Virus record (IMG/VR): IMGVR_UViG_3300042905_003904
Coordinates: 1-64,000 of that record
Strand: one strand, 5' to 3'
DNA: 64,000 nucleotides
Source of the DNA: a virus
The notes under the pieces were generated by a model. That model was not told where the DNA came from and did not search any database. It was given only the letters and a program-made list of their open reading frames with translations. Below, in pieces: positions 1-64,000 of the stretch. Made by a program: the position numbers and the translations under genes. How positions within the stretch are numbered: position 1 is the first letter of the stretch; each line of letters opens with the position of its first letter.

Positions 1-106
1 TAGCAAACTTTTTTCCAGAATCAAAGATCTCTTCAATCCCCTTAAACGCATCCTTTTGCGTCTTTCTTGGTTCAAATCCTTTTGGGAAAAATTTTAAATA
101 CTTCAC
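1..106 (-). CDS. DinG/Rad3-like helicase, N-terminus only (runs off window)
   Basis: GTG start at 106 gives MKYLKFFPKGFEPRKTQKDAFKGIEEIFDSGKKFA, resembling the FP..F.PR..Q Q-motif just before Walker A; consensus-like promoter upstream. Confidence 0.6.
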   Translation of the reverse strand, partial: MKYLKFFPKGFEPRKTQKDAFKGIEEIFDSGKKFA

Positions 107-112
107 ATTCTC

Positions 113-140
113 ATTATAACAGAGAATCGAAATATTTCAA
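113..140 (-). promoter_or_regulatory. sigma70-type promoter TTGAAA-N16-TATAAT, 6 nt before the GTG start
   Basis: Near-consensus -35/-10 read directly on the minus strand. Confidence 0.65.
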
Positions 141-141
141 T

Positions 142-384
142 TTAAACTATGTTTGGTTGCGGCATTTTCTCTACGTCCACAACCTTCTTAATACACTTGC
201 AAAGAAGATAAAACATATTCTTTGTGTCTCTGCCATCAAAACCTCGACCATGGCAAGTCTTACAAGAAGTGTTAGGTTTCTTCTTTAAGGGAAACTGTCC
301 AGGGACCATGTGCTTTAAATCTTCTTCTCTAATAGAAAAGGAAGAACCCGAATAGGCACTATAAATTAAAACTTCATTTGTCAT
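142..384 (-). CDS. Small zinc-finger protein
   Basis: CKTCHGRG ... LCKC, DnaJ-like CxxCxGxG motif. Confidence 0.6.
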   Translation of the reverse strand: MTNEVLIYSAYSGSSFSIREEDLKHMVPGQFPLKKKPNTSCKTCHGRGFDGRDTKNMFYLLCKCIKKVVDVEKMPQPNIV

Positions 385-742
385 GGTTAATAGATATGGT
401 TAAAATGCTATCCCAAAATTTATTACTAGCCGTCTTCGTTTGATAAAGCCGCATCATTGGTTCTATCTGCGGCATGTCCTTAGCCAGGGTCCTTAGTCTA
501 TAATCAAAATATAACAAATCATCTTCATTGTGCAATTCAATACCAAATGGAATGGGAATTTCCACCTTGTCTATATTAGACATATTGTCTCCCTTATCTA
601 ATACCAGAACCAAAAAATAGTTCTTCTGATGAAAAAGAACAAGGCGACCAGACTTATAGGTCTTATTTTTAAATTCTAAAGAGATGTGCTTTTGTAATAA
701 GAACTTACAAATTTTTTCTAAGTCAGTGCCTGCTATATTCAT
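374..742 (-). CDS. Hypothetical protein
   Basis: 122-aa ORF tightly packed in the minus-strand operon. Confidence 0.65.
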   Translation of the reverse strand: MNIAGTDLEKICKFLLQKHISLEFKNKTYKSGRLVLFHQKNYFLVLVLDKGDNMSNIDKVEIPIPFGIELHNEDDLLYFDYRLRTLAKDMPQIEPMMRLYQTKTASNKFWDSILTISINHDK

Positions 743-743
743 A

Positions 744-1127
744 TTATCGATCCATAAATGCGGCTTTTTGAACGGGGTTCATCTTGGCTATACTTTTATC
801 AAAAAATTTCCAAAAGTGTTCTGGGGGTCTAGTGGGCGTTGCTGTTACTACTTCACAGGTTTCAATTGGAATGGCTCGCCAGTCTTGAAAGAAGATGTCC
901 CAAACCACAACTAGGTTCTTTGCTGCTGCGTTATACGGGGGATTGGTTACTGGTGGTTTGAAATTGAGGATTTCTTTGCCAAGAGTTGAATCTAAAATAG
1001 TGGCATCTAAAGTGCACAACATTCGCCGCGCCAGGGGTCGGCCTGGAAGTTTATGTCGTCTGTTAAATTTCAACTCGACAACATGAGTGGAACAAAGTTG
1101 TCTTAAACCAGAAACACTAAGACGCAT
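744..1127 (-). CDS. WYL_2/Sm-like SH3-fold phage protein
   Basis: VVELKF.R...RRMLCTL ... VVVWD...DWRAI pattern typical of T4-like WYL_2 proteins. Confidence 0.65.
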   Translation of the reverse strand: MRLSVSGLRQLCSTHVVELKFNRRHKLPGRPLARRMLCTLDATILDSTLGKEILNFKPPVTNPPYNAAAKNLVVVWDIFFQDWRAIPIETCEVVTATPTRPPEHFWKFFDKSIAKMNPVQKAAFMDR

Positions 1128-1576
1128 TAGTCTGCTAAGGAGACCTTCTTACTGGACTTAGTCTTTTTGGCTACATTTATAATAGGTGGAACAAATGCTG
1201 CACGGGCTTTACAAGTGCCGAATAGGCGCTGTTCATTTAAGAAGGCGATATTCTTCAGACCGTTCATCTCTCGGACCTGAATTCCCTTATCATTCGGAAA
1301 AATGACATTATCGCCAACCTTCACATATTTACAATTAGGACCAGCAAGGACTACTCGTCCAACTCGCCATACTTGCGGCGCAGCAGCGATTGGCACAAAC
1401 ATTGCGCCACGCTTTACCATCGTGCCGTCTTCGTTGATATCCACAAACTGAACCATGACAATGTCATCTAAAGTTTGCTGGACATCCCATCCTTCTAAGT
1501 CCATGGCTGTGTGAGCATAGGACTCCATTTGAACTAATCCTTTAACGCGGTCTTCCATTGGTGGTGCATCAATCAT
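1127..1576 (-). CDS. groES: GroES/Cpn10-like co-chaperonin
   Basis: GRVVLAGPNCKYVKVGDNVIF motif. Confidence 0.8.
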   Translation of the reverse strand: MIDAPPMEDRVKGLVQMESYAHTAMDLEGWDVQQTLDDIVMVQFVDINEDGTMVKRGAMFVPIAAAPQVWRVGRVVLAGPNCKYVKVGDNVIFPNDKGIQVREMNGLKNIAFLNEQRLFGTCKARAAFVPPIINVAKKTKSSKKVSLAD

Positions 1577-1591
1577 ATACTGTAATTTAGG

Positions 1592-1999
1592 TTAGTTCTT
1601 TATTTCTGCTAGGGTGGAATGGTAATATTTTAATTCTCTTTGAGACATCTCCATATTATTAGCTGTCAATTCTAAATCATCAATCTCAGTCTCTTTACCT
1701 TCCCCTTTTTTGATATACTGATAGAAACCTCCGGACTTGGGTAATATGGTTCGGAAAAACTTGGCTAGATCAGCAGCCTCCTTACTAATGGGAGTTTGAT
1801 TGCTCCATCGGTTAGAAGTGGCATTCACTACCTGAGCATAACTTCCAGAGACCATCGTCAACCACCGATTAATCATATACGGGTTAGGCCAAACAATATC
1901 CGTTACATCATTATATGATTTCTTAGTGATCCAATTTAAGGCACTAAAAAGATCATTGGAATATTTCTTCTTGGGTTTGTCTGATTTTGGTTTAGCCAT
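1592..1999 (-). CDS. Clamp-loader small subunit (gp62-like)
   Basis: LFSALNWITKK ... PYMINRWL ... YIKK, size and pattern like T4-type gp62. Confidence 0.6.
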   Translation of the reverse strand: MAKPKSDKPKKKYSNDLFSALNWITKKSYNDVTDIVWPNPYMINRWLTMVSGSYAQVVNATSNRWSNQTPISKEAADLAKFFRTILPKSGGFYQYIKKGEGKETEIDDLELTANNMEMSQRELKYYHSTLAEIKN

Positions 2000-2565
2000 T
2001 AGATGACTTTGCGAGAGGCTAGGTTAATATCTGCTAATGTATCATAAAACATTACACAAATTTGCTCCATTAAAAATTTTGCACTTGAATCGCTCAATTC
2101 TAAAGATCCCGCAAAATACGGCGCTTTAGGGCCTGCATTATTGTTCAATCCCAAATGTCCATAAGCCACTCCGTTCTCGCACTTTGTAATACTTACGCTT
2201 AATTTTTTATAAGAGATTGACAATTTATCCTTGTTCAATGTTTTTATATCGTCCCCAAATACTCGAATGTTAACATCTGAATCTCGTAAAAAGTTTGCTA
2301 CTAGGTTACTGAACAAACGCTGAAAGGCAACTGCGCCGATTGGATTCATATTGGGAATCTCCCAACAGAAATTCAAAGCATCTTCTGAATAGATGAAATC
2401 ATCATCCAAGGCATCTTCTAAGTCAATCAGATGCTCCTTGACGTCCATCTTACCCCGAAAAGCAATGATAGCACCAAGCGGTGGTAAATTCTTCCGATAG
2501 AATTTATAAGCGAAGGGGGAATGGATTAAATCTCCGGAATAGTCTAGTTTTTCAGTTAGGATCAT
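1999..2565 (-). CDS. DUF366 family protein (biotin/lipoate-ligase-like fold)
   Basis: YSG..IH..FAY, IIAFRG.MDV..HLIDLED, FQRLF, GDDI, KLSVSI, HLGLN motifs. Confidence 0.75.
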   Translation of the reverse strand: MILTEKLDYSGDLIHSPFAYKFYRKNLPPLGAIIAFRGKMDVKEHLIDLEDALDDDFIYSEDALNFCWEIPNMNPIGAVAFQRLFSNLVANFLRDSDVNIRVFGDDIKTLNKDKLSISYKKLSVSITKCENGVAYGHLGLNNNAGPKAPYFAGSLELSDSSAKFLMEQICVMFYDTLADINLASRKVI

Positions 2566-2567
2566 AA

Positions 2568-3233
2568 TTAATTTGGAATGAAGTATTTTGGTTTGCGTTG
2601 AATTCTATTATCTGCGTTAATATCAAAAAATACAGAATTATCTACATCTACTATTGAAGAATAAATGGCCCCATCTGGCATTAGTTGATCTATATCTTTT
2701 ACTGCTTTGGATGAAAACGCTGTTCGGTCTTTATTCCAATAAACAGTATTATCTCCTCGGCCTACCATTACACCATTTGAGTTTACATCATACAACCAGG
2801 TTCCATAGGTCCCTTCTAATCTGGAAAGGACCATTCGAAACTTTTGCCATCCGGTTTGAAATACTTCTTGGGGGTAATTATACAAAAATGGAATCCATTC
2901 AGAATCCACCCCCAATTTCAAATCATAGTCCAATTCCAAGTCTTTTGTGTTAGTAATGATTCCATTATGGGCAGCAATGGCCCGACCATATTGAAACGGA
3001 TGACATCCCGAGAAATTAGAAACTTTGGTGGTGGGGGCCCGAACATGGCCAAGGTGATAAAGAGCACGAGTGGGCACAATTACTGGTTCTTTGTTTATGT
3101 CTCGAATCTTTTGAATCTCTATCTTATTCTCAAAGATAGAAAGGATGCCGGCGCTATATGCTCCGCGGCTTAGATTCTCTTGGAAAAGACCTAAGAAGAT
3201 ACTGGGATCTCTGCTGCCTAGGATACCACAAAT
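2568..3233 (-). CDS. Class II (Ntn) glutamine amidotransferase, apparent ATT start
   Basis: Frame extends upstream of the called ORF to ATT-TGT-GGT-ATC, giving (M)CGILG...SRG..SAG...GHVRAPT...HPF...AHNGII.N...DSE; in-frame TGA at 3260-3258 with no ATG before the Cys. Confidence 0.8.
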   Translation of the reverse strand: MCGILGSRDPSIFLGLFQENLSRGAYSAGILSIFENKIEIQKIRDINKEPVIVPTRALYHLGHVRAPTTKVSNFSGCHPFQYGRAIAAHNGIITNTKDLELDYDLKLGVDSEWIPFLYNYPQEVFQTGWQKFRMVLSRLEGTYGTWLYDVNSNGVMVGRGDNTVYWNKDRTAFSSKAVKDIDQLMPDGAIYSSIVDVDNSVFFDINADNRIQRKPKYFIPN

Positions 3234-3237
3234 TTTC

Positions 3238-3936
3238 TTAACCCTGCCTTTCTTGTTTCATGTCACTATTATTCCATTTTTTTCTAAACAAATCACCGGA
3301 GTCTTTCCATTCTTTTGAATTCATGCTATCCCCCAAGCCGAAATGAGTTACTCGAATCGGCATTACCGCCATCTTTAATCCGGCTTTGTGGGCGCTACAA
3401 CAAAAATCCAGGTCATAGTGGTGAAATTTAAACGATTGGTCAAATGTTACTTGCTTTTCGTGGAGTTTCTTGACATTCACAGCCAGAAATAATCCATCTA
3501 AACACAATACAGGGGATCTGGTTGGTCCGAAACACGTAGTCCAATTTTTACCGTCTTTAGAATGAGCCACCTCTCCGCAGTGGGATTCTCTGGGGGACAT
3601 TAGGTGCCATGCCAACATGGCAGCATTGAGGTCCATTTCCTTGGAACCAGCCAAGCCAATAATGTCTGCTTGAGACATCCCCATTTCAAGTTTGTCATCC
3701 AAAAATAAATCTTCAATCACGACGTCATCATGAACAAACACCAAATAGTCATAATAACCTTTAAATTGCTCTAGGGCTCTATTGTAGACCTCTGAGAGTC
3801 CTGAGGAGTTTTGGTAGTAGACGTGGTTATCAATACCGTTCGTCATTTTCTTTAAGGAATACGCTAATGGAGCATTATTCCAAAAGTCTTCTTTAGAACG
3901 TCGGGTGGCTGAAACTATACAGATGGTGTGACTCAT
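3238..3936 (-). CDS. GT-A fold glycosyltransferase (GT2-like)
   Basis: GLSEVYN, LVFVHDDV, IIGLAG, LDGLFLAV, FHHYDLDFC. Confidence 0.8.
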   Translation of the reverse strand: MSHTICIVSATRRSKEDFWNNAPLAYSLKKMTNGIDNHVYYQNSSGLSEVYNRALEQFKGYYDYLVFVHDDVVIEDLFLDDKLEMGMSQADIIGLAGSKEMDLNAAMLAWHLMSPRESHCGEVAHSKDGKNWTTCFGPTRSPVLCLDGLFLAVNVKKLHEKQVTFDQSFKFHHYDLDFCCSAHKAGLKMAVMPIRVTHFGLGDSMNSKEWKDSGDLFRKKWNNSDMKQERQG

Positions 3937-3943
3937 GATAAAT

Positions 3944-4651
3944 CTAAACCCCTTTGATCCATGGGATTTCAATAGCATACGGAACTGGATCCTTAATACC
4001 CGCTTCTAAGAAACCTTGAATCCTAGAAGAACAGGCAGAGCAGGTCCCACAAGCAATTTCTCCCCCATTATAACACGTATGGGTGTCTTTAAAGTCTACA
4101 CCATTCTTTATGCCGTCTTCAATGATCTGTTTCTTGGAGAAGGTAATATAAGGAGCCTTAATTTCGATCTTGTGCTTTCTATTCAAACCAATCAGTTCAT
4201 TGATAGTTTTGAGAAAGTCTAACGATCCGTCCCAATGGCCGCTGTGAGTGTCTACTTCGGCTGCCCCATAATAGACATCAGTAGCCCCAACACTTTCTGC
4301 GGTAGCTACTGCAATAGAAAGAAGCATCATATTGCGGTTCGGAATGTGATAAGAAGGTTGTGCATCGCCGAGGACGTCTTTTACGTGGGGGATTACCATA
4401 TCCTTGTTCACCAAAGAAGAAACACTAAGAATTTCCTTCATAAAGGTAATATCTAGAACCTTTAATGGCACACCAAGCCTATTACAGTTTTCCTGTGCCA
4501 TCTTTAATTCCAATACATGCCTTTGTCCGTAGTTAAATGCAATAGCTAATACCCCCTTTCCTCGGTGGATATAATCTTCCTGAACTACTTTATAAAGAAG
4601 ACAAGTGCTATCAAGACCGCCAGAATAGGTTACGATTGAAGAAAAAGACAT
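3944..4651 (-). CDS. queC: 7-cyano-7-deazaguanine synthase QueC
   Basis: SGGLDST, FNYGQRH, IPNRN, THTCY....ACGTCSAC. Confidence 0.95.
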   Translation of the reverse strand: MSFSSIVTYSGGLDSTCLLYKVVQEDYIHRGKGVLAIAFNYGQRHVLELKMAQENCNRLGVPLKVLDITFMKEILSVSSLVNKDMVIPHVKDVLGDAQPSYHIPNRNMMLLSIAVATAESVGATDVYYGAAEVDTHSGHWDGSLDFLKTINELIGLNRKHKIEIKAPYITFSKKQIIEDGIKNGVDFKDTHTCYNGGEIACGTCSACSSRIQGFLEAGIKDPVPYAIEIPWIKGV

Positions 4652-4673
4652 AGGTTGGAGATAAATAGAGTAT

Positions 4674-5219
4674 ATGATCGCCGAAAATAATTTCAAGCAG
4701 AGAATTCAAAAAAAGACTAATACCCTTCTTAATCAGTCCAATACCCCCATTCAAGAAGGTCATATGATTTTTGCCAAGGCCTTTATTCGTAATTTAGTTC
4801 AGGAAGCAGAAGAACTGGATGGAGTTTCCTCTGTTGAGGAATTTACACCAGAAAAGAATAAAGCCGATTTTGCGGCAGGCCTTGAACAAGGAACGGATCC
4901 GACTGGATTTGATGTAGATGGCGTTCCTGCCGAAATAACCGGGGAAGACTTGAGTAAATTAAAAGAGTTTGTGGAAAAGTTAAATTCTTTTGCAGATTTC
5001 TTAAATGATTATGAGTCCGGGCAATCAGTTCACTCTGTGCTTTCCAATAGCGACAAAAACGGCAGTATTCTGAAAGGAGTTAGCCGTAAGGCCTCCGACT
5101 CTATTACGAGAATTGCTTCTGAAGTTTCTAAGCTTCAGCAGGTCCTGGCTAGCTTTGTGATTGAAGCCCCCCGCAAACTGCGAGATGCAAGTCAGAATCA
5201 AATTGGTGCTGTTCAATAA
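4674..5219 (+). CDS. Hypothetical late protein (possibly virion-associated)
   Basis: 181-aa ORF with TAAATA 6 nt upstream of ATG. Confidence 0.65.
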   Translation: MIAENNFKQRIQKKTNTLLNQSNTPIQEGHMIFAKAFIRNLVQEAEELDGVSSVEEFTPEKNKADFAAGLEQGTDPTGFDVDGVPAEITGEDLSKLKEFVEKLNSFADFLNDYESGQSVHSVLSNSDKNGSILKGVSRKASDSITRIASEVSKLQQVLASFVIEAPRKLRDASQNQIGAVQ

Positions 5220-6115
5220 ACTAGATCCATATTTAGTTTATATTTCTTCCTGTCCATACTAGGAAGCAGATATTTATTTCGCAGTTCTTTAAGTTGTTCT
5301 GTATTTTCATTTTTATACAATTCCCATTCCGTGGCTGTTTTATTAGATTTTAACACATTCTCCCACCACCAAAGCGGCTGCAAATTTGTATAATGATAGC
5401 ATTTCTTTTGTTGGTTTGGATCTGATAAATCAAAAGAAGAGCATGGAATGATATGGTCAATATCCCATCCTCTTTGAGATTCTGATTTACCTTTGTTTTT
5501 CCATGTCATAAACTCATCGAATTTAGACTCCAAACGTTTCTTTAATTCTTTCATACTACACCCAGTTAACTCTGTAGTTCGTTTAGTTTTAACTGCTCCG
5601 TGTTTCCGTAATGATTGTCTAATTAAACTATTCAGATTTAGTTTTAAATTAAATTGTGGATCATTATGATATCTCTTCTTGCGGCGGGCGGTTTCCTTCA
5701 CAGCATTTCGTTTTAACCCTTCTTTAATTTTGTCTGGATTGTTCTTCCTCCATACACGCATCGCTGCGACTCTTTCTTCTTTATGTTCTCTATAATATCG
5801 GGCGTCTTGTTCCTTCTTTTTAATCGATAATTCCTCTTCAGTCATTTTTACGCGTTTTGGAATTAGTGCCCTCTTTCTGACCTCTTCTTCAGAATGCCAC
5901 TTGTCTCTGCCTCTTTTATTTAACTCTTCTCTGTATTTATTGCGATGATTCGCCCCACATTGTTTGCGGCGAGCTACTTTTGATTCATCTTCTTTATCCT
6001 TATGATATTGTTCTCTAGCAATCCTTTGGCGCTCTTCCTTGTGCTCCGCATAATATTTGGCGTCTCTTATCCGCTGCCTTTCTTTCAACTCTTCGACTGT
6101 TAACTTTTGCTTCAT
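5213..6115 (-). CDS. HNH homing endonuclease
   Basis: Basic helical repeats at the N-terminus; WDIDHIIPC...YTNLQPLW..N..KSNK at the C-terminus. Confidence 0.85.
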   Translation of the reverse strand: MKQKLTVEELKERQRIRDAKYYAEHKEERQRIAREQYHKDKEDESKVARRKQCGANHRNKYREELNKRGRDKWHSEEEVRKRALIPKRVKMTEEELSIKKKEQDARYYREHKEERVAAMRVWRKNNPDKIKEGLKRNAVKETARRKKRYHNDPQFNLKLNLNSLIRQSLRKHGAVKTKRTTELTGCSMKELKKRLESKFDEFMTWKNKGKSESQRGWDIDHIIPCSSFDLSDPNQQKKCYHYTNLQPLWWWENVLKSNKTATEWELYKNENTEQLKELRNKYLLPSMDRKKYKLNMDLVY

Positions 6116-6144
6116 ATACCACTACTTATTCTTACCTCGGCCGA

Positions 6145-6378
6145 TTACAACCTATTTTTCTTATGGTGTCTCCACATCACACTACACCTAGTCCCACAAA
6201 AAGCCGCTTCCCTGTTCTTCCGAATCACCTTCCAGAGTAGCGGCTTGCCACAATTACCGCACAATTTCGGATTTAGGTCATAAGCGATCTCTTTAGGTCC
6301 TTTGCTGTGACTTTTTGAATGTCCTCCCAAAGCCATTACGGTCTCGAAAGTTTCTCCACAAATTTTACAAGTGTGCAT
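6145..6378 (-). CDS. C2H2 plus treble-clef zinc-finger protein
   Basis: CKICGETF....ALGGH...H; CGNC ... FCGTRC. Confidence 0.7.
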   Translation of the reverse strand: MHTCKICGETFETVMALGGHSKSHSKGPKEIAYDLNPKLCGNCGKPLLWKVIRKNREAAFCGTRCSVMWRHHKKNRL

Positions 6379-6434
6379 TTCCCATTATATCATATAATCT
6401 TCTTAAATAACCAGGTTCCTCATAAGTAATCCAT

Positions 6435-6881
6435 ATGCGCGATACAGACTCCCAACTTCTCGAAGAAGCCCTTGCTAAAGTTTATACTAAGGAATCTTTA
6501 GACCCAGCTCGGGAAAATCGATTCTCCACTTATAATGCTTGGCGACGTGCTGCTAAGGCTGCTGGGGCTGTGAGGCAGGATGGGGATAAGGACATTGCGA
6601 CGGCTTTCGATGGAGAAAGGCGTGCTGTTGGGGAATGGGACGGGGCTTCTGGTGTTCTTTATAAGAAAAGAAATCCGGTGAATGAATCTACCTTTACCAA
6701 AGGCGGAGTTTCTTATACTTTGGGTCATAAGATCAATAAAGACGAACCTGATCATCAGCTTCATGAATATTGGCTGACGGGAGATGGGGGTAAAATAATC
6801 GACTTGACAGATTCCCGTCAGCCATTAAGCTCCGGAGAAATTGCTGCTATTGCTAAAGAAAAGGGTTTCAGCAAGGCTTAA
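6435..6881 (+). CDS. Hypothetical protein with shared N-terminal leader (putative internal head protein)
   Basis: Leader MRDTDSQLLEEALAKVY is shared with the ORFs at 15594-15815 and 15815-16177; TAAGTA upstream. Confidence 0.6.
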   Translation: MRDTDSQLLEEALAKVYTKESLDPARENRFSTYNAWRRAAKAAGAVRQDGDKDIATAFDGERRAVGEWDGASGVLYKKRNPVNESTFTKGGVSYTLGHKINKDEPDHQLHEYWLTGDGGKIIDLTDSRQPLSSGEIAAIAKEKGFSKA

Positions 6882-7846
6882 TACAAATTTTGCAGGATAA
6901 AACTAATCGGAATCTCGTCGATTCCCTTCTTGACGGCTAGTTCATTAAGGTCTTTATATGGGAGGTCAGGCCACTTAAATACCCTCTGACCATTCTCCAA
7001 TAATTCTACGATTTTCCTCTGCACCACTTTATCCTCACTATCAAATTTGGGGTTGTCTAATATCCAGATTTTTTGATGAAACGGGAAATTGACTAATTGT
7101 TTCTTTTGGGTCTTGGTTAGGACTAATCCAGCCAGACAAACCCCGTTCTTTAAGAACATACAGTCTGTGGGTCCTTCTGTCTGAAAGATATAATCGATGG
7201 TTGGGTCGATTCTCTCGATACCAAATAAGGACTTATCATATCCTACTTTGTTTAGGTATCGGGGTTCTGTTCCATCCAAGGCTCTGGATTGGTAGAATAT
7301 GATTTGTTTATTGATATCTAAATAAGGAATAATTAACCGGTCCTTATGAAAGTAATCTGTAAGGCTTAAATAATAATTAAGGGGTCGATTAACAGCAGTA
7401 TCTAATCTGCGGCTTTTGATGTAGTCCATGGCTCTATTGTAGGAACCATTATTTTTCCAGAATTTCTGTTGCTGGTGATCCGATAAATTAATACAGTCAT
7501 GGGGTAAAGACGGAAGTATCTTTTTGGTGGTTTTAGGACCATTAAAAATTCTTTCCGATAGATCTGTAGAATACTCTCTCGACCGGGCCTCTATTTCTAT
7601 ATCTTCTTTGCTACTGCCCGTAACATTAGTAATCCATTCATAGGCATTCCAGCTTTTATTGCAGTTCCAACAATAAAAGCTATTGCTTTGAGGATAATAG
7701 AATAGGCGTTTCTTTTTGCCTAGGCTTTTCCCTTCCTTACAAACCGGACACCCAGCATTGTAGATTCCGTCGTGTTTTCTGATTAATGGTTCATAGCTAT
7801 GAACCAAAAACTTAGAAAGAACGTAAGCAGATGGTAGTTTAGACAC
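6878..7846 (-). CDS. gp61: DNA primase (T4 gp61-like)
   Basis: CPVC...KKRL...CWNC zinc finger; RLIIP, QSRAL, TOPRIM EGPTD, DN, KDLNE. Confidence 0.92.
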   Translation of the reverse strand: MSKLPSAYVLSKFLVHSYEPLIRKHDGIYNAGCPVCKEGKSLGKKKRLFYYPQSNSFYCWNCNKSWNAYEWITNVTGSSKEDIEIEARSREYSTDLSERIFNGPKTTKKILPSLPHDCINLSDHQQQKFWKNNGSYNRAMDYIKSRRLDTAVNRPLNYYLSLTDYFHKDRLIIPYLDINKQIIFYQSRALDGTEPRYLNKVGYDKSLFGIERIDPTIDYIFQTEGPTDCMFLKNGVCLAGLVLTKTQKKQLVNFPFHQKIWILDNPKFDSEDKVVQRKIVELLENGQRVFKWPDLPYKDLNELAVKKGIDEIPISFILQNLY

Positions 7847-7891
7847 ATCTTAGTCTAAACTAAATTTAGAAGGAACTCACTTAAATTTAAC

Positions 7892-8041
7892 TCAGGAACT
7901 ACGAACGCACAGGCGGAACGAACCGGTCTCCAGATCCCACCACCAGTAGCCGCGCCCGATGACGTAGCCCCATGCGATTTTTACCCGCATGAGCCATCTA
8001 CGCCACCGAGGCCACGGTAAGAGTTTGGCGGGTGTCCACAT
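7892..8041 (-). CDS. Small Trp-rich hypothetical protein (49 aa)
   Basis: Translated by hand: MWTPAKLLPWPRWRRWLMRVKIAWGYVIGRGYWWWDLETGSFRLCVRSS. Confidence 0.4.
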   Translation of the reverse strand: MWTPAKLLPWPRWRRWLMRVKIAWGYVIGRGYWWWDLETGSFRLCVRSS

Positions 8042-8047
8042 CTGCGA

Positions 8048-8368
8048 TTACGGCTTCACCGTTGCGATGAACAGTGCTTCGAGGCCAGCCTTGATGTCTG
8101 TGCCGAGCAGTTTGAGCACGCGGGCTTCCACGTCGGCCTGAGTGTAGTCGCCTGCCGCGTCGTAGGCTGCACCTTCCCACAAGGTGATCTGCTTGTGGAA
8201 TGGATGAATGCGGGCGGTGGCGAGTTTCCGTTTTTCGCTGTCCACGGTAGTCACGTCGAGTTCCGTGAGCACGATTGGCTTCTGAACTCGCTCCTGAGCG
8301 GGCTCGTTGCCACGGGCGGGGCGATAGATTGTGGGTGGCTGGACTGTGACTGGTGTCTGTAGTTTCAT
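8048..8368 (-). CDS. Hypothetical protein (possible fibre assembly chaperone)
   Basis: 106-aa ORF directly downstream of the beta-helix gene; LWEGAAYDAAGDYT motif. Confidence 0.65.
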   Translation of the reverse strand: MKLQTPVTVQPPTIYRPARGNEPAQERVQKPIVLTELDVTTVDSEKRKLATARIHPFHKQITLWEGAAYDAAGDYTQADVEARVLKLLGTDIKAGLEALFIATVKP

Positions 8369-8395
8369 GGTTGTTTTGGATTGAGGTTGCTGAAA

Positions 8396-10174
8396 TTATA
8401 GCAGGCCGGTGCCGAGGATGTCCATCTCGGGGAATTGCAGCGTGAGCGTGCCGGTGATGTAGGTGGACGTGGCGTAGTCGCGCCATGCGACGAATGCAGC
8501 GGCGTGCTGGCGGATGATGCCGTTGCCGGTGATGATGCCGCCGTTGTAGCTGCTGCCGTTGAACGATGCGTTGCCGGTGATGGTGCCGTAGTTGTAGCTG
8601 GAATCGTTGAAGATTGGATCGCCGTAGATGGTGCTGCCGTTGTAGCAGTAGCTGGAATCATTGAAGGTGCAGCTGCCGGTGATGGTGCCGTTGGCTCCGG
8701 TGTAGCTGTAATCGTTAAAGGTGCAGCTGCCGTAGATGTTGGCGTAGCCAGAGACGCCGTTGAAGCTGGTGTCGTTGAACGTGACGGTACCTGTAACGTT
8801 ACCAGCGTTGTAGCTGGAATCGTTGAGCGTGCAGTCTCCGGTGATTCCTCCACTGTTGAAGCTGGTGTCGTTGAACACCCAATTCTGACCAGCGGTATCA
8901 AACACCCATCCGGTTGTGTCCACATACCACCCCTCGTTCCACGCCAGTGTGAACTTGACTGGCGTGAGGCTGGTGAAGGTGACGGTGCCTGTGACGGTGC
9001 CTTGCTGTGGGCCGGTGCCACTAGTACTTCCCCCTTGCAATGCCGCGGAGTATTCAGCTTCGGTGAACGATGCGTTGCCGGTGATGTGGCCGTTGTATTC
9101 GTTGAAGCTGCTGTTGTTGAACACACAGTCTCCGGTGATGTAACCGGCGGAGCCGCCCCAAAGACCGTTGGTGCTGTAGTCGTTGAACTCGATAGTGGTG
9201 GCGTTTATCCGGTAATCTGTCGGGCAGCGGTTGTAGGTGGAGTCGTTGAAGGTGACAGTAGTCGCCGAGATAGCATAACTGTTGTAGCTGGTGTCGTTGA
9301 ACGTGCAGTTGCCGTAGATGGTGCCGGAGTTGTAACTGGAACCGTTGAACACCCATGCGAGTGTGCCAGTCCAGTAGGAGGCGTCCACATTCCATACTTC
9401 TGAGTTTGCCAGCGTAAAGGTGGCTCCGTTCGGGAAATCTACGGTGCCTGAGACTGTGCCCATCTGAGGGTTGAAGAATCCAGTGGTTGCAGTGGAGAAA
9501 GCCGTGTTGGTGAAGGTGGCGTTGCCGGTGATACTGCCGCCGTCAGCATTATAGCTGGAATCGTTGAACGTGCAGTTGCCTGTGAGAGGCCCCCAGTTGT
9601 AGCTGTTGTCGTTGAACGTGCAGTTGCCAGTGAAAGACACGCTGGTTGCCTTAAAGCTATTGTCGTTGAAGGTGGCGTCTCCTGTGAGAACGGCCCAATA
9701 CTCGATCATGCTAGTGTCGTTGAACACAAAGCTGGACGCAGCCAGCGTAACCTCCAGCTTGCTACTCCCATTCACCGTCACAGTCCCGAGCACGTCCGCA
9801 GAAGGAGTGCCTACCACCTTATACGGCCACGTCGAGAGTTGCGTGACGACTGCATCATCTCCGGTGACAGGAACCACATGCAGTTCGCAGGTCAGGTCGC
9901 TCGTCTCGGTGGAGATTGCGGCCTGACTCAGTTCAAACGTCGTTCCGTCCGTGATGCTCGCGACCGTGGTGCCGGTATCAATGCCGTCGCCAGTGATAGG
10001 GCGACCCACCACAAGGCCCGCCGTGCTGTCGCAGGTCACTTCGGTGTCGGTGTCAGTGACAGTCACGCCAGTCAGGGTGCCGGAAAAACCCTCAGTGAAG
10101 GCGGCGTCTGCCCACCAGTTTCCGAGGGTTTCCCAGTTTTGGTCAACTGAGTCTTTGAAGTAGCGTGTGGGCAT
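8396..10174 (-). CDS. Beta-helix repeat protein (putative tail spike/adhesin)
   Basis: Many FND(S/N/T)S(Y/F)N..G.ITG(N/D)(C/A)T repeats; Thr-rich N-terminal domain. Confidence 0.8.
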   Translation of the reverse strand: MPTRYFKDSVDQNWETLGNWWADAAFTEGFSGTLTGVTVTDTDTEVTCDSTAGLVVGRPITGDGIDTGTTVASITDGTTFELSQAAISTETSDLTCELHVVPVTGDDAVVTQLSTWPYKVVGTPSADVLGTVTVNGSSKLEVTLAASSFVFNDTSMIEYWAVLTGDATFNDNSFKATSVSFTGNCTFNDNSYNWGPLTGNCTFNDSSYNADGGSITGNATFTNTAFSTATTGFFNPQMGTVSGTVDFPNGATFTLANSEVWNVDASYWTGTLAWVFNGSSYNSGTIYGNCTFNDTSYNSYAISATTVTFNDSTYNRCPTDYRINATTIEFNDYSTNGLWGGSAGYITGDCVFNNSSFNEYNGHITGNASFTEAEYSAALQGGSTSGTGPQQGTVTGTVTFTSLTPVKFTLAWNEGWYVDTTGWVFDTAGQNWVFNDTSFNSGGITGDCTLNDSSYNAGNVTGTVTFNDTSFNGVSGYANIYGSCTFNDYSYTGANGTITGSCTFNDSSYCYNGSTIYGDPIFNDSSYNYGTITGNASFNGSSYNGGIITGNGIIRQHAAAFVAWRDYATSTYITGTLTLQFPEMDILGTGLL

Positions 10175-10177
10175 AAA

Positions 10178-11323
10178 TTAATCCACGAACTCCGTGAATC
10201 CTCCGATGAGTGAAACGAGGCACCACGCCCCGCCTATGTATTTGAGTTTGAAAACGTAAGACTTGTAAGCCGCGAGGGTCTTGGGGAAGGTTGCCGCACT
10301 GTCACTGGCCTGCTGGATGTCCGCATGGAAGTCCAGCGTGTGAGCACCGTCTGCCCACTGGACGGTCATGGTGATTTCAGAGACGCATTCCGCCGGGGTT
10401 CCGGTCGGCACCTGAAACGTGGTGTTCCCGCTCATATAGCCGTATTGCGTCCCGCCGTTGGCGAGGCTCAAAGTGACATTTCCGGTGAGTTCACCAATCG
10501 AATACGCTCCGACCGGCTTCTGCCCACGAGACCACACCGCAGCACCGGTGGAAGCATCCAAGCAGTAATATGGAGTTCCGTCCGCCATTTCCCACGTCGT
10601 GTCCGTGGTGAAGCCGAGCGTTTCGTCGTCGGTAACGGTAGGGGCAACGGGGGCGTAGAGGACTTTGCGAACCGTCGTGCTATTGTCCGAGAGGACGAAC
10701 AAGTAGCCATTTGCAAACTTATACTCGTAGCCCACCGAGCAAATAATGGAGAATCCTGCGGTGCCAGCGATGCCTTTGTCCGGCGTGGACTGCTGGAATT
10801 TGGAGCCGTTGAACAGATTGACGATTGCGTTCTCGTCCATCGTGCCGCCCGCGAGGGGGAGCTTGGTGGCATCGGTGGCAGGCGCAGCAGTCGTGAGGGT
10901 GCTGCGCCACTTGGACGTGACTGCATTCCAGACGAACAGCACGTCGAGCCGGTCGGTCGAGACGGTCGTGGTCGGCAGGGCGGCTGCACCATTCTCGAAG
11001 GATGCGCCCCATGTGATGGCCCGTGCCGCCGTGCCCTTGACGGAAATCCAAAGTGCCTGCCCGTTCGTCGGCGTTCCGCTGAGATTGTCGGTGAAGGATG
11101 TAATGTCCACCGCCTGCGCCGTGAGATCGTAGCGATCCACGTTGTCGGTGTTGATCGTCGGAGTGGCCGAGGAAGTCGTGGAGCCGATGCGCGGGGTGAT
11201 GCGCTTGTTCGTGAGGATCGTTGTGCCCGACGCAGATATTCCGCCGATACTTGACAAGGCTGCTGAGGCGGTCGACGACCTCATAAAGAGATCAATGTCA
11301 TTACTAACAACCACATTACTCAT
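10178..11323 (-). CDS. Tail-fibre-like protein A2 (paralog of 14164-14667, C-terminally extended)
   Basis: First ~140 aa closely match 14164-14667; contains the fibre motif KLPLAGGTM. Confidence 0.75.
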   Translation of the reverse strand: MSNVVVSNDIDLFMRSSTASAALSSIGGISASGTTILTNKRITPRIGSTTSSATPTINTDNVDRYDLTAQAVDITSFTDNLSGTPTNGQALWISVKGTAARAITWGASFENGAAALPTTTVSTDRLDVLFVWNAVTSKWRSTLTTAAPATDATKLPLAGGTMDENAIVNLFNGSKFQQSTPDKGIAGTAGFSIICSVGYEYKFANGYLFVLSDNSTTVRKVLYAPVAPTVTDDETLGFTTDTTWEMADGTPYYCLDASTGAAVWSRGQKPVGAYSIGELTGNVTLSLANGGTQYGYMSGNTTFQVPTGTPAECVSEITMTVQWADGAHTLDFHADIQQASDSAATFPKTLAAYKSYVFKLKYIGGAWCLVSLIGGFTEFVD

Positions 11324-11360
11324 TGGGAAGGTCCTCCAATATCAAATTTGTTTGCATCTA

Positions 11361-11416
11361 TTATTACTTAGGTGGTCGTTGGTCAAAACCCCCAAGCACT
11401 TTTCACTCGTTCGTCG
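11361..11416 (-). repeat. Direct repeat copy of 14671-14726 (gene 3' end DERVKSAWGF-stop plus TAAGTA promoter)
   Basis: 36 bp with 1 mismatch (11381-11416 vs 14691-14726) plus TTATTACTTAGG at the same 3310-bp offset. Confidence 0.9.
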
Positions 11417-11455
11417 TTGCGAGTTCCTTTGCCGCCCCCCCCGACGGCAAGCGTC

Positions 11456-11601
11456 GCCGAGGATGTAGCGGGTGGCTTGGGTTCGTTCGTGGATGGTCAT
11501 CGGAAGAAACGGAAAAAGTTGGTGGTGTTTCCTGCGGGCGGAGGAGCGGTCGGCGAGTTGAAATACGGGCGCTGGACCAGCGGGACGAGCGGGGACGCGC
11601 C
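11456..11601 (-). repeat. Direct repeat of ~12443-12606 (LamG 3' end plus start of MTIHERTQA mini-ORF)
   Basis: Near-identical DNA encoding GASPLVPL(V/I)QRPYFNSP(T/S)APPPAGNTTNFFRFFR and the downstream sequence. Confidence 0.9.
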
Positions 11602-12282
11602 GAAATACATCCGGCGAATCTCATTGGCTGTCAGCACGCGGTTATACAGGCGGAGGTCGTCCAATTTTCCATTCCACCCATTTCCGCCGGACCATTTGCC
11701 GATGTAGGCGGTGCCTGTGCGCGTAGTTACAACAGTGTGAGCGACTGATCCAGCAGGCAATCCGTCAAAGTAAAAAAACTCCGTCGCGCCATTATAAACC
11801 CACACGGCGTGATGCCACCCGCCGTCGTCGATGTTTGTGAGAGCATTTCCGCGCGCGCCTGCGCCAAACGTGGATGCGTATAGCGTTTTAAACCCCCCTG
11901 AATCCTGAACGCCGACCGTCCACAAATCCACGCCTGACGATGCGCCGCCCCACGCGAATAGAAAACGAGTGCTTGAAGCAGTTGGGGCGCACGTAAACCA
12001 CACAGAGAGACTGCGCGCTCCGCTGCCTGTTGGGAATCCTAGGTCATTTCCCGACGCGAAGCTGCTAGAAGAACCATTTAGCCTCACACTCGCGCCGACG
12101 CGTCCGCTTGCCCACGGCAGAGAACTGCCGGTGAAGTTGTTTCGTCCTCCGTAATCCAGCAGCCGGTTGCCTGTCAGTCCAGCACTAGGGCACCAAAGCC
12201 CCACCAGCCCGCGCCACAATTCTGGATACGCCGATTCACTTGCGTTCTGTGCGATGCCTGCGCTGTAGCCGTATTCGTCCAT
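11497..12282 (-). CDS. LamG/concanavalin-A-like lectin domain protein, copy 2
   Basis: GLVGLW, SLSVWF, DGGWHHAVWVY...FYFDG, NGKLDDLRLYNRVLTANEI. Confidence 0.88.
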   Translation of the reverse strand: MDEYGYSAGIAQNASESAYPELWRGLVGLWCPSAGLTGNRLLDYGGRNNFTGSSLPWASGRVGASVRLNGSSSSFASGNDLGFPTGSGARSLSVWFTCAPTASSTRFLFAWGGASSGVDLWTVGVQDSGGFKTLYASTFGAGARGNALTNIDDGGWHHAVWVYNGATEFFYFDGLPAGSVAHTVVTTRTGTAYIGKWSGGNGWNGKLDDLRLYNRVLTANEIRRMYFGASPLVPLVQRPYFNSPTAPPPAGNTTNFFRFFR

Positions 12283-12349
12283 TACCGGAGGTCGCCGAAC
12301 CGGGTGCGATATTGCAGGCTGTTGCCTGCGCTGGCATGAAGCGCGATGC
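12282..12349 (-). repeat. Direct repeat of 13288-13355 (3' end of the 167-aa gene)
   Basis: 68 bp with 2 mismatches, encoding IALHASAGNSL(Q/K)YRTRFGDLR-stop. Confidence 0.9.
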
Positions 12350-12407
12350 GATCCTGCTGCTCTTTTTTTAGCCGGTCAAATTCTTCGGAATGGTCAGGCT
12401 CGCTCAT
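12282..12407 (-). pseudogene. Chimeric 41-aa junction ORF
   Basis: MSEPDHSEEFDRLKKEQQDR fused in frame to the duplicated C-terminus IALHASAGNSLQYRTRFGDLR. Confidence 0.6.
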
Positions 12408-12487
12408 TTCAGCGCAAGTAAGAGCGCCACGCACGCGATGATGCCGAGGATGTAGCGGGCGGCTTGGGTTCGTTCGTGGATGGTCAT
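12404..12487 (-). CDS. 27-aa hydrophobic mini-protein
   Basis: MTIHERTQAARYILGIIACVALLLALK; ATGA overlap with the next ORF; truncated copy starts at 11500. Confidence 0.45.
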   Translation of the reverse strand: MTIHERTQAARYILGIIACVALLLALK

Positions 12488-12501
12488 GGGTGTGTGGTGA
12501 A

Positions 12502-13287
12502 TCATCTGAAGAATCGGAAAAAGTTGGTGGTGTTTCCTGCGGGCGGAGGAGCGGACGGGGAGTTGAAATACGGGCGCTGGATCAGCGGGACGAGCGGGGA
12601 TGCGCCCTTGAAAGACTGCATGATTTCGGGGGCGGAGAGGGTGCGCTGGTAAACGCGGATGTCATCCATGTCTCCGGTGAAACTTCTTCCGGCTGAGCTG
12701 GCGTAATCATACCCCAACACCAGCGGGTCATTTGCTGGCACGGTCGCGGTGTTTGGAGGCGTGTTGTATGCGTTGGCCGCCCTGAGTGTGCCGTTGATGT
12801 AGATTTTTTTCCCGGCATTGCTCAAAGTCACCGCCACATGAGCCCATTGTCCAACGGTCGGCACGAAGCCGGAATCCAAGCTGTTGAAAAGGTTGGTCAT
12901 GTACTCCAACCCTGTCGCCATTCGGATCGCGAATGGGTAGCCATAATATCCGGTGTCGCATGAAATCAGACCGCATACGGCCGGCATTGTTGCAGTTGGG
13001 CGGAACCAAAGCATCACGGTGAAATTGTTTACCGAGATTTTGTTGCGCAGCGACAACGGCAAATGCACGTAGTTAGGCGCAGTGAAACTCAACGTTTTGC
13101 CACGATTCGTGCTTGTCCGCTTGGTGCCGCTCATTGCGTAGCTGGTCTCGCCACCGCTTAAATCCATAAGCCTCCAGCCCGGCTGCGCGCTTGGAACAAA
13201 CAGGCCCACGAGATTGCGCCACAAATCGGGATACTCCGATTCGCTGGCGTTCCGCGCGATGCCTGCGCTGTATCCGTATTCGTTCAT
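12502..13287 (-). CDS. LamG/concanavalin-A-like lectin domain protein, copy 1
   Basis: FTVMLWFRP, GQWAHVAVT...KIYING, FTGDMDDIRVYQRTLSAPEI. Confidence 0.88.
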   Translation of the reverse strand: MNEYGYSAGIARNASESEYPDLWRNLVGLFVPSAQPGWRLMDLSGGETSYAMSGTKRTSTNRGKTLSFTAPNYVHLPLSLRNKISVNNFTVMLWFRPTATMPAVCGLISCDTGYYGYPFAIRMATGLEYMTNLFNSLDSGFVPTVGQWAHVAVTLSNAGKKIYINGTLRAANAYNTPPNTATVPANDPLVLGYDYASSAGRSFTGDMDDIRVYQRTLSAPEIMQSFKGASPLVPLIQRPYFNSPSAPPPAGNTTNFFRFFR

Positions 13288-13791
13288 TTACCGGAGGTCT
13301 CCGAACCGGGTGCGATATTTCAGGCTGTTGCCTGCGCTGGCATGAAGCGCGATGCCGCTGTAATTCAGCACGACGGCGACGATCTTCTGAGGCGGTCGGA
13401 TGATGGTTAGCTTGCAGGTCTGCGTAGTGCTCTGCGCTTGGAATTGCGGCGTCGCAGCGCCAATCCACGGCGGTGCCACGGTGCCGGGTGCCGTCGAGAA
13501 TGTGTAGGCGGCATCGCTCGCGCCGACTGTCGGCGGGCCAAACTCATAGTTGGTGCCGTCAAGTGAACCAGCGATCCAGAGATACACGCACTTGTCGTTC
13601 GCAACGGTGCCGGTCGTGAGGGACACGGTGAGCAGGAAGTCCACACTCTCTGGCGTGTTGTGGTTCGCGTCGAGCAGGCTGATTTCCGTGGATTGCCTCC
13701 CCGCCGTCGCGGAGGACGCCAGCGAGTTGAGCGTGATGGTCGCGGTGGATACCGCCGCGCCGATGTTGTAGCTGAATGTGGTGGGGTGCAT
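13288..13791 (-). CDS. Hypothetical beta-rich structural protein
   Basis: TITLNSLAS...GRQST, SLDGTNY, VVLNYSG.AL; coupled to the LamG gene. Confidence 0.7.
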   Translation of the reverse strand: MHPTTFSYNIGAAVSTATITLNSLASSATAGRQSTEISLLDANHNTPESVDFLLTVSLTTGTVANDKCVYLWIAGSLDGTNYEFGPPTVGASDAAYTFSTAPGTVAPPWIGAATPQFQAQSTTQTCKLTIIRPPQKIVAVVLNYSGIALHASAGNSLKYRTRFGDLR

Positions 13792-13794
13792 AGA

Positions 13795-14157
13795 TTAAGA
13801 TTGGTTTGCGCGGTCAATGTCTGCGAAGTCCGGTGCCCGCTCGAAGCCGAGCGCCTGCCAGCGGGGTTTCTGGACGGTGCCGAGGGCGTTGATTGCGGCG
13901 AGGTCGTCTGCCGTGATCACGCCGCCTGTCACAAGCTGGCCGAATACGGCCTGCGTGAGCGGGTCGAGCACGTCAATCCGATCGAAGTCAGGGTCGGCCA
14001 CGTAAGCCGGGATTGCTGCGGAAACGGCGGCGAGCTTGCCGAGGCCGAGCAGCGCGATTTTGATGCTGCGACGAGGGATGAGTCCAGCCGGAGCCGGGAC
14101 GAGTCGGAAGAAGTCCGCATCTTTCGCGGCTTCGGATTTGAGTAGGGTGTAGTCCAT
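13795..14157 (-). CDS. Hypothetical protein
   Basis: 120-aa ORF packed in the island operon. Confidence 0.7.
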   Translation of the reverse strand: MDYTLLKSEAAKDADFFRLVPAPAGLIPRRSIKIALLGLGKLAAVSAAIPAYVADPDFDRIDVLDPLTQAVFGQLVTGGVITADDLAAINALGTVQKPRWQALGFERAPDFADIDRANQS

Positions 14158-14163
14158 AGTGTT

Positions 14164-14667
14164 TTAGCCGGAGGCCATGCAGCGCCATTTCGAGGTGACG
14201 GTGTTCCAAATGAATGCCACGTCGAGCCGGTCGGTCGTGACGGTGGTGGTCGGTAGCGCAACCGCCCCCGCTTCAAACGTCGCGCCCCAAGTGATTGCCC
14301 GCGCAGCCGTGCCCGTGATGGCTATCCAGAGCGTCTGCCCCTCCGTAGGGGCGCCGCTCATCCCGAAGCTGGTAATGTCCACCGCCTGCGCGGTTAGGCT
14401 GTAAAAGTCCACGTTGTCCGTGTTGATCGTTGGCGTGGCCGAGGAAGTCGTGGAGCCGATGCGCAGGGTGATGCGCTTGTTCGTGAGTGTTGCCGCGGTG
14501 CTGGCTTCAAGCTTGGCTGCAAGTGCAGCGGCGATGTCCGTGCCAGCCGGATCAACATCAGCAGCCTGGGCGGAGGCTGATAGTCCACCAATACTTGACA
14601 AGGCCTCTGAGGCTGTAGAAGACCTCAAAAAGAGATCAACATCATTACTAATAACAACATCACTCAT
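14164..14667 (-). CDS. Tail-fibre-like protein A1
   Basis: Paralog of the N-terminus of 10178-11323; ends KWRCMASG. Confidence 0.75.
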   Translation of the reverse strand: MSDVVISNDVDLFLRSSTASEALSSIGGLSASAQAADVDPAGTDIAAALAAKLEASTAATLTNKRITLRIGSTTSSATPTINTDNVDFYSLTAQAVDITSFGMSGAPTEGQTLWIAITGTAARAITWGATFEAGAVALPTTTVTTDRLDVAFIWNTVTSKWRCMASG

Positions 14668-14692
14668 TACTTATTACTTAGGCTACTGCAGG

Positions 14693-15577
14693 TCAAAATC
14701 CCCAAGCACTTTTCACTCGTTCGTCGCCCGAATAGTCCTGTTCGTCTCTGGAGTATTTTGGTGCAAAATTGCCCAGTTGCTTATCAATATCGATGTGCTC
14801 GTCTTCTAAACGATCCAGCGCATCTGTTTTATCTGGAAGTTCTCCGGCTTCTTCGTCCCCCTCTTTTCCAGTGGACTTATCAACAGGAACAATTACATTA
14901 CGATTTACTAACCGCTGTAAGAATTTACGAGCTTCCAATTCCCCACCAATAGCGCCATAAACATCATTGATGTTCTTTGGGGTTATTTCTGCTCCAGTGG
15001 GTTCTACTACTTCCCAGACTCTATAGAAAATAGAACGATCATCACCGTCTAACTTACGACCTTCTGCTTCTAATACCTCCCAAGAGGCTTTAGCATTAAA
15101 GCGTTCGCCAGATAATTCTCCACCAGCGGCTTTTACCTTATTCTCAGGAGATTGGCCTGTGCGAGTCTGATTTACCGTTTGTTCTCCACCCCCTTCAGAT
15201 TCTTTGACCTTGATCAGATTAAATTCCTTGGTAGTCAATAGGTTAGAAACCTTCCGAGTCAATTTAACCTGAAGATCCTTACGATTAACCCCCTTAGCCA
15301 CTACCGAATTAATAGTGCCCTGCATCTCCTCATAAGAATTCGGCGGGAACTCTACTAGATCCTTGGCAATCTGGTCTAAAATACCCCGCAATTTATCGGC
15401 TGGAAGACCACCCAACCAAGACTTTCCGGACCATTCTTGGATTAGACCATCGATCTTGCCTTCTGCGAGCTTGGACTGAAATCCTGTTGCATCGATTTCG
15501 ATATTAGAATAGACATCGTTCTTGGCAATGCGCCCTTCTTTAAGGATGGTGTTTACAATGTGATTGAATTTGATCAT
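14693..15577 (-). CDS. Hypothetical late/virion-like protein
   Basis: 294-aa ORF, native AT-rich composition, leader MIKFNHIVNTILKEG. Confidence 0.7.
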   Translation of the reverse strand: MIKFNHIVNTILKEGRIAKNDVYSNIEIDATGFQSKLAEGKIDGLIQEWSGKSWLGGLPADKLRGILDQIAKDLVEFPPNSYEEMQGTINSVVAKGVNRKDLQVKLTRKVSNLLTTKEFNLIKVKESEGGGEQTVNQTRTGQSPENKVKAAGGELSGERFNAKASWEVLEAEGRKLDGDDRSIFYRVWEVVEPTGAEITPKNINDVYGAIGGELEARKFLQRLVNRNVIVPVDKSTGKEGDEEAGELPDKTDALDRLEDEHIDIDKQLGNFAPKYSRDEQDYSGDERVKSAWGF

Positions 15578-15593
15578 AAATTATAATTAGGAC

Positions 15594-15815
15594 TTAGATA
15601 GGTTCGTCTATATGACGATTACCGCTTGAGTGGTGTTTAGAACCTTCTTGGAAGGCGAACCAGAGCATCTTCTTTTCCTTTAGTCTCTCTGGTGGGAAAT
15701 TTTCAATAAACCATGCTTCAAAAGCAGCTGCTAACCCATCAGCGGATTGTTCTTTAATATAAACCTTAGACAAGGCTTCTTCTAGTAATTGATTGTCTGT
15801 ATGATTCATAAACAT
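15594..15815 (-). CDS. Small protein with shared leader
   Basis: NHTDNQLLEEALSKVY resembles the leader of 6435-6881. Confidence 0.6.
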   Translation of the reverse strand: MFMNHTDNQLLEEALSKVYIKEQSADGLAAAFEAWFIENFPPERLKEKKMLWFAFQEGSKHHSSGNRHIDEPI

Positions 15816-16177
15816 TAGGGTCTATAATTAGGAGAATCTGCATCATATCCAGAATCCACATCTAATTCATCTTCCGAGTTTTCTCCAGCAGGAACTTGTC
15901 CTTGCATAAACATCTCAGGCTTCATGCCGTTAATAGAGCCATCAGCCTCTACTTCAGCATAGTGGGTAGCATACCGATTGGGTTTCTTAGAAAGTAAAGC
16001 CGCTTGCGTTCCTTCAATGGCACCAGAAATCCAATTATCAAATTTATAACCATGGCTGGTCAATAAATTAATAGAATGTTCTTGCTCTGGAGAACCTCCT
16101 TCGGTGGAAGGTAAATTTGTTTCGTTATAAACCTTGCGATAGGCTTCACTCAGTAATTCGGAATCGCGATCTTGCAT
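15815..16177 (-). CDS. Small acidic protein with shared leader
   Basis: MQDRDSELLSEAYRKVYNE; upstream TAAGTAATCCAT identical to that before 6435. Confidence 0.65.
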   Translation of the reverse strand: MQDRDSELLSEAYRKVYNETNLPSTEGGSPEQEHSINLLTSHGYKFDNWISGAIEGTQAALLSKKPNRYATHYAEVEADGSINGMKPEMFMQGQVPAGENSEDELDVDSGYDADSPNYRP

Positions 16178-16207
16178 GATGGATTACTTATTCCCCAATA
16201 CTCCCAT

Positions 16208-16858
16208 CTAGTGAATAAGGTTACTATACAAATTAGGATCGGCAATTAAACTCTGTTCTTCTCCAAACGGCTCCCCCTTTTCATTGAGATATAACTTAAT
16301 CATCTCAATGCGTTGCTGTGGATTGCCATAGATCTCTATGAGCGCAGGGCTATCATTTTCCTTGAAAATTCTTCCATCCCCACTCAAATAGGATTGCTGA
16401 AACACCTTGAAAATGTTATCAATTTCCTCTCGCATAACTGGGTCTATTGATCTAAATCCATCATCCACCAGCGGAACCGGGGCTGCAGAGGTGAGGGGAA
16501 GGTAAAAAATAATATCCAACTTACTAAGGGCTTCCCTGCAAGCTAACCTAGATTCATCCAAAAATTTCTCATCCACTTTATCCTTCAAAAATAGCCAAGT
16601 AGAATATGCTAGGTTGTCTAAAGGGCAACGATCAAAGATAACATTAGGCTCCTTGTGTCCTTCTAATTGCTTGATTAAGAATTCTAAAACTACCTGTTGG
16701 GTTTCCTCTGAAGAATTTTCAGAGTGCTTGAGTTTCTTTTGCTTTAAAATATCCCGATAAGATTCAACTGGGGTGCCGTAATTCGGCCAGTTTTTAATAA
16801 AGTCATTAATAAGTGTTGATTTACCAACTGAATTGGCCCCACTACATGCGATTTTCAT
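16208..16858 (-). CDS. P-loop nucleotide kinase (AAA_28/thymidylate-kinase-like)
   Basis: SGANSVGKST; IFDRCPLDNLAY; DDGFR. Confidence 0.8.
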   Translation of the reverse strand: MKIACSGANSVGKSTLINDFIKNWPNYGTPVESYRDILKQKKLKHSENSSEETQQVVLEFLIKQLEGHKEPNVIFDRCPLDNLAYSTWLFLKDKVDEKFLDESRLACREALSKLDIIFYLPLTSAAPVPLVDDGFRSIDPVMREEIDNIFKVFQQSYLSGDGRIFKENDSPALIEIYGNPQQRIEMIKLYLNEKGEPFGEEQSLIADPNLYSNLIH

Positions 16859-16888
16859 ATTTCTATCTTAACTGATCTAGATAGAAAA

Positions 16889-17248
16889 TCACTCAGATTC
16901 TTTTGGGAAACCGCCAATACCAGCATCTGCTATTTGTTCTAAACGAGCCTGAATCTTATCAATATTCTCTGCTGATACGGGAATTTTCTCCACATCCAAA
17001 ATTTGATGCCTCATAGAATCTGGGATATCTAGACTAGAGATAACATCCAACAAACGCAAAGATAATTGAATAAGCCTTTCGGTTTTTACTGGTAGCTTTT
17101 CTTCTGTGGGTGCTGGAATAGCGGAAGGAATTTGGTCTGTTGGGGCGGCTGGAACCTGTTCGTCTGAAATGGGTTCCGTCACAGTCCCTGGCACATCCTC
17201 TAATACTAGGCTAACGGACTTTACTAAGTGGTCAAATTCATTTGTCAT
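16889..17248 (-). CDS. Hypothetical late protein
   Basis: TAAATA 5 nt upstream of ATG; Pro/acidic linker. Confidence 0.6.
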   Translation of the reverse strand: MTNEFDHLVKSVSLVLEDVPGTVTEPISDEQVPAAPTDQIPSAIPAPTEEKLPVKTERLIQLSLRLLDVISSLDIPDSMRHQILDVEKIPVSAENIDKIQARLEQIADAGIGGFPKESE

Positions 17249-17269
17249 ATTGGTATTTAGGTAATTTCT

Positions 17270-17650
17270 TTAATGATTTAACAATTTTGTAAAAATGCTT
17301 GCAATTGTGGAGCCGCTGGCTCCACAAATTAAGCCGATTAATGCGCACAGCCAACCAAATTTTAATCTCAATTCGCGAATATCCACTCGCTGATCTTCGG
17401 CCTTGGCAGCGGTTGCCTTTTGATCTTTGCTATTTTCCTTAATAATATTACTCAATTCCGTGATGGATTTGTGCAAATTATCTATATCAAAACTTATACT
17501 ATTCTGAGCCAGCTTAATTTCTAAAATATCCCCCTTTACATTGTTTAGTTGCAGTTCGTGTCTTTCTAGTTCGGTTAAAACTAATTTTTGATACTGCGTC
17601 CAACCATTTGCTTGGGGTTCTGTTTTATTAGATGGACCTTGCGGTGGCAT
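17270..17650 (-). CDS. Coiled-coil protein with C-terminal transmembrane helix (holin/XhlA-like)
   Basis: NGWTQYQKLVLTELERH coiled coil; hydrophobic FGWLCALIGLICGASG. Confidence 0.6.
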   Translation of the reverse strand: MPPQGPSNKTEPQANGWTQYQKLVLTELERHELQLNNVKGDILEIKLAQNSISFDIDNLHKSITELSNIIKENSKDQKATAAKAEDQRVDIRELRLKFGWLCALIGLICGASGSTIASIFTKLLNH

Positions 17651-18026
17651 AAAATTTATTATTATAGGTTACGGCGCGCCAGCTGAGTAATTTGTATGTT
17701 CCGTCTTTACAAATATACCGGTTTTGAAAATCTGTTAATAGCGGCTCCCGACACAACACAGCGGCTATTTCCTGGGTGGATTTCAAATCATCCGGATGAA
17801 TGAAATCATAAAACTTCCTTCCTATTAATTCGTCCTTCTTCCACCCCAACCATGTCTCCCATGCCGGATTTGATTTTATGATCTCCCCGTCTTGTTTACA
17901 AATTAATATCAAGTCCACATTTAACGTAAAAAATATAGCCAGTTCTGATTCTAGTTCTTCTAAATAATTTGATAATTCCTTTAACTTTTGAATGTTGTTG
18001 GGTGGTATATCTTTTTCCAATGTCAT
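17628..18026 (-). CDS. Stand-alone PAS domain protein
   Basis: DLILI...DG.I...NPAWE..LGW...ELIGR.FYDFIHPDD...F.NRY.CKDG.Y..LSW. Confidence 0.9.
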   Translation of the reverse strand: MTLEKDIPPNNIQKLKELSNYLEELESELAIFFTLNVDLILICKQDGEIIKSNPAWETWLGWKKDELIGRKFYDFIHPDDLKSTQEIAAVLCREPLLTDFQNRYICKDGTYKLLSWRAVTYNNKFYATARSI

Positions 18027-18107
18027 ATTTAACTGGGTGGCGGTGGTTGTTGTTACTTATATCTGGCGGAGGCTGCTAGATACCCATCAATAACCATAAA
18101 TACTATT

Positions 18108-18728
18108 GTGAAGCAGATCCTTTTAATTATTTTTATATCCCTGGGATTATTGGGCTGTTCTCATAACTTACCCCCAAGTGGATCTAAAGTGACTATTCGC
18201 AGTGAACAACCTCGGGTAGTAATGGTTGATAAAAGTCTAGATAAAACCAAAGTTCTCGTTCGAAACAGCCAAAATCTTATTGATCAGATTTCCCAGCTGT
18301 CTTTGGACAATAAAAGTCTAGCAGAACAACTAAAGGATCAAAATACTAATCCCCTTAGTAGCCCCATAGTAGATAAATTGATTTCTGGGCTAAATCAAAC
18401 CAACACAGAACTATACCGAGTTAAAGTTGAATTGCGAGAGGCCTATGATGAGCTTGAAAGAAATAAATCTAATGTAGCTGTTCTTGAAACCAAAATAGAA
18501 GCGCAGACTAGGGAATTGGCAGATAGAACCGCCCAATATAACCAGGAAGTGGTTAATGGAGAACTGGTTAGAACAGAATTACAAAAACAAAAAGCAAAAG
18601 TTCAAGCAGAAATAGATAGAGCCAATTCCTGGCGAAAGAAGTTTTGGTGGACATTTGCCTTCTTAGCTGCCTGGATTGCCTTAAAACTACTAAAAGTATA
18701 CTCCAAGCTAACTATACCATTTATCTAA
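18108..18728 (+). CDS. Putative unimolecular spanin (lipoprotein with C-terminal TM helix)
   Basis: Signal peptide with lipobox LLGC, long coiled coil, C-terminal FWWTFAFLAAWIAL; directly upstream of holin and endolysin. Confidence 0.6.
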   Translation: MKQILLIIFISLGLLGCSHNLPPSGSKVTIRSEQPRVVMVDKSLDKTKVLVRNSQNLIDQISQLSLDNKSLAEQLKDQNTNPLSSPIVDKLISGLNQTNTELYRVKVELREAYDELERNKSNVAVLETKIEAQTRELADRTAQYNQEVVNGELVRTELQKQKAKVQAEIDRANSWRKKFWWTFAFLAAWIALKLLKVYSKLTIPFI

Positions 18729-18776
18729 TATGACTGATCCTCTTGAAAACTCACCAACGATAGATTCTCACCTCCC

Positions 18777-19193
18777 ATGAAAGCCTTCGTTTCCCGATTA
18801 CTTAAAACGTTGGCGATGAATTTTGCCTCGCGCAAGTTCCTGATGACCCTGTTCGCCCTTATCTACGAGCGGTGGGATCATTGGGCCAACGTCGCGTGCA
18901 TCTACACATTCGTGAACGACGCACAGCTCACCGCATTCACTTCGCAAGCGGGCCAGCACCGATGGTTTCTCGCCACTGCATTGCTAGCCTACCTCGGCAT
19001 CCAGACAGCCGAGAATTTCAGCAATGCGGCTGCGGCAAAGTTTGAGAGCATCGCGCAGAATTTCGCATCGAGCACCAAGAGCGAGGTGAAAACCGAAAAC
19101 GTGCAACGCATCGTTCACGAATACGCCGAGCGATACAAAGACGATCCAAGCTACCGGCCCATTCAACCAGATACTGAGGAGGCATTCCGATGA
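18777..19193 (+). CDS. Putative holin (GC-rich)
   Basis: SRKFLMTLF...AYLGIQ pattern with two hydrophobic segments; ATGA-coupled to the endolysin. Confidence 0.6.
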   Translation: MKAFVSRLLKTLAMNFASRKFLMTLFALIYERWDHWANVACIYTFVNDAQLTAFTSQAGQHRWFLATALLAYLGIQTAENFSNAAAAKFESIAQNFASSTKSEVKTENVQRIVHEYAERYKDDPSYRPIQPDTEEAFR

Positions 19194-19657
19194 CCTGGCC
19201 AACTGAAGCAGAATGCCCAAAGTTCTATGGGAAGAAGGGTGAGAACCAGACGCAGATCGTTCTGCCTTATCCGATGGTTCTGGATTGGGACAAGAACGCG
19301 CGCATCACCAAGATGACGTGCCATGAAAAAGTTGCGGATGCGATGCTGCGCGTGTTCACGAAGCTGAAAGGCGAATACGGCGAGGCAAAGCTGCATGAGT
19401 TGGGCATCGATCAGTTCGGTGGCTGTCTGAATGTGCGCCTCAAACGCGGGAGCAAAAGCTCGTGGTCAATTCATTCATGGGGGTGCGCCGTGGATCTTGA
19501 TGCGGACAGGAACATGCTGAGGGAGTCGAAGCTCACGGCGCGGTTTGCTCGACCTGAATATCTACCTATGTGGAAAATCATCGAAGGTGAAGGCGCGGTC
19601 AGCTATGGGCGAAAGAAAGATTTTGATTGGATGCACTGGCAGTTTGCTCGGCTTTAA
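19190..19657 (+). CDS. Endolysin, M15 family Zn-peptidase (GC-rich)
   Basis: GGCLNVR..RG...WSIHSWGCAVD ... DWMHWQ. Confidence 0.88.
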   Translation: MTWPTEAECPKFYGKKGENQTQIVLPYPMVLDWDKNARITKMTCHEKVADAMLRVFTKLKGEYGEAKLHELGIDQFGGCLNVRLKRGSKSSWSIHSWGCAVDLDADRNMLRESKLTARFARPEYLPMWKIIEGEGAVSYGRKKDFDWMHWQFARL

Positions 19658-19805
19658 TCTCTTTACAAATATAAAATCCATCTTCTCCCAGACTAGGCGG
19701 AGCAAAATGGGGTCCTAGCTTTCCGCAATTCCTACAAATGCCTTTAGGCAATTCAAAAGCAAACGCCTTTCTTTTGTTTTTAGTTGCTTTGGAGGTTTTA
19801 CTCAT
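19599..19805 (-). CDS. Small zinc-binding hypothetical protein
   Basis: CRNCGKLGPHFAPPSLGEDGFYIC; its 3' end runs 59 nt into the convergent endolysin. Confidence 0.5.
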   Translation of the reverse strand: MSKTSKATKNKRKAFAFELPKGICRNCGKLGPHFAPPSLGEDGFYICKEIKAEQTASASNQNLSFAHS

Positions 19806-19958
19806 AATATTTGCTCTGCTCCCATTGCACATTTGGCGGTGGCCCACACCAGTTCCCGGTCGGGCGATTTCCGTGCGGTCAACACACGGGCGCAGAGCTT
19901 GTCCGTGCAGTCGCTGACTTTTGCGTTCCTTTGAGATAATCTTCCGTCTCTTTAGTTT

Positions 19959-20168
19959 TCATAGGTGTAATTTTTCTTCTTGTTGTTCAAAATAGATATC
20001 CAGAGCATACATCAGTTCTTCTCCGTTATCTCCGTCTCCGCCACAAGTCCAGTCAAAATAGTCTCCGTTGTTCTCATCTATCTTTCTAATAGCTTCAAAC
20101 AATTCTTCGGATTTGGGGTGATGTGGGATACCAAGAGACCATCTCTTTTCTATTTTTGTTTCAATCAT
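19959..20168 (-). CDS. Hypothetical protein
   Basis: 69 aa; DYFDW..GGDGDNGEELMY motif; overlaps its neighbours. Confidence 0.65.
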   Translation of the reverse strand: MIETKIEKRWSLGIPHHPKSEELFEAIRKIDENNGDYFDWTCGGDGDNGEELMYALDIYFEQQEEKLHL

Positions 20169-20980
20169 AAATTAGTTTGATGCTCCAGCCAATCTTTAGC
20201 CTTGTCTTCCCTGCTTGGATTTTTCTCAGCCCATGCAAACACTGTATCAATTTGCTTTTGTGTAGGCTTCTTATGGGAAATAATATTAATACCAGTCAAT
20301 CCTTGAGAAAGTTTCACCCAGCCCAGTTGTTCGGCTTGAACTTCGGTTTTCTCTAGACGTTCTGCCAGCCAAATATGTTGCATGGCATCTTCTAAGGGAT
20401 AAAACTTGCCATTAGGAATCACCCAGCCATTCCCAGCCTCGTAAGTGGTGTCTGGCTTTGGAGTTGGTTTAGTGTTAGCCTCTAAAAGATGCTTGTGGTA
20501 ACTTTCTCCCTGCTTTTCCATCGCAAATTGGAGATTCATCCGTTGCACTCTTTGTTCTGGGGTTTCCCCTTCATAATCAAATAAATCCTTAACAATGGTG
20601 GAGTATCTTGACCCATAATCATCTCGTCTTTTTTGGTCGGCTTCTAATTCTTCCCTTAGTTCCTTATTTTCCTGATGGAGCCGATGATTTTCCGCTGCCA
20701 AAATAGGGTCGCCTGGATCTGGATAAAAAGAATACTCTTCATTAAAGGTCCAATTATCTTCCACCAAAATTCCATCTACTCCGTCTTTTCCTTCTGGATC
20801 TTGAGCCAACTTCATTTTACCAGACAACACCAAAGTAGCCTGTTCTTGATTCAGTCCAAATCCGTCTGCTAAAAATTCATAGGCAAATTTATACTTTCCT
20901 TCTGCCCAAAATTCTCGAGCTCTATCAGTCATGCCAGCAAAACATACTCGAAAGTAAAGTGGTTTAGATTCAGTTTTCAT
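20165..20980 (-). CDS. Hypothetical protein
   Basis: 271-aa ORF with ATGA overlaps. Confidence 0.7.
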   Translation of the reverse strand: MKTESKPLYFRVCFAGMTDRAREFWAEGKYKFAYEFLADGFGLNQEQATLVLSGKMKLAQDPEGKDGVDGILVEDNWTFNEEYSFYPDPGDPILAAENHRLHQENKELREELEADQKRRDDYGSRYSTIVKDLFDYEGETPEQRVQRMNLQFAMEKQGESYHKHLLEANTKPTPKPDTTYEAGNGWVIPNGKFYPLEDAMQHIWLAERLEKTEVQAEQLGWVKLSQGLTGINIISHKKPTQKQIDTVFAWAEKNPSREDKAKDWLEHQTNL

Positions 20981-21255
20981 ACATATGGATCGTTGGGTAT
21001 CACTTTGGCGGGGATTGTCCCTGTTGGTCGTAACCGCTCCATGATTGCCTTCATAGACACTTCAACTGTTACAATTTCTACAGCCTCAAATTCCGAATTG
21101 GCACGGTCTGGATTTCGATATTCCTCCAGTTTCTTGGCGAGCCACTCTCCGTTATTTTCATCATGTCCATATTCATCAATGGCATCGAGCACTTCAGGGG
21201 CATATTCTCCTTCGTAACGTTCTTTTCTTTGGGCAATTATCAAATGTATTTTCAT
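20977..21255 (-). CDS. Hypothetical protein
   Basis: 92-aa ORF; TATATT 6 nt upstream of ATG. Confidence 0.65.
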   Translation of the reverse strand: MKIHLIIAQRKERYEGEYAPEVLDAIDEYGHDENNGEWLAKKLEEYRNPDRANSEFEAVEIVTVEVSMKAIMERLRPTGTIPAKVIPNDPYV

Positions 21256-21285
21256 ACTAACAATATAATTGAAATTATAGGGAAA

Positions 21286-22044
21286 TTAACGCCGATAAAA
21301 ATTCTTCAAACCAGTATTGATCACTTTCAGATTCTTTCCATCCACTTCCAGAACTTCTTTAAACCCACAATCGACATTGACGTGGGTGATGTTTGCATTG
21401 GCTTTGTTGGGAACATAGGCGAAAGAAATTTCTGGGACTGGAGTATGACCAACAATCTGATTAATTCCTGGAATACCGTTAGAATTTAGTGCCCTCCAGT
21501 CTTGCCAGAGAAGTCCACCAAAACGACTAAATCCTCCACGATAATGATCAGCATCCCAAATAATCGGATCTGGTTTATCTTGAATTGGGAAGATTTTAGA
21601 AAACCTACCTTCTAAAATGTCTTGAGCTTCCCCATATTCCATAGATTGCTTCATTTCAGGAAAATGGTGTAAATTGAACCCCGCATGAGAATACCAGAAA
21701 TTGCCATCAAAGTGGTAAAATTTCAGCTTATCCCAATCACTTGGTTTCATGATAGAATTAATGGCTAAATTTTTACCTGCTGTAAAACCGGGACAATTAT
21801 AGGTTCCGTTGTTGGAATAATGATATGGAAGATCATGATTACCCCACAAATGAATCCGATTCGGTTGATTGAGGGAATATTTCATCCATTCAGCAACCTC
21901 AGCCGCTTCAGAAGCAGAGTCTCCAAAATTGTCGAGGGCGTCACCCATGTATATAAGAGTATGCTTTGGATATTGCTGGACAAATTGTTCTAATTTTTGT
22001 CCACCATTATGTTGATCCCCAATAATGAGATATTTTTGATTCAT
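21286..22044 (-). CDS. Calcineurin-like metallophosphoesterase
   Basis: GDQH, GDALD, GNHD, SHAG, GHTP motifs. Confidence 0.9.
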   Translation of the reverse strand: MNQKYLIIGDQHNGGQKLEQFVQQYPKHTLIYMGDALDNFGDSASEAAEVAEWMKYSLNQPNRIHLWGNHDLPYHYSNNGTYNCPGFTAGKNLAINSIMKPSDWDKLKFYHFDGNFWYSHAGFNLHHFPEMKQSMEYGEAQDILEGRFSKIFPIQDKPDPIIWDADHYRGGFSRFGGLLWQDWRALNSNGIPGINQIVGHTPVPEISFAYVPNKANANITHVNVDCGFKEVLEVDGKNLKVINTGLKNFYRR

Positions 22045-22242
22045 TGAACTGATAATCCACTAGATTCTCTGGAAAGCCAAGTTCAAAACATTCCCACTGA
22101 AAGTTGCCCACGAAACCCAGAGAAAGAGTAATTTAAAGATAGTAACCACGTGTTTCTGCCAAGTTATTATAAGTAACGGCGTGTTACTGTAGAAACTACT
22201 GCTACCTATAGCATCAATACTTATTCGGTTGTCCTTTGTAAA

Positions 22243-22749
22243 TCAACGGGTGGTATTTTCAGATTTCTTTTGGGTTATGATTTTTGCTAAAAACTGGCGT
22301 TCTTCACCCATCAAGGTCCCCACAGCAAATTTTCCAAATCTCCCTTGCGTTTTTTGAAAGTCCTTGGAATATTGTTTTAATTCTAGGAAATTAGGGAACA
22401 GTTTGATGACCTTTCTCTTCATCCTCTGCAACAATAGATCCGGATTATTAAACCACTGTTCCCACAAATTAAGTTTGGCTGCGCCCTGATATATAATCAC
22501 CCCCTTGAGATGATATTTCTTACACAATAAATTAAATGTCTGCAATCCTTCATTTAGAGGACCTGAAATAATTTTGGTGGTATTTTTATTCAGTTCAGAG
22601 TTTTTGGGCTTTAACATATACCACTCTTCGAGATGATTTACATACCACGCAGCACATTTTTCTAGATAAGGAAATATACGCCAAACTAGGACCCCTGATT
22701 CCAGATACACCAACAAATCTTTATTAGATATTGGTAAGGGCTTGGTCAT
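22243..22749 (-). CDS. Hypothetical protein
   Basis: 168-aa ORF; TAAAAT 5 nt upstream of ATG. Confidence 0.6.
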   Translation of the reverse strand: MTKPLPISNKDLLVYLESGVLVWRIFPYLEKCAAWYVNHLEEWYMLKPKNSELNKNTTKIISGPLNEGLQTFNLLCKKYHLKGVIIYQGAAKLNLWEQWFNNPDLLLQRMKRKVIKLFPNFLELKQYSKDFQKTQGRFGKFAVGTLMGEERQFLAKIITQKKSENTTR

Positions 22750-22800
22750 GTTATATTTTAACCTGTTTCATAAAACCCGCAACAAAACTAAATAGTATTA

Positions 22801-23721
22801 ATGCTTACGTTTCAACAATTTTGGCCTATTAATGAAAAGGTGTCTGTCGGGAGTTATCCGATGGCTCTCTATAAAGGGAAGAACGGCTATCATATTGGAG
22901 TGGGTGATGAACAACCAGATATTAAAGTTTTTTTAAAGAAAGAACAGCTACCTTCTATTTTACAAGGCCCTGGTTTAGCTGCTATGTATGCTGTTGCTAA
23001 AAATTTAGACATTAGAACTGATGCGTTACATTTGTTTCGATTTAAACATAAGGCAGATATATCCACCAGTCTTTCTCAAACAGCGGTAAATCGAACTGTT
23101 CAATTAGTAGCGCAGAAGGTGCAAGAACAAAGTAAATTAGGACCAGTAAAAATTGCTTATCCTAAATCCCAATCTATTTTTAATGATTTAGTGGCTTCTT
23201 CTTTGAAAGAACAATTACCGAAGATTCCTATTATAAACATTTCCAAAAAGAAAATCACAGAACTGCCAGCAAAGGAATTATTGCCGTTTGAAAACATTCG
23301 CAGGAAAGATGCTTCTATTACCGAAAAGCAATATCGTTATATTCGGTATGTTCATATGCTGTATGATGACTATTTAAAAAGTAATCCTGAAGCGGAAGAT
23401 TTTTCCAAAGACACTCTTAGTCGCAAACTGAACGATTATAATAAACAAATAGGGGATAAAATTAACCAGTTTGCTGGGTTAGATAAAAGAGAAATGGCTG
23501 ATATATTACGCAATGGATATAATAGGATCAGCGATATATTAAAACAAACCGAGGCGCAAGTATTCCAATCCCCCACAGAACCTCAAGCTAAAGATCGCAT
23601 TATTGTGTTTGACGACAATACTTCGACGGGCTTTACTGAACAACAAATTAAAAGAGCATTAGGGCCCAGTGTAATAGTTCCTTATGTAATCTATGGACTA
23701 AAAATATTAAGCCTCACCTAA
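22801..23721 (+). CDS. Phosphoribosyltransferase-fold protein with capsid-targeting-like leader
   Basis: PRPP-loop-like IIVFDDNTSTGFT; IAYPKS.S..N; N-terminus MLTFQQFWPINE; TAAATA upstream. Confidence 0.6.
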   Translation: MLTFQQFWPINEKVSVGSYPMALYKGKNGYHIGVGDEQPDIKVFLKKEQLPSILQGPGLAAMYAVAKNLDIRTDALHLFRFKHKADISTSLSQTAVNRTVQLVAQKVQEQSKLGPVKIAYPKSQSIFNDLVASSLKEQLPKIPIINISKKKITELPAKELLPFENIRRKDASITEKQYRYIRYVHMLYDDYLKSNPEAEDFSKDTLSRKLNDYNKQIGDKINQFAGLDKREMADILRNGYNRISDILKQTEAQVFQSPTEPQAKDRIIVFDDNTSTGFTEQQIKRALGPSVIVPYVIYGLKILSLT

Positions 23722-24249
23722 GACGGCTTCAATAATAGATTCCTCCACTACTTCTGGAGGTAAAGACTGATTAGACTTATAAAGAATCTCTTCAATTTCT
23801 TTGAACTTGGACTCTAAGAGTTTCTTTAATTCAAAGGCTTCAATAACCTGTTCCTTGGTTAATTGAGCTTTGATATTTCTATCATCTAAACACAAGGCAT
23901 CTGTAAATGGTTGGCCCGTATGACTCAACAAAGAAGCCACTCGATGATAAAACCGATTTAATGGAGAAGAAACGGATTCTTCTACCACATCATCAGTCAT
24001 CTTATTTAACAGGTAACTACAAACCACGGATTTACTAATCTGTTCTTTGATTTGACCTGAATAGTCAACACCCATAGTATGGAATTTATTGTATGGGTTA
24101 TAGATACAACCAGAACCGCGATATTTTGAGCCGCAGTAGATACACTTATTAGCGTCACCCATATGGACGTGGACTTTAGTGGGGGAATAGATGCAAGGTC
24201 GGCCATAAGAAGTCGAATTGCAATACATACAGTGAGTTTTAGAAGCCAT
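23707..24249 (-). CDS. Protein with two Cys/His zinc-binding repeats
   Basis: C.YC.S...G..CIY.P...H repeated twice. Confidence 0.65.
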   Translation of the reverse strand: MASKTHCMYCNSTSYGRPCIYSPTKVHVHMGDANKCIYCGSKYRGSGCIYNPYNKFHTMGVDYSGQIKEQISKSVVCSYLLNKMTDDVVEESVSSPLNRFYHRVASLLSHTGQPFTDALCLDDRNIKAQLTKEQVIEAFELKKLLESKFKEIEEILYKSNQSLPPEVVEESIIEAVLGEA

Positions 24250-24254
24250 ATGTT

Positions 24255-24704
24255 CTATTTAGTCTCCCTAAGTTTTCTAGCCTCTAAAACCCCTTTGGGA
24301 ATTTTGCCTAGGCGGATGTGACAAATGGAATTGAATGATAAATCATTTTCTAGAACGTTATGTTTAAGTTGTTCTTTCAGTTCTTCCCAACTTGCCTCCC
24401 ACTTGCAACTGGCGAAAAAAATTATGGTGAAGGTGAATTGATCCTTGCCATGTAATTTGATATAATCCAACAAGTCATTGGATGATCCCATATAAGACCT
24501 CCAATCAGATTCTTTAATTTGAATGCGTTTCCTATTCTTACCCTTTAACGGCTTTAGTTTTCTTTTAGAAACCATTTGTTTTTTGCCGATGTAAAATTTG
24601 CCACCTGGTATATTATGTTCTATACGGTAAACAAAAGCAAATGCATCTGGCAAAAATTTTAATCCTTCTTTGAGAACCCAATGTCCGCAATCAACGTCAC
24701 TCAT
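24255..24704 (-). CDS. GIY-YIG (Seg-like) nuclease
   Basis: AFVYRI....GKFYIGKK ... ESDWRSYMGSS. Confidence 0.75.
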   Translation of the reverse strand: MSDVDCGHWVLKEGLKFLPDAFAFVYRIEHNIPGGKFYIGKKQMVSKRKLKPLKGKNRKRIQIKESDWRSYMGSSNDLLDYIKLHGKDQFTFTIIFFASCKWEASWEELKEQLKHNVLENDLSFNSICHIRLGKIPKGVLEARKLRETK

Positions 24705-24967
24705 TTGGAAAATGTTTCTGGAAAGTTGCGTTTAATCACCTTAGGAAAAATCTTAGGCAGGTTTTTCTTTCGCTTCTTTTTACCACCCTTATCGGATTCC
24801 GGGGAACCAAACAAATTTCGGGCATCATTAGGAGCATAGGTATCTCCAGAGGTAGCTTGGGTGTTAGGATCGTAGATGGGTTGGACTGGAGTTCCTAAGC
24901 AACCGCCGGCTCCTGCTGTATTGGATTCTAATAATCGGGAAACTAATAGTTGAAAACGGGAATCCAT
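24701..24967 (-). CDS. Hypothetical protein
   Basis: 88 aa; leader MDSRFQLLVSRLLES; SGDTYAPNDAR. Confidence 0.6.
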   Translation of the reverse strand: MDSRFQLLVSRLLESNTAGAGGCLGTPVQPIYDPNTQATSGDTYAPNDARNLFGSPESDKGGKKKRKKNLPKIFPKVIKRNFPETFSK

Positions 24968-24972
24968 ATGGT

Positions 24973-24980
24973 ATTATAAT
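24973..24980. promoter_or_regulatory. Palindromic ATTATAAT giving TATAAT on both strands between divergent ATGs 21 bp apart
   Basis: Read directly; 5 nt to the ATG at 24967 (-) and 8 nt to the ATG at 24989 (+). Confidence 0.55.
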
Positions 24981-24988
24981 GTCTACTT

Positions 24989-25387
24989 ATGCATAGCCTT
25001 GAGGATTTTTCCGCAGAATTGAAAGAAGACGTTCGGATCGACGATTTAAACCTAAGGGACAAACAGATGATGCTTCCTGCTATTAAGCATAAGTGGATCG
25101 CCCGAACTATGGATTTTAAGAGACAGCGGAATATGCTTATCCGCAAGAAGAAGGAGACAAAGGAGCACGTTTTAAAAGCACTAGAAACTAATGGTATCCC
25201 AAACGGCATTCCCAAAGCTTCCTTAAATCAAAAAATAGAATCTTCTGATAAGATACAAAAGATCAATGAGTCTATCGAAGATGTGGAGCTATTGATTGAG
25301 TATCTGGAAAAGGTGGAACAGGTGTTTAAGAGTATGAGCTTTGATTTTTCCACGCTTCAAAAGTTAACCGCATCAGAACTTGGATAG
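24989..25387 (+). CDS. uvsY: Recombination mediator UvsY-like
   Basis: D..ID..NL.....P..K.KW ... EYLEKV helical protein directly upstream of UvsW. Confidence 0.75.
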   Translation: MHSLEDFSAELKEDVRIDDLNLRDKQMMLPAIKHKWIARTMDFKRQRNMLIRKKKETKEHVLKALETNGIPNGIPKASLNQKIESSDKIQKINESIEDVELLIEYLEKVEQVFKSMSFDFSTLQKLTASELG

Positions 25388-25390
25388 GTT

Positions 25391-26800
25391 ATGGTTTATA
25401 TTAAGCCATATAAAGGAAACCAAATACAATTGGTTGCTGATGACCCCAGTCTCTTAAATTTGATCAGGGATCACTTTTCTGTGCCCAATCCAGCATATAG
25501 AGGGTCAATGACATGGCTTCCAAAAAGAAACTTTGCAATAACGCCCACGTTTAGAGCGGAAATAGGTTTGGTTCCAGAAATTAGTAAATATTTACAGAAA
25601 TATCCATCACCCCACCAAATAGATCCTGAAGTAGCCAATAGATTATCCCCATCCAAAGAACCCCCCGAAGAATTAAAGAAAATAGACAGGGAATACAGGG
25701 ACTACCAAGAAACGGCCATCCGCAAAGCCTTTCAATGCGGCCGCGGAATTACAAAAATCGCCACAAGTGGTGGCAAAACTGCGGTCATGGCTGGACTTAT
25801 TTTAAACTGGTGTCCTAAAAAAACAGTGGTAATTGTCCCAAATACGCAATTAGTAGAGCAAACCGCGAAGGACTTCAAGGAGTATGGCTTAAATGGCGTG
25901 TCTAAATGGTCTGGCACTAACCCACTTCAGGCAGATTCTTCGATTATCATCTGCAATACTCAAATTTTGCTGAGTAAGAATACTGATTTGACGTTTTTGG
26001 AACAATTTGATTTGGTTTTAATCGATGAATGCCATCAACTTGGCGGCCGTTCATTAGAAAACAATAAAATATTCAAGTATATAACCACCTATAACATATT
26101 TGGCTTTACTGGAACACTCCCGCCCAGCAAAATTAATGAATGGAATATCATTGGTAAAATAGGACCCGTCTTTTTTGAAGAGGGGGTCAAAAGTTTACTG
26201 GCTAAAGGACATATTACTAATTTTAGCATTACGGTTCTTGAATTGGAACATAAATGCCCGCCGAAATTTATCATAGATGTTACTAAACCCACCAAGGCGT
26301 ATATAGAAGAACAGGAACACTTAATGAAATTGGAGCGTCGCAATGATATTATTGCCAAGCTAGCCATTCAATTAAAGAGTAACACTCTAATCATGGTAGA
26401 TCGGCTGTTTTACGGGGAATTATTAGAAACCGTTCTAAAGGATAAAACAGGACAACCAATTTATTTCATCCAAGGAGTGATGGAAATGGATGATCGGGAA
26501 AAGATAAGAGCTCTTATGGATACGCAGTCTGATGTGATTGTAATTGCCATGTCTAAAATTTTCAGCACAGGTATTAATATACCCAATTTGAGTAATATTA
26601 TTTTCAGCAGCGCAGGAAAGTCCTTTGTTCGAATCATACAGTCTATCGGACGGTCTTTACGGCTACACCCCACAAAATCCAAAGCTAATATATTTGATAT
26701 TTGTGATAACCTGCGATATTCTAAGAAGCATGCTACTGAGCGATTAAAAATTTATGACAAAGAAGCCTACCCCTACAAAACTAAAAAAATCCAAATCTGA
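25391..26800 (+). CDS. uvsW: UvsW SF2 DNA helicase
   Basis: RDYQ, ATSGGKT, DECH, GFTGT, FSTGINIP, QSIGRSLR. Confidence 0.93.
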   Translation: MVYIKPYKGNQIQLVADDPSLLNLIRDHFSVPNPAYRGSMTWLPKRNFAITPTFRAEIGLVPEISKYLQKYPSPHQIDPEVANRLSPSKEPPEELKKIDREYRDYQETAIRKAFQCGRGITKIATSGGKTAVMAGLILNWCPKKTVVIVPNTQLVEQTAKDFKEYGLNGVSKWSGTNPLQADSSIIICNTQILLSKNTDLTFLEQFDLVLIDECHQLGGRSLENNKIFKYITTYNIFGFTGTLPPSKINEWNIIGKIGPVFFEEGVKSLLAKGHITNFSITVLELEHKCPPKFIIDVTKPTKAYIEEQEHLMKLERRNDIIAKLAIQLKSNTLIMVDRLFYGELLETVLKDKTGQPIYFIQGVMEMDDREKIRALMDTQSDVIVIAMSKIFSTGINIPNLSNIIFSSAGKSFVRIIQSIGRSLRLHPTKSKANIFDICDNLRYSKKHATERLKIYDKEAYPYKTKKIQI

Positions 26801-27428
26801 AAAGTCTTCTAAGGAGATTGTGGTAGTTATTAAAGAAAAACTTCCCACACTAGAAGAAGAGTTGGATGGATTAGATGAAGAAATTAAACCGATTGATCTA
26901 GGAAATCCAATGGATGATCCTGATGCTGAACTAGACGATGAAGAATCTGAAGAGGATGAAGATGAAATAGAAGCAGTTATATCACCTGTTAAAAGGAAAG
27001 GGAAACCACCAACAGACAAGGCAAACTTCTACGTAGATCCGAAGGAATTTGACAATGAAATTGTGATATATTATGACACAGGAAAAATGTCAGATAATCT
27101 GGCCCTAATGATTGATAAGATTTCCAACAAACTTAGTTATGCCCCCAACTTCTTAAATTATACTTTCCGGGAAGAGATGGTTGGAGACGGTATCATTCGG
27201 ATGTTCAAGGCACTGATGACCAAGAAGTATGATAGAGTTAAGGGAACCAATCCATTTGCTTATTTTACCCGCATTGCCTTTAATGCTTTCCGCAATAGAA
27301 TTAAGAAAGAAAAGCGTATGAGGGACACCCATCAAAAATACCAAGAAGAATATGAGATCTATTCATCCAACTATAATATTCAGGTAAAAAATTCTCGGAC
27401 CAAGAATAAACGAGATAGTTTGGCATAA
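26754..27428 (+). CDS. gp55: Late-transcription sigma factor (gp55-like) with acidic N-terminal extension
   Basis: YVD..EF, PNF.NYTFREEMVGDG, NPFAYFTRIAFNAF..RIKKEK. Confidence 0.92.
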   Translation: MTKKPTPTKLKKSKSEKSSKEIVVVIKEKLPTLEEELDGLDEEIKPIDLGNPMDDPDAELDDEESEEDEDEIEAVISPVKRKGKPPTDKANFYVDPKEFDNEIVIYYDTGKMSDNLALMIDKISNKLSYAPNFLNYTFREEMVGDGIIRMFKALMTKKYDRVKGTNPFAYFTRIAFNAFRNRIKKEKRMRDTHQKYQEEYEIYSSNYNIQVKNSRTKNKRDSLA

Positions 27429-28501
27429 TGTCTGATAACATCTACCAGACAATTCAGCCTTTAGATAGAAGGATCGGGGTTTTCTCAGATATCCATCTAG
27501 GGTTAGGACAAGACAGCGAAAATTGGCATACTATAATGCTGGATTTCGCTGCATGGGTTGCGAAGATATATAGAGCAGAAGGAATTAACGACATTTTAAT
27601 ACCCGGTGACGTATTTCATAACCGAAATGAGATAGCACTTAAAACTTTGGATACCGGCCATAAGTTTTTTGAAATATTAAAGGAATTTCGTATATTCATA
27701 TCCAGTGGCAATCATTGTGCTTGGTTAAAAAATTCCTCAGAGATTACTTCCTTGGCTGTTTTGAAGGGCCGTAATAATATCCACATCATCGATGCCCACC
27801 CATCAACATTTTCTATTACAGGAACCAATAAAAAATTATCCATGATTCCATGGGGAACAAAAACAGAAGATATTCCAGAAACCGATATTTGTTTTGGGCA
27901 TTTTGAATTGGCTACCTTTGCCTTAAATAATCATAAAATTTGTCAGCATGGAGAAGATGCTCAAAATTTATTTAAAAAGTCCCCATTTATAGTAACAGGA
28001 CACTTTCACAAGAAGGAATTTCGGGAATATAAAAATGGGAAAGTCTTATATCTCGGCAGTCCTTACCAGCAGAATTTCGGAGACAGCGGGGATGTCAGGG
28101 GCATCTATATAATGGATTTACATACCAATGAATTTGAATTTATAGAAAACAGAATTTCCCCCAGACATTATAAGATTAGTATCCACCAATTATGTAATGG
28201 GAAACTAACACCAGATCAGTTAAAGAGTATAGTTCCTGGTAATATGATTTGTTTGGTGGTAGATAAAAATATAAATGCAGACCAGTTATCTACCGTTACC
28301 GCTAAAATACAAGGCTTAAATCCTTTGTTTTTTAGGTTGGACTACGAATCCTCTTCGGGGATTACTTCAGAAAACAATTCAGAAAATTATACGTCTATTA
28401 ATGTTTTAGAGAGTATCGAAAAATTTATAGAATCCACCAATTCAACATATAAGGCGGAAACAGTTGAATATTTAGCAGAATTATACCATAATCTTACATG
28501 A
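27428..28501 (+). CDS. gp47: Recombination nuclease subunit (gp47/Mre11-like)
   Basis: SDIHLG, GDVFHNR, GNH, GHFE, GHFH, GSPYQ. Confidence 0.92.
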   Translation: MSDNIYQTIQPLDRRIGVFSDIHLGLGQDSENWHTIMLDFAAWVAKIYRAEGINDILIPGDVFHNRNEIALKTLDTGHKFFEILKEFRIFISSGNHCAWLKNSSEITSLAVLKGRNNIHIIDAHPSTFSITGTNKKLSMIPWGTKTEDIPETDICFGHFELATFALNNHKICQHGEDAQNLFKKSPFIVTGHFHKKEFREYKNGKVLYLGSPYQQNFGDSGDVRGIYIMDLHTNEFEFIENRISPRHYKISIHQLCNGKLTPDQLKSIVPGNMICLVVDKNINADQLSTVTAKIQGLNPLFFRLDYESSSGITSENNSENYTSINVLESIEKFIESTNSTYKAETVEYLAELYHNLT

Positions 28502-29283
28502 TCAATTTGAATGAAATAGCCATAGGGGTGTTAGATCTTTACACCCAAGAAGACCTAAACAATTGTTTAGTGTCTATCCCCAAGGAATTGGTTGTTGGGG
28601 TGATGGGTAACACAGCAAACATCCACGTTCCAATGTCTGGAAACGTCCAATTTACTAAACGACACAGTAAAGAAGTGTCTCTGGCAACATTGAAGAATGA
28701 TTTTATACATTATTTGAGATTAAATGATCCCAAGAAATTTATCTTCTTTATTCACTCTAATCAGACCATTCAAAATTCTAAAATTTTCGAAGAAACCGTT
28801 TTATTAGCCAAAACTTTTGGCACTTGGTGTATAACGGGACCGTCTAAGGTAGTTGCTGAAGTGGAAGATGATACCACCAAGTTAACAGCCACCTTCACAG
28901 AAACCCCCAATACTGAATTTTTATTTGTATTGGATAATTTATTTGATCATGTGGGATTTTTCGAGGAACGCTTTTGTAATGGGCGAGATTTGGATACTTT
29001 AGATTTTATCAACAGACTACAGAAAAAGGGACTGGCGGTGCCACCAAATTACTATAGCTGTATCATAAACGGTATCCAACGTTCAGCATCTAAGATACAA
29101 AAGATTGGTTATGAAGACGCAAACATTGATATCTCAGCTTCTTTGAAATTTAGTTATGGTATTTTTTACCACTTGCATCAATATATACCAGGACAGGAGG
29201 ATATTGATAAATCCCGTGGAGTGAAAAGGGAAGAGATGTTGGAGAAATTAGAACAACTTCAAAAGAACTACGGAACCACATGA
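28498..29283 (+). CDS. Divergent GT-A-like protein
   Basis: VGFFEERF...D..D segment resembles GT2; first gene of the glycan island. Confidence 0.45.
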   Translation: MINLNEIAIGVLDLYTQEDLNNCLVSIPKELVVGVMGNTANIHVPMSGNVQFTKRHSKEVSLATLKNDFIHYLRLNDPKKFIFFIHSNQTIQNSKIFEETVLLAKTFGTWCITGPSKVVAEVEDDTTKLTATFTETPNTEFLFVLDNLFDHVGFFEERFCNGRDLDTLDFINRLQKKGLAVPPNYYSCIINGIQRSASKIQKIGYEDANIDISASLKFSYGIFYHLHQYIPGQEDIDKSRGVKREEMLEKLEQLQKNYGTT

Positions 29284-30062
29284 TTAAGATTCTTACCGGT
29301 TGGAGTAATCCAGGAGGATCTACCACAGCCCATATTAATTTATGTAAATTGTTCAATGCAAACGGAATGCCTTGTGGTTTATGGGGTCCGCATGAATGGC
29401 ACCTAAATAAGGTTCCTGGTGGTTTATTAAAAGATGTTCATACATCAGAAACAGATACCTTAATTTACCATTTTTTAGATTCGCCAACCAAACCCAAAGT
29501 CCACAAACTAATTTACAGCTGCCATGAAACCAATATTAAGCCGATTCGGAGCTTTGATTATACTATGTTTGACACTATTCATTTTGTCTCGGAGGGACAG
29601 AAGAAGTGGCATAACATAAACTATAATAGTGTAGTGATTCCTAATGTATTAGATGACCTTGTTCCTAACCCAAAAGGTAAGGAGGTTATTGCAGGTGTAA
29701 TTGGGAGCATAGATTGTCATAAACAGTCCCATTTATCTGTTCAAAGAGCCCTGGAAGACGGATATCCACAGATTGTATTGTGTGGAGCACTTTCAGATCC
29801 ATATTACTGGGAAGAACGCATTAAACCACTAGCAGATAAACATCCTGGTAGAATATTTCATATTGGTTACAGAGAAAACAAACAGAAAATGTATGATTGT
29901 TTTCATGAAGTATATCATTCGTCCCTGCGAGAAACCTATAACCTAGTAAAGGCTGAGTGTATCTTAACTAATACCAAATATAATGGCTTGGCAACCGCCG
30001 ATACTGATGGAGAGGTTTGGAACAATCAAGATATTTTAAATGCATGGAAGAAAATCCTATAA
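29280..30062 (+). CDS. GT-B glycosyltransferase (GT4-like)
   Basis: PGGST, FVSEGQ, VIPN, IGSID.HK, SS.RETYNLV..E. Confidence 0.75.
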   Translation: MIKILTGWSNPGGSTTAHINLCKLFNANGMPCGLWGPHEWHLNKVPGGLLKDVHTSETDTLIYHFLDSPTKPKVHKLIYSCHETNIKPIRSFDYTMFDTIHFVSEGQKKWHNINYNSVVIPNVLDDLVPNPKGKEVIAGVIGSIDCHKQSHLSVQRALEDGYPQIVLCGALSDPYYWEERIKPLADKHPGRIFHIGYRENKQKMYDCFHEVYHSSLRETYNLVKAECILTNTKYNGLATADTDGEVWNNQDILNAWKKIL

Positions 30063-30781
30063 AATTTAATATTATAACCACATGTTATAATGCGGAACAA
30101 TGGATTTATAATTGTATTAGTTCCGTCAAAGAACAGACCTATCCAAATTGGAAGATGTTTATTGCTGATGACTGTTCTACTGATAATACATTAAAAGTCA
30201 TTCGGGAAAATAAACATCCGCAAATTATGTTTGGACAACCAGGAGCAAAATCTGGCAATTTATCCAATCAAGTGAATTTAATTAGACAGTTTTCTGATCC
30301 GGGCAGCATTATTATCCATTTAGATGGGGACGATTGGTTGGCGGACGCTGGGGTGTTAGAATATCTAAAAGAAATTTATTATAAACAACCCTGGATGCTT
30401 GCTACCTATGGCAATTACAGCACTACAGATGGTAGTCCTAGCGTTTGTTCGCAGAAACCACCCAACGAATCATACCGAAGTGCAATTGTTAAGGGATGGA
30501 TGTATTCCCATTTAAGAACCTATAAGCGATTTTTGTTTGATCATGTCAAAAATGAAGACTTAAAAGATTCTTTCGGAAACTATTTCCCCTTTGCCCCTGA
30601 TGTGGCTTTGTTTTTGCCTATTTTAGAGATGGCTGCGGAGAGGGTTGGATATTGCCAACGAATCAATGCCATTTACAATCGACATAATGTTTTAAACGAA
30701 GACAAAGTTAATTTACAAGAACAAGTTAGATGCGCCCTTGAAATCTATCGAAAACCAAGTTATTCTAGATTAGATTTATGA
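30044..30781 (+). CDS. GT2 glycosyltransferase
   Basis: CYNAEQWI..CI.SV..QTY.NW...DDCSTD; LDGDDWL. Confidence 0.9.
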   Translation: MEENPIKFNIITTCYNAEQWIYNCISSVKEQTYPNWKMFIADDCSTDNTLKVIRENKHPQIMFGQPGAKSGNLSNQVNLIRQFSDPGSIIIHLDGDDWLADAGVLEYLKEIYYKQPWMLATYGNYSTTDGSPSVCSQKPPNESYRSAIVKGWMYSHLRTYKRFLFDHVKNEDLKDSFGNYFPFAPDVALFLPILEMAAERVGYCQRINAIYNRHNVLNEDKVNLQEQVRCALEIYRKPSYSRLDL

Positions 30782-31815
30782 CTTTTGTTTTCCCAAGATG
30801 GCTATTTCCTAATAATTTAGGGGATAGTATTCTGGCTACTGTAATCCCTCGATTACTGTTCAAGAAATATGGAGAACCGGTGGATGTAATTACCTGGGGG
30901 GATGATTATAAAACGTTTTATAGACAGAATGATTTAAATAAAACTATCCACATTAACAGAATTTTTTCCGACGAAGAATTGTCTAAAAGTGAATATTTTA
31001 ATTTTGATTGGCGAAATTTTTGTTTAGGCAGGCAAGTTTTAACTAACCATAAAATTGCAAGAACATTTACAAATGCCGTTTATCCAGAATGGCATCCTCA
31101 AGTATTTTCTTACTGGAAAGATCATCCAGAACTAGTAGATCATCCTACTGCTAATTTGGTGATGGTTAATTACTTACTACAGTTAGGACTAACTGAATAT
31201 TTGTGGGATGGCACGGATTTAGCCCCAGACATCAATACAAGTCCAGTATACCCACACAATCATTTTAATTTGGGAATTGTTCCAGCCACCAAATTAGCAG
31301 GAAGACCGTCCCCTCATCCTGGATGCAATGGTTTAGGATTACGATACAAAAGAGAACATTGGGAAGCTTTCATATCCCATATTGAAAGCAAAGATCCCAC
31401 AGTAGAAATATTTTCTTTTGATAACGAACAACCAAATTTGGGTAGGTGGATGGGGAAGGCTAAAGATTTAACCCATTTAGCTGAAATGGTTAACTATATG
31501 GACTTAGGAGTGTGTAGTGATGGGGGTTTACATCATATGTTTCATGCCGTTGAAGTTCCTACTGTGTTGTTTACTGGAACATTAGTCAATAAGGCTGAGT
31601 TTTTTAAGACTGCAATGGATTTCTACCCAGAACATTTGCATTTACCATGTCGAAAACAATGCCGATCATATTTCACAGAGGTATTTGGGGGAGAAGATAA
31701 ATCTAAGACCTGTAAATTAGAATGTGCGGATTTAGATCCAATAGGATTAGCAGAGTATACTTTAGAACAAATTAAAATGATCAGGAATTTAAAAGATGCA
31801 AACATCAAATCTTAA
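30778..31815 (+). CDS. GT9 (heptosyltransferase-like) glycosyltransferase
   Basis: LGDSILAT; VCSDGGLHHMFHAVEVPTVLF. Confidence 0.7.
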   Translation: MTFVFPRWLFPNNLGDSILATVIPRLLFKKYGEPVDVITWGDDYKTFYRQNDLNKTIHINRIFSDEELSKSEYFNFDWRNFCLGRQVLTNHKIARTFTNAVYPEWHPQVFSYWKDHPELVDHPTANLVMVNYLLQLGLTEYLWDGTDLAPDINTSPVYPHNHFNLGIVPATKLAGRPSPHPGCNGLGLRYKREHWEAFISHIESKDPTVEIFSFDNEQPNLGRWMGKAKDLTHLAEMVNYMDLGVCSDGGLHHMFHAVEVPTVLFTGTLVNKAEFFKTAMDFYPEHLHLPCRKQCRSYFTEVFGGEDKSKTCKLECADLDPIGLAEYTLEQIKMIRNLKDANIKS

Positions 31816-32521
31816 AGACTATGCGGTGGTAATGTTGGGTTATAAGTCTATTTTTAATATAGCAGATCGCATTAACGAGTTAAAGCAACAAACCCATCCA
31901 CCCAAAGAGATAATTGTTCTTATTAATAAATTTGAAGGGCATCAAGGTAATTCGTTGAATATTGAGACTGTTTGTAGTATTAATAAAGTGTCTTTTTGTG
32001 CTCAGTTTTCCCAGAACATTGGTATTGCCTATGCGTGGAATCTGGGGATGAAAATTGCTCAGTCAGAGGTTTGTGTTGTTTTAAATGATGACTGTGAAAT
32101 AGGCGAAAATACTATGGAGGATTTAGTTAAACCGTTTAGTATAAATCCCAAAACAGGAGTTACTGGAGTTATTTGGGGAAATAATCCATCCGATGCAGCA
32201 CAAACCCCACAAGGATTCCTAATTGCTTATAGAAAAGAGGCTTTGGAACAATGTGGATATTATGATGAGAAGGCTAGTCCATTGGCATGCGAAAGAGAGT
32301 TGTCTCTTCGGTTGATCAGTCATGGTTGGAAAGCTTATGTCGTTAATGCCTATTGGAAACATATCCATGATATCTCTAATCATCCAGAGGCCGCTATTAA
32401 CTATCTTGGAAACGTATGGATTCCTTTAAGAGATCAGCCATCCACCGAAAAACATTTACAAGAAAAAATAGTAGAACATAACTTTAACATTCGATATCCA
32501 GATTTACCCCATGATTTATGA
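31796..32521 (+). CDS. GT2-like glycosyltransferase
   Basis: NIGIAYAWNLG, LNDD, GYYDE. Confidence 0.8.
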   Translation: MQTSNLKDYAVVMLGYKSIFNIADRINELKQQTHPPKEIIVLINKFEGHQGNSLNIETVCSINKVSFCAQFSQNIGIAYAWNLGMKIAQSEVCVVLNDDCEIGENTMEDLVKPFSINPKTGVTGVIWGNNPSDAAQTPQGFLIAYRKEALEQCGYYDEKASPLACERELSLRLISHGWKAYVVNAYWKHIHDISNHPEAAINYLGNVWIPLRDQPSTEKHLQEKIVEHNFNIRYPDLPHDL

Positions 32522-33293
32522 TTGTTTTAACTTCTTAAACGAAGAATTACTCCTTGAAGTTCGGATTGAGGAATTAAAGGATATAGTGGATAAATTTGTC
32601 ATCTGTGAATCCAATATCACCGTATCCAATAAACCTAAACCCTTTTATTTAGAAACTACTGAGGTATACAAAAAGTGGAAAGATAGAATCATCTATCAAA
32701 AATTAGAAAGAGAACCTCAAAATATTTCTTTGGCGGGAGAATCTAGACACGATTTGATGTATTTCCAGCGCAATAGTGTTATGGAAGCATTATCTGGATG
32801 CAAATTAACAGATATAATAATGTTTTCAGATTTAGATGAAATACCCACAGCTAATGCTATAAAGGGGATCAAAGAGGTTCCTTGTGTTTTAGATCTGCGG
32901 GGATATTATTGGTATCTAAACACGCCAATAATCAGTCCGGATAATCATGTTTGGTTCCCCTCAGTGGTTTGTAATTTATATGAGCACGTAAAATCCCAAA
33001 CACTAAATCAGATAAGGGAAAACAAAGGAAACTATCCGAGGGTTCCTAATTGTGGCTGGCATTTTTCTCATTTAGGGGATGAACACCAGCTTCATTACAA
33101 GATGATGGCTAGTTCCCATACAGAATATCACAGCGATCATTTCACTTCTCCTGAGAATATTAAGAGGCGCCGAGAAAATTTAATTGATCCGTATGATAGA
33201 GGTGGCTTTTCAATAGTTAAAGATGATAATTTACCTTTACCCAAATTTGTATTGGACAATAAAGAGAAATTTACTCACTTAATTAAACACTAA
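32511..33293 (+). CDS. GT17 (beta-1,4-GlcNAc transferase-like) glycosyltransferase
   Basis: IYDCF.F.NE..LL..R..EL...VDKFVI.ES..T...KP; QRN; SDLDEIP; GWHFS. Confidence 0.88.
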   Translation: MIYDCFNFLNEELLLEVRIEELKDIVDKFVICESNITVSNKPKPFYLETTEVYKKWKDRIIYQKLEREPQNISLAGESRHDLMYFQRNSVMEALSGCKLTDIIMFSDLDEIPTANAIKGIKEVPCVLDLRGYYWYLNTPIISPDNHVWFPSVVCNLYEHVKSQTLNQIRENKGNYPRVPNCGWHFSHLGDEHQLHYKMMASSHTEYHSDHFTSPENIKRRRENLIDPYDRGGFSIVKDDNLPLPKFVLDNKEKFTHLIKH

Positions 33294-34402
33294 TGGAAAC
33301 TCACGAAGAACTAACGCAGCAATATAGCACCTGGGGGGATAAACTACTTCAACATACGGATGTTTTAAATAGTATTCAGAATCACAGACAATTTAAACCA
33401 ATCACTATTCAGCTTGCCCCGGGAGAAATGTGCGATAGTGACTGCCCGTTTTGTTCGGTAGCAGCTAGGCCTTTAAAAAGCTTTTTACCGTGGCAAAAGG
33501 TAGTTCAAGTATTGACTGATTTTAAGGAATTAGGGGCAAAGAGTGTAGAAATCACAGGCGGCGGTAATCCTATGCTTTATAAAGACCGAGAAGCAAATAA
33601 GGACATTAATGATATTATAAGCCTTGCCTATGAATTGGGATATAAAATAGGCATTATTACCAATAGCAGTAATTTAGAAAAGATTAAGAAAGACAATCAC
33701 GAAAAAATTCAATGGATTCGTATTAGTCTAATCAAATTGGATGAAGGAAGAGCACCTGAAGACTATCAATTTCATGGATTTCCTTACTCCAAGCTAGGGT
33801 TTAGCTATATCATCTATGATGGAACCAACGGTATTCCGGATGTGTTGTCTAGAACTAAGAAACCTTATGCTGGAACCACCGTAAAATCTATACAAAAGAT
33901 TGCTAAGCTGGTAGAACTGCATCCTGGGATCAAGTTTGTTCGTATTGCTGGCAACTGTTTAATTAAAGGCAACAATGCGGATATTAAAACCCAATATAAA
34001 GAGGTAATTGATGAATTGGATAAATTTAATAAGTTCTTCATTAAGGATATTGGGGAAGATGACGGACCCTATGACAAGGGGTGTTATGTAGGAGCCATTC
34101 GACCATATATCGCAGCTCACCCACAAGGAACGGAAGTAGGAGAACATCAGGTGTATATTTGCACTAGTCATGTATTAAACCACAGGCTTTATGATTTGGC
34201 ATATTCCCTAGGATCTGTTTCTGATATTCTGTTAATATGGGAACGAATGAATTTAAGCTATTCCACTAACGGATATCCATATGACATTAAAGGGAATAAA
34301 GGTAAAGGCTGGTGTAATTCGTGCAAATATTGTTATTATAAATTTAATAACAAACTATTACACACGGTTGCTCAAGTGATGCCGGACAAAGATTTTCCCT
34401 AA
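33293..34402 (+). CDS. Radical SAM enzyme
   Basis: CDSDCPFC, ITGGGNP, C-terminal SPASM-like Cys (CYVG...YIC...CNSCKYC). Confidence 0.88.
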   Translation: METHEELTQQYSTWGDKLLQHTDVLNSIQNHRQFKPITIQLAPGEMCDSDCPFCSVAARPLKSFLPWQKVVQVLTDFKELGAKSVEITGGGNPMLYKDREANKDINDIISLAYELGYKIGIITNSSNLEKIKKDNHEKIQWIRISLIKLDEGRAPEDYQFHGFPYSKLGFSYIIYDGTNGIPDVLSRTKKPYAGTTVKSIQKIAKLVELHPGIKFVRIAGNCLIKGNNADIKTQYKEVIDELDKFNKFFIKDIGEDDGPYDKGCYVGAIRPYIAAHPQGTEVGEHQVYICTSHVLNHRLYDLAYSLGSVSDILLIWERMNLSYSTNGYPYDIKGNKGKGWCNSCKYCYYKFNNKLLHTVAQVMPDKDFP

Positions 34403-34403
34403 T

Positions 34404-35027
34404 ATGCATTTTACAGAAGAATATTACAAGAGTAAAAACTACCACGATTATCTGGATAGATATGGTAGATACCAGAAATTAGCGGGAGAATTAGATGGCT
34501 TATTTAAGAGTTTAGGACTACAAACGTTTTTAAAATACGGCAGGGTTTTGGATTATGGGTGTGCTGTTGGATTCCTAATAAAAGCACTATCTGAATTGGG
34601 GTATAAAGACATTTATGGAGTAGAAATTTCTAAATGGGCGAAAGATATTTGTAGGAAAGATGGAATTAAAATAGCATCAGAAAGACAAGTATCCATACCT
34701 AAGAATTTAATATTCTTTTTGGACGTATTGGAACACATTTCAAATGATGATATCTATAAGATTTTTAACAAAATAACATCCGATTTTATTATTGTCCGTA
34801 TACCAGTTACTACCAAGGATAATGGCGAATTTGTTTTAGATATATCCGAAAACGATCTTACTCATATTAATCGCAAAACCAAACAAAGTTGGATCGCGTT
34901 ATTGGATTCCTTAAATTATGAGTTATACTCCACTATCAACCTCAATACCATTTGGGATAGTAAAGGAGTGTTCTGTGCGATCTTCAAAGAAAAATCTGTT
35001 AAAATGGAAGAAATATTAGACCTATGA
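34404..35027 (+). CDS. Class I SAM methyltransferase
   Basis: VLDYGCAVG, GVEIS, DVLEH. Confidence 0.88.
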   Translation: MHFTEEYYKSKNYHDYLDRYGRYQKLAGELDGLFKSLGLQTFLKYGRVLDYGCAVGFLIKALSELGYKDIYGVEISKWAKDICRKDGIKIASERQVSIPKNLIFFLDVLEHISNDDIYKIFNKITSDFIIVRIPVTTKDNGEFVLDISENDLTHINRKTKQSWIALLDSLNYELYSTINLNTIWDSKGVFCAIFKEKSVKMEEILDL

Positions 35028-35722
35028 AAGAAGCCATTATAACCATGTCTATTGGCCGAGATCCCAATTCTCAATCTTGTATTGAGAGTATGAAGAGATA
35101 TGCAGAGAAATATGATAAAGACTTTTTTGCTATCGTAAACCCCAAAATACACAGGTATAATCTGTATTTTGAAAAATATCAGTATCTGGAACTGTTTAAA
35201 GATTATGATCGCGTTTTGTATTTGGATTCCGACGTTTTGATAACACCACAGGCGCGAAATATTTTTGAACTCTATCCTGACCCAGATAAGTTTTATGCCT
35301 TTGATGAAAGTAGCCCAACGGAATGGATGAATAGGGATAAATGGATTGAACAGATGCCAGTCAATTTTAGTTGGCCAATGAATAGAACAGGGGTTAGATC
35401 TTATTTTAATGCTGGAGTTCAATTGATAGGAAAAAACTGTTCTGGCATTATCAATAGACTTTTTATAGAACCATTTTCTGTTAATAGTTTTTATATAGAT
35501 CCCAGCGACCAAACCGCCTTAAATTATTTGTGTTTTAAATATGCTCCTTTAAGGTTTAGGTCTTTGCACTATACCTTTAATCGGATGGATTTAGGGGAAT
35601 ATGATACTCAGAATTTAAGATATAAGGCGGACTTTATCCATTATGCCGGCCCGTGCAAATACGGCAATGGAAATAAGTTAGAAACAATATCCAACGACTA
35701 CAAATACCTTTATGAAAATTGA
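35024..35722 (+). CDS. GT8-like glycosyltransferase
   Basis: YDRVLYLDSDV, YFNAGV, DQTALN, FIHYAG. Confidence 0.85.
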   Translation: MKEAIITMSIGRDPNSQSCIESMKRYAEKYDKDFFAIVNPKIHRYNLYFEKYQYLELFKDYDRVLYLDSDVLITPQARNIFELYPDPDKFYAFDESSPTEWMNRDKWIEQMPVNFSWPMNRTGVRSYFNAGVQLIGKNCSGIINRLFIEPFSVNSFYIDPSDQTALNYLCFKYAPLRFRSLHYTFNRMDLGEYDTQNLRYKADFIHYAGPCKYGNGNKLETISNDYKYLYEN

Positions 35723-36320
35723 CCTAACCAAAGTAAAAGACTCCGATGTATCCTTTTTGGAGAAATACTACCCAGCAAAATACAACTTGCACAAATTTAA
35801 TGAAATGGGATCTGGAATCGAATCAGGGGAACATTACAAGTTACTCAATTATCTGGCGACGGATGTGTTTACTGGGACCAATATTTTAGATGTAGGAACT
35901 CGAGACGGCCTTAGTTGCTTGGCTCTTTGCCATTCCAAGAAGAATTTGGTGATTACCTATGATATCCTTAAAGTGGAGTTGCCGTTTCGACAGGAATATC
36001 CTAATGCCACAGCTAAACAGTTGGACATCCTATTAGAATCACCAGAAATATTAATAGGTGCACCGCTGATTAGCTTTGATATTGATCCACATGACGGCAA
36101 TCAAGAACCGCGATTCTTTGAAATCTTGGAAAAGATTGGCTATAAGGGAGTAGTAATTCTAGATGACATTAGCACCGAGAAGACCAGAAATTATTTTCCG
36201 GGAATGAGGGCTTGGTGGAATAGTATCACTCAGCGAAAATGGGATATTACAGAGTGGGGTCATGGCTCTGGAACTGGTTTGGTAGATTTTTCCGGGAAAT
36301 TGGAAGTTATTTTTGAATAA
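35712..36320 (+). CDS. SAM methyltransferase (Methyltransf_24-like)
   Basis: EHYKLL, ILDVGTRDGLS, DIDPHDG..E, ILDDI, GHGSGTG. Confidence 0.75.
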   Translation: MKIDLTKVKDSDVSFLEKYYPAKYNLHKFNEMGSGIESGEHYKLLNYLATDVFTGTNILDVGTRDGLSCLALCHSKKNLVITYDILKVELPFRQEYPNATAKQLDILLESPEILIGAPLISFDIDPHDGNQEPRFFEILEKIGYKGVVILDDISTEKTRNYFPGMRAWWNSITQRKWDITEWGHGSGTGLVDFSGKLEVIFE

Positions 36321-37162
36321 TGAAACATCGAATTAATTTCTTCGACACCAACACAGGACCGAGTCCATTTGCTAATATGCACTGGCCGGTGCCTGATGAT
36401 GTAGAATACATTAAGCCGCCTCTTTTAGAGTATGATGGTATTACAGTATTCACCGATGAACAATGTTTTAGTCCTATAGTAGATCAAGTTAAATCCAAAT
36501 GGAAAATAGCATGGGCATTTGAGTCTCCGGCTATTAAGCCACATGTTTACCAGCATATTGATCAAATATCCCATAAATTTGATCAAATTTATGTATGCAA
36601 CCCAAGTATGGGAAACGGAAACCCCAAATACAAACAAAGTTATTTTGGGGCGTGCTGGATCCCAGAATCCCATTGTCAGATTTATCCTAAATCTAAATTA
36701 CTTTCTATAGTAGCCTCCAATAAAAACTATGCTCAAGGACACCAATTGAGGCATGAGGTTATTAGAAACAAGATGCACCCAGCATTAGACCTCTGGGGCT
36801 CTGGATATAATAAATTTGGCGACGAGCCATCAGAACGAATTAAACCATTTGTCCCCTATCAATATGTCATTGTCATCGAAAATTGCCAATATCCTGGATA
36901 TTTTACGGATAAAATTGTGGATTGTTTTGCTGCTGGTTGTATTCCTATCTATTGGGGTAACCCAAAAATTAAAGAACTATTTGATTCCAGGGGATTCTAC
37001 ACGTGGACCACTATCAGAGAACTAGGATTAATTCTAGACCATATTTCTAATGAAGATTATGAGTCTAAGAGACCGTATATCGAAGAAAACTTTAAAAGAT
37101 TCCCAGAATTTGCTTCTCCAGATCGATGGATGGCCCGAAATTGTTATGACTTACTAAAATGA
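36320..37162 (+). CDS. GT10 (fucosyltransferase-like) glycosyltransferase
   Basis: IENC...GYFTDKIVDCF..GCIPIYWG. Confidence 0.85.
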   Translation: MKHRINFFDTNTGPSPFANMHWPVPDDVEYIKPPLLEYDGITVFTDEQCFSPIVDQVKSKWKIAWAFESPAIKPHVYQHIDQISHKFDQIYVCNPSMGNGNPKYKQSYFGACWIPESHCQIYPKSKLLSIVASNKNYAQGHQLRHEVIRNKMHPALDLWGSGYNKFGDEPSERIKPFVPYQYVIVIENCQYPGYFTDKIVDCFAAGCIPIYWGNPKIKELFDSRGFYTWTTIRELGLILDHISNEDYESKRPYIEENFKRFPEFASPDRWMARNCYDLLK

Positions 37163-37974
37163 AATATTGTATACTAGGTAGCGAAGGACAGATAGGTTCT
37201 GTTTTAAAAGACGTGTTAAAGAAGGAAGGGCATGAGGTCCTTGAGATTGATTTGGTTTTGGGGCCAGAACACGATTTGCGGTATGATCGTGCCTGTGTAG
37301 TAGAGCGAGCAATTATGGATTCTGATTTTGTATTTTTCCTGGCATTTGACGTCGGGGGAAGTCATTATCTCCAGAAACATCAACACACTTTTGAATTTCT
37401 TCATAACAATATTCAGATGATGGTTAGAACCTTTGAGTATTTAAGAAAATATTCTAAACCATTCATTTTTGCATCCAGTCAGATGTCTAATATGAGTTAT
37501 TCTTCATATGGAACTGCTAAGGCGGTTGGAGAACTTTATACCAAGGCCTTAAATGGTTTAATTGTTAAGTTTTGGAATGTTTATGGGGTAGAAAAGGACT
37601 TAAACAAATCCCATGTGATTACAGATTTTATTAATCAAGCCAAGCAGGGTCGTATTTGGATGAAAACAGACGGAACGGAGCAAAGACAGTTCTTATTTGC
37701 TGAAGACGCTTGTTATGCCTTACTGACGCTGGCGGAAAAATATGATTCCGTTCCGAGAGAGGAACAGTTACACATCACTTCCTTTGAATGGCGAAGCATT
37801 TTAGATATTGCAGAATTAATTGCTTATTATATTCCTGCCGAAGTAATACCAGCAACGGCAAAGGATACTGTTCAGCAGGATAAACGAAATGAACCTGATG
37901 ACTTTATCTTAAAATATTGGCAACCAGTCACTCGCCTCCCAGAAGGCATTAAAAAAATTATAGACACGATATGA
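37159..37974 (+). CDS. NAD-dependent nucleotide-sugar epimerase/dehydratase
   Basis: GSEGQIG, FASS, YGTAK, NVYG, RQFLF. Confidence 0.88.
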   Translation: MKYCILGSEGQIGSVLKDVLKKEGHEVLEIDLVLGPEHDLRYDRACVVERAIMDSDFVFFLAFDVGGSHYLQKHQHTFEFLHNNIQMMVRTFEYLRKYSKPFIFASSQMSNMSYSSYGTAKAVGELYTKALNGLIVKFWNVYGVEKDLNKSHVITDFINQAKQGRIWMKTDGTEQRQFLFAEDACYALLTLAEKYDSVPREEQLHITSFEWRSILDIAELIAYYIPAEVIPATAKDTVQQDKRNEPDDFILKYWQPVTRLPEGIKKIIDTI

Positions 37975-38957
37975 AACAAAAGCGCGCAATAGTATTTGGG
38001 GCTGGTGGATTTATTGGTGGGCATCTGGTAACTCGATTGAAATTGGAGGGATATAGAGTTTTGGGTGTAGACCTAAAGACTCATGAGTATCCTCACACCA
38101 TTTACGCGGATGACTTTTTTATAAAGGACTTAACAGATCCTTGGACATTAACGGAAATCATCAAAAACTGGCCTTGCGACGACCTTTATCAACTAGCCGC
38201 AGACATGGGTGGTGCTCCATATATCTTTTCTGGACAGAATGATGCGAACGTCATGCTCAATTCCGCAGGCATTAATATCAACACTATCAATTCAGTGGCT
38301 GGTCTTCTGGTGGGAAGCCGTCCAAGAATTTTCTACAGTTCTTCAGCATGTATATATCCTGCGTATAATCAATTAGATCCCCTCAACCCAAATTGTAAAG
38401 AGGATTCTGCTTATCCAGCGGCTCCTGATTCTGAATATGGGTGGGAAAAGCTATTTAGTGAGCGACTATATCTAGCAGCATCTCGCAACTATGGGTTGGA
38501 TGTTAGGATTGCAAGGTTTCACAACATCTTCGGCCCATTTGGAACTTGGTGTGGGGGCAAAGAAAAGGCACCGGCCGCCATTTGCCGTAAAATAGCACAA
38601 GCAGAAACGGGGGATACTATTGATATCATTGGGGACGGAGAACAAACTCGTTCATTTCTGTATGTGGATGAATGTGTGGAGGGGATTCGACGATTGATGG
38701 AAAGCAATTTCCCAGGACCTGTTAATATTGGTTCCGAAGAAATGATTAGTATCAATCAATTGGTCGCAGTTGTTTCTCAAATTGCTGGCAAACGAGTGAT
38801 TCTAAACCACATTGACGGTCCTCAAGGTGTTCGTGGTAGGAACTCTGACAATACGTTACTAAAGCAGAAGTTATGTTGGGCTCCCTCTCAACCATTAACG
38901 TCTGGATTGACTAAAACCTATAAATGGATCGAAAAACAAACAAAGCACAATACTTGA
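37971..38957 (+). CDS. GDP-mannose 3,5-epimerase-like
   Basis: GAGGFIG, LAADMGG, SSACIYP, YGWEKLFSE, GGKEKAPAA.CRK, GPQGVRGRNSDN. Confidence 0.88.
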   Translation: MKQKRAIVFGAGGFIGGHLVTRLKLEGYRVLGVDLKTHEYPHTIYADDFFIKDLTDPWTLTEIIKNWPCDDLYQLAADMGGAPYIFSGQNDANVMLNSAGININTINSVAGLLVGSRPRIFYSSSACIYPAYNQLDPLNPNCKEDSAYPAAPDSEYGWEKLFSERLYLAASRNYGLDVRIARFHNIFGPFGTWCGGKEKAPAAICRKIAQAETGDTIDIIGDGEQTRSFLYVDECVEGIRRLMESNFPGPVNIGSEEMISINQLVAVVSQIAGKRVILNHIDGPQGVRGRNSDNTLLKQKLCWAPSQPLTSGLTKTYKWIEKQTKHNT

Positions 38958-38991
38958 TTTTTCTGAATTATGCAAGAAAATTGTATAATAG

Positions 38992-40800
38992 ATGAAACAA
39001 GTAGTTTTCAAACAAGGCAGTATTCGGAATTTCTTATCTTTTGGGGAAGATACTTTTCATTTTCAGTTTTCGTCTGGGATTACTCTAATAACCGGAGAAA
39101 ATAGAGACAAGGGAGGAAAAAACGGCGTTGGAAAGTCAGGGGTCCCGGAATTTATTGCATGGGTCGTTTTTGGTAACACCTTAAGAGACATTAAGAAGGA
39201 TCAGATCACTTATGATAAGGCTACTTCTCCTTGTTATGGGGAGATAGAATTTGAGATTATTGATAACAATGTCATCAATCGGTATCATATCAAGCGACAG
39301 TTGGATCCCAATAGTGTCACTTTCATCAAAAACGGGGAAGATATTACAAGATCATCCATGCCTAAGACGGATGAGCTGATTCAAACTACAATCGGGGCCA
39401 ATATTGAAGTATTTCGCAATGCTATCATTATGTCCTCCACTAATACCTTACCCTTTATGGCTCAGGGTAAGACAGCCAAGCGCAAGTTTGTTGAGGGAGT
39501 ATTGAAACTGGGTATCTTTAGCAACATGCTGCTAAAGGTTCGATTGGATTATAATGATGAAAAGCGGGAAAATGACATTACTTCCACCCAGTTCTTGGAG
39601 AAAAACAAGAATTTAGACGTCTATCAGGCCCAATTAGAGAAAAATACTGCCCAGAAGCAATTAAAAATTAAAGAAATCCGGGATAAGATTGCAGAAAATC
39701 AGAAAACCATCGAGGAATTAACCAAAACCGGCGATATTAATCTCAAAAAGATTGCTTTGGCTCAGAAAATTGCCACTATTGAGGGCAAATTAGCCAAATT
39801 AGAAGAAAGAAATCAAAGTGAATCAGTCACTTATCAGGAAATTCTTAAAAATGAACATGTTTTAAGTGCTGAAAATCAAAGATTAAAGAAAGAACGCAAA
39901 GACGCATCAGAAAAGACCGGAACGTGTCCGACCTGTAAGCGTTCTTATTCGGATGCAGAAGAAAAGAAGCACCTTCAGCAACACTTGGTGGAATTAGATG
40001 CTAAGATTAAGCAATCTAAAGAGGAACATGATAAAGTAGAGGCAAAAAGGAAAAAACAGGAAGGAATTAATTTCTTAATTCAACAAGGCTTGACGAAATT
40101 AAGAAATACAGCTAAGCAGTCCTTTGAAGAACAGTCCAGTCTAGCACTATCCACAGAAAAGGTCAATCAACTGCAGGAATCCAATAGGTCCATGCAGCAA
40201 AACATCGATTCTTTAGAGACTGAGAAGGATTCGATGGAGACTTTAATCCAGAATACCCAAAAGGAACGAGAAACCACCGAAAAGACCCTGAAAGAAATTC
40301 AAAAGAAGCTGGTCATTTTAGAGACAGCCAAATTTGTGGTTTCAGAAGAGGGGGTAAAGAGCTATATCATCAAGAAATTGTTAGGCTTGCTGAATTCTAG
40401 GCTGAATTTTTATCTCCAAGCCCTGGAAGCCCCATGTAAATGTGAATTTAATGAGACCTTTGAGGAGACATTGACCAGTGATAACGGACAACAGAAGTCT
40501 TATTTCAATTACTCAAGTGGTGAAGCGCGCAGAATTGATTTGGCTATCCTGTTTATGTTCCAAGATATCCTAAGAATTCAGAGCGGAATATCATACAATA
40601 TCAGTATATATGATGAATTGTTGGATTCCGCCCTAGACGAGAAGGGTTCTATAAAGGTTCTGGATATTTTGCGGTCTCGGGTGGAACAATATAACGAAGC
40701 CGTCTATATTATCAGCCACAACAAAACGACTAGCAGCAATATTGACCAAACAATTGTTCTTGAAAAAATAAATGGTTGCACTAAAATTGCGTCTATCTAA
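38992..40800 (+). CDS. gp46: Recombination ATPase (gp46/Rad50-like)
   Basis: NFLSFG, NGVGKS, CPTC zinc hook, YSSGE, YDELLD, ISH. Confidence 0.93.
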   Translation: MKQVVFKQGSIRNFLSFGEDTFHFQFSSGITLITGENRDKGGKNGVGKSGVPEFIAWVVFGNTLRDIKKDQITYDKATSPCYGEIEFEIIDNNVINRYHIKRQLDPNSVTFIKNGEDITRSSMPKTDELIQTTIGANIEVFRNAIIMSSTNTLPFMAQGKTAKRKFVEGVLKLGIFSNMLLKVRLDYNDEKRENDITSTQFLEKNKNLDVYQAQLEKNTAQKQLKIKEIRDKIAENQKTIEELTKTGDINLKKIALAQKIATIEGKLAKLEERNQSESVTYQEILKNEHVLSAENQRLKKERKDASEKTGTCPTCKRSYSDAEEKKHLQQHLVELDAKIKQSKEEHDKVEAKRKKQEGINFLIQQGLTKLRNTAKQSFEEQSSLALSTEKVNQLQESNRSMQQNIDSLETEKDSMETLIQNTQKERETTEKTLKEIQKKLVILETAKFVVSEEGVKSYIIKKLLGLLNSRLNFYLQALEAPCKCEFNETFEETLTSDNGQQKSYFNYSSGEARRIDLAILFMFQDILRIQSGISYNISIYDELLDSALDEKGSIKVLDILRSRVEQYNEAVYIISHNKTTSSNIDQTIVLEKINGCTKIASI

Positions 40801-40937
40801 TATGTCAAAAAATTCAGCAGCAGTAGAAAAATGCGATAAAAGAATGGGTGGATATTCCCAAGCACAAAGAAATAATCTGCTCCGCCAGTCAAATAATTTA
40901 CAGTGCAAATATAAAAATCTCAATTATACTAAACAAA

Positions 40938-41759
40938 ATGACTAGTCCTATTCTTAATTTGGCAGAAAAATTTGAAAATAATCAGTGTGAGGGTCATACC
41001 ACAGGCTATCCAGCATACTTCATTCGCTTGAAGGGTTGCAATTTCCATTGTGGAATCGGATCTAAGCATATTAAAGAGATTCAAGATGCTGGTAGAAATA
41101 ATACCGATTCAGGAACTTTTATTGGCCAATTACACAAAGAAGGGTCTGCTACTTGGACTTGTGATACAGCACCCCTTTGGTTGTTTGGTGATAAAACCCC
41201 ATTTCAAGAAATTGTAGATGATTGGAAGAAATTGGATATTTTTGAATGGGTAAAAGAAGGCAGAGTTCATATTATCTGGAGTGGCGGTGAGCCCACTATT
41301 TTAAAACACCAGAAATCTATTATCGAATGTTTGGATTGGCTTCATGCTGATGATAAATTTCCGCAAACGTATAATGAAGTCGAAACTAATGGTTCCTTTT
41401 ATCTAGAACCAAAGTTTTTTGAGTGGATGCAACAGATTAACTGTTCTGCAAAGCTGGCCAATTCTGGAATGTCTAAAGAAAAGAGAATAGTTCCTGCTGC
41501 TATAAATCGAATTATGGAGCATCCTAATTATTGGTTTAAATTTGTAATTTCCGAAGAGAAAGACGTAGAAGAAATTATTAGAGATTACATTACTCCTTTT
41601 AATATTCCGTGGAGTCGAACAATTTTAATGCCTGGTTTGGATGATCGAGAAGACTTTCATGAAAGAACCCGATTCTGTTTAGAGATGGCGAAGAAATATG
41701 GATTTATTGGACTTACCCGTCTTCATGTTTCCTGTTGGAATAAGTGCGTAGGGGTGTAA
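40938..41759 (+). CDS. queE: 7-carboxy-7-deazaguanine synthase QueE (radical SAM)
   Basis: QCEG...G.PAYFIRLKGCNFHC...WTCDT, SGGEP, EVETNG, S.KL.NSG, FKFVI, RLHV..W. Confidence 0.88.
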   Translation: MTSPILNLAEKFENNQCEGHTTGYPAYFIRLKGCNFHCGIGSKHIKEIQDAGRNNTDSGTFIGQLHKEGSATWTCDTAPLWLFGDKTPFQEIVDDWKKLDIFEWVKEGRVHIIWSGGEPTILKHQKSIIECLDWLHADDKFPQTYNEVETNGSFYLEPKFFEWMQQINCSAKLANSGMSKEKRIVPAAINRIMEHPNYWFKFVISEEKDVEEIIRDYITPFNIPWSRTILMPGLDDREDFHERTRFCLEMAKKYGFIGLTRLHVSCWNKCVGV

Positions 41760-41892
41760 TGAAAATATTTCTTCCCAGAATACCAACAGCTACGCCATAC
41801 AACAAAATGGAATTTGTTTCTATTTGGATGCTTAATTATGGCGGAACGTATAATAATGCTGTAAGGGTCTATCAGACAGCACTACTAGTCTG

Positions 41893-42042
41893 ATGAAATA
41901 CATAGCCACAATTGTTATAGCCGCCTGGTGGCTTGCTGGTATTGCAATTGCAAAGGGGTTCTTTTCGACTATATTTTCAATCATGATACCACCCTATGCT
42001 TTCTATCTTGTGGTTGAGAAATTAGTTGTTCGTTTCCTATAA
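41893..42042 (+). CDS. Small membrane protein (49 aa)
   Basis: MKYIATIVIAAWWLAGIAIAKGFFSTIFSIMIPPYAFYLVVEKLVVRFL. Confidence 0.55.
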   Translation: MKYIATIVIAAWWLAGIAIAKGFFSTIFSIMIPPYAFYLVVEKLVVRFL

Positions 42043-42096
42043 ATAATTTTAGGATTAAAACTCTAGCCATTTCTCCCATGAATTCTAAGTTAATAC

Positions 42097-43416
42097 ATGG
42101 CATTGAAACTAAAAGATTCGCAAAATACTCTATCGGAAAATCGCGTAGTATATGAGTATCAGAATTTCAGCGGTGAGATTCCCTTTGCCCCCAATACACT
42201 ACCATCTACAGTAAATGTGCCGCGGTTAGTTGGGATGAAGCCAATCCATGTCCCCGCCGCGCCAAAAATTGTCATGCCGGAAGAAAATCTCCCGAGATCC
42301 ATTAACTACGCTGCAGATTTTGGGGGATGTGGGTTCTGGCGCATAGATGCCCCCACAGAATTACTCAATCGTCACCAACGGGCATGTATATCTACACTAA
42401 CCCAAATGGTTTTAGATCGGAATTTCTATGGGCCGCTTAAATCTGTTCGACTTCAACGACAAGCAACTTCCCAGCAGAAGGATTTCTTAAAGCATCTTCG
42501 GGAAATTAGTAAACTAAACGGAATGCGCCTCATCTATGAAATTGATGATGTAGTCTTTTCTGAGGATATTCCTGATTATAATCGTTGTAAGGAAGGGTTT
42601 ACTGATCCGGCCGTGCGGGAATGTATCCTAGACATTATGAAAGACATGGACGAAATTACCGTCACATGCCCTTACATGAAGGAATACTACCGTGAGAAGA
42701 CCGGGAATAAGAATATTACAGTGTTGCCTAACTATGCACCAAAGTCTTGGCTGGGTCGATTCTATAACAAGGAAGAAATGGTGCGGAAATTAGAACAACA
42801 GAAGAAGCGTCCTCGTATCTTATACAGTGGAAGTGGAACGCACGTAGATTTGGCGTATAAAACAGGCGGCAACGACGATTTCACCCATTGTATTTCTGAA
42901 ATTATCAAGGCCCGCAAACGATTTAAATTTGTTTGGAAGGGCTGCTACCCACTTGCTGTTAAACCGTTTATTGATTCAGGCGAAATGGAGTTTATTGAAT
43001 GGTCTATTCTTCCTAATTATGGACAGGGACTACTAGATGCTAATTGCGTGGCTAGCATGACTATGCTTACTGATAACAATTTTAATAGATGCAAGAGCGA
43101 TATTAAAATGATTGAATCTGGTGCAATAGGTATGCCAGGAGCATATCAAGATATGGTGACTTATGATCATGCCCCTATTAAATTTAAAACCGGAGCTGAA
43201 TTAATTGACCAGTTGGATTATATTGTAGCAGACGTTGACCGCTACGCCCAACTCAGTCAGCGGGCATATGATTTTACTGCATCAAAATTTTTAGATTTGC
43301 CTGAAAACTTGGACCAGTTCTATGCGATTTACTTCTCCGCTTATGGCAGCGAAGAACGCAATAAATTATCACCCAAACTTATAGAGTTAAATCCAGAACA
43401 AAAGTTTAAATCTTAA
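42097..43416 (+). CDS. GT-B glycosyltransferase (phage type)
   Basis: ADFGGCGFWRI, YEIDD, ITVT, LPNY, GSGTH, DNNFNRCKSDIK.IE. Confidence 0.8.
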   Translation: MALKLKDSQNTLSENRVVYEYQNFSGEIPFAPNTLPSTVNVPRLVGMKPIHVPAAPKIVMPEENLPRSINYAADFGGCGFWRIDAPTELLNRHQRACISTLTQMVLDRNFYGPLKSVRLQRQATSQQKDFLKHLREISKLNGMRLIYEIDDVVFSEDIPDYNRCKEGFTDPAVRECILDIMKDMDEITVTCPYMKEYYREKTGNKNITVLPNYAPKSWLGRFYNKEEMVRKLEQQKKRPRILYSGSGTHVDLAYKTGGNDDFTHCISEIIKARKRFKFVWKGCYPLAVKPFIDSGEMEFIEWSILPNYGQGLLDANCVASMTMLTDNNFNRCKSDIKMIESGAIGMPGAYQDMVTYDHAPIKFKTGAELIDQLDYIVADVDRYAQLSQRAYDFTASKFLDLPENLDQFYAIYFSAYGSEERNKLSPKLIELNPEQKFKS

Positions 43417-44320
43417 AACAATCTACTAATTGTAATCCTTTAAGTGGCCCTGAAGAAATTGGTATTTGAGATTTGAGTGTGCGCTGCAGCAAGCCAACTC
43501 GATGTTTGGGTAAACCAATATCCGCCATTACATCCCGAAGACTGCCATAATAGTATATAGTTTCATTGGCAATGGTATCTTGAATGTGCCAAAGTTTAAA
43601 CATTGAGGATTTAAACTTTTGAACTACAGATGGATGATGATGTTTGCCCAATATCCAACTAGGTTTTCCATATAAATGACTATTTTTCCCTTGAATTTGT
43701 GGTCTTGGACCTTTCATTTTTTCTATGGTCTCTAGTGAAAGTTTTTTGCCGTAATTTGGATTATTAATACCACTATTAGCTTTGCTAATTTTTTCGTTAC
43801 GTATGCGAGCTACTTCTGGGTCTATTTTTTTGTTTTTTGCCGCAATAGAAAACTTTAAACATGTTTCTGGGCTTCTTTTTTGGCCTTTATTGGCTTTAGA
43901 TAACTTTAGTTTTGTTTCTATTGAATGATGTTTACCCGTCCATGCTCCTACTTTACCATAATTTGGATTCCCCTCTCCTTTAAATTTTTCGGAACACAAT
44001 TTTTTATAATCCCGACGAAGATAAGCATATGTTTTGGAATTTATTTTTATATTACTCACACAAGACATTAAAAAGGATGCTCGAATCATATTGTTTTTAT
44101 CTTCCCCATTTGTCATCCGCACTAATAGTAGATGGCAAATAAAATGTTCTCTAGCTGTTAGGTTAACTAAATTAGCACCAAGGCTACCACCCATACTTTT
44201 GGGTAGAATATGATGCTTTTCAAAATAAGCGGGTTCAATTATTGGATTTAGGATGCGGTGGTTGATTATATTAAAATACCATTTTGTATATTTAGAATCA
44301 TTAAATTGTGAATAAATCAT
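43406..44320 (-). CDS. HNH homing endonuclease with NUMOD3 repeats
   Basis: EKHHILPKSMGG...NLVNLTAREHFICHLLL; GKHHSIETK.K.S repeats; TAAGTA 5 nt before the ATG at 44320. Confidence 0.88.
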   Translation of the reverse strand: MIYSQFNDSKYTKWYFNIINHRILNPIIEPAYFEKHHILPKSMGGSLGANLVNLTAREHFICHLLLVRMTNGEDKNNMIRASFLMSCVSNIKINSKTYAYLRRDYKKLCSEKFKGEGNPNYGKVGAWTGKHHSIETKLKLSKANKGQKRSPETCLKFSIAAKNKKIDPEVARIRNEKISKANSGINNPNYGKKLSLETIEKMKGPRPQIQGKNSHLYGKPSWILGKHHHPSVVQKFKSSMFKLWHIQDTIANETIYYYGSLRDVMADIGLPKHRVGLLQRTLKSQIPISSGPLKGLQLVDCFKI

Positions 44321-44401
44321 GAAACTACTTATCCGAGTATTAGGCCTTTTACTTTTATATTTTCTTGAATTCCTCTTAAATTCATCAGAAGATAGTATCT
44401 G

Positions 44402-44596
44402 ATGAAAGCACCTTCTCTTTATACTTTTGATGATCTCCGCCAATTAGTAAATGGCGAAATTGGTAAGATTGAATATAAAGGTAAATGGATACCAGCAAGG
44501 CCTGTAGGGTTCTTTTCCTGGAGATACCGATTATCTTTAGCTTGGGGTGTGTTTACTGGGAAATTAGATGCCTTAAAATGGCCCGGAGGGCAATAG
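44402..44596 (+). CDS. Small hypothetical phage protein
   Basis: WIPARP...RL.LAWGVFTGK.DAL.WPG motif. Confidence 0.6.
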   Translation: MKAPSLYTFDDLRQLVNGEIGKIEYKGKWIPARPVGFFSWRYRLSLAWGVFTGKLDALKWPGGQ

Positions 44597-44597
44597 A

Positions 44598-44939
44598 ATG
44601 AAACATATAATTCGACAAATTGGGGATAAGAGTTTCCGGGAATATGCTTTTGATGAGAATGAAAATGGTTATTATTTGATGAGGCGCCTAGGGCTCTTTA
44701 AAAATAAGGGTTACTGCAACAATAAACCAGATTATAAGGGTTCTTGGATTCCGTGCTATATTGGGATGGAAGGACCAGATCATGGTTTAAGACCATATGC
44801 CCACATTAAAAATTTAGAATGGGGTGAAATGTCTGATGAAAGTTTAGATTGTTCTATTTGTGAATTTTTAGGACCTATTAATAAAGAGTTAGACGCAATA
44901 GGTGGTTTGGTGGATAATTTTGCAACATACAAATACTAA
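44598..44939 (+). CDS. Hypothetical protein
   Basis: 113-aa ORF coupled to the polymerase start. Confidence 0.55.
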   Translation: MKHIIRQIGDKSFREYAFDENENGYYLMRRLGLFKNKGYCNNKPDYKGSWIPCYIGMEGPDHGLRPYAHIKNLEWGEMSDESLDCSICEFLGPINKELDAIGGLVDNFATYKY

Positions 44940-47518
44940 TGCAAAGCTGGCGCAATATTTTCTATTCATCCCGGGAGAATAAAGTAATTTTATGGACCTG
45001 GAATGACGAAGGCAAACGAATCAAAGTAGAAACCTCTTATGAGCCATATCTCTACATTGAATCGAAGAATCATCAGGATGCTGTTAGCATTTTCAACACT
45101 TCGCTGAAGAAACTGACGTTTAAGAATCAATTTGAACGCAGCAAATTCGCTAACGAAACGCCCATCCACAGGCTTTTCCACAACATTGGCTGCGAACAGC
45201 AGTTCTTGCTGCAAATGTATAAGGACGAAAACCAAAAACCGGATTTCGCCCAGTTTCCTTTGAAGATATTTCATCTGGATATTGAAACCTACAACGGCGA
45301 TGGTCGAGGATTTTCTACCCCAGAAGAAGCTTTTGCTCCCATCAACCTAATCACCATCTATGATACTCTTTCCGAAACGTATCATACTTGGGGGTTAGGA
45401 GAATATACTTCTAAAAAGGATAATGAAAAATACTACTTCTGTAAATCGGAGCAAGTTCTTTTACAGAAGTTTCTAGCCTTTTGGGAAGCAGACTTTCCAG
45501 ATATTGTGGCTGGGTGGAATATTATGGGATATGATATTCCCTATTTGATTAATCGGATCACCAATCTATTTGGAAAAGAAGAAGCTTCCAGACTATCCCC
45601 AGTCGGGACTTTATATTTTCGAGAGAATGTTGGTAGGGATAAGTTTGGTAAGGTCATTAATAAGTGGCACATTCGAGGATTGTCTTTAATTGATTCCATG
45701 GAAGTCTATATTACCTTCGCTCGTGGTAGCAGAGAATCCTATTCCTTGGGATATATTGGGGAATATGAATTAGGAGAAAGTAAAACCAATACCAATGGAA
45801 TGAATTTGGCTAAGCTTTCTCAGGAGAATTGGCCGTTGTTTGTAGAGTATAACATTCAAGACGTAAAACTTCTGGTGAATCTGGAGGAGAAATTGAAATT
45901 TCTGCGATTGGTAAGAACTCTTTCTTATCGCGGTTTCATTACTTTCGAAAGCGCCTTAGGAAAAGTCTCGATGATTACAGGGGCTGTGGCTAATCAGGCT
46001 ATGAAAATGGGATTTGTAATCCCAACCTTTAAGAATTTGGCTGATCGGATTGCTTATGAAGGAGGTTATGTGCATGAACCAGAGCGAGGATTGCATAATG
46101 GAGTGATTAGTTATGATGCTAATAGTTTGTATCCAAATACCATCATTACTCTTAACATTTCTCCTGAGACCAAAATTGGTAGAATAACCAATCGAACAGA
46201 AACGGATGTTACTATCCTGTTAGCTAACTATAAATCCGTAACTTTATCCCAAGAAAAGTATCAAAAGTTGGTTAAACAGGAAAAGTTATCCATTTCCAAG
46301 TATGATGTTTTATATACCCAGAAGTTTAAAGGGGTTATTCCTGAACTGATCGATAAATTTTACCAAGAGCGCGTTTCTTCTCGCAAAGAAATGAATGCCT
46401 GTAAGAAAAAGGTAAAGAAGGAGACGGACCCAGCTCTACAAGCAAAGTTAAACCAAAGAATTCTGGACTTGGATACCATTCAGAACACCATGAAATTGCT
46501 CCTAAATTCATTATACGGTGTCTTTGCACAGAAATTTTCCCCCCTCTTCGACATTGATCATTCTGGAAGCATTACCCTGACAGGCCAGCACACTATTAAG
46601 CAGGCAGCTGATATTGCTTATGGTTATGCTCAACATCGGGGATTTAAAGGAACTAAAAATCAGATTTATCTCTATTCGGACACCGATTCTATTTTCGTAG
46701 CAGCCGAACCCCTTATTAATGTTAAGGGATCTTTGGTGGAAGCGGACGGAGAATTAAATACCTTGGTTAAAAGTAGTGTGCAAGGTTTTGATGATTACCT
46801 AAATGAAGAAATTAAGAGATGGGCGCAGAAAGAACTGAATTCTGCTGATCCACGTTTAGTATTCAAACGGGAAGCTGTTTGTGACAAAGCCGTTTTCATG
46901 GAAAAGAAGCGGTATATTCTTCATGTCATCAACCAAGAAGATGTTCCGAGTAACTATTTCAAGTATGTTGGCGTAGAAATTGCTCGGTCTACTATGTCTA
47001 AGGAAGTAAAAGAGCTGGTAAAGGCTGTTCTAGAGAATGCTATTTTGAATGGAGATCGGAAAACCGCTAATGCTATATACCAAAAGGCCTATGCTGACTA
47101 TCAGAATCTCCCCATTGAAGCCCAGGCATTCCGAAGTAAGATTTCAGACTTGGAAAAGCAGGAATTGAAGCGAGGGGAACATGGAGAGATTGGTAAACAT
47201 ACCCCCAGCCATGCTAAGTCGGCTATTTATTATAATGATTTCCTGAAGAAACTTCAAATTGACACCAAATATCCGGCTATTGGATCTGGAATAAAAATGA
47301 AGTGGTTCTACGCCGCAAAGAATCCTTATAATTTGAAGAATATGGGATTCATCGATGTATATCCTCCAGAAGTAGCCGCTCATGTGCAGCCAGACATGCA
47401 GAAGATGTTTGATAAGAGTGTAGCTCCACCTATTACTCGGTTGTATGAATGTATTAACTGGCAAATCACCCAGCCAGGTCATGAAACCACCGTTGACTTG
47501 TTTGAATTATTCGCTTAA
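44939..47518 (+). CDS. gp43: Family B DNA polymerase (gp43-like)
   Basis: DIET exonuclease, GWN...YDIPY, YNIQD, YDANSLYP, KLLLNSLYG, YSDTDS, KKRY. Confidence 0.96.
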   Translation: MQSWRNIFYSSRENKVILWTWNDEGKRIKVETSYEPYLYIESKNHQDAVSIFNTSLKKLTFKNQFERSKFANETPIHRLFHNIGCEQQFLLQMYKDENQKPDFAQFPLKIFHLDIETYNGDGRGFSTPEEAFAPINLITIYDTLSETYHTWGLGEYTSKKDNEKYYFCKSEQVLLQKFLAFWEADFPDIVAGWNIMGYDIPYLINRITNLFGKEEASRLSPVGTLYFRENVGRDKFGKVINKWHIRGLSLIDSMEVYITFARGSRESYSLGYIGEYELGESKTNTNGMNLAKLSQENWPLFVEYNIQDVKLLVNLEEKLKFLRLVRTLSYRGFITFESALGKVSMITGAVANQAMKMGFVIPTFKNLADRIAYEGGYVHEPERGLHNGVISYDANSLYPNTIITLNISPETKIGRITNRTETDVTILLANYKSVTLSQEKYQKLVKQEKLSISKYDVLYTQKFKGVIPELIDKFYQERVSSRKEMNACKKKVKKETDPALQAKLNQRILDLDTIQNTMKLLLNSLYGVFAQKFSPLFDIDHSGSITLTGQHTIKQAADIAYGYAQHRGFKGTKNQIYLYSDTDSIFVAAEPLINVKGSLVEADGELNTLVKSSVQGFDDYLNEEIKRWAQKELNSADPRLVFKREAVCDKAVFMEKKRYILHVINQEDVPSNYFKYVGVEIARSTMSKEVKELVKAVLENAILNGDRKTANAIYQKAYADYQNLPIEAQAFRSKISDLEKQELKRGEHGEIGKHTPSHAKSAIYYNDFLKKLQIDTKYPAIGSGIKMKWFYAAKNPYNLKNMGFIDVYPPEVAAHVQPDMQKMFDKSVAPPITRLYECINWQITQPGHETTVDLFELFA

Positions 47519-47519
47519 A

Positions 47520-47735
47520 ATGCTTTGTCAATCTACATACAACGGAGAATGGTTTACAGTAACTATAGACAGATCAACTATGGAACGAGGGTATGTTTTA
47601 AAAACTCGTAACCCCAACGGAGAGTTTATCAGTCACAATACTCCATTGAAGCGAAAGGAGTTTATTGACAAATTTGGTTTCTCTCCAGAATACCCTCACT
47701 TGATTTATTTTGAATTCCCAGAAAAATCAAATTAA
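47520..47735 (+). CDS. Hypothetical protein
   Basis: 71-aa ORF from ATG 47520. Confidence 0.45.
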   Translation: MLCQSTYNGEWFTVTIDRSTMERGYVLKTRNPNGEFISHNTPLKRKEFIDKFGFSPEYPHLIYFEFPEKSN

Positions 47736-47743
47736 ATTCGTTT

Positions 47744-48628
47744 ATGACTAAACCAATCCAAATCGCCCATGAGGCCCCCATCTCTTTGATGTCCCTAGTT
47801 CGAGAATTAACGGATTATGACTATGCGCTGGTGCATCTCCTGGATCAAGATCCAAACTATGTCGAATACTTCAAGCAATCTAAGGCTATGGGCCGAAAGA
47901 TCATCATGGACTGCAGTGTTTATGAGCTAGGACACTCCTATGATTGGGAGAAATATGATTATTGGATTCGAACGATCCAACCAGATGAGTATGTTGTGCC
48001 AGATATATTCATGAAGATGGAAGAGAATCATAATGAATTTGACAAATGGAATACTAGTTTTGGTTATAATATTAAAGAAGACGGAATAAACACTAAAACT
48101 ATTGGAGTGGTTCAAGGAAATACCTTAGAAGAATTTGAAATGGGATATAAATTTATGGCTGCTCATGCAGATAAGATTGCCATCAGTTTTGGTTATGGAT
48201 ATTTCTGGGATGAATATCTAAACAACAACTATGTAAATGAATTTATAGAAAATGGGCTTAGTGCTACTAAAACTAAATTTAAACCCCTGGCATATCATGA
48301 TGGTCGACGCAAACTATTAAAACATTTCATAGACCGGGGAATTATCAATTACAACAAACCGCATCATTTGTTGGGTTGTGGTTTGCCGGATGAATTTCGG
48401 CTATATGCAGACGAAGATGAATATTCTTTTATTGAATCTATTGATACTACTCATCCAGTCATGACGGCTATGAATGCTACTTTATATCCCTATGGAATGG
48501 ATAGAAAATCTGATAAGAAAATGGTGGATCTTTATGACCAACAGTTCCATGAAGAAGTAAAGGATACGGTTATTAAGAATGTGAACTATTTCCGAGAAGA
48601 AATTTGTGGATATTCCAAGCTAAACTAG
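47744..48628 (+). CDS. TGT/DpdA-like TIM-barrel transglycosylase (divergent)
   Basis: IMDCS..E, VPD, IGVVQG, HHLLG, ESIDTT match the TGT-family motif order; Que genes in the same genome. Confidence 0.65.
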   Translation: MTKPIQIAHEAPISLMSLVRELTDYDYALVHLLDQDPNYVEYFKQSKAMGRKIIMDCSVYELGHSYDWEKYDYWIRTIQPDEYVVPDIFMKMEENHNEFDKWNTSFGYNIKEDGINTKTIGVVQGNTLEEFEMGYKFMAAHADKIAISFGYGYFWDEYLNNNYVNEFIENGLSATKTKFKPLAYHDGRRKLLKHFIDRGIINYNKPHHLLGCGLPDEFRLYADEDEYSFIESIDTTHPVMTAMNATLYPYGMDRKSDKKMVDLYDQQFHEEVKDTVIKNVNYFREEICGYSKLN

Positions 48629-48641
48629 AGATACTTCCAAT

Positions 48642-49859
48642 ATGTATCAAGTAATCGACGGAATTCCTGTTTGGGGTGAACCAATCCCAAATGCTATTAA
48701 GCAACTTTCTGTTTGTGTTAATAAAGCTAAAGATATGGGTGTTTTTGTTGGAGCGGCATTAACCGCGGACCACCACCCGGGATATTCTTGCCCTATTGGG
48801 GGAGTCTTAGCTTTAAGAGGAGCTATTTCTCCTTCTGTTACAGGATTCGATCAAGCGTGTGGCAATAAAGCAGTATTGACTGATGCAAAACTTTCTGATA
48901 TAAGAGACAATATATCAACTATCATGGATGATATATTTAAAAACATCTCCTTTGGCATAGGTAGAAAAAATAATGACGGAATAGACCATTCAGTATTCGA
49001 TAATCCTTCATGGAACATACCTGTTTGTGCAGAGTTAAAGGAAATGGCTAGAGAACAGTTGACCACGGTGGGGTCTGGTAATCACTATGTTGATATCTTT
49101 CATGATGAGTTGGAAAGAATTTGGATAGGCGTTCACTTTGGGTCTAGGGGATTGGGTCATAAACTAGCTACCCACTTCATTAAAGCTGGTGGCGGCAAGG
49201 ATGGTATTGACGTCGAACCGGTAATTTTGGAAGAAGGAACCGATTTAGGCCGACAATATATTGACGGTATGGCGCTTTGCGGGGAATATGCTTATGCTGG
49301 AAGAGATTTGGTTTGTTCTAAAGTAGCAAATATCTTGGGGGCAAACATTTTAGAAGAAGTTCACAATCATCACAATTTCGCCTGGGAGGAATGGCATCCA
49401 GAATTTACTAAAAACGATGACTATGTTTGGGTCGGACGCAAGGGCGCTACTCCTGCTTTCCCTGGTCAAAGGGGATTTGTCGGTGGAACCATGGGAGAAA
49501 ACTCTGTCATTTTAGAAGGAGTAGATTCTGCAGAATCTAAATTGTCTTTATATTCCACAGTTCATGGAGCAGGACGAGTAATGTCTCGAACGGCTGCTGC
49601 TGGCAAATCTAAATGGAAAAATGGCGTTAAGACCAGAGTTTCTGAAGGTCTAGTTTCCCAGGAAATGATGAATGATTGGGTGAAAACTAAGGCTAAAGTA
49701 GAATTACGCGGAGCCGGAGTGGATGAATCTCCACATTGCTATAAGCGTCTGGACGAAGTTCTGGATGCCCACAAAGAAACCATTAAGATTCTACATACTC
49801 TTACTCCAATTGGAGTGGCTATGTGCCCTGATGGAGTTATAGATCCATTTAAAGATTAA
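48642..49859 (+). CDS. rtcB: RtcB RNA ligase
   Basis: D.HPGY..PIGG, G.D..CG, GSGNHY, HFGSRG.G, HNHHN, RKGATPA, HGAGRVMSR, DESP..YK. Confidence 0.93.
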   Translation: MYQVIDGIPVWGEPIPNAIKQLSVCVNKAKDMGVFVGAALTADHHPGYSCPIGGVLALRGAISPSVTGFDQACGNKAVLTDAKLSDIRDNISTIMDDIFKNISFGIGRKNNDGIDHSVFDNPSWNIPVCAELKEMAREQLTTVGSGNHYVDIFHDELERIWIGVHFGSRGLGHKLATHFIKAGGGKDGIDVEPVILEEGTDLGRQYIDGMALCGEYAYAGRDLVCSKVANILGANILEEVHNHHNFAWEEWHPEFTKNDDYVWVGRKGATPAFPGQRGFVGGTMGENSVILEGVDSAESKLSLYSTVHGAGRVMSRTAAAGKSKWKNGVKTRVSEGLVSQEMMNDWVKTKAKVELRGAGVDESPHCYKRLDEVLDAHKETIKILHTLTPIGVAMCPDGVIDPFKD

Positions 49860-49906
49860 TATCCACTTGAAATTCCCAAAAACTAACTTAAAATTATAAC
49901 TAATCT

Positions 49907-50332
49907 ATGAGCGACACAAACACACCCACTAATCCAAACCCAGTTATCATCTTTCTCGACGCCGTTGGCCGAACTATTATAGGACAATTAGTTTCAGAAG
50001 ACGAAACTATTTTAAAGGTTAAGAACCCAGCTATCCTACATGTCGTAGCCACTGCTCCGTCCCAGCAGAATCCTCAAGGGGGTATGCAGGTGCAGACCAT
50101 CCCAGTCTTCTTCCAAGAATTTGCAGGAGATAAGACCGCAGATGTGGTCCTGTCCTATCCCAAGGTTAATCTGGTCCGCACAGACGTGCCTGTATTGGAT
50201 TACCGTTTGGAGCAACAGTATAGAAATATCTTCAACAAGGATAACATTATTGTTCCGCCAGGAACAGCCAACGGCATTGTTGCACCAGGACAGACTGAAA
50301 AGTCCAATATCATCAAGTTGTTTGGTAACTAA
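49907..50332 (+). CDS. Sm-like fold hypothetical protein
   Basis: GRTIIG......LKVKNPA...; IIVP tail; lies upstream of UvsX. Confidence 0.6.
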   Translation: MSDTNTPTNPNPVIIFLDAVGRTIIGQLVSEDETILKVKNPAILHVVATAPSQQNPQGGMQVQTIPVFFQEFAGDKTADVVLSYPKVNLVRTDVPVLDYRLEQQYRNIFNKDNIIVPPGTANGIVAPGQTEKSNIIKLFGN

Positions 50333-50338
50333 TCCATT

Positions 50339-51490
50339 ATGGCTAAAAAATCAAAAGAAGGATTTGGAGCAGAGATAGATAACATCTTTGCCGACATTGA
50401 TAAGATCAACCCAGAAGCAGCATTTCTAAATAACAGCACTCTTTCCAAAGTAGATAGTTGGATTGATACGGGTTGTTATGCTCTGAATGTAATTTGCAGT
50501 GGTTCTTTGTATAAAGGAGTTCCGTCTGGCCGTATTACTGGATTTGTTGGACCCTCTGCTACTGGTAAATCGTTCATCATTAACAAGATTATTGGCAATG
50601 CCCAAAAGAAAGGGCGGTTTGCTGTAGGATTTGACACCGAAGTGGCTATCGATGAAGGATCGGTGATTAATGTTGGAGGAGATCCTACTCGGTTTAAGCA
50701 CGTTCCTATTGAAACGATTGGGGAAGCCCGAAACCAAATGAATAGGTTTCTAACTAATGTAAACAATGCAGGGCAAAGGAGCAAATTCATTATGTCCATT
50801 GATTCTTTGGGCAATTTGATTTCTACCAAGGAAAAGGCAGACATTCTAGCTGGTAAGGATGCCATGGACATGGGTGCTCGCGCCCGAGAAATGAAAAGTT
50901 TCATTCGATCCATCACCTATCCAGTAGCACGGGCTGATATTCCAGTGTTATTCTCTAACCATGTGTATGATGATCCATCTGCTATGTTTGATTCTATGGT
51001 AAAGAATCAGTCTGGTGGAAAAGCTATCCAGTATCTGGCCTCCTTAGCTGTTCAATTATCAGTGACCCAAGAAAAATCTGGAGCTACTGGTTCTAATGTA
51101 AACCGGGACGCCACAGAAGATGTTAGTCCCATTGCTCGAAAGGGAGTTAATGGAGTTACTATTCGAGCACTAACGATTAAGAATCGCTTTGCGCCACCCT
51201 TTTTGGAAGCAGAACTATATCTGAACTTCACCACAGGCCTGGAAAAGTATTCTGGTCTATTAGATATGGCTGTTGGCTACGGAGCTATTATCCAAACAGG
51301 AACGACCTATACTCTGTTGGATGGGAAAAAACTAGGATTCTATAAGCAATGGAGAAGTGATGAAACCTTGTGGGAAGAAACTATTCTTCCTGAATTGGAG
51401 AAACAATTACAAGCGAAACTAAAATTCAACAATGCGACCGAACCAGAAGAAATTGAAACCGATGAGGAGGAAACTACCGATGAAGTATAA
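50339..51490 (+). CDS. uvsX: RecA-like recombinase UvsX
   Basis: IDTGCYALN...SGS, GPSATGKS, DTE, IDSLGNL, NHVY, SGG, KNRF. Confidence 0.93.
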   Translation: MAKKSKEGFGAEIDNIFADIDKINPEAAFLNNSTLSKVDSWIDTGCYALNVICSGSLYKGVPSGRITGFVGPSATGKSFIINKIIGNAQKKGRFAVGFDTEVAIDEGSVINVGGDPTRFKHVPIETIGEARNQMNRFLTNVNNAGQRSKFIMSIDSLGNLISTKEKADILAGKDAMDMGARAREMKSFIRSITYPVARADIPVLFSNHVYDDPSAMFDSMVKNQSGGKAIQYLASLAVQLSVTQEKSGATGSNVNRDATEDVSPIARKGVNGVTIRALTIKNRFAPPFLEAELYLNFTTGLEKYSGLLDMAVGYGAIIQTGTTYTLLDGKKLGFYKQWRSDETLWEETILPELEKQLQAKLKFNNATEPEEIETDEEETTDEV

Positions 51491-52130
51491 TGATCCACTA
51501 AAAGATTCTTGGGACAAATTAATGTCCACCACAGACATTTATGTTAATTATCAAGTGCTAAAGGAATCTCATCAAACACTAAAAGAATCTTATGAGATCC
51601 TAGAAAAATATAATAAAAATCAGCGAGAAACTATTATCAAATTACAAAAGGATTCAAAGGATTTATATGACGTCCGCAGACAAAACAAAAATCTTTCAGC
51701 GGACATTACACGTTTGGATCAGGATTTAAAGAACGCTGATGAAGAATTTGGTATTTTAGAAGATGCATATGATGATTTGGCTGATAAACTAGCACAATCC
51801 ACCAGAGAAATTGATAGGAAAGAATCCCTTATCAAGGATTATCAGAGCCAGCTAAAAACGATAAGCAAATCCTTCGATGCACATCGACTAAATGCCGACA
51901 GGCTTGAAAATGAAAATCATCGACTGATAGGTGCATTAGACAGAGCAGACCAGGCGAACATCAATTTGAAAGATCAATTGGCAAAATTGGAGGCTAACCA
52001 ACCCCATCCAGGAGATGTTAAGATGGGTGCTATTATTAAGAGGGCTTATCAGGAGCTACAAGCCGCCGAATTAGAAAAGAATCTTTGCAGGCCGCAAGAT
52101 TATGAATTAAAGAAAACTGTTTGGAAGTAA
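51480..52130 (+). CDS. Coiled-coil protein
   Basis: Heptad-rich ORF of ~216 aa. Confidence 0.6.
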   Translation: MKYNDPLKDSWDKLMSTTDIYVNYQVLKESHQTLKESYEILEKYNKNQRETIIKLQKDSKDLYDVRRQNKNLSADITRLDQDLKNADEEFGILEDAYDDLADKLAQSTREIDRKESLIKDYQSQLKTISKSFDAHRLNADRLENENHRLIGALDRADQANINLKDQLAKLEANQPHPGDVKMGAIIKRAYQELQAAELEKNLCRPQDYELKKTVWK

Positions 52131-52131
52131 T

Positions 52132-52332
52132 ATGACCTTTACCATTTTACCAGAAGAACTGGAAAAACTAGATGCTTGGATGAAGACCAAAAACTTAAAC
52201 AAGTATGGCGGTGCGATGGGTGGTAGGTTTACCTACAGTTTCACCCCAACTTCGATAGGAATGGCTATTCAAGTTACTGATGCTATGGAACAAAAAGACA
52301 CTATAGACATTTCAGATTATGAAGGATGGTAA
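52132..52332 (+). CDS. Conserved small phage protein
   Basis: GAMGGRFTYSFTPTSIG...D..DY..W. Confidence 0.7.
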   Translation: MTFTILPEELEKLDAWMKTKNLNKYGGAMGGRFTYSFTPTSIGMAIQVTDAMEQKDTIDISDYEGW

Positions 52333-52367
52333 CTAGAAATCCCAGAAAGATATATTAGAATACTAAC

Positions 52368-52865
52368 ATGTTTAAATCTACAAAAATATTAGAGTTGGGT
52401 AGCTGCTGCTTCAGACAAGAAGCAGCCAAAGAGGGCAGAAACGCGGGAACTCGTTCTCATCGATGCAGTTATACGCATGGATATTTATTGAGGGGGAAAT
52501 TTGAATTCTCAACCAATGAATTGGATCATCGTAATTGGTGTGTTGATTATGGTGGGTTAAGTGGATTAAAGGAAATTCTTAAAAACCAATTCGACCACAC
52601 GCTTCTTTGTGCGAAGAATGACTCCTTACTTCCATTATACCAAGAACTACATGATAAGGGTGGTTGTGATCTTCGTATTATGGATGGGGTTGGCATTGAA
52701 AAGACCGCTGAATGGTGTTATCACGCTGCGCAAGCCTTTATAGACCAAGAAACTAATGGTCGATGCTGGGTTTCTAAGGTAGAAGTTTGGGAACATGAAT
52801 TAAATTCAGCTATCTATATTCCTCCCTTTGGAGATCCCTTTAAATATTTTCCCACACATGAATGA
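52368..52865 (+). CDS. queD: 6-carboxy-5,6,7,8-tetrahydropterin synthase QueD
   Basis: C...HGY, WCVDYGGL..LK..L...FDHT, E..AE, VWEHELNSAIY. Confidence 0.88.
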   Translation: MFKSTKILELGSCCFRQEAAKEGRNAGTRSHRCSYTHGYLLRGKFEFSTNELDHRNWCVDYGGLSGLKEILKNQFDHTLLCAKNDSLLPLYQELHDKGGCDLRIMDGVGIEKTAEWCYHAAQAFIDQETNGRCWVSKVEVWEHELNSAIYIPPFGDPFKYFPTHE

Positions 52866-53103
52866 CCCTAAAATTGTTTGGTTGGCTGGAGAATACAAAG
52901 AGGAACAACAACCATGGGAAATAATCGGTATTTTTGAAACAGAATACCAAGCCAATGAAGCTTGTAAGACTTTAACTCAATTTATTGGTCCTATTGAAAT
53001 GAATAAACCAGAATACAATCAAGTAAAGTGGGAAGGTTCTTATTTCCCCAGACACGATTCGGTAAGATGGGATGGAGGCTATAATCCAATTTCTACTAAA
53101 TGA
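52858..53103 (+). CDS. Hypothetical protein
   Basis: WEIIGIF..E..A...C....FIGP motif. Confidence 0.55.
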   Translation: MNDPKIVWLAGEYKEEQQPWEIIGIFETEYQANEACKTLTQFIGPIEMNKPEYNQVKWEGSYFPRHDSVRWDGGYNPISTK

Positions 53104-53324
53104 CTACCAAACGTCTTAAACTTCATTTAGAACAGTTACTTTTTGAGTATTTTACCAATCAGAAAGGTAAAGATGCACCTTATGGTATGGATTTGCGTTA
53201 CGGCAAAAGTGGAAAGTTAGTAACCAGAGATATTCCCGGAATTGTGGGCTTTGATGGCTTAATAGAATTTTGGCATCCGTCCGGAAAGAAACAAGTATCT
53301 CTCAAATTTAAACAAAGAAAATAA
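53100..53324 (+). CDS. Hypothetical protein
   Basis: ATGA-coupled 74-aa ORF. Confidence 0.5.
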   Translation: MTTKRLKLHLEQLLFEYFTNQKGKDAPYGMDLRYGKSGKLVTRDIPGIVGFDGLIEFWHPSGKKQVSLKFKQRK

Positions 53325-53325
53325 T

Positions 53326-53631
53326 ATGGCATGGTTTAGCTTCGGTAAATTACCCAAAACCGCAATTAAAGAGGAAGAACCTACAGAGATTCCACCAGAA
53401 TACTATAGTTCCATAATGTTTAAATGTCGTAATTGTCAAAAGGAATTTTCGGGCGCAAAGATCCTCAAAGGAGCTATGGAATATGTAGCAGAAAATCTTG
53501 TTTCCCATGGGAAACACCCTATATACACCACTGATCCCCATGCATTTATTATCTACGACAAATGCAAACACCAATGTTCTGAAGATTGTTGGAGTATTGG
53601 GGACTTTATTAGAATCATAACGAACTCTTGA
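53326..53631 (+). CDS. Hypothetical Cys-containing protein
   Basis: FKCRNC ... HQC...IGDF. Confidence 0.55.
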   Translation: MAWFSFGKLPKTAIKEEEPTEIPPEYYSSIMFKCRNCQKEFSGAKILKGAMEYVAENLVSHGKHPIYTTDPHAFIIYDKCKHQCSEDCWSIGDFIRIITNS

Positions 53632-53656
53632 TTCCTAAGAATTTTTAAGTTAAAAT
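53628..53656 (+). promoter_or_regulatory. sigma70-type promoter TTGATT-N17-TAAAAT, 5 nt before ATG 53662
   Basis: Read directly; the same TTGATT/TAAAAT pair occurs at 59036-59063. Confidence 0.6.
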
Positions 53657-53661
53657 AAGTC

Positions 53662-54108
53662 ATGCGTCAATGGCTGTGCGATCCTAAAATTCTTTGTAGA
53701 AAACATCTCCTCGGAGAACATGTGGAAATACATATGTTCGTCGGACATATCAATAAAGGCAAGAAGGTTACCAAATTTCTCTCCAATAACCTTTTAGAGG
53801 TAGAAAGTTTGGAGTCCCGACATGAGGAATTGGTGGAAGAAATGGAATCTCGAGGGTATAAACACAACAGTCCCTTTCAAGGCTTGCTTCCTCACAATAT
53901 TCCAGATACCAAAATTGATAAAGTGGCTGCTCTAACTGAATTAGTAAATAGGTGTCCAGAATGTCAAAGAAATTGGCATAAACGAAATGTGGATTTGACT
54001 AATAATCATAGTATGTTTATGAAGATAGCCAATACATTGCCTCGAATGGATTGGAATATGTGGGAAGAAGTCGCCAAAAATTCTGGAAAGCAATTGATTA
54101 ATGGCTGA
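53662..54108 (+). CDS. Pyrimidine-dimer DNA glycosylase/endonuclease V-like
   Basis: MR.W..DP..LCRKHLLGEH.E.H ... RH..LV.EM..RGY.H.SP. Confidence 0.78.
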   Translation: MRQWLCDPKILCRKHLLGEHVEIHMFVGHINKGKKVTKFLSNNLLEVESLESRHEELVEEMESRGYKHNSPFQGLLPHNIPDTKIDKVAALTELVNRCPECQRNWHKRNVDLTNNHSMFMKIANTLPRMDWNMWEEVAKNSGKQLING

Positions 54109-55498
54109 AGATACCTTACCACTCAATTTTGAGGAGTTTGAACGCATTATGATCTATAATGCTCTAACAGATTCCTCGTATTTGGATGCTGCTATCGAGT
54201 ATATCGTCCCTTCTTACTTCCAATGCAAGGACACGCGAACTGTATTCTCAATTCTCGCGCATTTTTATGGTGTTCATAAGAAAGTTCCCAACTTAACGGA
54301 ACTAAAGGCCCATATTATTGAAGAAGAACACAAAAGTTCGCTTAAAGCAGTAGTGAAATCCTTCGAAGGGATTGATAAACACTATGACAAAGACCTTTTG
54401 TTGATCAACACGGAAAGGTTCTTGAAGGAGAAGGCTGTTTTAGCTACTTCTATTCGAACCCATGTGGCCATTCAGTCTGGAAGATATGAACCAGCCAAGA
54501 TTCTTCATGAATTTGAAGCAGCATGTGGTATTTCTTTGGTGAATAGTATTGGAATGGACTATTTGGAGAGCATAGACCAGCACTGTAAGGACCTACAAGA
54601 GGTATTTCAGGTCATCCCAACAGGATGGAAGTGGTTAGATGAACGAATTGGTGGGGGATTACAAGCTAAAGGCAGAGCTGTGTATGCTTTCTACGGAGTA
54701 ACTAATGTAGGCAAGTCAATTTTCTTGGGGAATTTAGCAGCCAATATCCTTAGTCAGGATAAATCCGTGCTGCTTGTTACATTGGAAATGTCTGAACAGA
54801 TGTATGCCAAGCGCATCAGTGCTCAACTTTCCAAGATCCCATTTGATAATCTCCCACAAGAGATAGAAGCCTTGAAGGGGTCTTTAGGAACCTATAAACT
54901 TAAACACCGAAAAGCCAAGCTAATTATCAAAGAATTCCCACCCAAAGGAATTAATCCTCTCCAACTCAAGGCATACATTGAGAGGATGAAGAGAAAGGGT
55001 ATTAAATTTGATGTAATTGTTCTGGACTATCTTAATCTATTAGCCCCCTTAACCCACGGAGTCAGTTCTTATGAGGCTATTAAGGAAATTGCAGAACAAT
55101 TAAGAGCATTAACATATTACTTTAGTTGCCCCTTGGTTACAGCCAGTCAGACGAATCGATCTGGATATGGTCAAGTAATGCCAGCATTAGAAACAACAAG
55201 CGAATCTATGGGTCTGGCTCATACGGTCGATTGTCAGATGCCTATTTGGACCGAAGAAGAAGACTTTGACTTGGGTGTTATTCATTTAGGTATCACTAAG
55301 AATCGATTTGGTCCACGAGAATGTTCTACTATTCTCCAAATTGACTACCCCACACTATCATTAACAGATCCAGATGAAGTTTCTAAAGCATATTCTCCTC
55401 CGGTGCCCAATATTCCTGGAAGTTTGAAGAATAAGAAGCCTACTGATACTTCATTGAATAATACCCTTGATTTAATAGAAAAATTAGGAGAAAATTAA
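54101..55498 (+). CDS. gp41: Replicative DnaB-like helicase (gp41)
   Basis: PTGW..LD...GG, TNVGKS, TLEMSE, IIKEFP, LDYLNL, TASQTNR, SESMGL, KNRFG. Confidence 0.94.
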   Translation: MAEDTLPLNFEEFERIMIYNALTDSSYLDAAIEYIVPSYFQCKDTRTVFSILAHFYGVHKKVPNLTELKAHIIEEEHKSSLKAVVKSFEGIDKHYDKDLLLINTERFLKEKAVLATSIRTHVAIQSGRYEPAKILHEFEAACGISLVNSIGMDYLESIDQHCKDLQEVFQVIPTGWKWLDERIGGGLQAKGRAVYAFYGVTNVGKSIFLGNLAANILSQDKSVLLVTLEMSEQMYAKRISAQLSKIPFDNLPQEIEALKGSLGTYKLKHRKAKLIIKEFPPKGINPLQLKAYIERMKRKGIKFDVIVLDYLNLLAPLTHGVSSYEAIKEIAEQLRALTYYFSCPLVTASQTNRSGYGQVMPALETTSESMGLAHTVDCQMPIWTEEEDFDLGVIHLGITKNRFGPRECSTILQIDYPTLSLTDPDEVSKAYSPPVPNIPGSLKNKKPTDTSLNNTLDLIEKLGEN

Positions 55499-55501
55499 TT
55501 T

Positions 55502-55840
55502 ATGAATGATATTTGTGTTTATTGCGGAAAGGGAACAACTTATATCCGAAGGACTCCTTGGACTGGATTAGAGTCTTCAACTATAAAAATTCGTTCCTGG
55601 AATCATGGATTAGATGGTCCTGAAATCGTTAGATGCCATACCTGCGGACCACGACCCATTAAATATAGATTGTTTGCTGAATGGAGATATATTAAACGAG
55701 TTTGTAGGGCTATATATCGAGAAATTTTATTTAGATTTTTTCCCAAAGAACGTTGGTGGAATGCCTTCTATAGACCGGCAGCATCCCAAATTCAATGGGA
55801 AAAATATTTTGCGCATAAAAGACCACAACCCAATGAATAA
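55502..55840 (+). CDS. Hypothetical protein
   Basis: CVYC...CHTC; 112 aa. Confidence 0.5.
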   Translation: MNDICVYCGKGTTYIRRTPWTGLESSTIKIRSWNHGLDGPEIVRCHTCGPRPIKYRLFAEWRYIKRVCRAIYREILFRFFPKERWWNAFYRPAASQIQWEKYFAHKRPQPNE

Positions 55841-55844
55841 GACC

Positions 55845-56128
55845 TACCTTGTTTTCACTCACTACGATTTAGAGGAGAAGATTAATTTATGAACCGAAAA
55901 TCAAAAGGGGTATTTAAATATCCAACACTCCAACAAGAGCCCTCATCCGAATTAATCCAAAAATATATGCAAGATAATCCTGGGTTAGGATTTTATGCCT
56001 CTCGTGAAAGATTGCGAGAACAGGCTTACGGCGGAAAGGCTCCCAACGGATTCCAAAGTTGGGGTGATTATTGGAAGACTTACTAAAATGACTAAAACTT
56101 ACCTTGTTTTCACTCACTACGATTTAGA
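55845..56128 (+). repeat. 29-bp perfect direct repeat (55845-55873 and 56100-56128) flanking a small gene
   Basis: TACCTTGTTTTCACTCACTACGATTTAGA twice; it encodes the start of the DHH gene. Confidence 0.92.
55889..56086 (+). CDS. Small inserted hypothetical protein
   Basis: 65 aa between the repeats, preceded by GAGGAG. Confidence 0.65.
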   Translation: MNRKSKGVFKYPTLQQEPSSELIQKYMQDNPGLGFYASRERLREQAYGGKAPNGFQSWGDYWKTY

Positions 56129-56984
56129 CGGGGTGGTTAGTCTCCTAGCCTTTCAATGGGCCCGGCCTGGTTGTAAGATCATTTCTTATCCGATGTCTAA
56201 TTTAGATGTGGGCAATGGTAAAATTAAGAAAATTTATGACACAGAAGGCGGTTCGAATTTTTCGGTAGTTTTATTAGATTTGGCTTTGCGCGAAGAATTC
56301 CTAGATATGGATCTTCCTAATGTAACCATTATTGATCATCATGCTTCTTCGGCTGATGTTATTCCTAAATTCAAAAAAGCTAAGATCCTCTGGAAGGATA
56401 CCACCTCTTGTGCTAAGTGGATCTATGAAAATTTCTTAAAGGATAAGAATCTCAGCAAAGAACAGAAGGCTTTAATTGCCTTGGCTGATGATTTTGATTG
56501 TTATGCTCTGAAGGATCCTCGTTCCTACCAACTCAACATGGTATTTTGGGAATGTTACCGCAATAAGTGGGAAACTTTTGTTCGGGATTATAGAGATGGA
56601 TTTGTTTCTTTTAGTTTGATGCAGATTAAGCAAATTGAATCTGTTTTAAGGATTGCTGATATCCAAGCAGAGAATACTAAAGCCTATATTGGGAACGTTA
56701 TTATAGAAGGAAAAGAACAATGTGTAGCAGCCTTTCAGTTGGAGCGAAATACTTCCCAACTAATGGATGCCTTACAGCGAATGTATCCAGAACAACAAGC
56801 TTATTTCTTTATCAACACCAAAACTGGACGAATTAGTTTGAGGAGTAATATGAAACACCCAGATAAAGTAGATGTTAAAACATTTGCAGAGAAGTATTGT
56901 GAAGGTGCTGGACATGTTTATGCTTCTGGTGGCAAAATTACCGAGAAATTTTTGGAAATTACTAAGAATTTGCACCAGGTTTAG
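56088..56984 (+). CDS. DHH-family phosphoesterase
   Basis: THYDLDG, LLDL, IDHH, D..D, SLRS, GAGH..ASGG. Confidence 0.88.
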   Translation: MTKTYLVFTHYDLDGVVSLLAFQWARPGCKIISYPMSNLDVGNGKIKKIYDTEGGSNFSVVLLDLALREEFLDMDLPNVTIIDHHASSADVIPKFKKAKILWKDTTSCAKWIYENFLKDKNLSKEQKALIALADDFDCYALKDPRSYQLNMVFWECYRNKWETFVRDYRDGFVSFSLMQIKQIESVLRIADIQAENTKAYIGNVIIEGKEQCVAAFQLERNTSQLMDALQRMYPEQQAYFFINTKTGRISLRSNMKHPDKVDVKTFAEKYCEGAGHVYASGGKITEKFLEITKNLHQV

Positions 56985-57041
56985 GATAAGTATTAGACCA
57001 TTAAATGGTGCCTTAGTTCTTTGTTAGGATAATTATGGGTA

Positions 57042-57386
57042 ATGATTATCACCAGCGCACAGCAGATTGAAGATTTCACCAATCCAGGGAACGCCTTTGA
57101 TACCACAGAATTTGAAGACATTGCTTTAAAGTTTGGATCCTTTGTTTGTATTGCTAGAGGAAAGAAACTGAATTTCCTCAATTTTCTGAAGTTGTTCTTA
57201 GAAGATCAGAAAACTCAAAAAATCTTCATGGAGCTACTTGAAGATACTAATCTTCATGCTATTATTAAAGCATACATTAACTGTGCGCCGAATCTTTACA
57301 AACGACTCTTCCGCTCAAAATTAAACCGAAAAAACCGCAACCTAAAAACGAATAAACCGCTTCTTGAACCCGCTAACCCCAACTGA
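57042..57386 (+). CDS. Hypothetical protein
   Basis: 114-aa ORF upstream of the gp32 region. Confidence 0.6.
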   Translation: MIITSAQQIEDFTNPGNAFDTTEFEDIALKFGSFVCIARGKKLNFLNFLKLFLEDQKTQKIFMELLEDTNLHAIIKAYINCAPNLYKRLFRSKLNRKNRNLKTNKPLLEPANPN

Positions 57387-58023
57387 ACAAAACCTTTACA
57401 ATACCTATCTCAAACACTCGAGGAAAGGGCAAGCATGGACGCCTCGAAAGAACTTTGAAGATCTGTCCGCTACTATTGTTAGCCCCTTAAAGAAACTAAG
57501 TCTGTTTCTTTCTAAGTATCCCCAAATCAACTGGGAAGAATATTTTGCAGCCCCTAATGTTTTACATCCAGAGGATCGTTATCCAACATTAGACACGTTT
57601 GCTTCCAGGGTCGGCATTCGAAACTATCAGCTTTACAAGAAGCACCAAGAAAACCAATCTCCAGAAAGTCATTTGGATGAAATTAAGAAGGGATTGAAGT
57701 TTATTGGGATGTTTTGTATCAAGAACAAAATTCCAGTGGAGAAATATCTCCAGCACAAGAACGGCCTGATGCCAAGTTGGACGATGCATTATCGGGAGCA
57801 CAATATCAGCCCCTATTGTCTCTTTGAATTGGGAGCCAATGATTTTTACAATTTAACCGAAGAAGAACAGGCCTATTGGGCGCCTGATTTGATTAACACT
57901 TTAGACATACTGAAAACTAGATATCATCAGTCCTCAAAAATAAAAGGTCTGGTGCAAGAAATAACTCATAAGATTAAGAATTTTGTAAGTTCCGAGTTGA
58001 GTAAGTCTAATTCCCAAACATAA
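57364..58023 (+). CDS. Hypothetical protein (position suggests gp59-like helicase loader)
   Basis: Directly upstream of gp32 as in T4-like synteny; weak motif support. Confidence 0.45.
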   Translation: MNPLTPTEQNLYNTYLKHSRKGQAWTPRKNFEDLSATIVSPLKKLSLFLSKYPQINWEEYFAAPNVLHPEDRYPTLDTFASRVGIRNYQLYKKHQENQSPESHLDEIKKGLKFIGMFCIKNKIPVEKYLQHKNGLMPSWTMHYREHNISPYCLFELGANDFYNLTEEEQAYWAPDLINTLDILKTRYHQSSKIKGLVQEITHKIKNFVSSELSKSNSQT

Positions 58024-58053
58024 TAAACAACACAACCAATAAACACAACAACC

Positions 58054-58884
58054 ATGAAATACACCGCCTCACTATTCGACTCCATCAAAGGATCCTTAGC
58101 CAAGAAAGAACAAGAATCTGGATTTTCCGATTTCCTCAAGATGGAAATGGGTAAGACCTATGTCGTTCGCCTTCTGCCAAACCTAGAAGCCCCCGAACGC
58201 ACATTCTTCCACTATTATCATCACCTCTGGGACTCTGTCCTTGACGGTAAGAAAACCTCTTGTCTGTGTCCTACTACCTATGGAGAGAAGTGCCCCATTG
58301 ATGAATATCGTTCCAAGGTCTATAAGAAGAACAATGAAGCCGACATTAAGGCCATGCAGCCTATTCGTCGTAACGAAAACTGGTTGGTTAATGTTTTCGT
58401 GGTAACAGACCCAAGCAACCCAGAGAATGAAGGTCAGGTTAAGATTCTTCGTTATGGCAAACAGCTCGATAAGATTATTGATGCTGCAATGAACGGAGAA
58501 GACGCAGAAGAACTCGGTTCTAAGATCTTTGATGCTTCCGAAAACGGTTTGAATCTTCGTATTAAGTGTGAAAAGAACGAAGGAGGATTTCCAACCTATG
58601 TTTCCTCCAAGTTTATCACCAAGGCTAGCGCCTTGCCTGGTGTAGATAATGTGGAAGAGCTTTATGGCAATATCAAAGCCCTCGACACCATCTTCACCAA
58701 GAAGTCTTACGAAGAGATTAAGGAACAGTTTAACACTCATTATCTGGGTGTCGATTCTAAGAAGGCTGCCCCAATAGAAGTAAATGAGGACGACGAAGAT
58801 CCTGAACTGAAGGAAGCCGCAAAGCCTGACAAGGAAGAAGAAAATCCGGATGCAGCCCTTGATAAGCTGATTGCTGATCTCTAA
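58054..58884 (+). CDS. gp32: Single-stranded DNA-binding protein (gp32-like)
   Basis: VRLLP, H, CP.TYGEKCPI, NV.VV.DP.NPENEGQVK..RYGK, acidic tail. Confidence 0.92.
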   Translation: MKYTASLFDSIKGSLAKKEQESGFSDFLKMEMGKTYVVRLLPNLEAPERTFFHYYHHLWDSVLDGKKTSCLCPTTYGEKCPIDEYRSKVYKKNNEADIKAMQPIRRNENWLVNVFVVTDPSNPENEGQVKILRYGKQLDKIIDAAMNGEDAEELGSKIFDASENGLNLRIKCEKNEGGFPTYVSSKFITKASALPGVDNVEELYGNIKALDTIFTKKSYEEIKEQFNTHYLGVDSKKAAPIEVNEDDEDPELKEAAKPDKEEENPDAALDKLIADL

Positions 58885-59069
58885 AATGAATAAAGTTCCA
58901 ACACCCCCAACTCAACCAGACTTCTCCAAAATTAGTTGGGAAAGTGGAATGATGTGGGTGTTGGAACAACTTTTCAAAAATTGCAATAAAGAAGAATTGA
59001 AGAAACTACTAAACAAACGAAACAAATTAAACTAATTGATTTCCAAGAAAACTAAAATAAAATAAACAT

Positions 59070-59912
59070 ATGCCACGAATCAAAACAAACGACGATATCC
59101 CAGATGTTCAAAACGACACCGAGGGATTTGTGAAGAAGTATATTCCCAAGGTAGGAAGCCGAAACATTCGAGTTCCCTTGGAGATCGTAAGACGAGACGG
59201 GAGTGTGAACCCAACTTGTGGGGTGCTTAGCATCTACACAGATCTGGAAGCTGATAAAAAGGGAACTAACATGAGTCGATATCGCATCCTAGTGGAGGAA
59301 GCGGTAGCCAATAAGACTCATCGTATCGATGAATTGGTAGATTATCTCTTAGATGAATGCAAGAACCGTATTGGCTCACAAAACGCATACATCAAAGTGA
59401 ACTTCGAATACTTCCTCATCAAAGAAGCCCCGGTATCAAAGATCAAATCGCATATGAGCTATAAGGGTTCGTTTGCTGGAAAATTGGTGGATGGGGTTAA
59501 GCGGTTTTATTTAAGTGCTAATGTGCTATATGCGAGCTGCTGCGTGTGTTCAAAAAATATATCAGATTATGGCGCACACAATCAACAATCCTTTGCTGAT
59601 GTAACAGTTGAACTAGACCAAATCAAAGATCGTAATAATCTTTACTGGTTTGAAGAACTAGTAGAAGCTGTTGAGAAGAGTGTCTCTGCTCCAATGTGGA
59701 ATGCCCTAAAGCGAGTTGACGAGGCTTATGTTACGGAACTGATGTATGAACAAGCTTTGTTTATCGAAGATTGTGTGAGAAACATATCAACAGTATTAGA
59801 CGGAGAATTGGACAAGCGTATCAAGGACTATCTCGTTGTGTGTGAACATTTCGAGTCAATCCACCAAAGTCAAGTTTGCTCAGTAATTCATGCAAATCGA
59901 GAATTAAAGTAA
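59070..59912 (+). CDS. folE2: GTP cyclohydrolase type IB (FolE2)
   Basis: PDVQ, KVG, KGTNMSR, C.CSK.IS.YGAHNQ, LKR.DE..VTE, FIED.VR, ESIH. Confidence 0.92.
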   Translation: MPRIKTNDDIPDVQNDTEGFVKKYIPKVGSRNIRVPLEIVRRDGSVNPTCGVLSIYTDLEADKKGTNMSRYRILVEEAVANKTHRIDELVDYLLDECKNRIGSQNAYIKVNFEYFLIKEAPVSKIKSHMSYKGSFAGKLVDGVKRFYLSANVLYASCCVCSKNISDYGAHNQQSFADVTVELDQIKDRNNLYWFEELVEAVEKSVSAPMWNALKRVDEAYVTELMYEQALFIEDCVRNISTVLDGELDKRIKDYLVVCEHFESIHQSQVCSVIHANRELK

Positions 59913-59935
59913 TTAGGATTCTTAGATAAATCATC

Positions 59936-59972
59936 AAAATGGTTAGAAGAGCAGCTCTTCTAACCATTTTTT
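59936..59972 (+). terminator. Perfect 17-bp inverted repeat followed by a T-run (intrinsic terminator, possibly bidirectional)
   Basis: AAAATGGTTAGAAGAGC-A-GCTCTTCTAACCATTTT-TT. Confidence 0.75.
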
Positions 59973-60006
59973 GTTGTAATGGACATACTGTAGCATAAAT
60001 ATTATT

Positions 60007-61041
60007 ATGAATATAACTAAACATTTTGTGCCGACAAACCCACGGCCACCCACACACAATATTAAAGTGGTAGGACTTTTACCCTTTGATGCAAATGAAG
60101 AAGATACATTGAATATTAGTATGCCATTTCCAAAATGGAATGAATTGTCATGGCCCCAAAAATGGATACTTCGGAAAGGTGGTAAATTAGATTTACCCAA
60201 ACCAATACAGGGTGTAAAATCCCTTAAAGATACATCAATTAATGAATTGTTGATAATTCCAAAAATAAAACCAAATAATCCAGAATATACTTTAGATTTT
60301 TCCAAATATCGAACTTGTTTAGGATTTAAAAAGAAAACCAAAAATTGTTTATTGCCGGAAACTATTAATATGGATGGGGATTTTGCAGAATTGTGTGGAT
60401 TCATTATAGCAGAAGGAGGAACCTCCTGTAAACGAGATGGACGGGATAATTTGTTTCAATTGACATTTAATAAAAAAGAAACCGAATATATTGAATATGC
60501 TGCTAAAAATTTAGAAAAATACTTCAATATTAACCCCACAATTAGAAACAATAGTCATCAAAATTCTACAAATGTTTATGTTTCTTGTGAGGGATTGTCT
60601 CGGTGGTATATAGAAAATTTTAGACAGGTTGAAAATAAAAAGCCAGCCCAAACTAAAATTCCGAATTTTGTTTATCAATGGGATAATGAAATGATATGCA
60701 GGTTCATTATTGGATGGTATAAGGGCGACGGCAGCCACTCAAATTATCGAAAGATCCAACGCATTATTACAGTATCCAAAAAATCAGCCCAAGGATTACA
60801 ATATCTTGGGCTGATGATTGGATGTTTTATATCATTAACAACTTGTTTAGCAAAAAATAGCACAAGTATAACACACAAAGGATCAAAGGCGATGGTTCAA
60901 GACCAATATACATGTATATTAAATGGTGAAACGTTGTATAAACTAGGAATATTACAAGATGCTCCAAAGGTTAAAAATGGTAAATGGTATCAAGATGATG
61001 TTAATTTCTACCTCCCAATTACTTCTATTAATCCGATTTAA
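60007..61041 (+). CDS. LAGLIDADG homing endonuclease, intein-derived, free-standing
   Basis: FAELCGFIIAEGG and FIIGWYKGDGS; TVSKK.A.GLQ.L; degenerate intein-like flanks. Confidence 0.8.
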   Translation: MNITKHFVPTNPRPPTHNIKVVGLLPFDANEEDTLNISMPFPKWNELSWPQKWILRKGGKLDLPKPIQGVKSLKDTSINELLIIPKIKPNNPEYTLDFSKYRTCLGFKKKTKNCLLPETINMDGDFAELCGFIIAEGGTSCKRDGRDNLFQLTFNKKETEYIEYAAKNLEKYFNINPTIRNNSHQNSTNVYVSCEGLSRWYIENFRQVENKKPAQTKIPNFVYQWDNEMICRFIIGWYKGDGSHSNYRKIQRIITVSKKSAQGLQYLGLMIGCFISLTTCLAKNSTSITHKGSKAMVQDQYTCILNGETLYKLGILQDAPKVKNGKWYQDDVNFYLPITSINPI

Positions 61042-61078
61042 TCTAGCATTTCCACTGAAAAATCTTTAGAATAAGGGT

Positions 61079-61237
61079 ATGAATGAAATTATTACCCTAC
61101 AAGATATCAAAATGTTCCTAGAAGGCATCCTTAAAGATGAATTGTTTGCCGCGAATCCTGGGGTGTTTGCTTTATCTACCTTGCGTAGAATTCAAGAACA
61201 GGCCAAATACATCCTAGAAAATTGGAAAGATGAATGA
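61079..61237 (+). CDS. Small hypothetical protein (52 aa)
   Basis: TAGAAT 6 nt upstream of ATG; overlaps the next gene. Confidence 0.45.
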   Translation: MNEIITLQDIKMFLEGILKDELFAANPGVFALSTLRRIQEQAKYILENWKDE

Positions 61238-61655
61238 CTTCTTTCCAACTCTAATACTTGGCCACTTTATTGGGGACTACCTCCTCCAAAATAAATGGAT
61301 GGCTATGAATAAATCCGGCAGCACCTGGAAATGTGCGGTTCATTGTCTGATTTATACCCTAGCGGTTACTTTAACCACCTGGTCGAGTATTCATTCTTGG
61401 TCCTGGTCTTTGTTTATATTTCTATCCCACTTTCCGATCGATCGTTGGAGTTTGGCTGATAAATGGTTGGACCTGATTAACGGTCGATCTTTGCGGGATT
61501 TTATAGTCAATGGAAAGAAGGATATTCCCACAGATTTAGACTACGAAAATTACCACACTTTGCGCGCCGGGTTTACCGCTTTAGTTTATGTGGCTGCCGA
61601 TAACACTATGCACTTAGTTACAATGTATTATGGAGGTAAACTTCTATGGGTATGA
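61230..61655 (+). CDS. DUF3307-like membrane protein
   Basis: GHFIGDYLLQ..WMA..K, HCLIY, HFPID, DNTMH. Confidence 0.8.
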   Translation: MNDFFPTLILGHFIGDYLLQNKWMAMNKSGSTWKCAVHCLIYTLAVTLTTWSSIHSWSWSLFIFLSHFPIDRWSLADKWLDLINGRSLRDFIVNGKKDIPTDLDYENYHTLRAGFTALVYVAADNTMHLVTMYYGGKLLWV

Positions 61656-61972
61656 GATTATTCAGAGGAGGCAGCTCAGCTTGCAAAAGCTTTCAGACAA
61701 ATCCAACATACGACCCACCAGAACCAGATCCTAAGAATTTTAGGGTCTTAGAAGAAATGGTTATTGGTGGACGAAGCATCCTATTGGTCTATTATCCAGG
61801 CTGCACTACTTTTGAGGGGAAGAAACTACTTCTGCTGAAGTTTAAGTGGAATAGTAATTCCAAGGAAATCCTAGACCCACATTTGTTAGGCGGAAAGCAT
61901 CCGGTAATTGCTCGATTCGAACCCAATGAACAAGGTTGGGCACTAGCAAAAGCCTGCGCAAGAATGTTGTAA
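61646..61972 (+). CDS. Conserved hypothetical phage protein
   Basis: PDPKNF, YPGCTTFEGKK, LDPH, PVIARFEP...GW. Confidence 0.7.
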   Translation: MGMRLFRGGSSACKSFQTNPTYDPPEPDPKNFRVLEEMVIGGRSILLVYYPGCTTFEGKKLLLLKFKWNSNSKEILDPHLLGGKHPVIARFEPNEQGWALAKACARML

Positions 61973-62013
61973 ATTTCCCTAGACATTAGCAATAGTTGAT
62001 TTAAGATAGACAT

Positions 62014-62694
62014 ATGAGTAACAATCGCGGAGAAGTAATTGCGGCTGCTTCCTTAGCCAAACTAATGGCTGGGGAATTGCATCAAGTAGATCAAATGTCC
62101 ATAGATGGAAACCCAAGCAGACGGGCTAATCAAATTGATATGAATCGCTTTGTTGCGCCTTTAATTGGAAATCAGAGTAACCAACAGCCGCGGAATTTTG
62201 CCTATGTAGATGAAGCCTTGGTCCAGTCTATGGTTCCTGATAGCACGATAGGATCAAGACCAGCACCACCGGATTTGATTCCAATGCCATCTGGATACGA
62301 GAGTAAACCACAATTACCTCAAAGTGTTTTACAAGTTCCTTCCGAACATCCACTAGGACATACAAGGCAACTTCCACCTCAGCCAGCAAATCCAATTGCT
62401 TTGGGGGTTGGAATGGATGACGTCACTAAGGGTAACATTGCTAGTATTGCGAATAACCTAGTATTACTGCGAAAGGACTTTGCTAAGGTATTGGGTCCAT
62501 TGCTTTCGTTCCTGAAACAACATGAACCGACCATGTTAAATGAAACTAAGAGGGTAGATATCTCTAGTTTAACTCCACTGGTAGGAATGATAGATTCCTT
62601 TACAAGGGAGACTGTTCCTGATGGTAAAGGTGGATCTGCGGTAGTGGATTCTTATAAAGAACCCCAACAAGTTTCTAAAAAAAAAGGAAAGTAA
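62014..62694 (+). CDS. Pro/Gln-rich hypothetical protein
   Basis: 226-aa ORF upstream of the clamp gene. Confidence 0.65.
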   Translation: MSNNRGEVIAAASLAKLMAGELHQVDQMSIDGNPSRRANQIDMNRFVAPLIGNQSNQQPRNFAYVDEALVQSMVPDSTIGSRPAPPDLIPMPSGYESKPQLPQSVLQVPSEHPLGHTRQLPPQPANPIALGVGMDDVTKGNIASIANNLVLLRKDFAKVLGPLLSFLKQHEPTMLNETKRVDISSLTPLVGMIDSFTRETVPDGKGGSAVVDSYKEPQQVSKKKGK

Positions 62695-62697
62695 CAC

Positions 62698-63453
62698 ATG
62701 GCTCAACAAATTATCCCAGTTCCTAAGTCGATTTTGGAGAAAATCCTGACTCCTATCAATCGAATTACTGAAGGATGCGTTCTTAAATTAGACAAAACTC
62801 AAATTTATTCGATTTGCTCGTCTGCTGACAACACAGTGCTGCTCTATGCTCGCGCGGAATTACCAGCTACCATTGAGCCGTCCTTGCGTTTGAATCTAAA
62901 TTCCACTAAGAAGCTCCTTCTTGGGTTAGAATGCTTGGGATCTGATGGTATTTTCACTTTAAAATATGATGTAAATCATATCAAATGTGAAATGAAGCAG
63001 GAGGAAACCAACGAAAAGTCGCATTTTAAGTATCATTTGGTGGATGATTCCGTGTTAAGAGAGGCTCAAATTAACCTGGGAAAAATTGCCAAATTGGAAT
63101 TTCATACGGAATTTGTGCTCACTCCCGCGAAATTAAGACAGTTGGTGGCTGGATATTCCTTCGTTTCAGACCTAACTAAGATTTATTTTAGGACGGAAAG
63201 TGGGAAAGTCTATGCTGAAGTAGATGATAAAACTCTACAAAATGTGGACAATATTACCTTAGTGGCTTCCTCAGCTTATAAGGGGCAAGAATTAACCACG
63301 CCCCTTCCAGTGAATATGGAGGTTTTTAAGATTCTAACCTCCAGTAAAACGGATGTGACTGTAAAAATCAATAAAGATGTAAAGGTCTTAATTTTCCAGA
63401 GCAATGAAGATGGCGTGGAATTAAAATATATCATTTCAGCTTTGGTAAGATAA
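62698..63453 (+). CDS. gp45: Sliding clamp (gp45/PCNA-like)
   Basis: 251 aa alpha/beta pattern ending LKYIISAL; replication context. Confidence 0.7.
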   Translation: MAQQIIPVPKSILEKILTPINRITEGCVLKLDKTQIYSICSSADNTVLLYARAELPATIEPSLRLNLNSTKKLLLGLECLGSDGIFTLKYDVNHIKCEMKQEETNEKSHFKYHLVDDSVLREAQINLGKIAKLEFHTEFVLTPAKLRQLVAGYSFVSDLTKIYFRTESGKVYAEVDDKTLQNVDNITLVASSAYKGQELTTPLPVNMEVFKILTSSKTDVTVKINKDVKVLIFQSNEDGVELKYIISALVR

Positions 63454-63462
63454 ATAATCCAT

Positions 63463-63774
63463 ATGGGCTCTAATAAAGTTACCACTTGTAGTTATTGCAT
63501 TAAAAGACTCAGAGATTGCGGTTATGTGGTGGACAGGCTGTTTGATCGATACCACGAATCTGATCCCCGGGCATGGACTATTATTCTAGACCCAGGAGTT
63601 GCTTCTGTTATTATTACTTTGGTGTCGGATCCCGAAGATGAATATTTTGAACTGAGTGATAGTGGTCGCTATATCCCAAACGGGTTCAAAATTAAAACCA
63701 GCTCTATTGAAGTGTTGGTGGAGTATCTGGTGAAATTTGGGATTAACAATAAATCAGCCACCTATCATGCCTAA
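63463..63774 (+). CDS. Hypothetical protein
   Basis: IKRLRDCGY...DPRAWTIILDPG; TAAATA upstream. Confidence 0.65.
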   Translation: MGSNKVTTCSYCIKRLRDCGYVVDRLFDRYHESDPRAWTIILDPGVASVIITLVSDPEDEYFELSDSGRYIPNGFKIKTSSIEVLVEYLVKFGINNKSATYHA

Positions 63775-64000
63775 AAAGAAGCCAGCTAAAACTACGATGC
63801 CTCAGGCGTCTGCTTTGTCTTTAAATGATATTCAGAAGAAACTACCATTTACCAAACCAGAAAAGACTCTTAAACTATCCGCCGAGGAATTTAATGATCT
63901 GATTACTCAACAGGTTCAACTGCATTTAAATAAGGCCAAGCAAGAAGAAACCATTCAGCGGAATATTGAGTCCACGAAAGATTTAGAGAATTTGCACAAT
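63767..64000 (+). CDS. Hypothetical protein, runs off window
   Basis: Open frame from ATG 63767 (MPKKKPAK...). Confidence 0.55.
   Translation, partial: MPKKKPAKTTMPQASALSLNDIQKKLPFTKPEKTLKLSAEEFNDLITQQVQLHLNKAKQEETIQRNIESTKDLENLHN

Follow-up and report, generated by a model that had tools for sequence, protein, structure and literature searches.

A phage genome fragment from lake-water metagenomes carries the genes with which the phage would, very probably, make a 7-deazaguanine base from GTP and replace the guanine of its own DNA with that base. The analysed window (64,000 nucleotides) is the first part of a 129-kb contig, estimated to be 61% complete, and originates from a distant T4-like phage. 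By analogy, the 7-deazaguanine base should protect the phage DNA from restriction. Such DNA protection is a system already known, and what is undescribed here is the gene layout and the mix of genes, both of which bear on the route to complete guanine replacement.

Each enzyme of the proposed pathway is backed by a family match in profile searches. QueE, a TGT-fold protein, QueD and FolE2 are encoded one at a time among the replication genes, about 36-55 kb from QueC (36 kb from QueC to QueE, about 54 kb from QueC to FolE2). The initial annotation had placed the four genes in this way, and all were confirmed by family matches and not by motifs alone. Three parts were absent from it: an amidotransferase (Gat) near QueC, a second QueD, and a kinase-like gene linked to DpdA3.

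The transglycosylase belongs to the DpdA3 subfamily

The TGT-like gene (47744-48628, plus strand) was assigned by tblastn, a family profile and an AF2 model. By sequence comparison its product is a member of the DpdA3 subfamily, named and published in 2023 (PMC10516641). In tblastn it is 36.9% identical over 95% of its length to the "DNA guanine transglycosylase" of Flavobacterium phage immuto (3e-48), and 32-33% identical to proteins of the Campylobacter phage CP220 group. It also matches phrog_19058 (function unknown; 5.3e-32), and the family profile aligns with phi19:2 gp042, a protein of the phiST species (hhalign probability 98.3%, E 2e-14). In the phylogeny the window and its relatives form a clade of their own within DpdA3 (11 of 83 tree rows, support 100/100), apart from CP220 too. 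The earlier label of a divergent DpdA/TGT-like protein needs amending in that the protein is not unclassified but falls into a subfamily already described in PMC10516641.

At the sequence level the link to TGT is weak. The protein had no Pfam or NCBIfam match, the TGT Pfam included, a PDB profile search returned nothing significant (7ui4 at E 1.3), and hhalign against E. coli Tgt gave a probability of 1.6%. The TGT motif order claimed before could be located: D56-C-S58, G121VVQG125, H208LLG211 and S232-I-D234. In a 35-sequence family alignment D56, S58, G121, V122, Q124, H208-G211, C212 and D234 are invariant and G125 is nearly so (90% or more), V123 and S232 are not conserved, and the CxCxxC..H zinc motif is absent, C212 being the sole invariant cysteine.

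Structure prediction (pLDDT 92.3) yielded a TGT barrel and not some other fold. The best 50 Foldseek matches were all TGT (top E 4.3e-9), and the model aligned with Z. mobilis TGT at Z 17.9 over 240 residues (VIA-align). When it was compared with 48,161 representative chains, the top match was DpdA 7ui4 (Z 17.1, rmsd 3.5, 237 residues aligned), followed by ArcTGT (Z 17.0), TGT (16.3) and QTRT2 (15.6) and then by unrelated barrels with Z of at most 14.2. The model thus presents DpdA3 as a barrel of the TGT superfamily that has no TGT zinc motif.

Related viral contigs share the scattered layout

Related IMG/VR contigs have the order Rad50-QueE-GT-PolB-DpdA3-UvsX-QueD-DnaB-gp32-FolE2 as well; in these DpdA3 is 41-79% and PolB 55-95% identical, and two contigs with 45% PolB identity have a looser form of it. 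This recurrence indicates that the scattered layout is old, in support of the proposal of an old deazaguanine DNA-modification system within the replication module. Across the clade DpdA3 is flanked by PolB and UvsX, in accordance with its earlier description as a neighbour of the polymerase. In 7 of 10 clade loci QueD has UvsX and DnaB as its neighbours, and in five FolE2 follows gp32, the remaining five stopping short of that point. Scattering has a precedent in CP220, where 46 kb separate DpdA3 from QueC.

Queuosine is found in bacteria in the class of tRNA to which tRNA-Asn(GTT) belongs. The contig has 10 tRNAs including this one, and an RtcB gene (tRNA ligase family) directly downstream of DpdA3. 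Together with the TGT fold, these features could suggest that a deazaguanine is inserted into phage or host tRNA, as in queuosine or archaeosine, and not into DNA. We consider this very unlikely. RtcB is a recent insertion, since it is missing from the closest relative, L005 (flanking genes 79-100% identical), and from all 80 related loci. Moreover, the protein has neither the Pfam signature of TGT nor the zinc site, its gene is embedded between PolB and UvsX in the whole clade, and it groups with the DpdA3 of phages described in PMC10516641 as having fully modified DNA.

FolE2, QueD and QueE

FolE2 (GTP cyclohydrolase IB; 59070-59912, plus strand) matches positions 1-258 of 260 of PF02649 (2e-61, 208 bits), and in the NCBIfam search it scored 194.5 bits with NF010200, just below the cut-off of 215. 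FolE (PF01227) was not found anywhere in the 129-kb contig by profile search, and both results bear out the earlier call of a type IB enzyme.

The phage-type QueD (6-carboxytetrahydropterin synthase family; 52368-52865, plus strand) matches PF01242 (45.1 bits, cut-off 22.4) and phrog_2389 (1.3e-27). Its signature, CxxxHGY, is present in 39 of 42 QueD-like ORFs in DpdA3 loci. The second, canonical QueD is encoded outside the window, at 97.9 kb of the contig. It adjoins a dCMP-deaminase-like gene, called from a sequence motif alone.

The QueE-like radical SAM enzyme (7-carboxy-7-deazaguanine synthase; 40938-41759, plus strand) matches phrog_2076, "QueE-like radical SAM", at 1.3e-35. The ORF spans 40848-41759, and the ATG at 40938 agrees with a profile match that starts at residue 30. 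The cluster motif is C34-x3-C38-x36-C75, and the pattern C-x3-C...C-D-(S/T), with an insert of varying length, is common to the aligned QueE of immuto, the clade and the window. No Pfam match was obtained at E<=0.01, all NCBIfam QueE models were far under cut-off (best 50.6 against 260.1 bits), and the identity to syntenic clade QueE is only 25-28%, which we count against the main reading.

Folate and pterin pathways also use FolE2 and the QueD/PTPS family, so that FolE2, QueD, QueE and QueC might merely raise host folate, pterin or queuosine precursors, the TGT-like protein being unrelated. The canonical QueD beside the dCMP-deaminase-like gene would fit such an auxiliary role. However, FolE2, QueD, QueE, QueC and DpdA3 are found as a full set that is conserved across the clade, and according to PMC10516641 the same set goes with DNA modification in characterised phages. 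We consider purely auxiliary metabolism very unlikely.

QueC, Gat and the probable final base

QueC (7-cyano-7-deazaguanine synthase family; 3944-4696, minus strand; PF06508, 2.4e-51) carries the PP-loop SGGLDS and a C-terminal Cys cluster, and is 40% identical to QueC of Vibrio phage VH7D and 30% to the CP220 homologue. Its putative partner Gat, a class-II (Ntn) glutamine amidotransferase (2568-3233, minus strand; PF13522, 1.1e-08 on a shorter ORF), is 24% identical to the Gat half of Gat-QueC of phage 9g (1e-05), and by their sequences the two proteins resemble a split Gat-QueC. In G001, in G002 and in 23 of 80 DpdA3 loci, QueC is followed downstream by homologues starting MC(G/A/S)I. In the window the frame begins I-C-G-I-L-G, and Gat may be poorly expressed or defective, because an ATT replaces the ATG of the homologues. 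Between QueC and Gat lies a GT2-like glycosyltransferase gene (3238-3978, minus strand; PF13712, 1.5e-11), kept beside QueC in G001 (48% identity) and G002 (43%) and at most a candidate member of the pathway.

In the proposed pathway FolE2, whose family assignment is established, would convert GTP to dihydroneopterin triphosphate (H2NTP) as the first step. QueD, likewise established by family, would form CPH4, and QueE, assigned at the family level, 7-carboxy-7-deazaguanine. QueC, with ammonia probably from Gat, would give ADG and from it preQ0; should Gat work as in Gat-QueC, the product would be G+ instead. Finally DpdA3, for which fold and family are established, would exchange guanine for the 7-deazaguanine base.

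Neither the 129-kb contig nor relatives with an estimated completeness of up to 82% yielded a QueF, and no DpdN or other formyltransferase was found in the contig. The final base is therefore probably dPreQ0, dG+ or dADG, with dPreQ0 as a tentative first candidate and dG+ and dADG each possible at a somewhat lower level. Gat is also present in 23 QueF-encoding cassettes, which counts against a G+ role in those cassettes. Since the contig is estimated to be 61% complete, QueF or another tailoring gene could reside in the missing part.

A kinase-like gene and the level of the base exchange

A P-loop protein resembling deoxynucleoside and nucleotide kinases (AAA_28; 16208-16858, minus strand; PF13521, 5.9e-14; phrog_2107) is a putative participant in the pathway. 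The best structural matches of its model are human deoxyguanosine kinase (Z 16.3, rmsd 3.1, 190 aligned) and the ribosylnicotinamide kinase of NadR (Z 16.3), followed by deoxyadenosine kinase (15.1) and Tmk (14.9; thymidylate kinases about 14-15), and its profile matches deoxynucleoside kinase at 2.3e-06.

According to PMC10516641, DpdA3 is tied to complete replacement in CP220 (dADG), phiST (dDG) and immuto (fdPreQ1). Every G is thus replaced in all three DpdA3 phage types that the literature covers, and near-complete replacement is therefore expected here too. As to where the swap occurs, the initial annotation had allowed for DNA, tRNA or the nucleotide level. The DpdA3 grouping and the recent arrival of RtcB now make tRNA unlikely, and the other two are both live. 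Base exchange on DNA after replication, the published view, is possible but short of even odds. About as likely is a pre-replicative route in which free deoxyguanosine, dGMP or dGTP would be the substrate of DpdA3; the kinase would then phosphorylate the product and PolB incorporate it into DNA. If true, this would explain how replacement could reach completeness.

Outside the clade, 56 of 70 loci have a kinase relative no more than 3 kb from DpdA3 (53 of the 59 loci whose downstream flank is 2.5 kb or longer), usually inside the cassette, with DpdN on one side and QueF on the other. The kinase occurs in 21 of 50,697 phage records, exclusively CP220-group Campylobacter phages or immuto, and all 18 DpdA3-positive records are included. 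A nucleotide phosphohydrolase adjoins DpdA3 in all three characterised lineages, the neighbours being HD+AAA_33 in CP220, a PRA-PH/MazG-like protein in immuto, and MazG with an AAA_18 P-loop protein in phi19:2. In line with a nucleotide-level swap, PMC10516641 reports 100% replacement solely with DpdA3 among the literature systems, ADG nucleoside in the cytoplasm of infected cells, and unsuccessful modification of heterologous DNA. The word "kinase" is absent from its main text. It also reports failed attempts to demonstrate DpdA3, whose activity is not known from either in vitro or E. coli experiments, and this counts against the main reading.

On the other hand, the clade kinase is beside DpdA3 in none of 10 loci and adjoins primase and QueC instead, the phage record CC_R7 contains the kinase but gave no match to DpdA3, and the phi19:2 P-loop neighbour meets the kinase profile at the P-loop only. 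MazG, PRA-PH and HD hydrolase were not found in the contig or four relatives. To our knowledge, all characterised TGT-superfamily enzymes act on a polymer. The overall acidity of DpdA3 and its missing zinc motif do not discriminate, because the DNA-acting DpdA1 of 9g has both. In the Z-genome set PurZ/MazZ/DatZ, replacement is pre-replicative and complete, with a base-changing enzyme, a phosphohydrolase and kinases near the polymerase. For the nucleotide-level swap this is only a functional analogy; the enzymes are unrelated, and neither the contig nor the four relatives yielded a phosphohydrolase.

Comparison with known systems

The DpdA3 model shares its barrel with bacterial tRNA-guanine transglycosylase (TGT) and with DpdA (PDB 7ui4), which inserts preQ0 into bacterial DNA, and with its 294 residues it is smaller than E. 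coli Tgt (375) and 7ui4 (413 modelled residues). When it is aligned, at low confidence, to E. coli Tgt, GVVQG pairs with GIIQG, KPHHLLGCG with KPRYLMGVG, and IDTTHP with FDCVMP. The CxCxxC..H zinc site of E. coli Tgt is absent from DpdA3, which also has no Pfam TGT match.

Immuto has, besides its homologous DpdA3, a phage-type QueD with CxxxHGY (39% identity), a QueE of the C-x3-C...C type, QueC and a relative of the AAA_28 kinase (30% identity). In contrast to the window, it has FolE in place of FolE2, QueF and the formyltransferase DpdN, a family A polymerase, no Gat homologue that we could find, and its genes in one cassette with QueC alone 15 kb away.

In the CP220 group (Firehammervirus), all dG is replaced by dADG. 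The annotations of a gp23-like capsid and a gp19-like tail tube mark CP220 as a T4-like myovirus. It carries a homologous DpdA3 and AAA_28 kinase relatives, has dispersed pathway genes (DpdA3 at 54.7 kb, QueC at 101 kb), and QueF was not found in it. Nor was Gat, unlike here, and in CP220 the kinase and the HD/AAA_33 protein directly flank DpdA3, the QueC is distant from that of the window, and DpdA3 is on a separate branch of the tree.

Enterobacteria phage 9g (FolE, QueD, QueE, Gat-QueC and DpdA1) has dG+ at about 25% of G. Its cluster is compact, and its Gat and QueC are fused, whereas here they are separate with the glycosyltransferase gene between them. Gat and QueC of the window each align to one half of 9g gp06, 9g has no annotated QueF, and its DpdA adjoins polymerase and clamp genes. 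The gene content is equal in the two phages except for the types of transglycosylase (DpdA3 here, DpdA1 in 9g) and cyclohydrolase (FolE2 here, FolE in 9g).

A DpdA3 protein encoded beside a T4-like polymerase

The window forms the first 64 kb of a single viral contig of 129,222 bases, linear according to IMG/VR and 61% complete by CheckV estimate. The replication genes are of a remote T4-like type: identity of the family B polymerase (44939-47518) to gp43 of T4-like cyanophages does not exceed about 29%, and it is accompanied by a UvsX/RecA homologue, a DnaB-type helicase, a gp32-like SSB and a Rad50-like ATPase. The public runs holding the stretch are labelled as lake water or freshwater metagenome, and three of them, which contain nearly all of it, may be where it came from.

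The gene following the polymerase (47744-48628) had been described in the initial annotation as a divergent DpdA/TGT-like gene. The likeness to DpdA and TGT holds, but the family already has a name, DpdA3, given in 2023. The protein had no match in Pfam (E<=0.01) or NCBIfam (E<=0.1). Among 50,697 phage records it matched 18, four of them Flavobacterium immuto phages and 14 of them Campylobacter records of the CP220 group, with 36.9% identity (3e-48, 95% coverage) to the immuto protein annotated as DNA guanine transglycosylase and 32.4% (1e-28) to the CP220 homologue (32-33% across the group). These proteins, like phiST CGPG_00065, were given the name DpdA3 by Hutinet et al. 2023 (PMC10516641). 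The founding phiST-type protein was out of reach of pairwise search from 47744-48628, and a profile built from 35 homologues matched gp042 of phi19:2, which is conspecific with phiST (98.3%, E 2e-14, 229 columns). The protein is thus homologous to the named DpdA3 members, immuto and CP220 as well as, via the profile, the phiST type, and it is encoded on the same contig as the 7-deazaguanine synthesis genes FolE2, QueD, QueE and QueC. The family is large: of 2208 candidate proteins, 2022 pass E<=0.001.

The motifs initially named for this protein (D-x-S, GVVQG, HLLG and S-x-D) are all present. Residues D56, S58, G121, V122, Q124, H208-L-L-G211 and D234 are invariant in the 35 homologues and G125 is nearly so, with no conservation of V123 and S232. 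The absence of an obvious zinc site was likewise borne out, as the CxCxxC...H that follows the barrel in TGT is lacking and C212 is the sole invariant cysteine among the 35 family members. The motif, CDCYTC in E. coli Tgt, is also absent from phi19:2 gp042 and from DpdA1 of phage 9g.

Structure prediction, one of the checks proposed for this gene, pointed to a TGT barrel. The AlphaFold (AF2) model has a pLDDT of 92.3, and the top 50 Foldseek matches of the model were all Z. mobilis TGT (best E 4.3e-9). Alignment of the model to TGT with VIA-align gave a Z of 17.9 and an rmsd of 3.1 Å over 240 residues. When the model was searched against 48,161 representative chains, the first four were the DNA preQ0 insertase DpdA (7ui4, Z 17.1), archaeosine TGT (17.0), bacterial TGT (16.3) and QTRT2 (15.6), with unrelated TIM barrels reaching a Z of at most 14.2. 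The link to TGT from sequence only is weak: the PF01702 (TGT) profile did not match, a PDB profile search gave nothing significant, and hhalign against E. coli Tgt returned a probability of 1.6%. As regards the catalytic Asp nucleophile and the Asp general acid/base of TGT, D56 and D234 are both invariant, and D234 falls opposite the FDCV aspartate of E. coli Tgt, in a low-confidence alignment only.

FolE2, QueD and QueE are dispersed among replication genes

The FolE2, QueD-like, QueE-like and TGT-like genes of the initial annotation were all recovered at the same positions. FolE2 (59070-59912), a GTP cyclohydrolase of type IB as initially described, clearly matches PF02649 over positions 1-258 of 260 (2e-61, 208.2 bits against a cut-off of 25), and scores 194.5 bits against the NCBIfam equivalog NF010200 (cut-off 215). 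FolE was not found in the contig with the Pfam FolE search or with the immuto FolE protein as query. Homologues of FolE2 occur in three of the 50,697 phage records, namely one 6.7-kb fragment and two unannotated Staphylococcus records. The term FolE2 is absent from the main text of Hutinet et al. 2023 (PMC10516641), and the FolE2 passages of a 2016 review treat cellular organisms.

The QueD-like gene (52368-52865) scores above the cut-off of PF01242 (PTPS). The canonical QueD signature is CxxxHGH; the protein reads CSYTHGY, and CxxxHGY is also found in immuto QueD and in 39 of 42 QueD-like ORFs among the best 80 of 548 DpdA3 loci. Phage-type QueD reads FRQ at the place where a canonical copy elsewhere in the contig reads AAHQ. 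The two sequence features suggest that the metal site of phage-type QueD may be rearranged. DpdL was considered for this gene and rejected, as CxxxHGY is present as in other phage QueD and the DpdL motif LxxxHRHxF (PMC10516641) is absent. The canonical copy, outside the window at G000:C1:97895-98305 (L001 1489-1902, minus strand), is of the bacterial type with CSQLHGH (PF01242, 78 bits), and with it at 97.9 kb the phage holds two QueD-family genes. It adjoins an ORF resembling dCMP deaminase by sequence motif and another with a weak HD_4 match.

The QueE-like gene (40938-41759) matches the phage family phrog_2076 (1.3e-35); it has no Pfam match and the NCBIfam QueE equivalogs fall far under their cut-offs. 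Its cluster cysteines are arranged as C-x3-C-x36-C, the same pattern as in other phage QueE, where the inserts are shorter.

To assess the age of this layout, the best 80 of the 548 DpdA3 matches confirmed in IMG/VR were taken with as much as 10 kb of sequence to each side. In a tree of these loci together with the window, immuto and CP220, the window groups with ten loci (L005-L014), and this branch is separated from the other 72 rows with 100/100 support. Where a locus of this clade is long enough the order is Rad50, QueE, glycosyltransferase, PolB, DpdA3, small ORF, UvsX, QueD, DnaB, DHH protein, gp32 and FolE2. Among these ten, drawn from the best 80 of 548, PolB was found in 10/10, UvsX in 8/10, QueD in 7/10, and QueE and FolE2 in 5/10 each, the other five stopping short of the expected position of FolE2. 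The recurrence of the interleaved order across this well-supported branch agrees with the initial view of an old, integrated scattering. In two remoter contigs (PolB 45% identical) DpdA3 and FolE2 again share one module, and the kinase gene discussed below comes immediately after DpdA3.

In the remaining 70 of these best 80 of 548 loci the genes for the most part form a cluster that runs DpdA3, DpdN-like, kinase, QueF, QueC. Within 10 kb of DpdA3, QueF was found in 60/80 of the best 80 of 548 loci, a DpdN-like gene in 59/80, FolE in 39/80, QueC in 36/80 and FolE2 in 8/80. In 25 of the same 80 loci a small phosphoribosyltransferase (PF00156) is encoded no more than 10 kb from DpdA3, and it is also present in immuto and phi19:2 (L003 9840-10235; L102 20290-20718); no homologue of it was found in the contig of the window.

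RtcB, the NUMOD3 and LAGLIDADG homing endonucleases and a DenV-like glycosylase are additions in this genome. In L005, the closest relative (neighbour genes 79-100% identical), the next conserved ORF follows DpdA3 directly; here RtcB (48642-49859, PF01139 3.3e-60) has been inserted between the two, and RtcB had no match in any of the best 80 of 548 DpdA3 loci. The homing-endonuclease-like genes (NUMOD3, 43406-44443, minus strand; LAGLIDADG, 60007-61041) flank the polymerase region and FolE2, and were matched in 2/18 and 0/18 compared loci, respectively.

Several other features of the genome were noted. A plus-strand run of sugar-chemistry genes (30017-38957), comprising two GT2, a GT17, a GT8, a GT10-like gene, two NAD-dependent epimerases/dehydratases, a radical SAM protein and a methyltransferase, stops just 5' of Rad50 and QueE, and between QueE and PolB there is another conserved gene, glycosyltransferase-like (42097-43416). 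A PAS-domain protein of 132 residues (17628-18026, minus strand; PF08447 6.6e-12) is seemingly unusual for a phage. Outside the window, G000:C1:103987-111389 (minus strand) holds 10 tRNA genes, including tRNA-Asn(GTT) and two tRNA-Met.

A distant module holds QueC and a separate amidotransferase gene

QueC (3944-4696, minus strand; PF06508, 174.6 bits against a cut-off of 22) carries the PP-loop SGGLDS and the C-terminal C..CGTCSAC, and lies 36-54 kb from the other pathway genes. Next on the minus strand are a GT2-like gene (3238-3978), a class-II glutamine amidotransferase, here Gat (2568-3233), and a DUF366 gene (1999-2565). The set of kinase, primase-like gene, QueC, GT2/Gat, DUF366 and four more ORFs is kept in the related contigs G001 and G002.

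Gat aligns to the N-terminal half and QueC to the C-terminal half of 9g gp06, a Gat-QueC fusion. Here the two are separate genes with the GT2-like gene between them, that is, a split arrangement. In class-II amidotransferases the cysteine after the start methionine is the N-terminal nucleophile. The Gat frame is open back to ...I-C-G-I-L-G, whereas homologues start M-C-(G/A/S)-I; an ATT stands directly ahead of the catalytic cysteine codon where the compared homologues have ATG, which may reflect an uncommon start codon, a defective gene or an error in sequencing. Gat was not detectable in CP220 or immuto, and neither Gat nor DUF366 had an informative match in the phage isolate collection.

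The DUF366/COG2029 protein matches PF04017 (3.9e-26) and PDB 2ddz, a hypothetical protein (6.3e-07). Its gene is kept after Gat in G001, G002 and G005, and the family clusters in the ESM Atlas are mostly viral. A literature search on DUF366 found none.

The primase-like gene and the kinase are separated by a block of 57-59% G+C (7998-15577) within the genome of about 38% G+C. Among the minus-strand ORFs of the block are two Laminin_G_3 paralogues that weakly match virion-structural PHROGs. Since the gap between the two genes is below 1 kb in G001 and G002, the block has the look of a foreign module that was inserted, or of a join made in assembly.

Candidate modified bases

Neither QueF, sought with the Pfam model and the immuto protein in the contig and its relatives (up to 82% complete by estimate), nor a formyltransferase was found, which leaves dPreQ0, dG+ and dADG as candidate products, with roughly equal likelihood. 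Two apparent QueF matches were dismissed: the weak tblastn match of immuto QueF at 60640-60879 belongs to the LAGLIDADG homing endonuclease, and an ORF of the relative G003 that matches PF14489 weakly (14.5 bits) is unrelated and lacks a homologue in the contig.

For dPreQ0 speaks that QueC is 40% identical to QueCs acting ahead of QueF and only 30% to CP220 QueC. The product dG+ would follow by analogy with phage 9g, whose Gat-QueC goes with dG+ (PMC10516641). For dADG it can be said that CP220 shares the gene content except Gat; an alignment of the CP220-type 'ADG synthase' QueC with ordinary QueC gave no diagnostic difference. Gat homologues lie just 3' of QueC in 23 of the best 80 of 548 loci, and all 23 have QueF in addition to QueC, which suggests that Gat may merely supply QueC with ammonia.

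The acceptor of the base exchange and a linked kinase-like gene

Among the known means by which phages counter restriction, genomes with 7-deazaguanines rank with the strongest, and of the enzymes involved DpdA3 is understood least. According to Hutinet et al. 2023 (PMC10516641), DpdA3 is tied to complete replacement of G, by dADG in CP220, dDG in phiST and fdPreQ1 in immuto, and attempts to make the enzyme work in E. coli were unsuccessful. The proposal published there is that the exchange takes place on DNA after replication (PMC10516641), and we give exchange at the DNA level only just less than an even chance. With a chance only slightly lower, DpdA3 might be a deoxyguanosine/dGMP:7-deazaguanine transglycosylase that exchanges the base at the nucleotide level before replication, and not a DNA insertase. 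It would then act with a kinase for deoxynucleosides or nucleotides dedicated to the purpose, joined in other lineages by a phosphohydrolase of the MazG or HD type, after which the polymerase would copy with the modified dNTP.

The kinase candidate is an AAA_28 P-loop protein (16208-16858, minus strand). In 56 of the 70 loci outside the clade (from the best 80 of 548), a relative of it lies no further than 3 kb from DpdA3. Its predicted structure is nearest to human deoxyguanosine kinase, the ribosylnicotinamide kinase NadR, deoxyadenosine kinase and thymidylate kinases (Z from 16.3 to about 14), and its PDB profile matches agree with the deoxynucleoside-kinase direction. Relatives were found in 21 phage isolate records, all of the CP220 group or immuto and including all 18 that are positive for DpdA3; of the remaining three, two are further fragments of one Campylobacter phage and the third is phage CC_R7.

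Exchange at the nucleotide level is also consistent with the nucleotide-handling genes that flank DpdA3 in every characterised lineage: a protein with HD and AAA_33 domains and the AAA_28 kinase in CP220, a PRA-PH/MazG-like hydrolase, the kinase and a phosphoribosyltransferase in immuto, and MazG and an AAA_18 P-loop protein in phi19:2. However, the match of the phi19:2 protein to the kinase profile is confined to the P-loop, the kinase of the clade adjoins the primase and QueC rather than DpdA3, and a search of the contig and four relatives for dGTP-removing enzymes found no MazG, PRA-PH or HD hydrolase. Acidity and the absent zinc motif, considered as signs of a non-DNA substrate, were rejected because they fail to set DpdA3 apart from the DNA-acting 9g DpdA1, which has no CxCxxC and a pI of 5.64, compared with 5.97 for E. 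coli Tgt and a median of 5.19 for the DpdA3 family. Hutinet et al. 2023 do not use the word 'kinase' in their main text (PMC10516641).

If true, the nucleotide-level route would explain why complete G replacement is limited to DpdA3 phages, and a genome built wholly with dG+ or dPreQ0, of which there is no prior report for DpdA3, would be possible in this lineage.

Comparison with known systems

The distribution of the kinase coincides almost exactly with that of DpdA3, a lead that makes the question of complete replacement, before or after replication, directly testable. The pathway is dissolved into the replication module, and cluster-based mining would overlook such lineages. The system falls within the known DpdA3-type 7-deazaguanine DNA modification, and the kind itself is not new. 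Compared with the literature read, what is new is the host lineage of distant T4-like freshwater phages, the conserved dispersal of the pathway through the replication core, the replacement of FolE by FolE2, and a split Gat/QueC without QueF.
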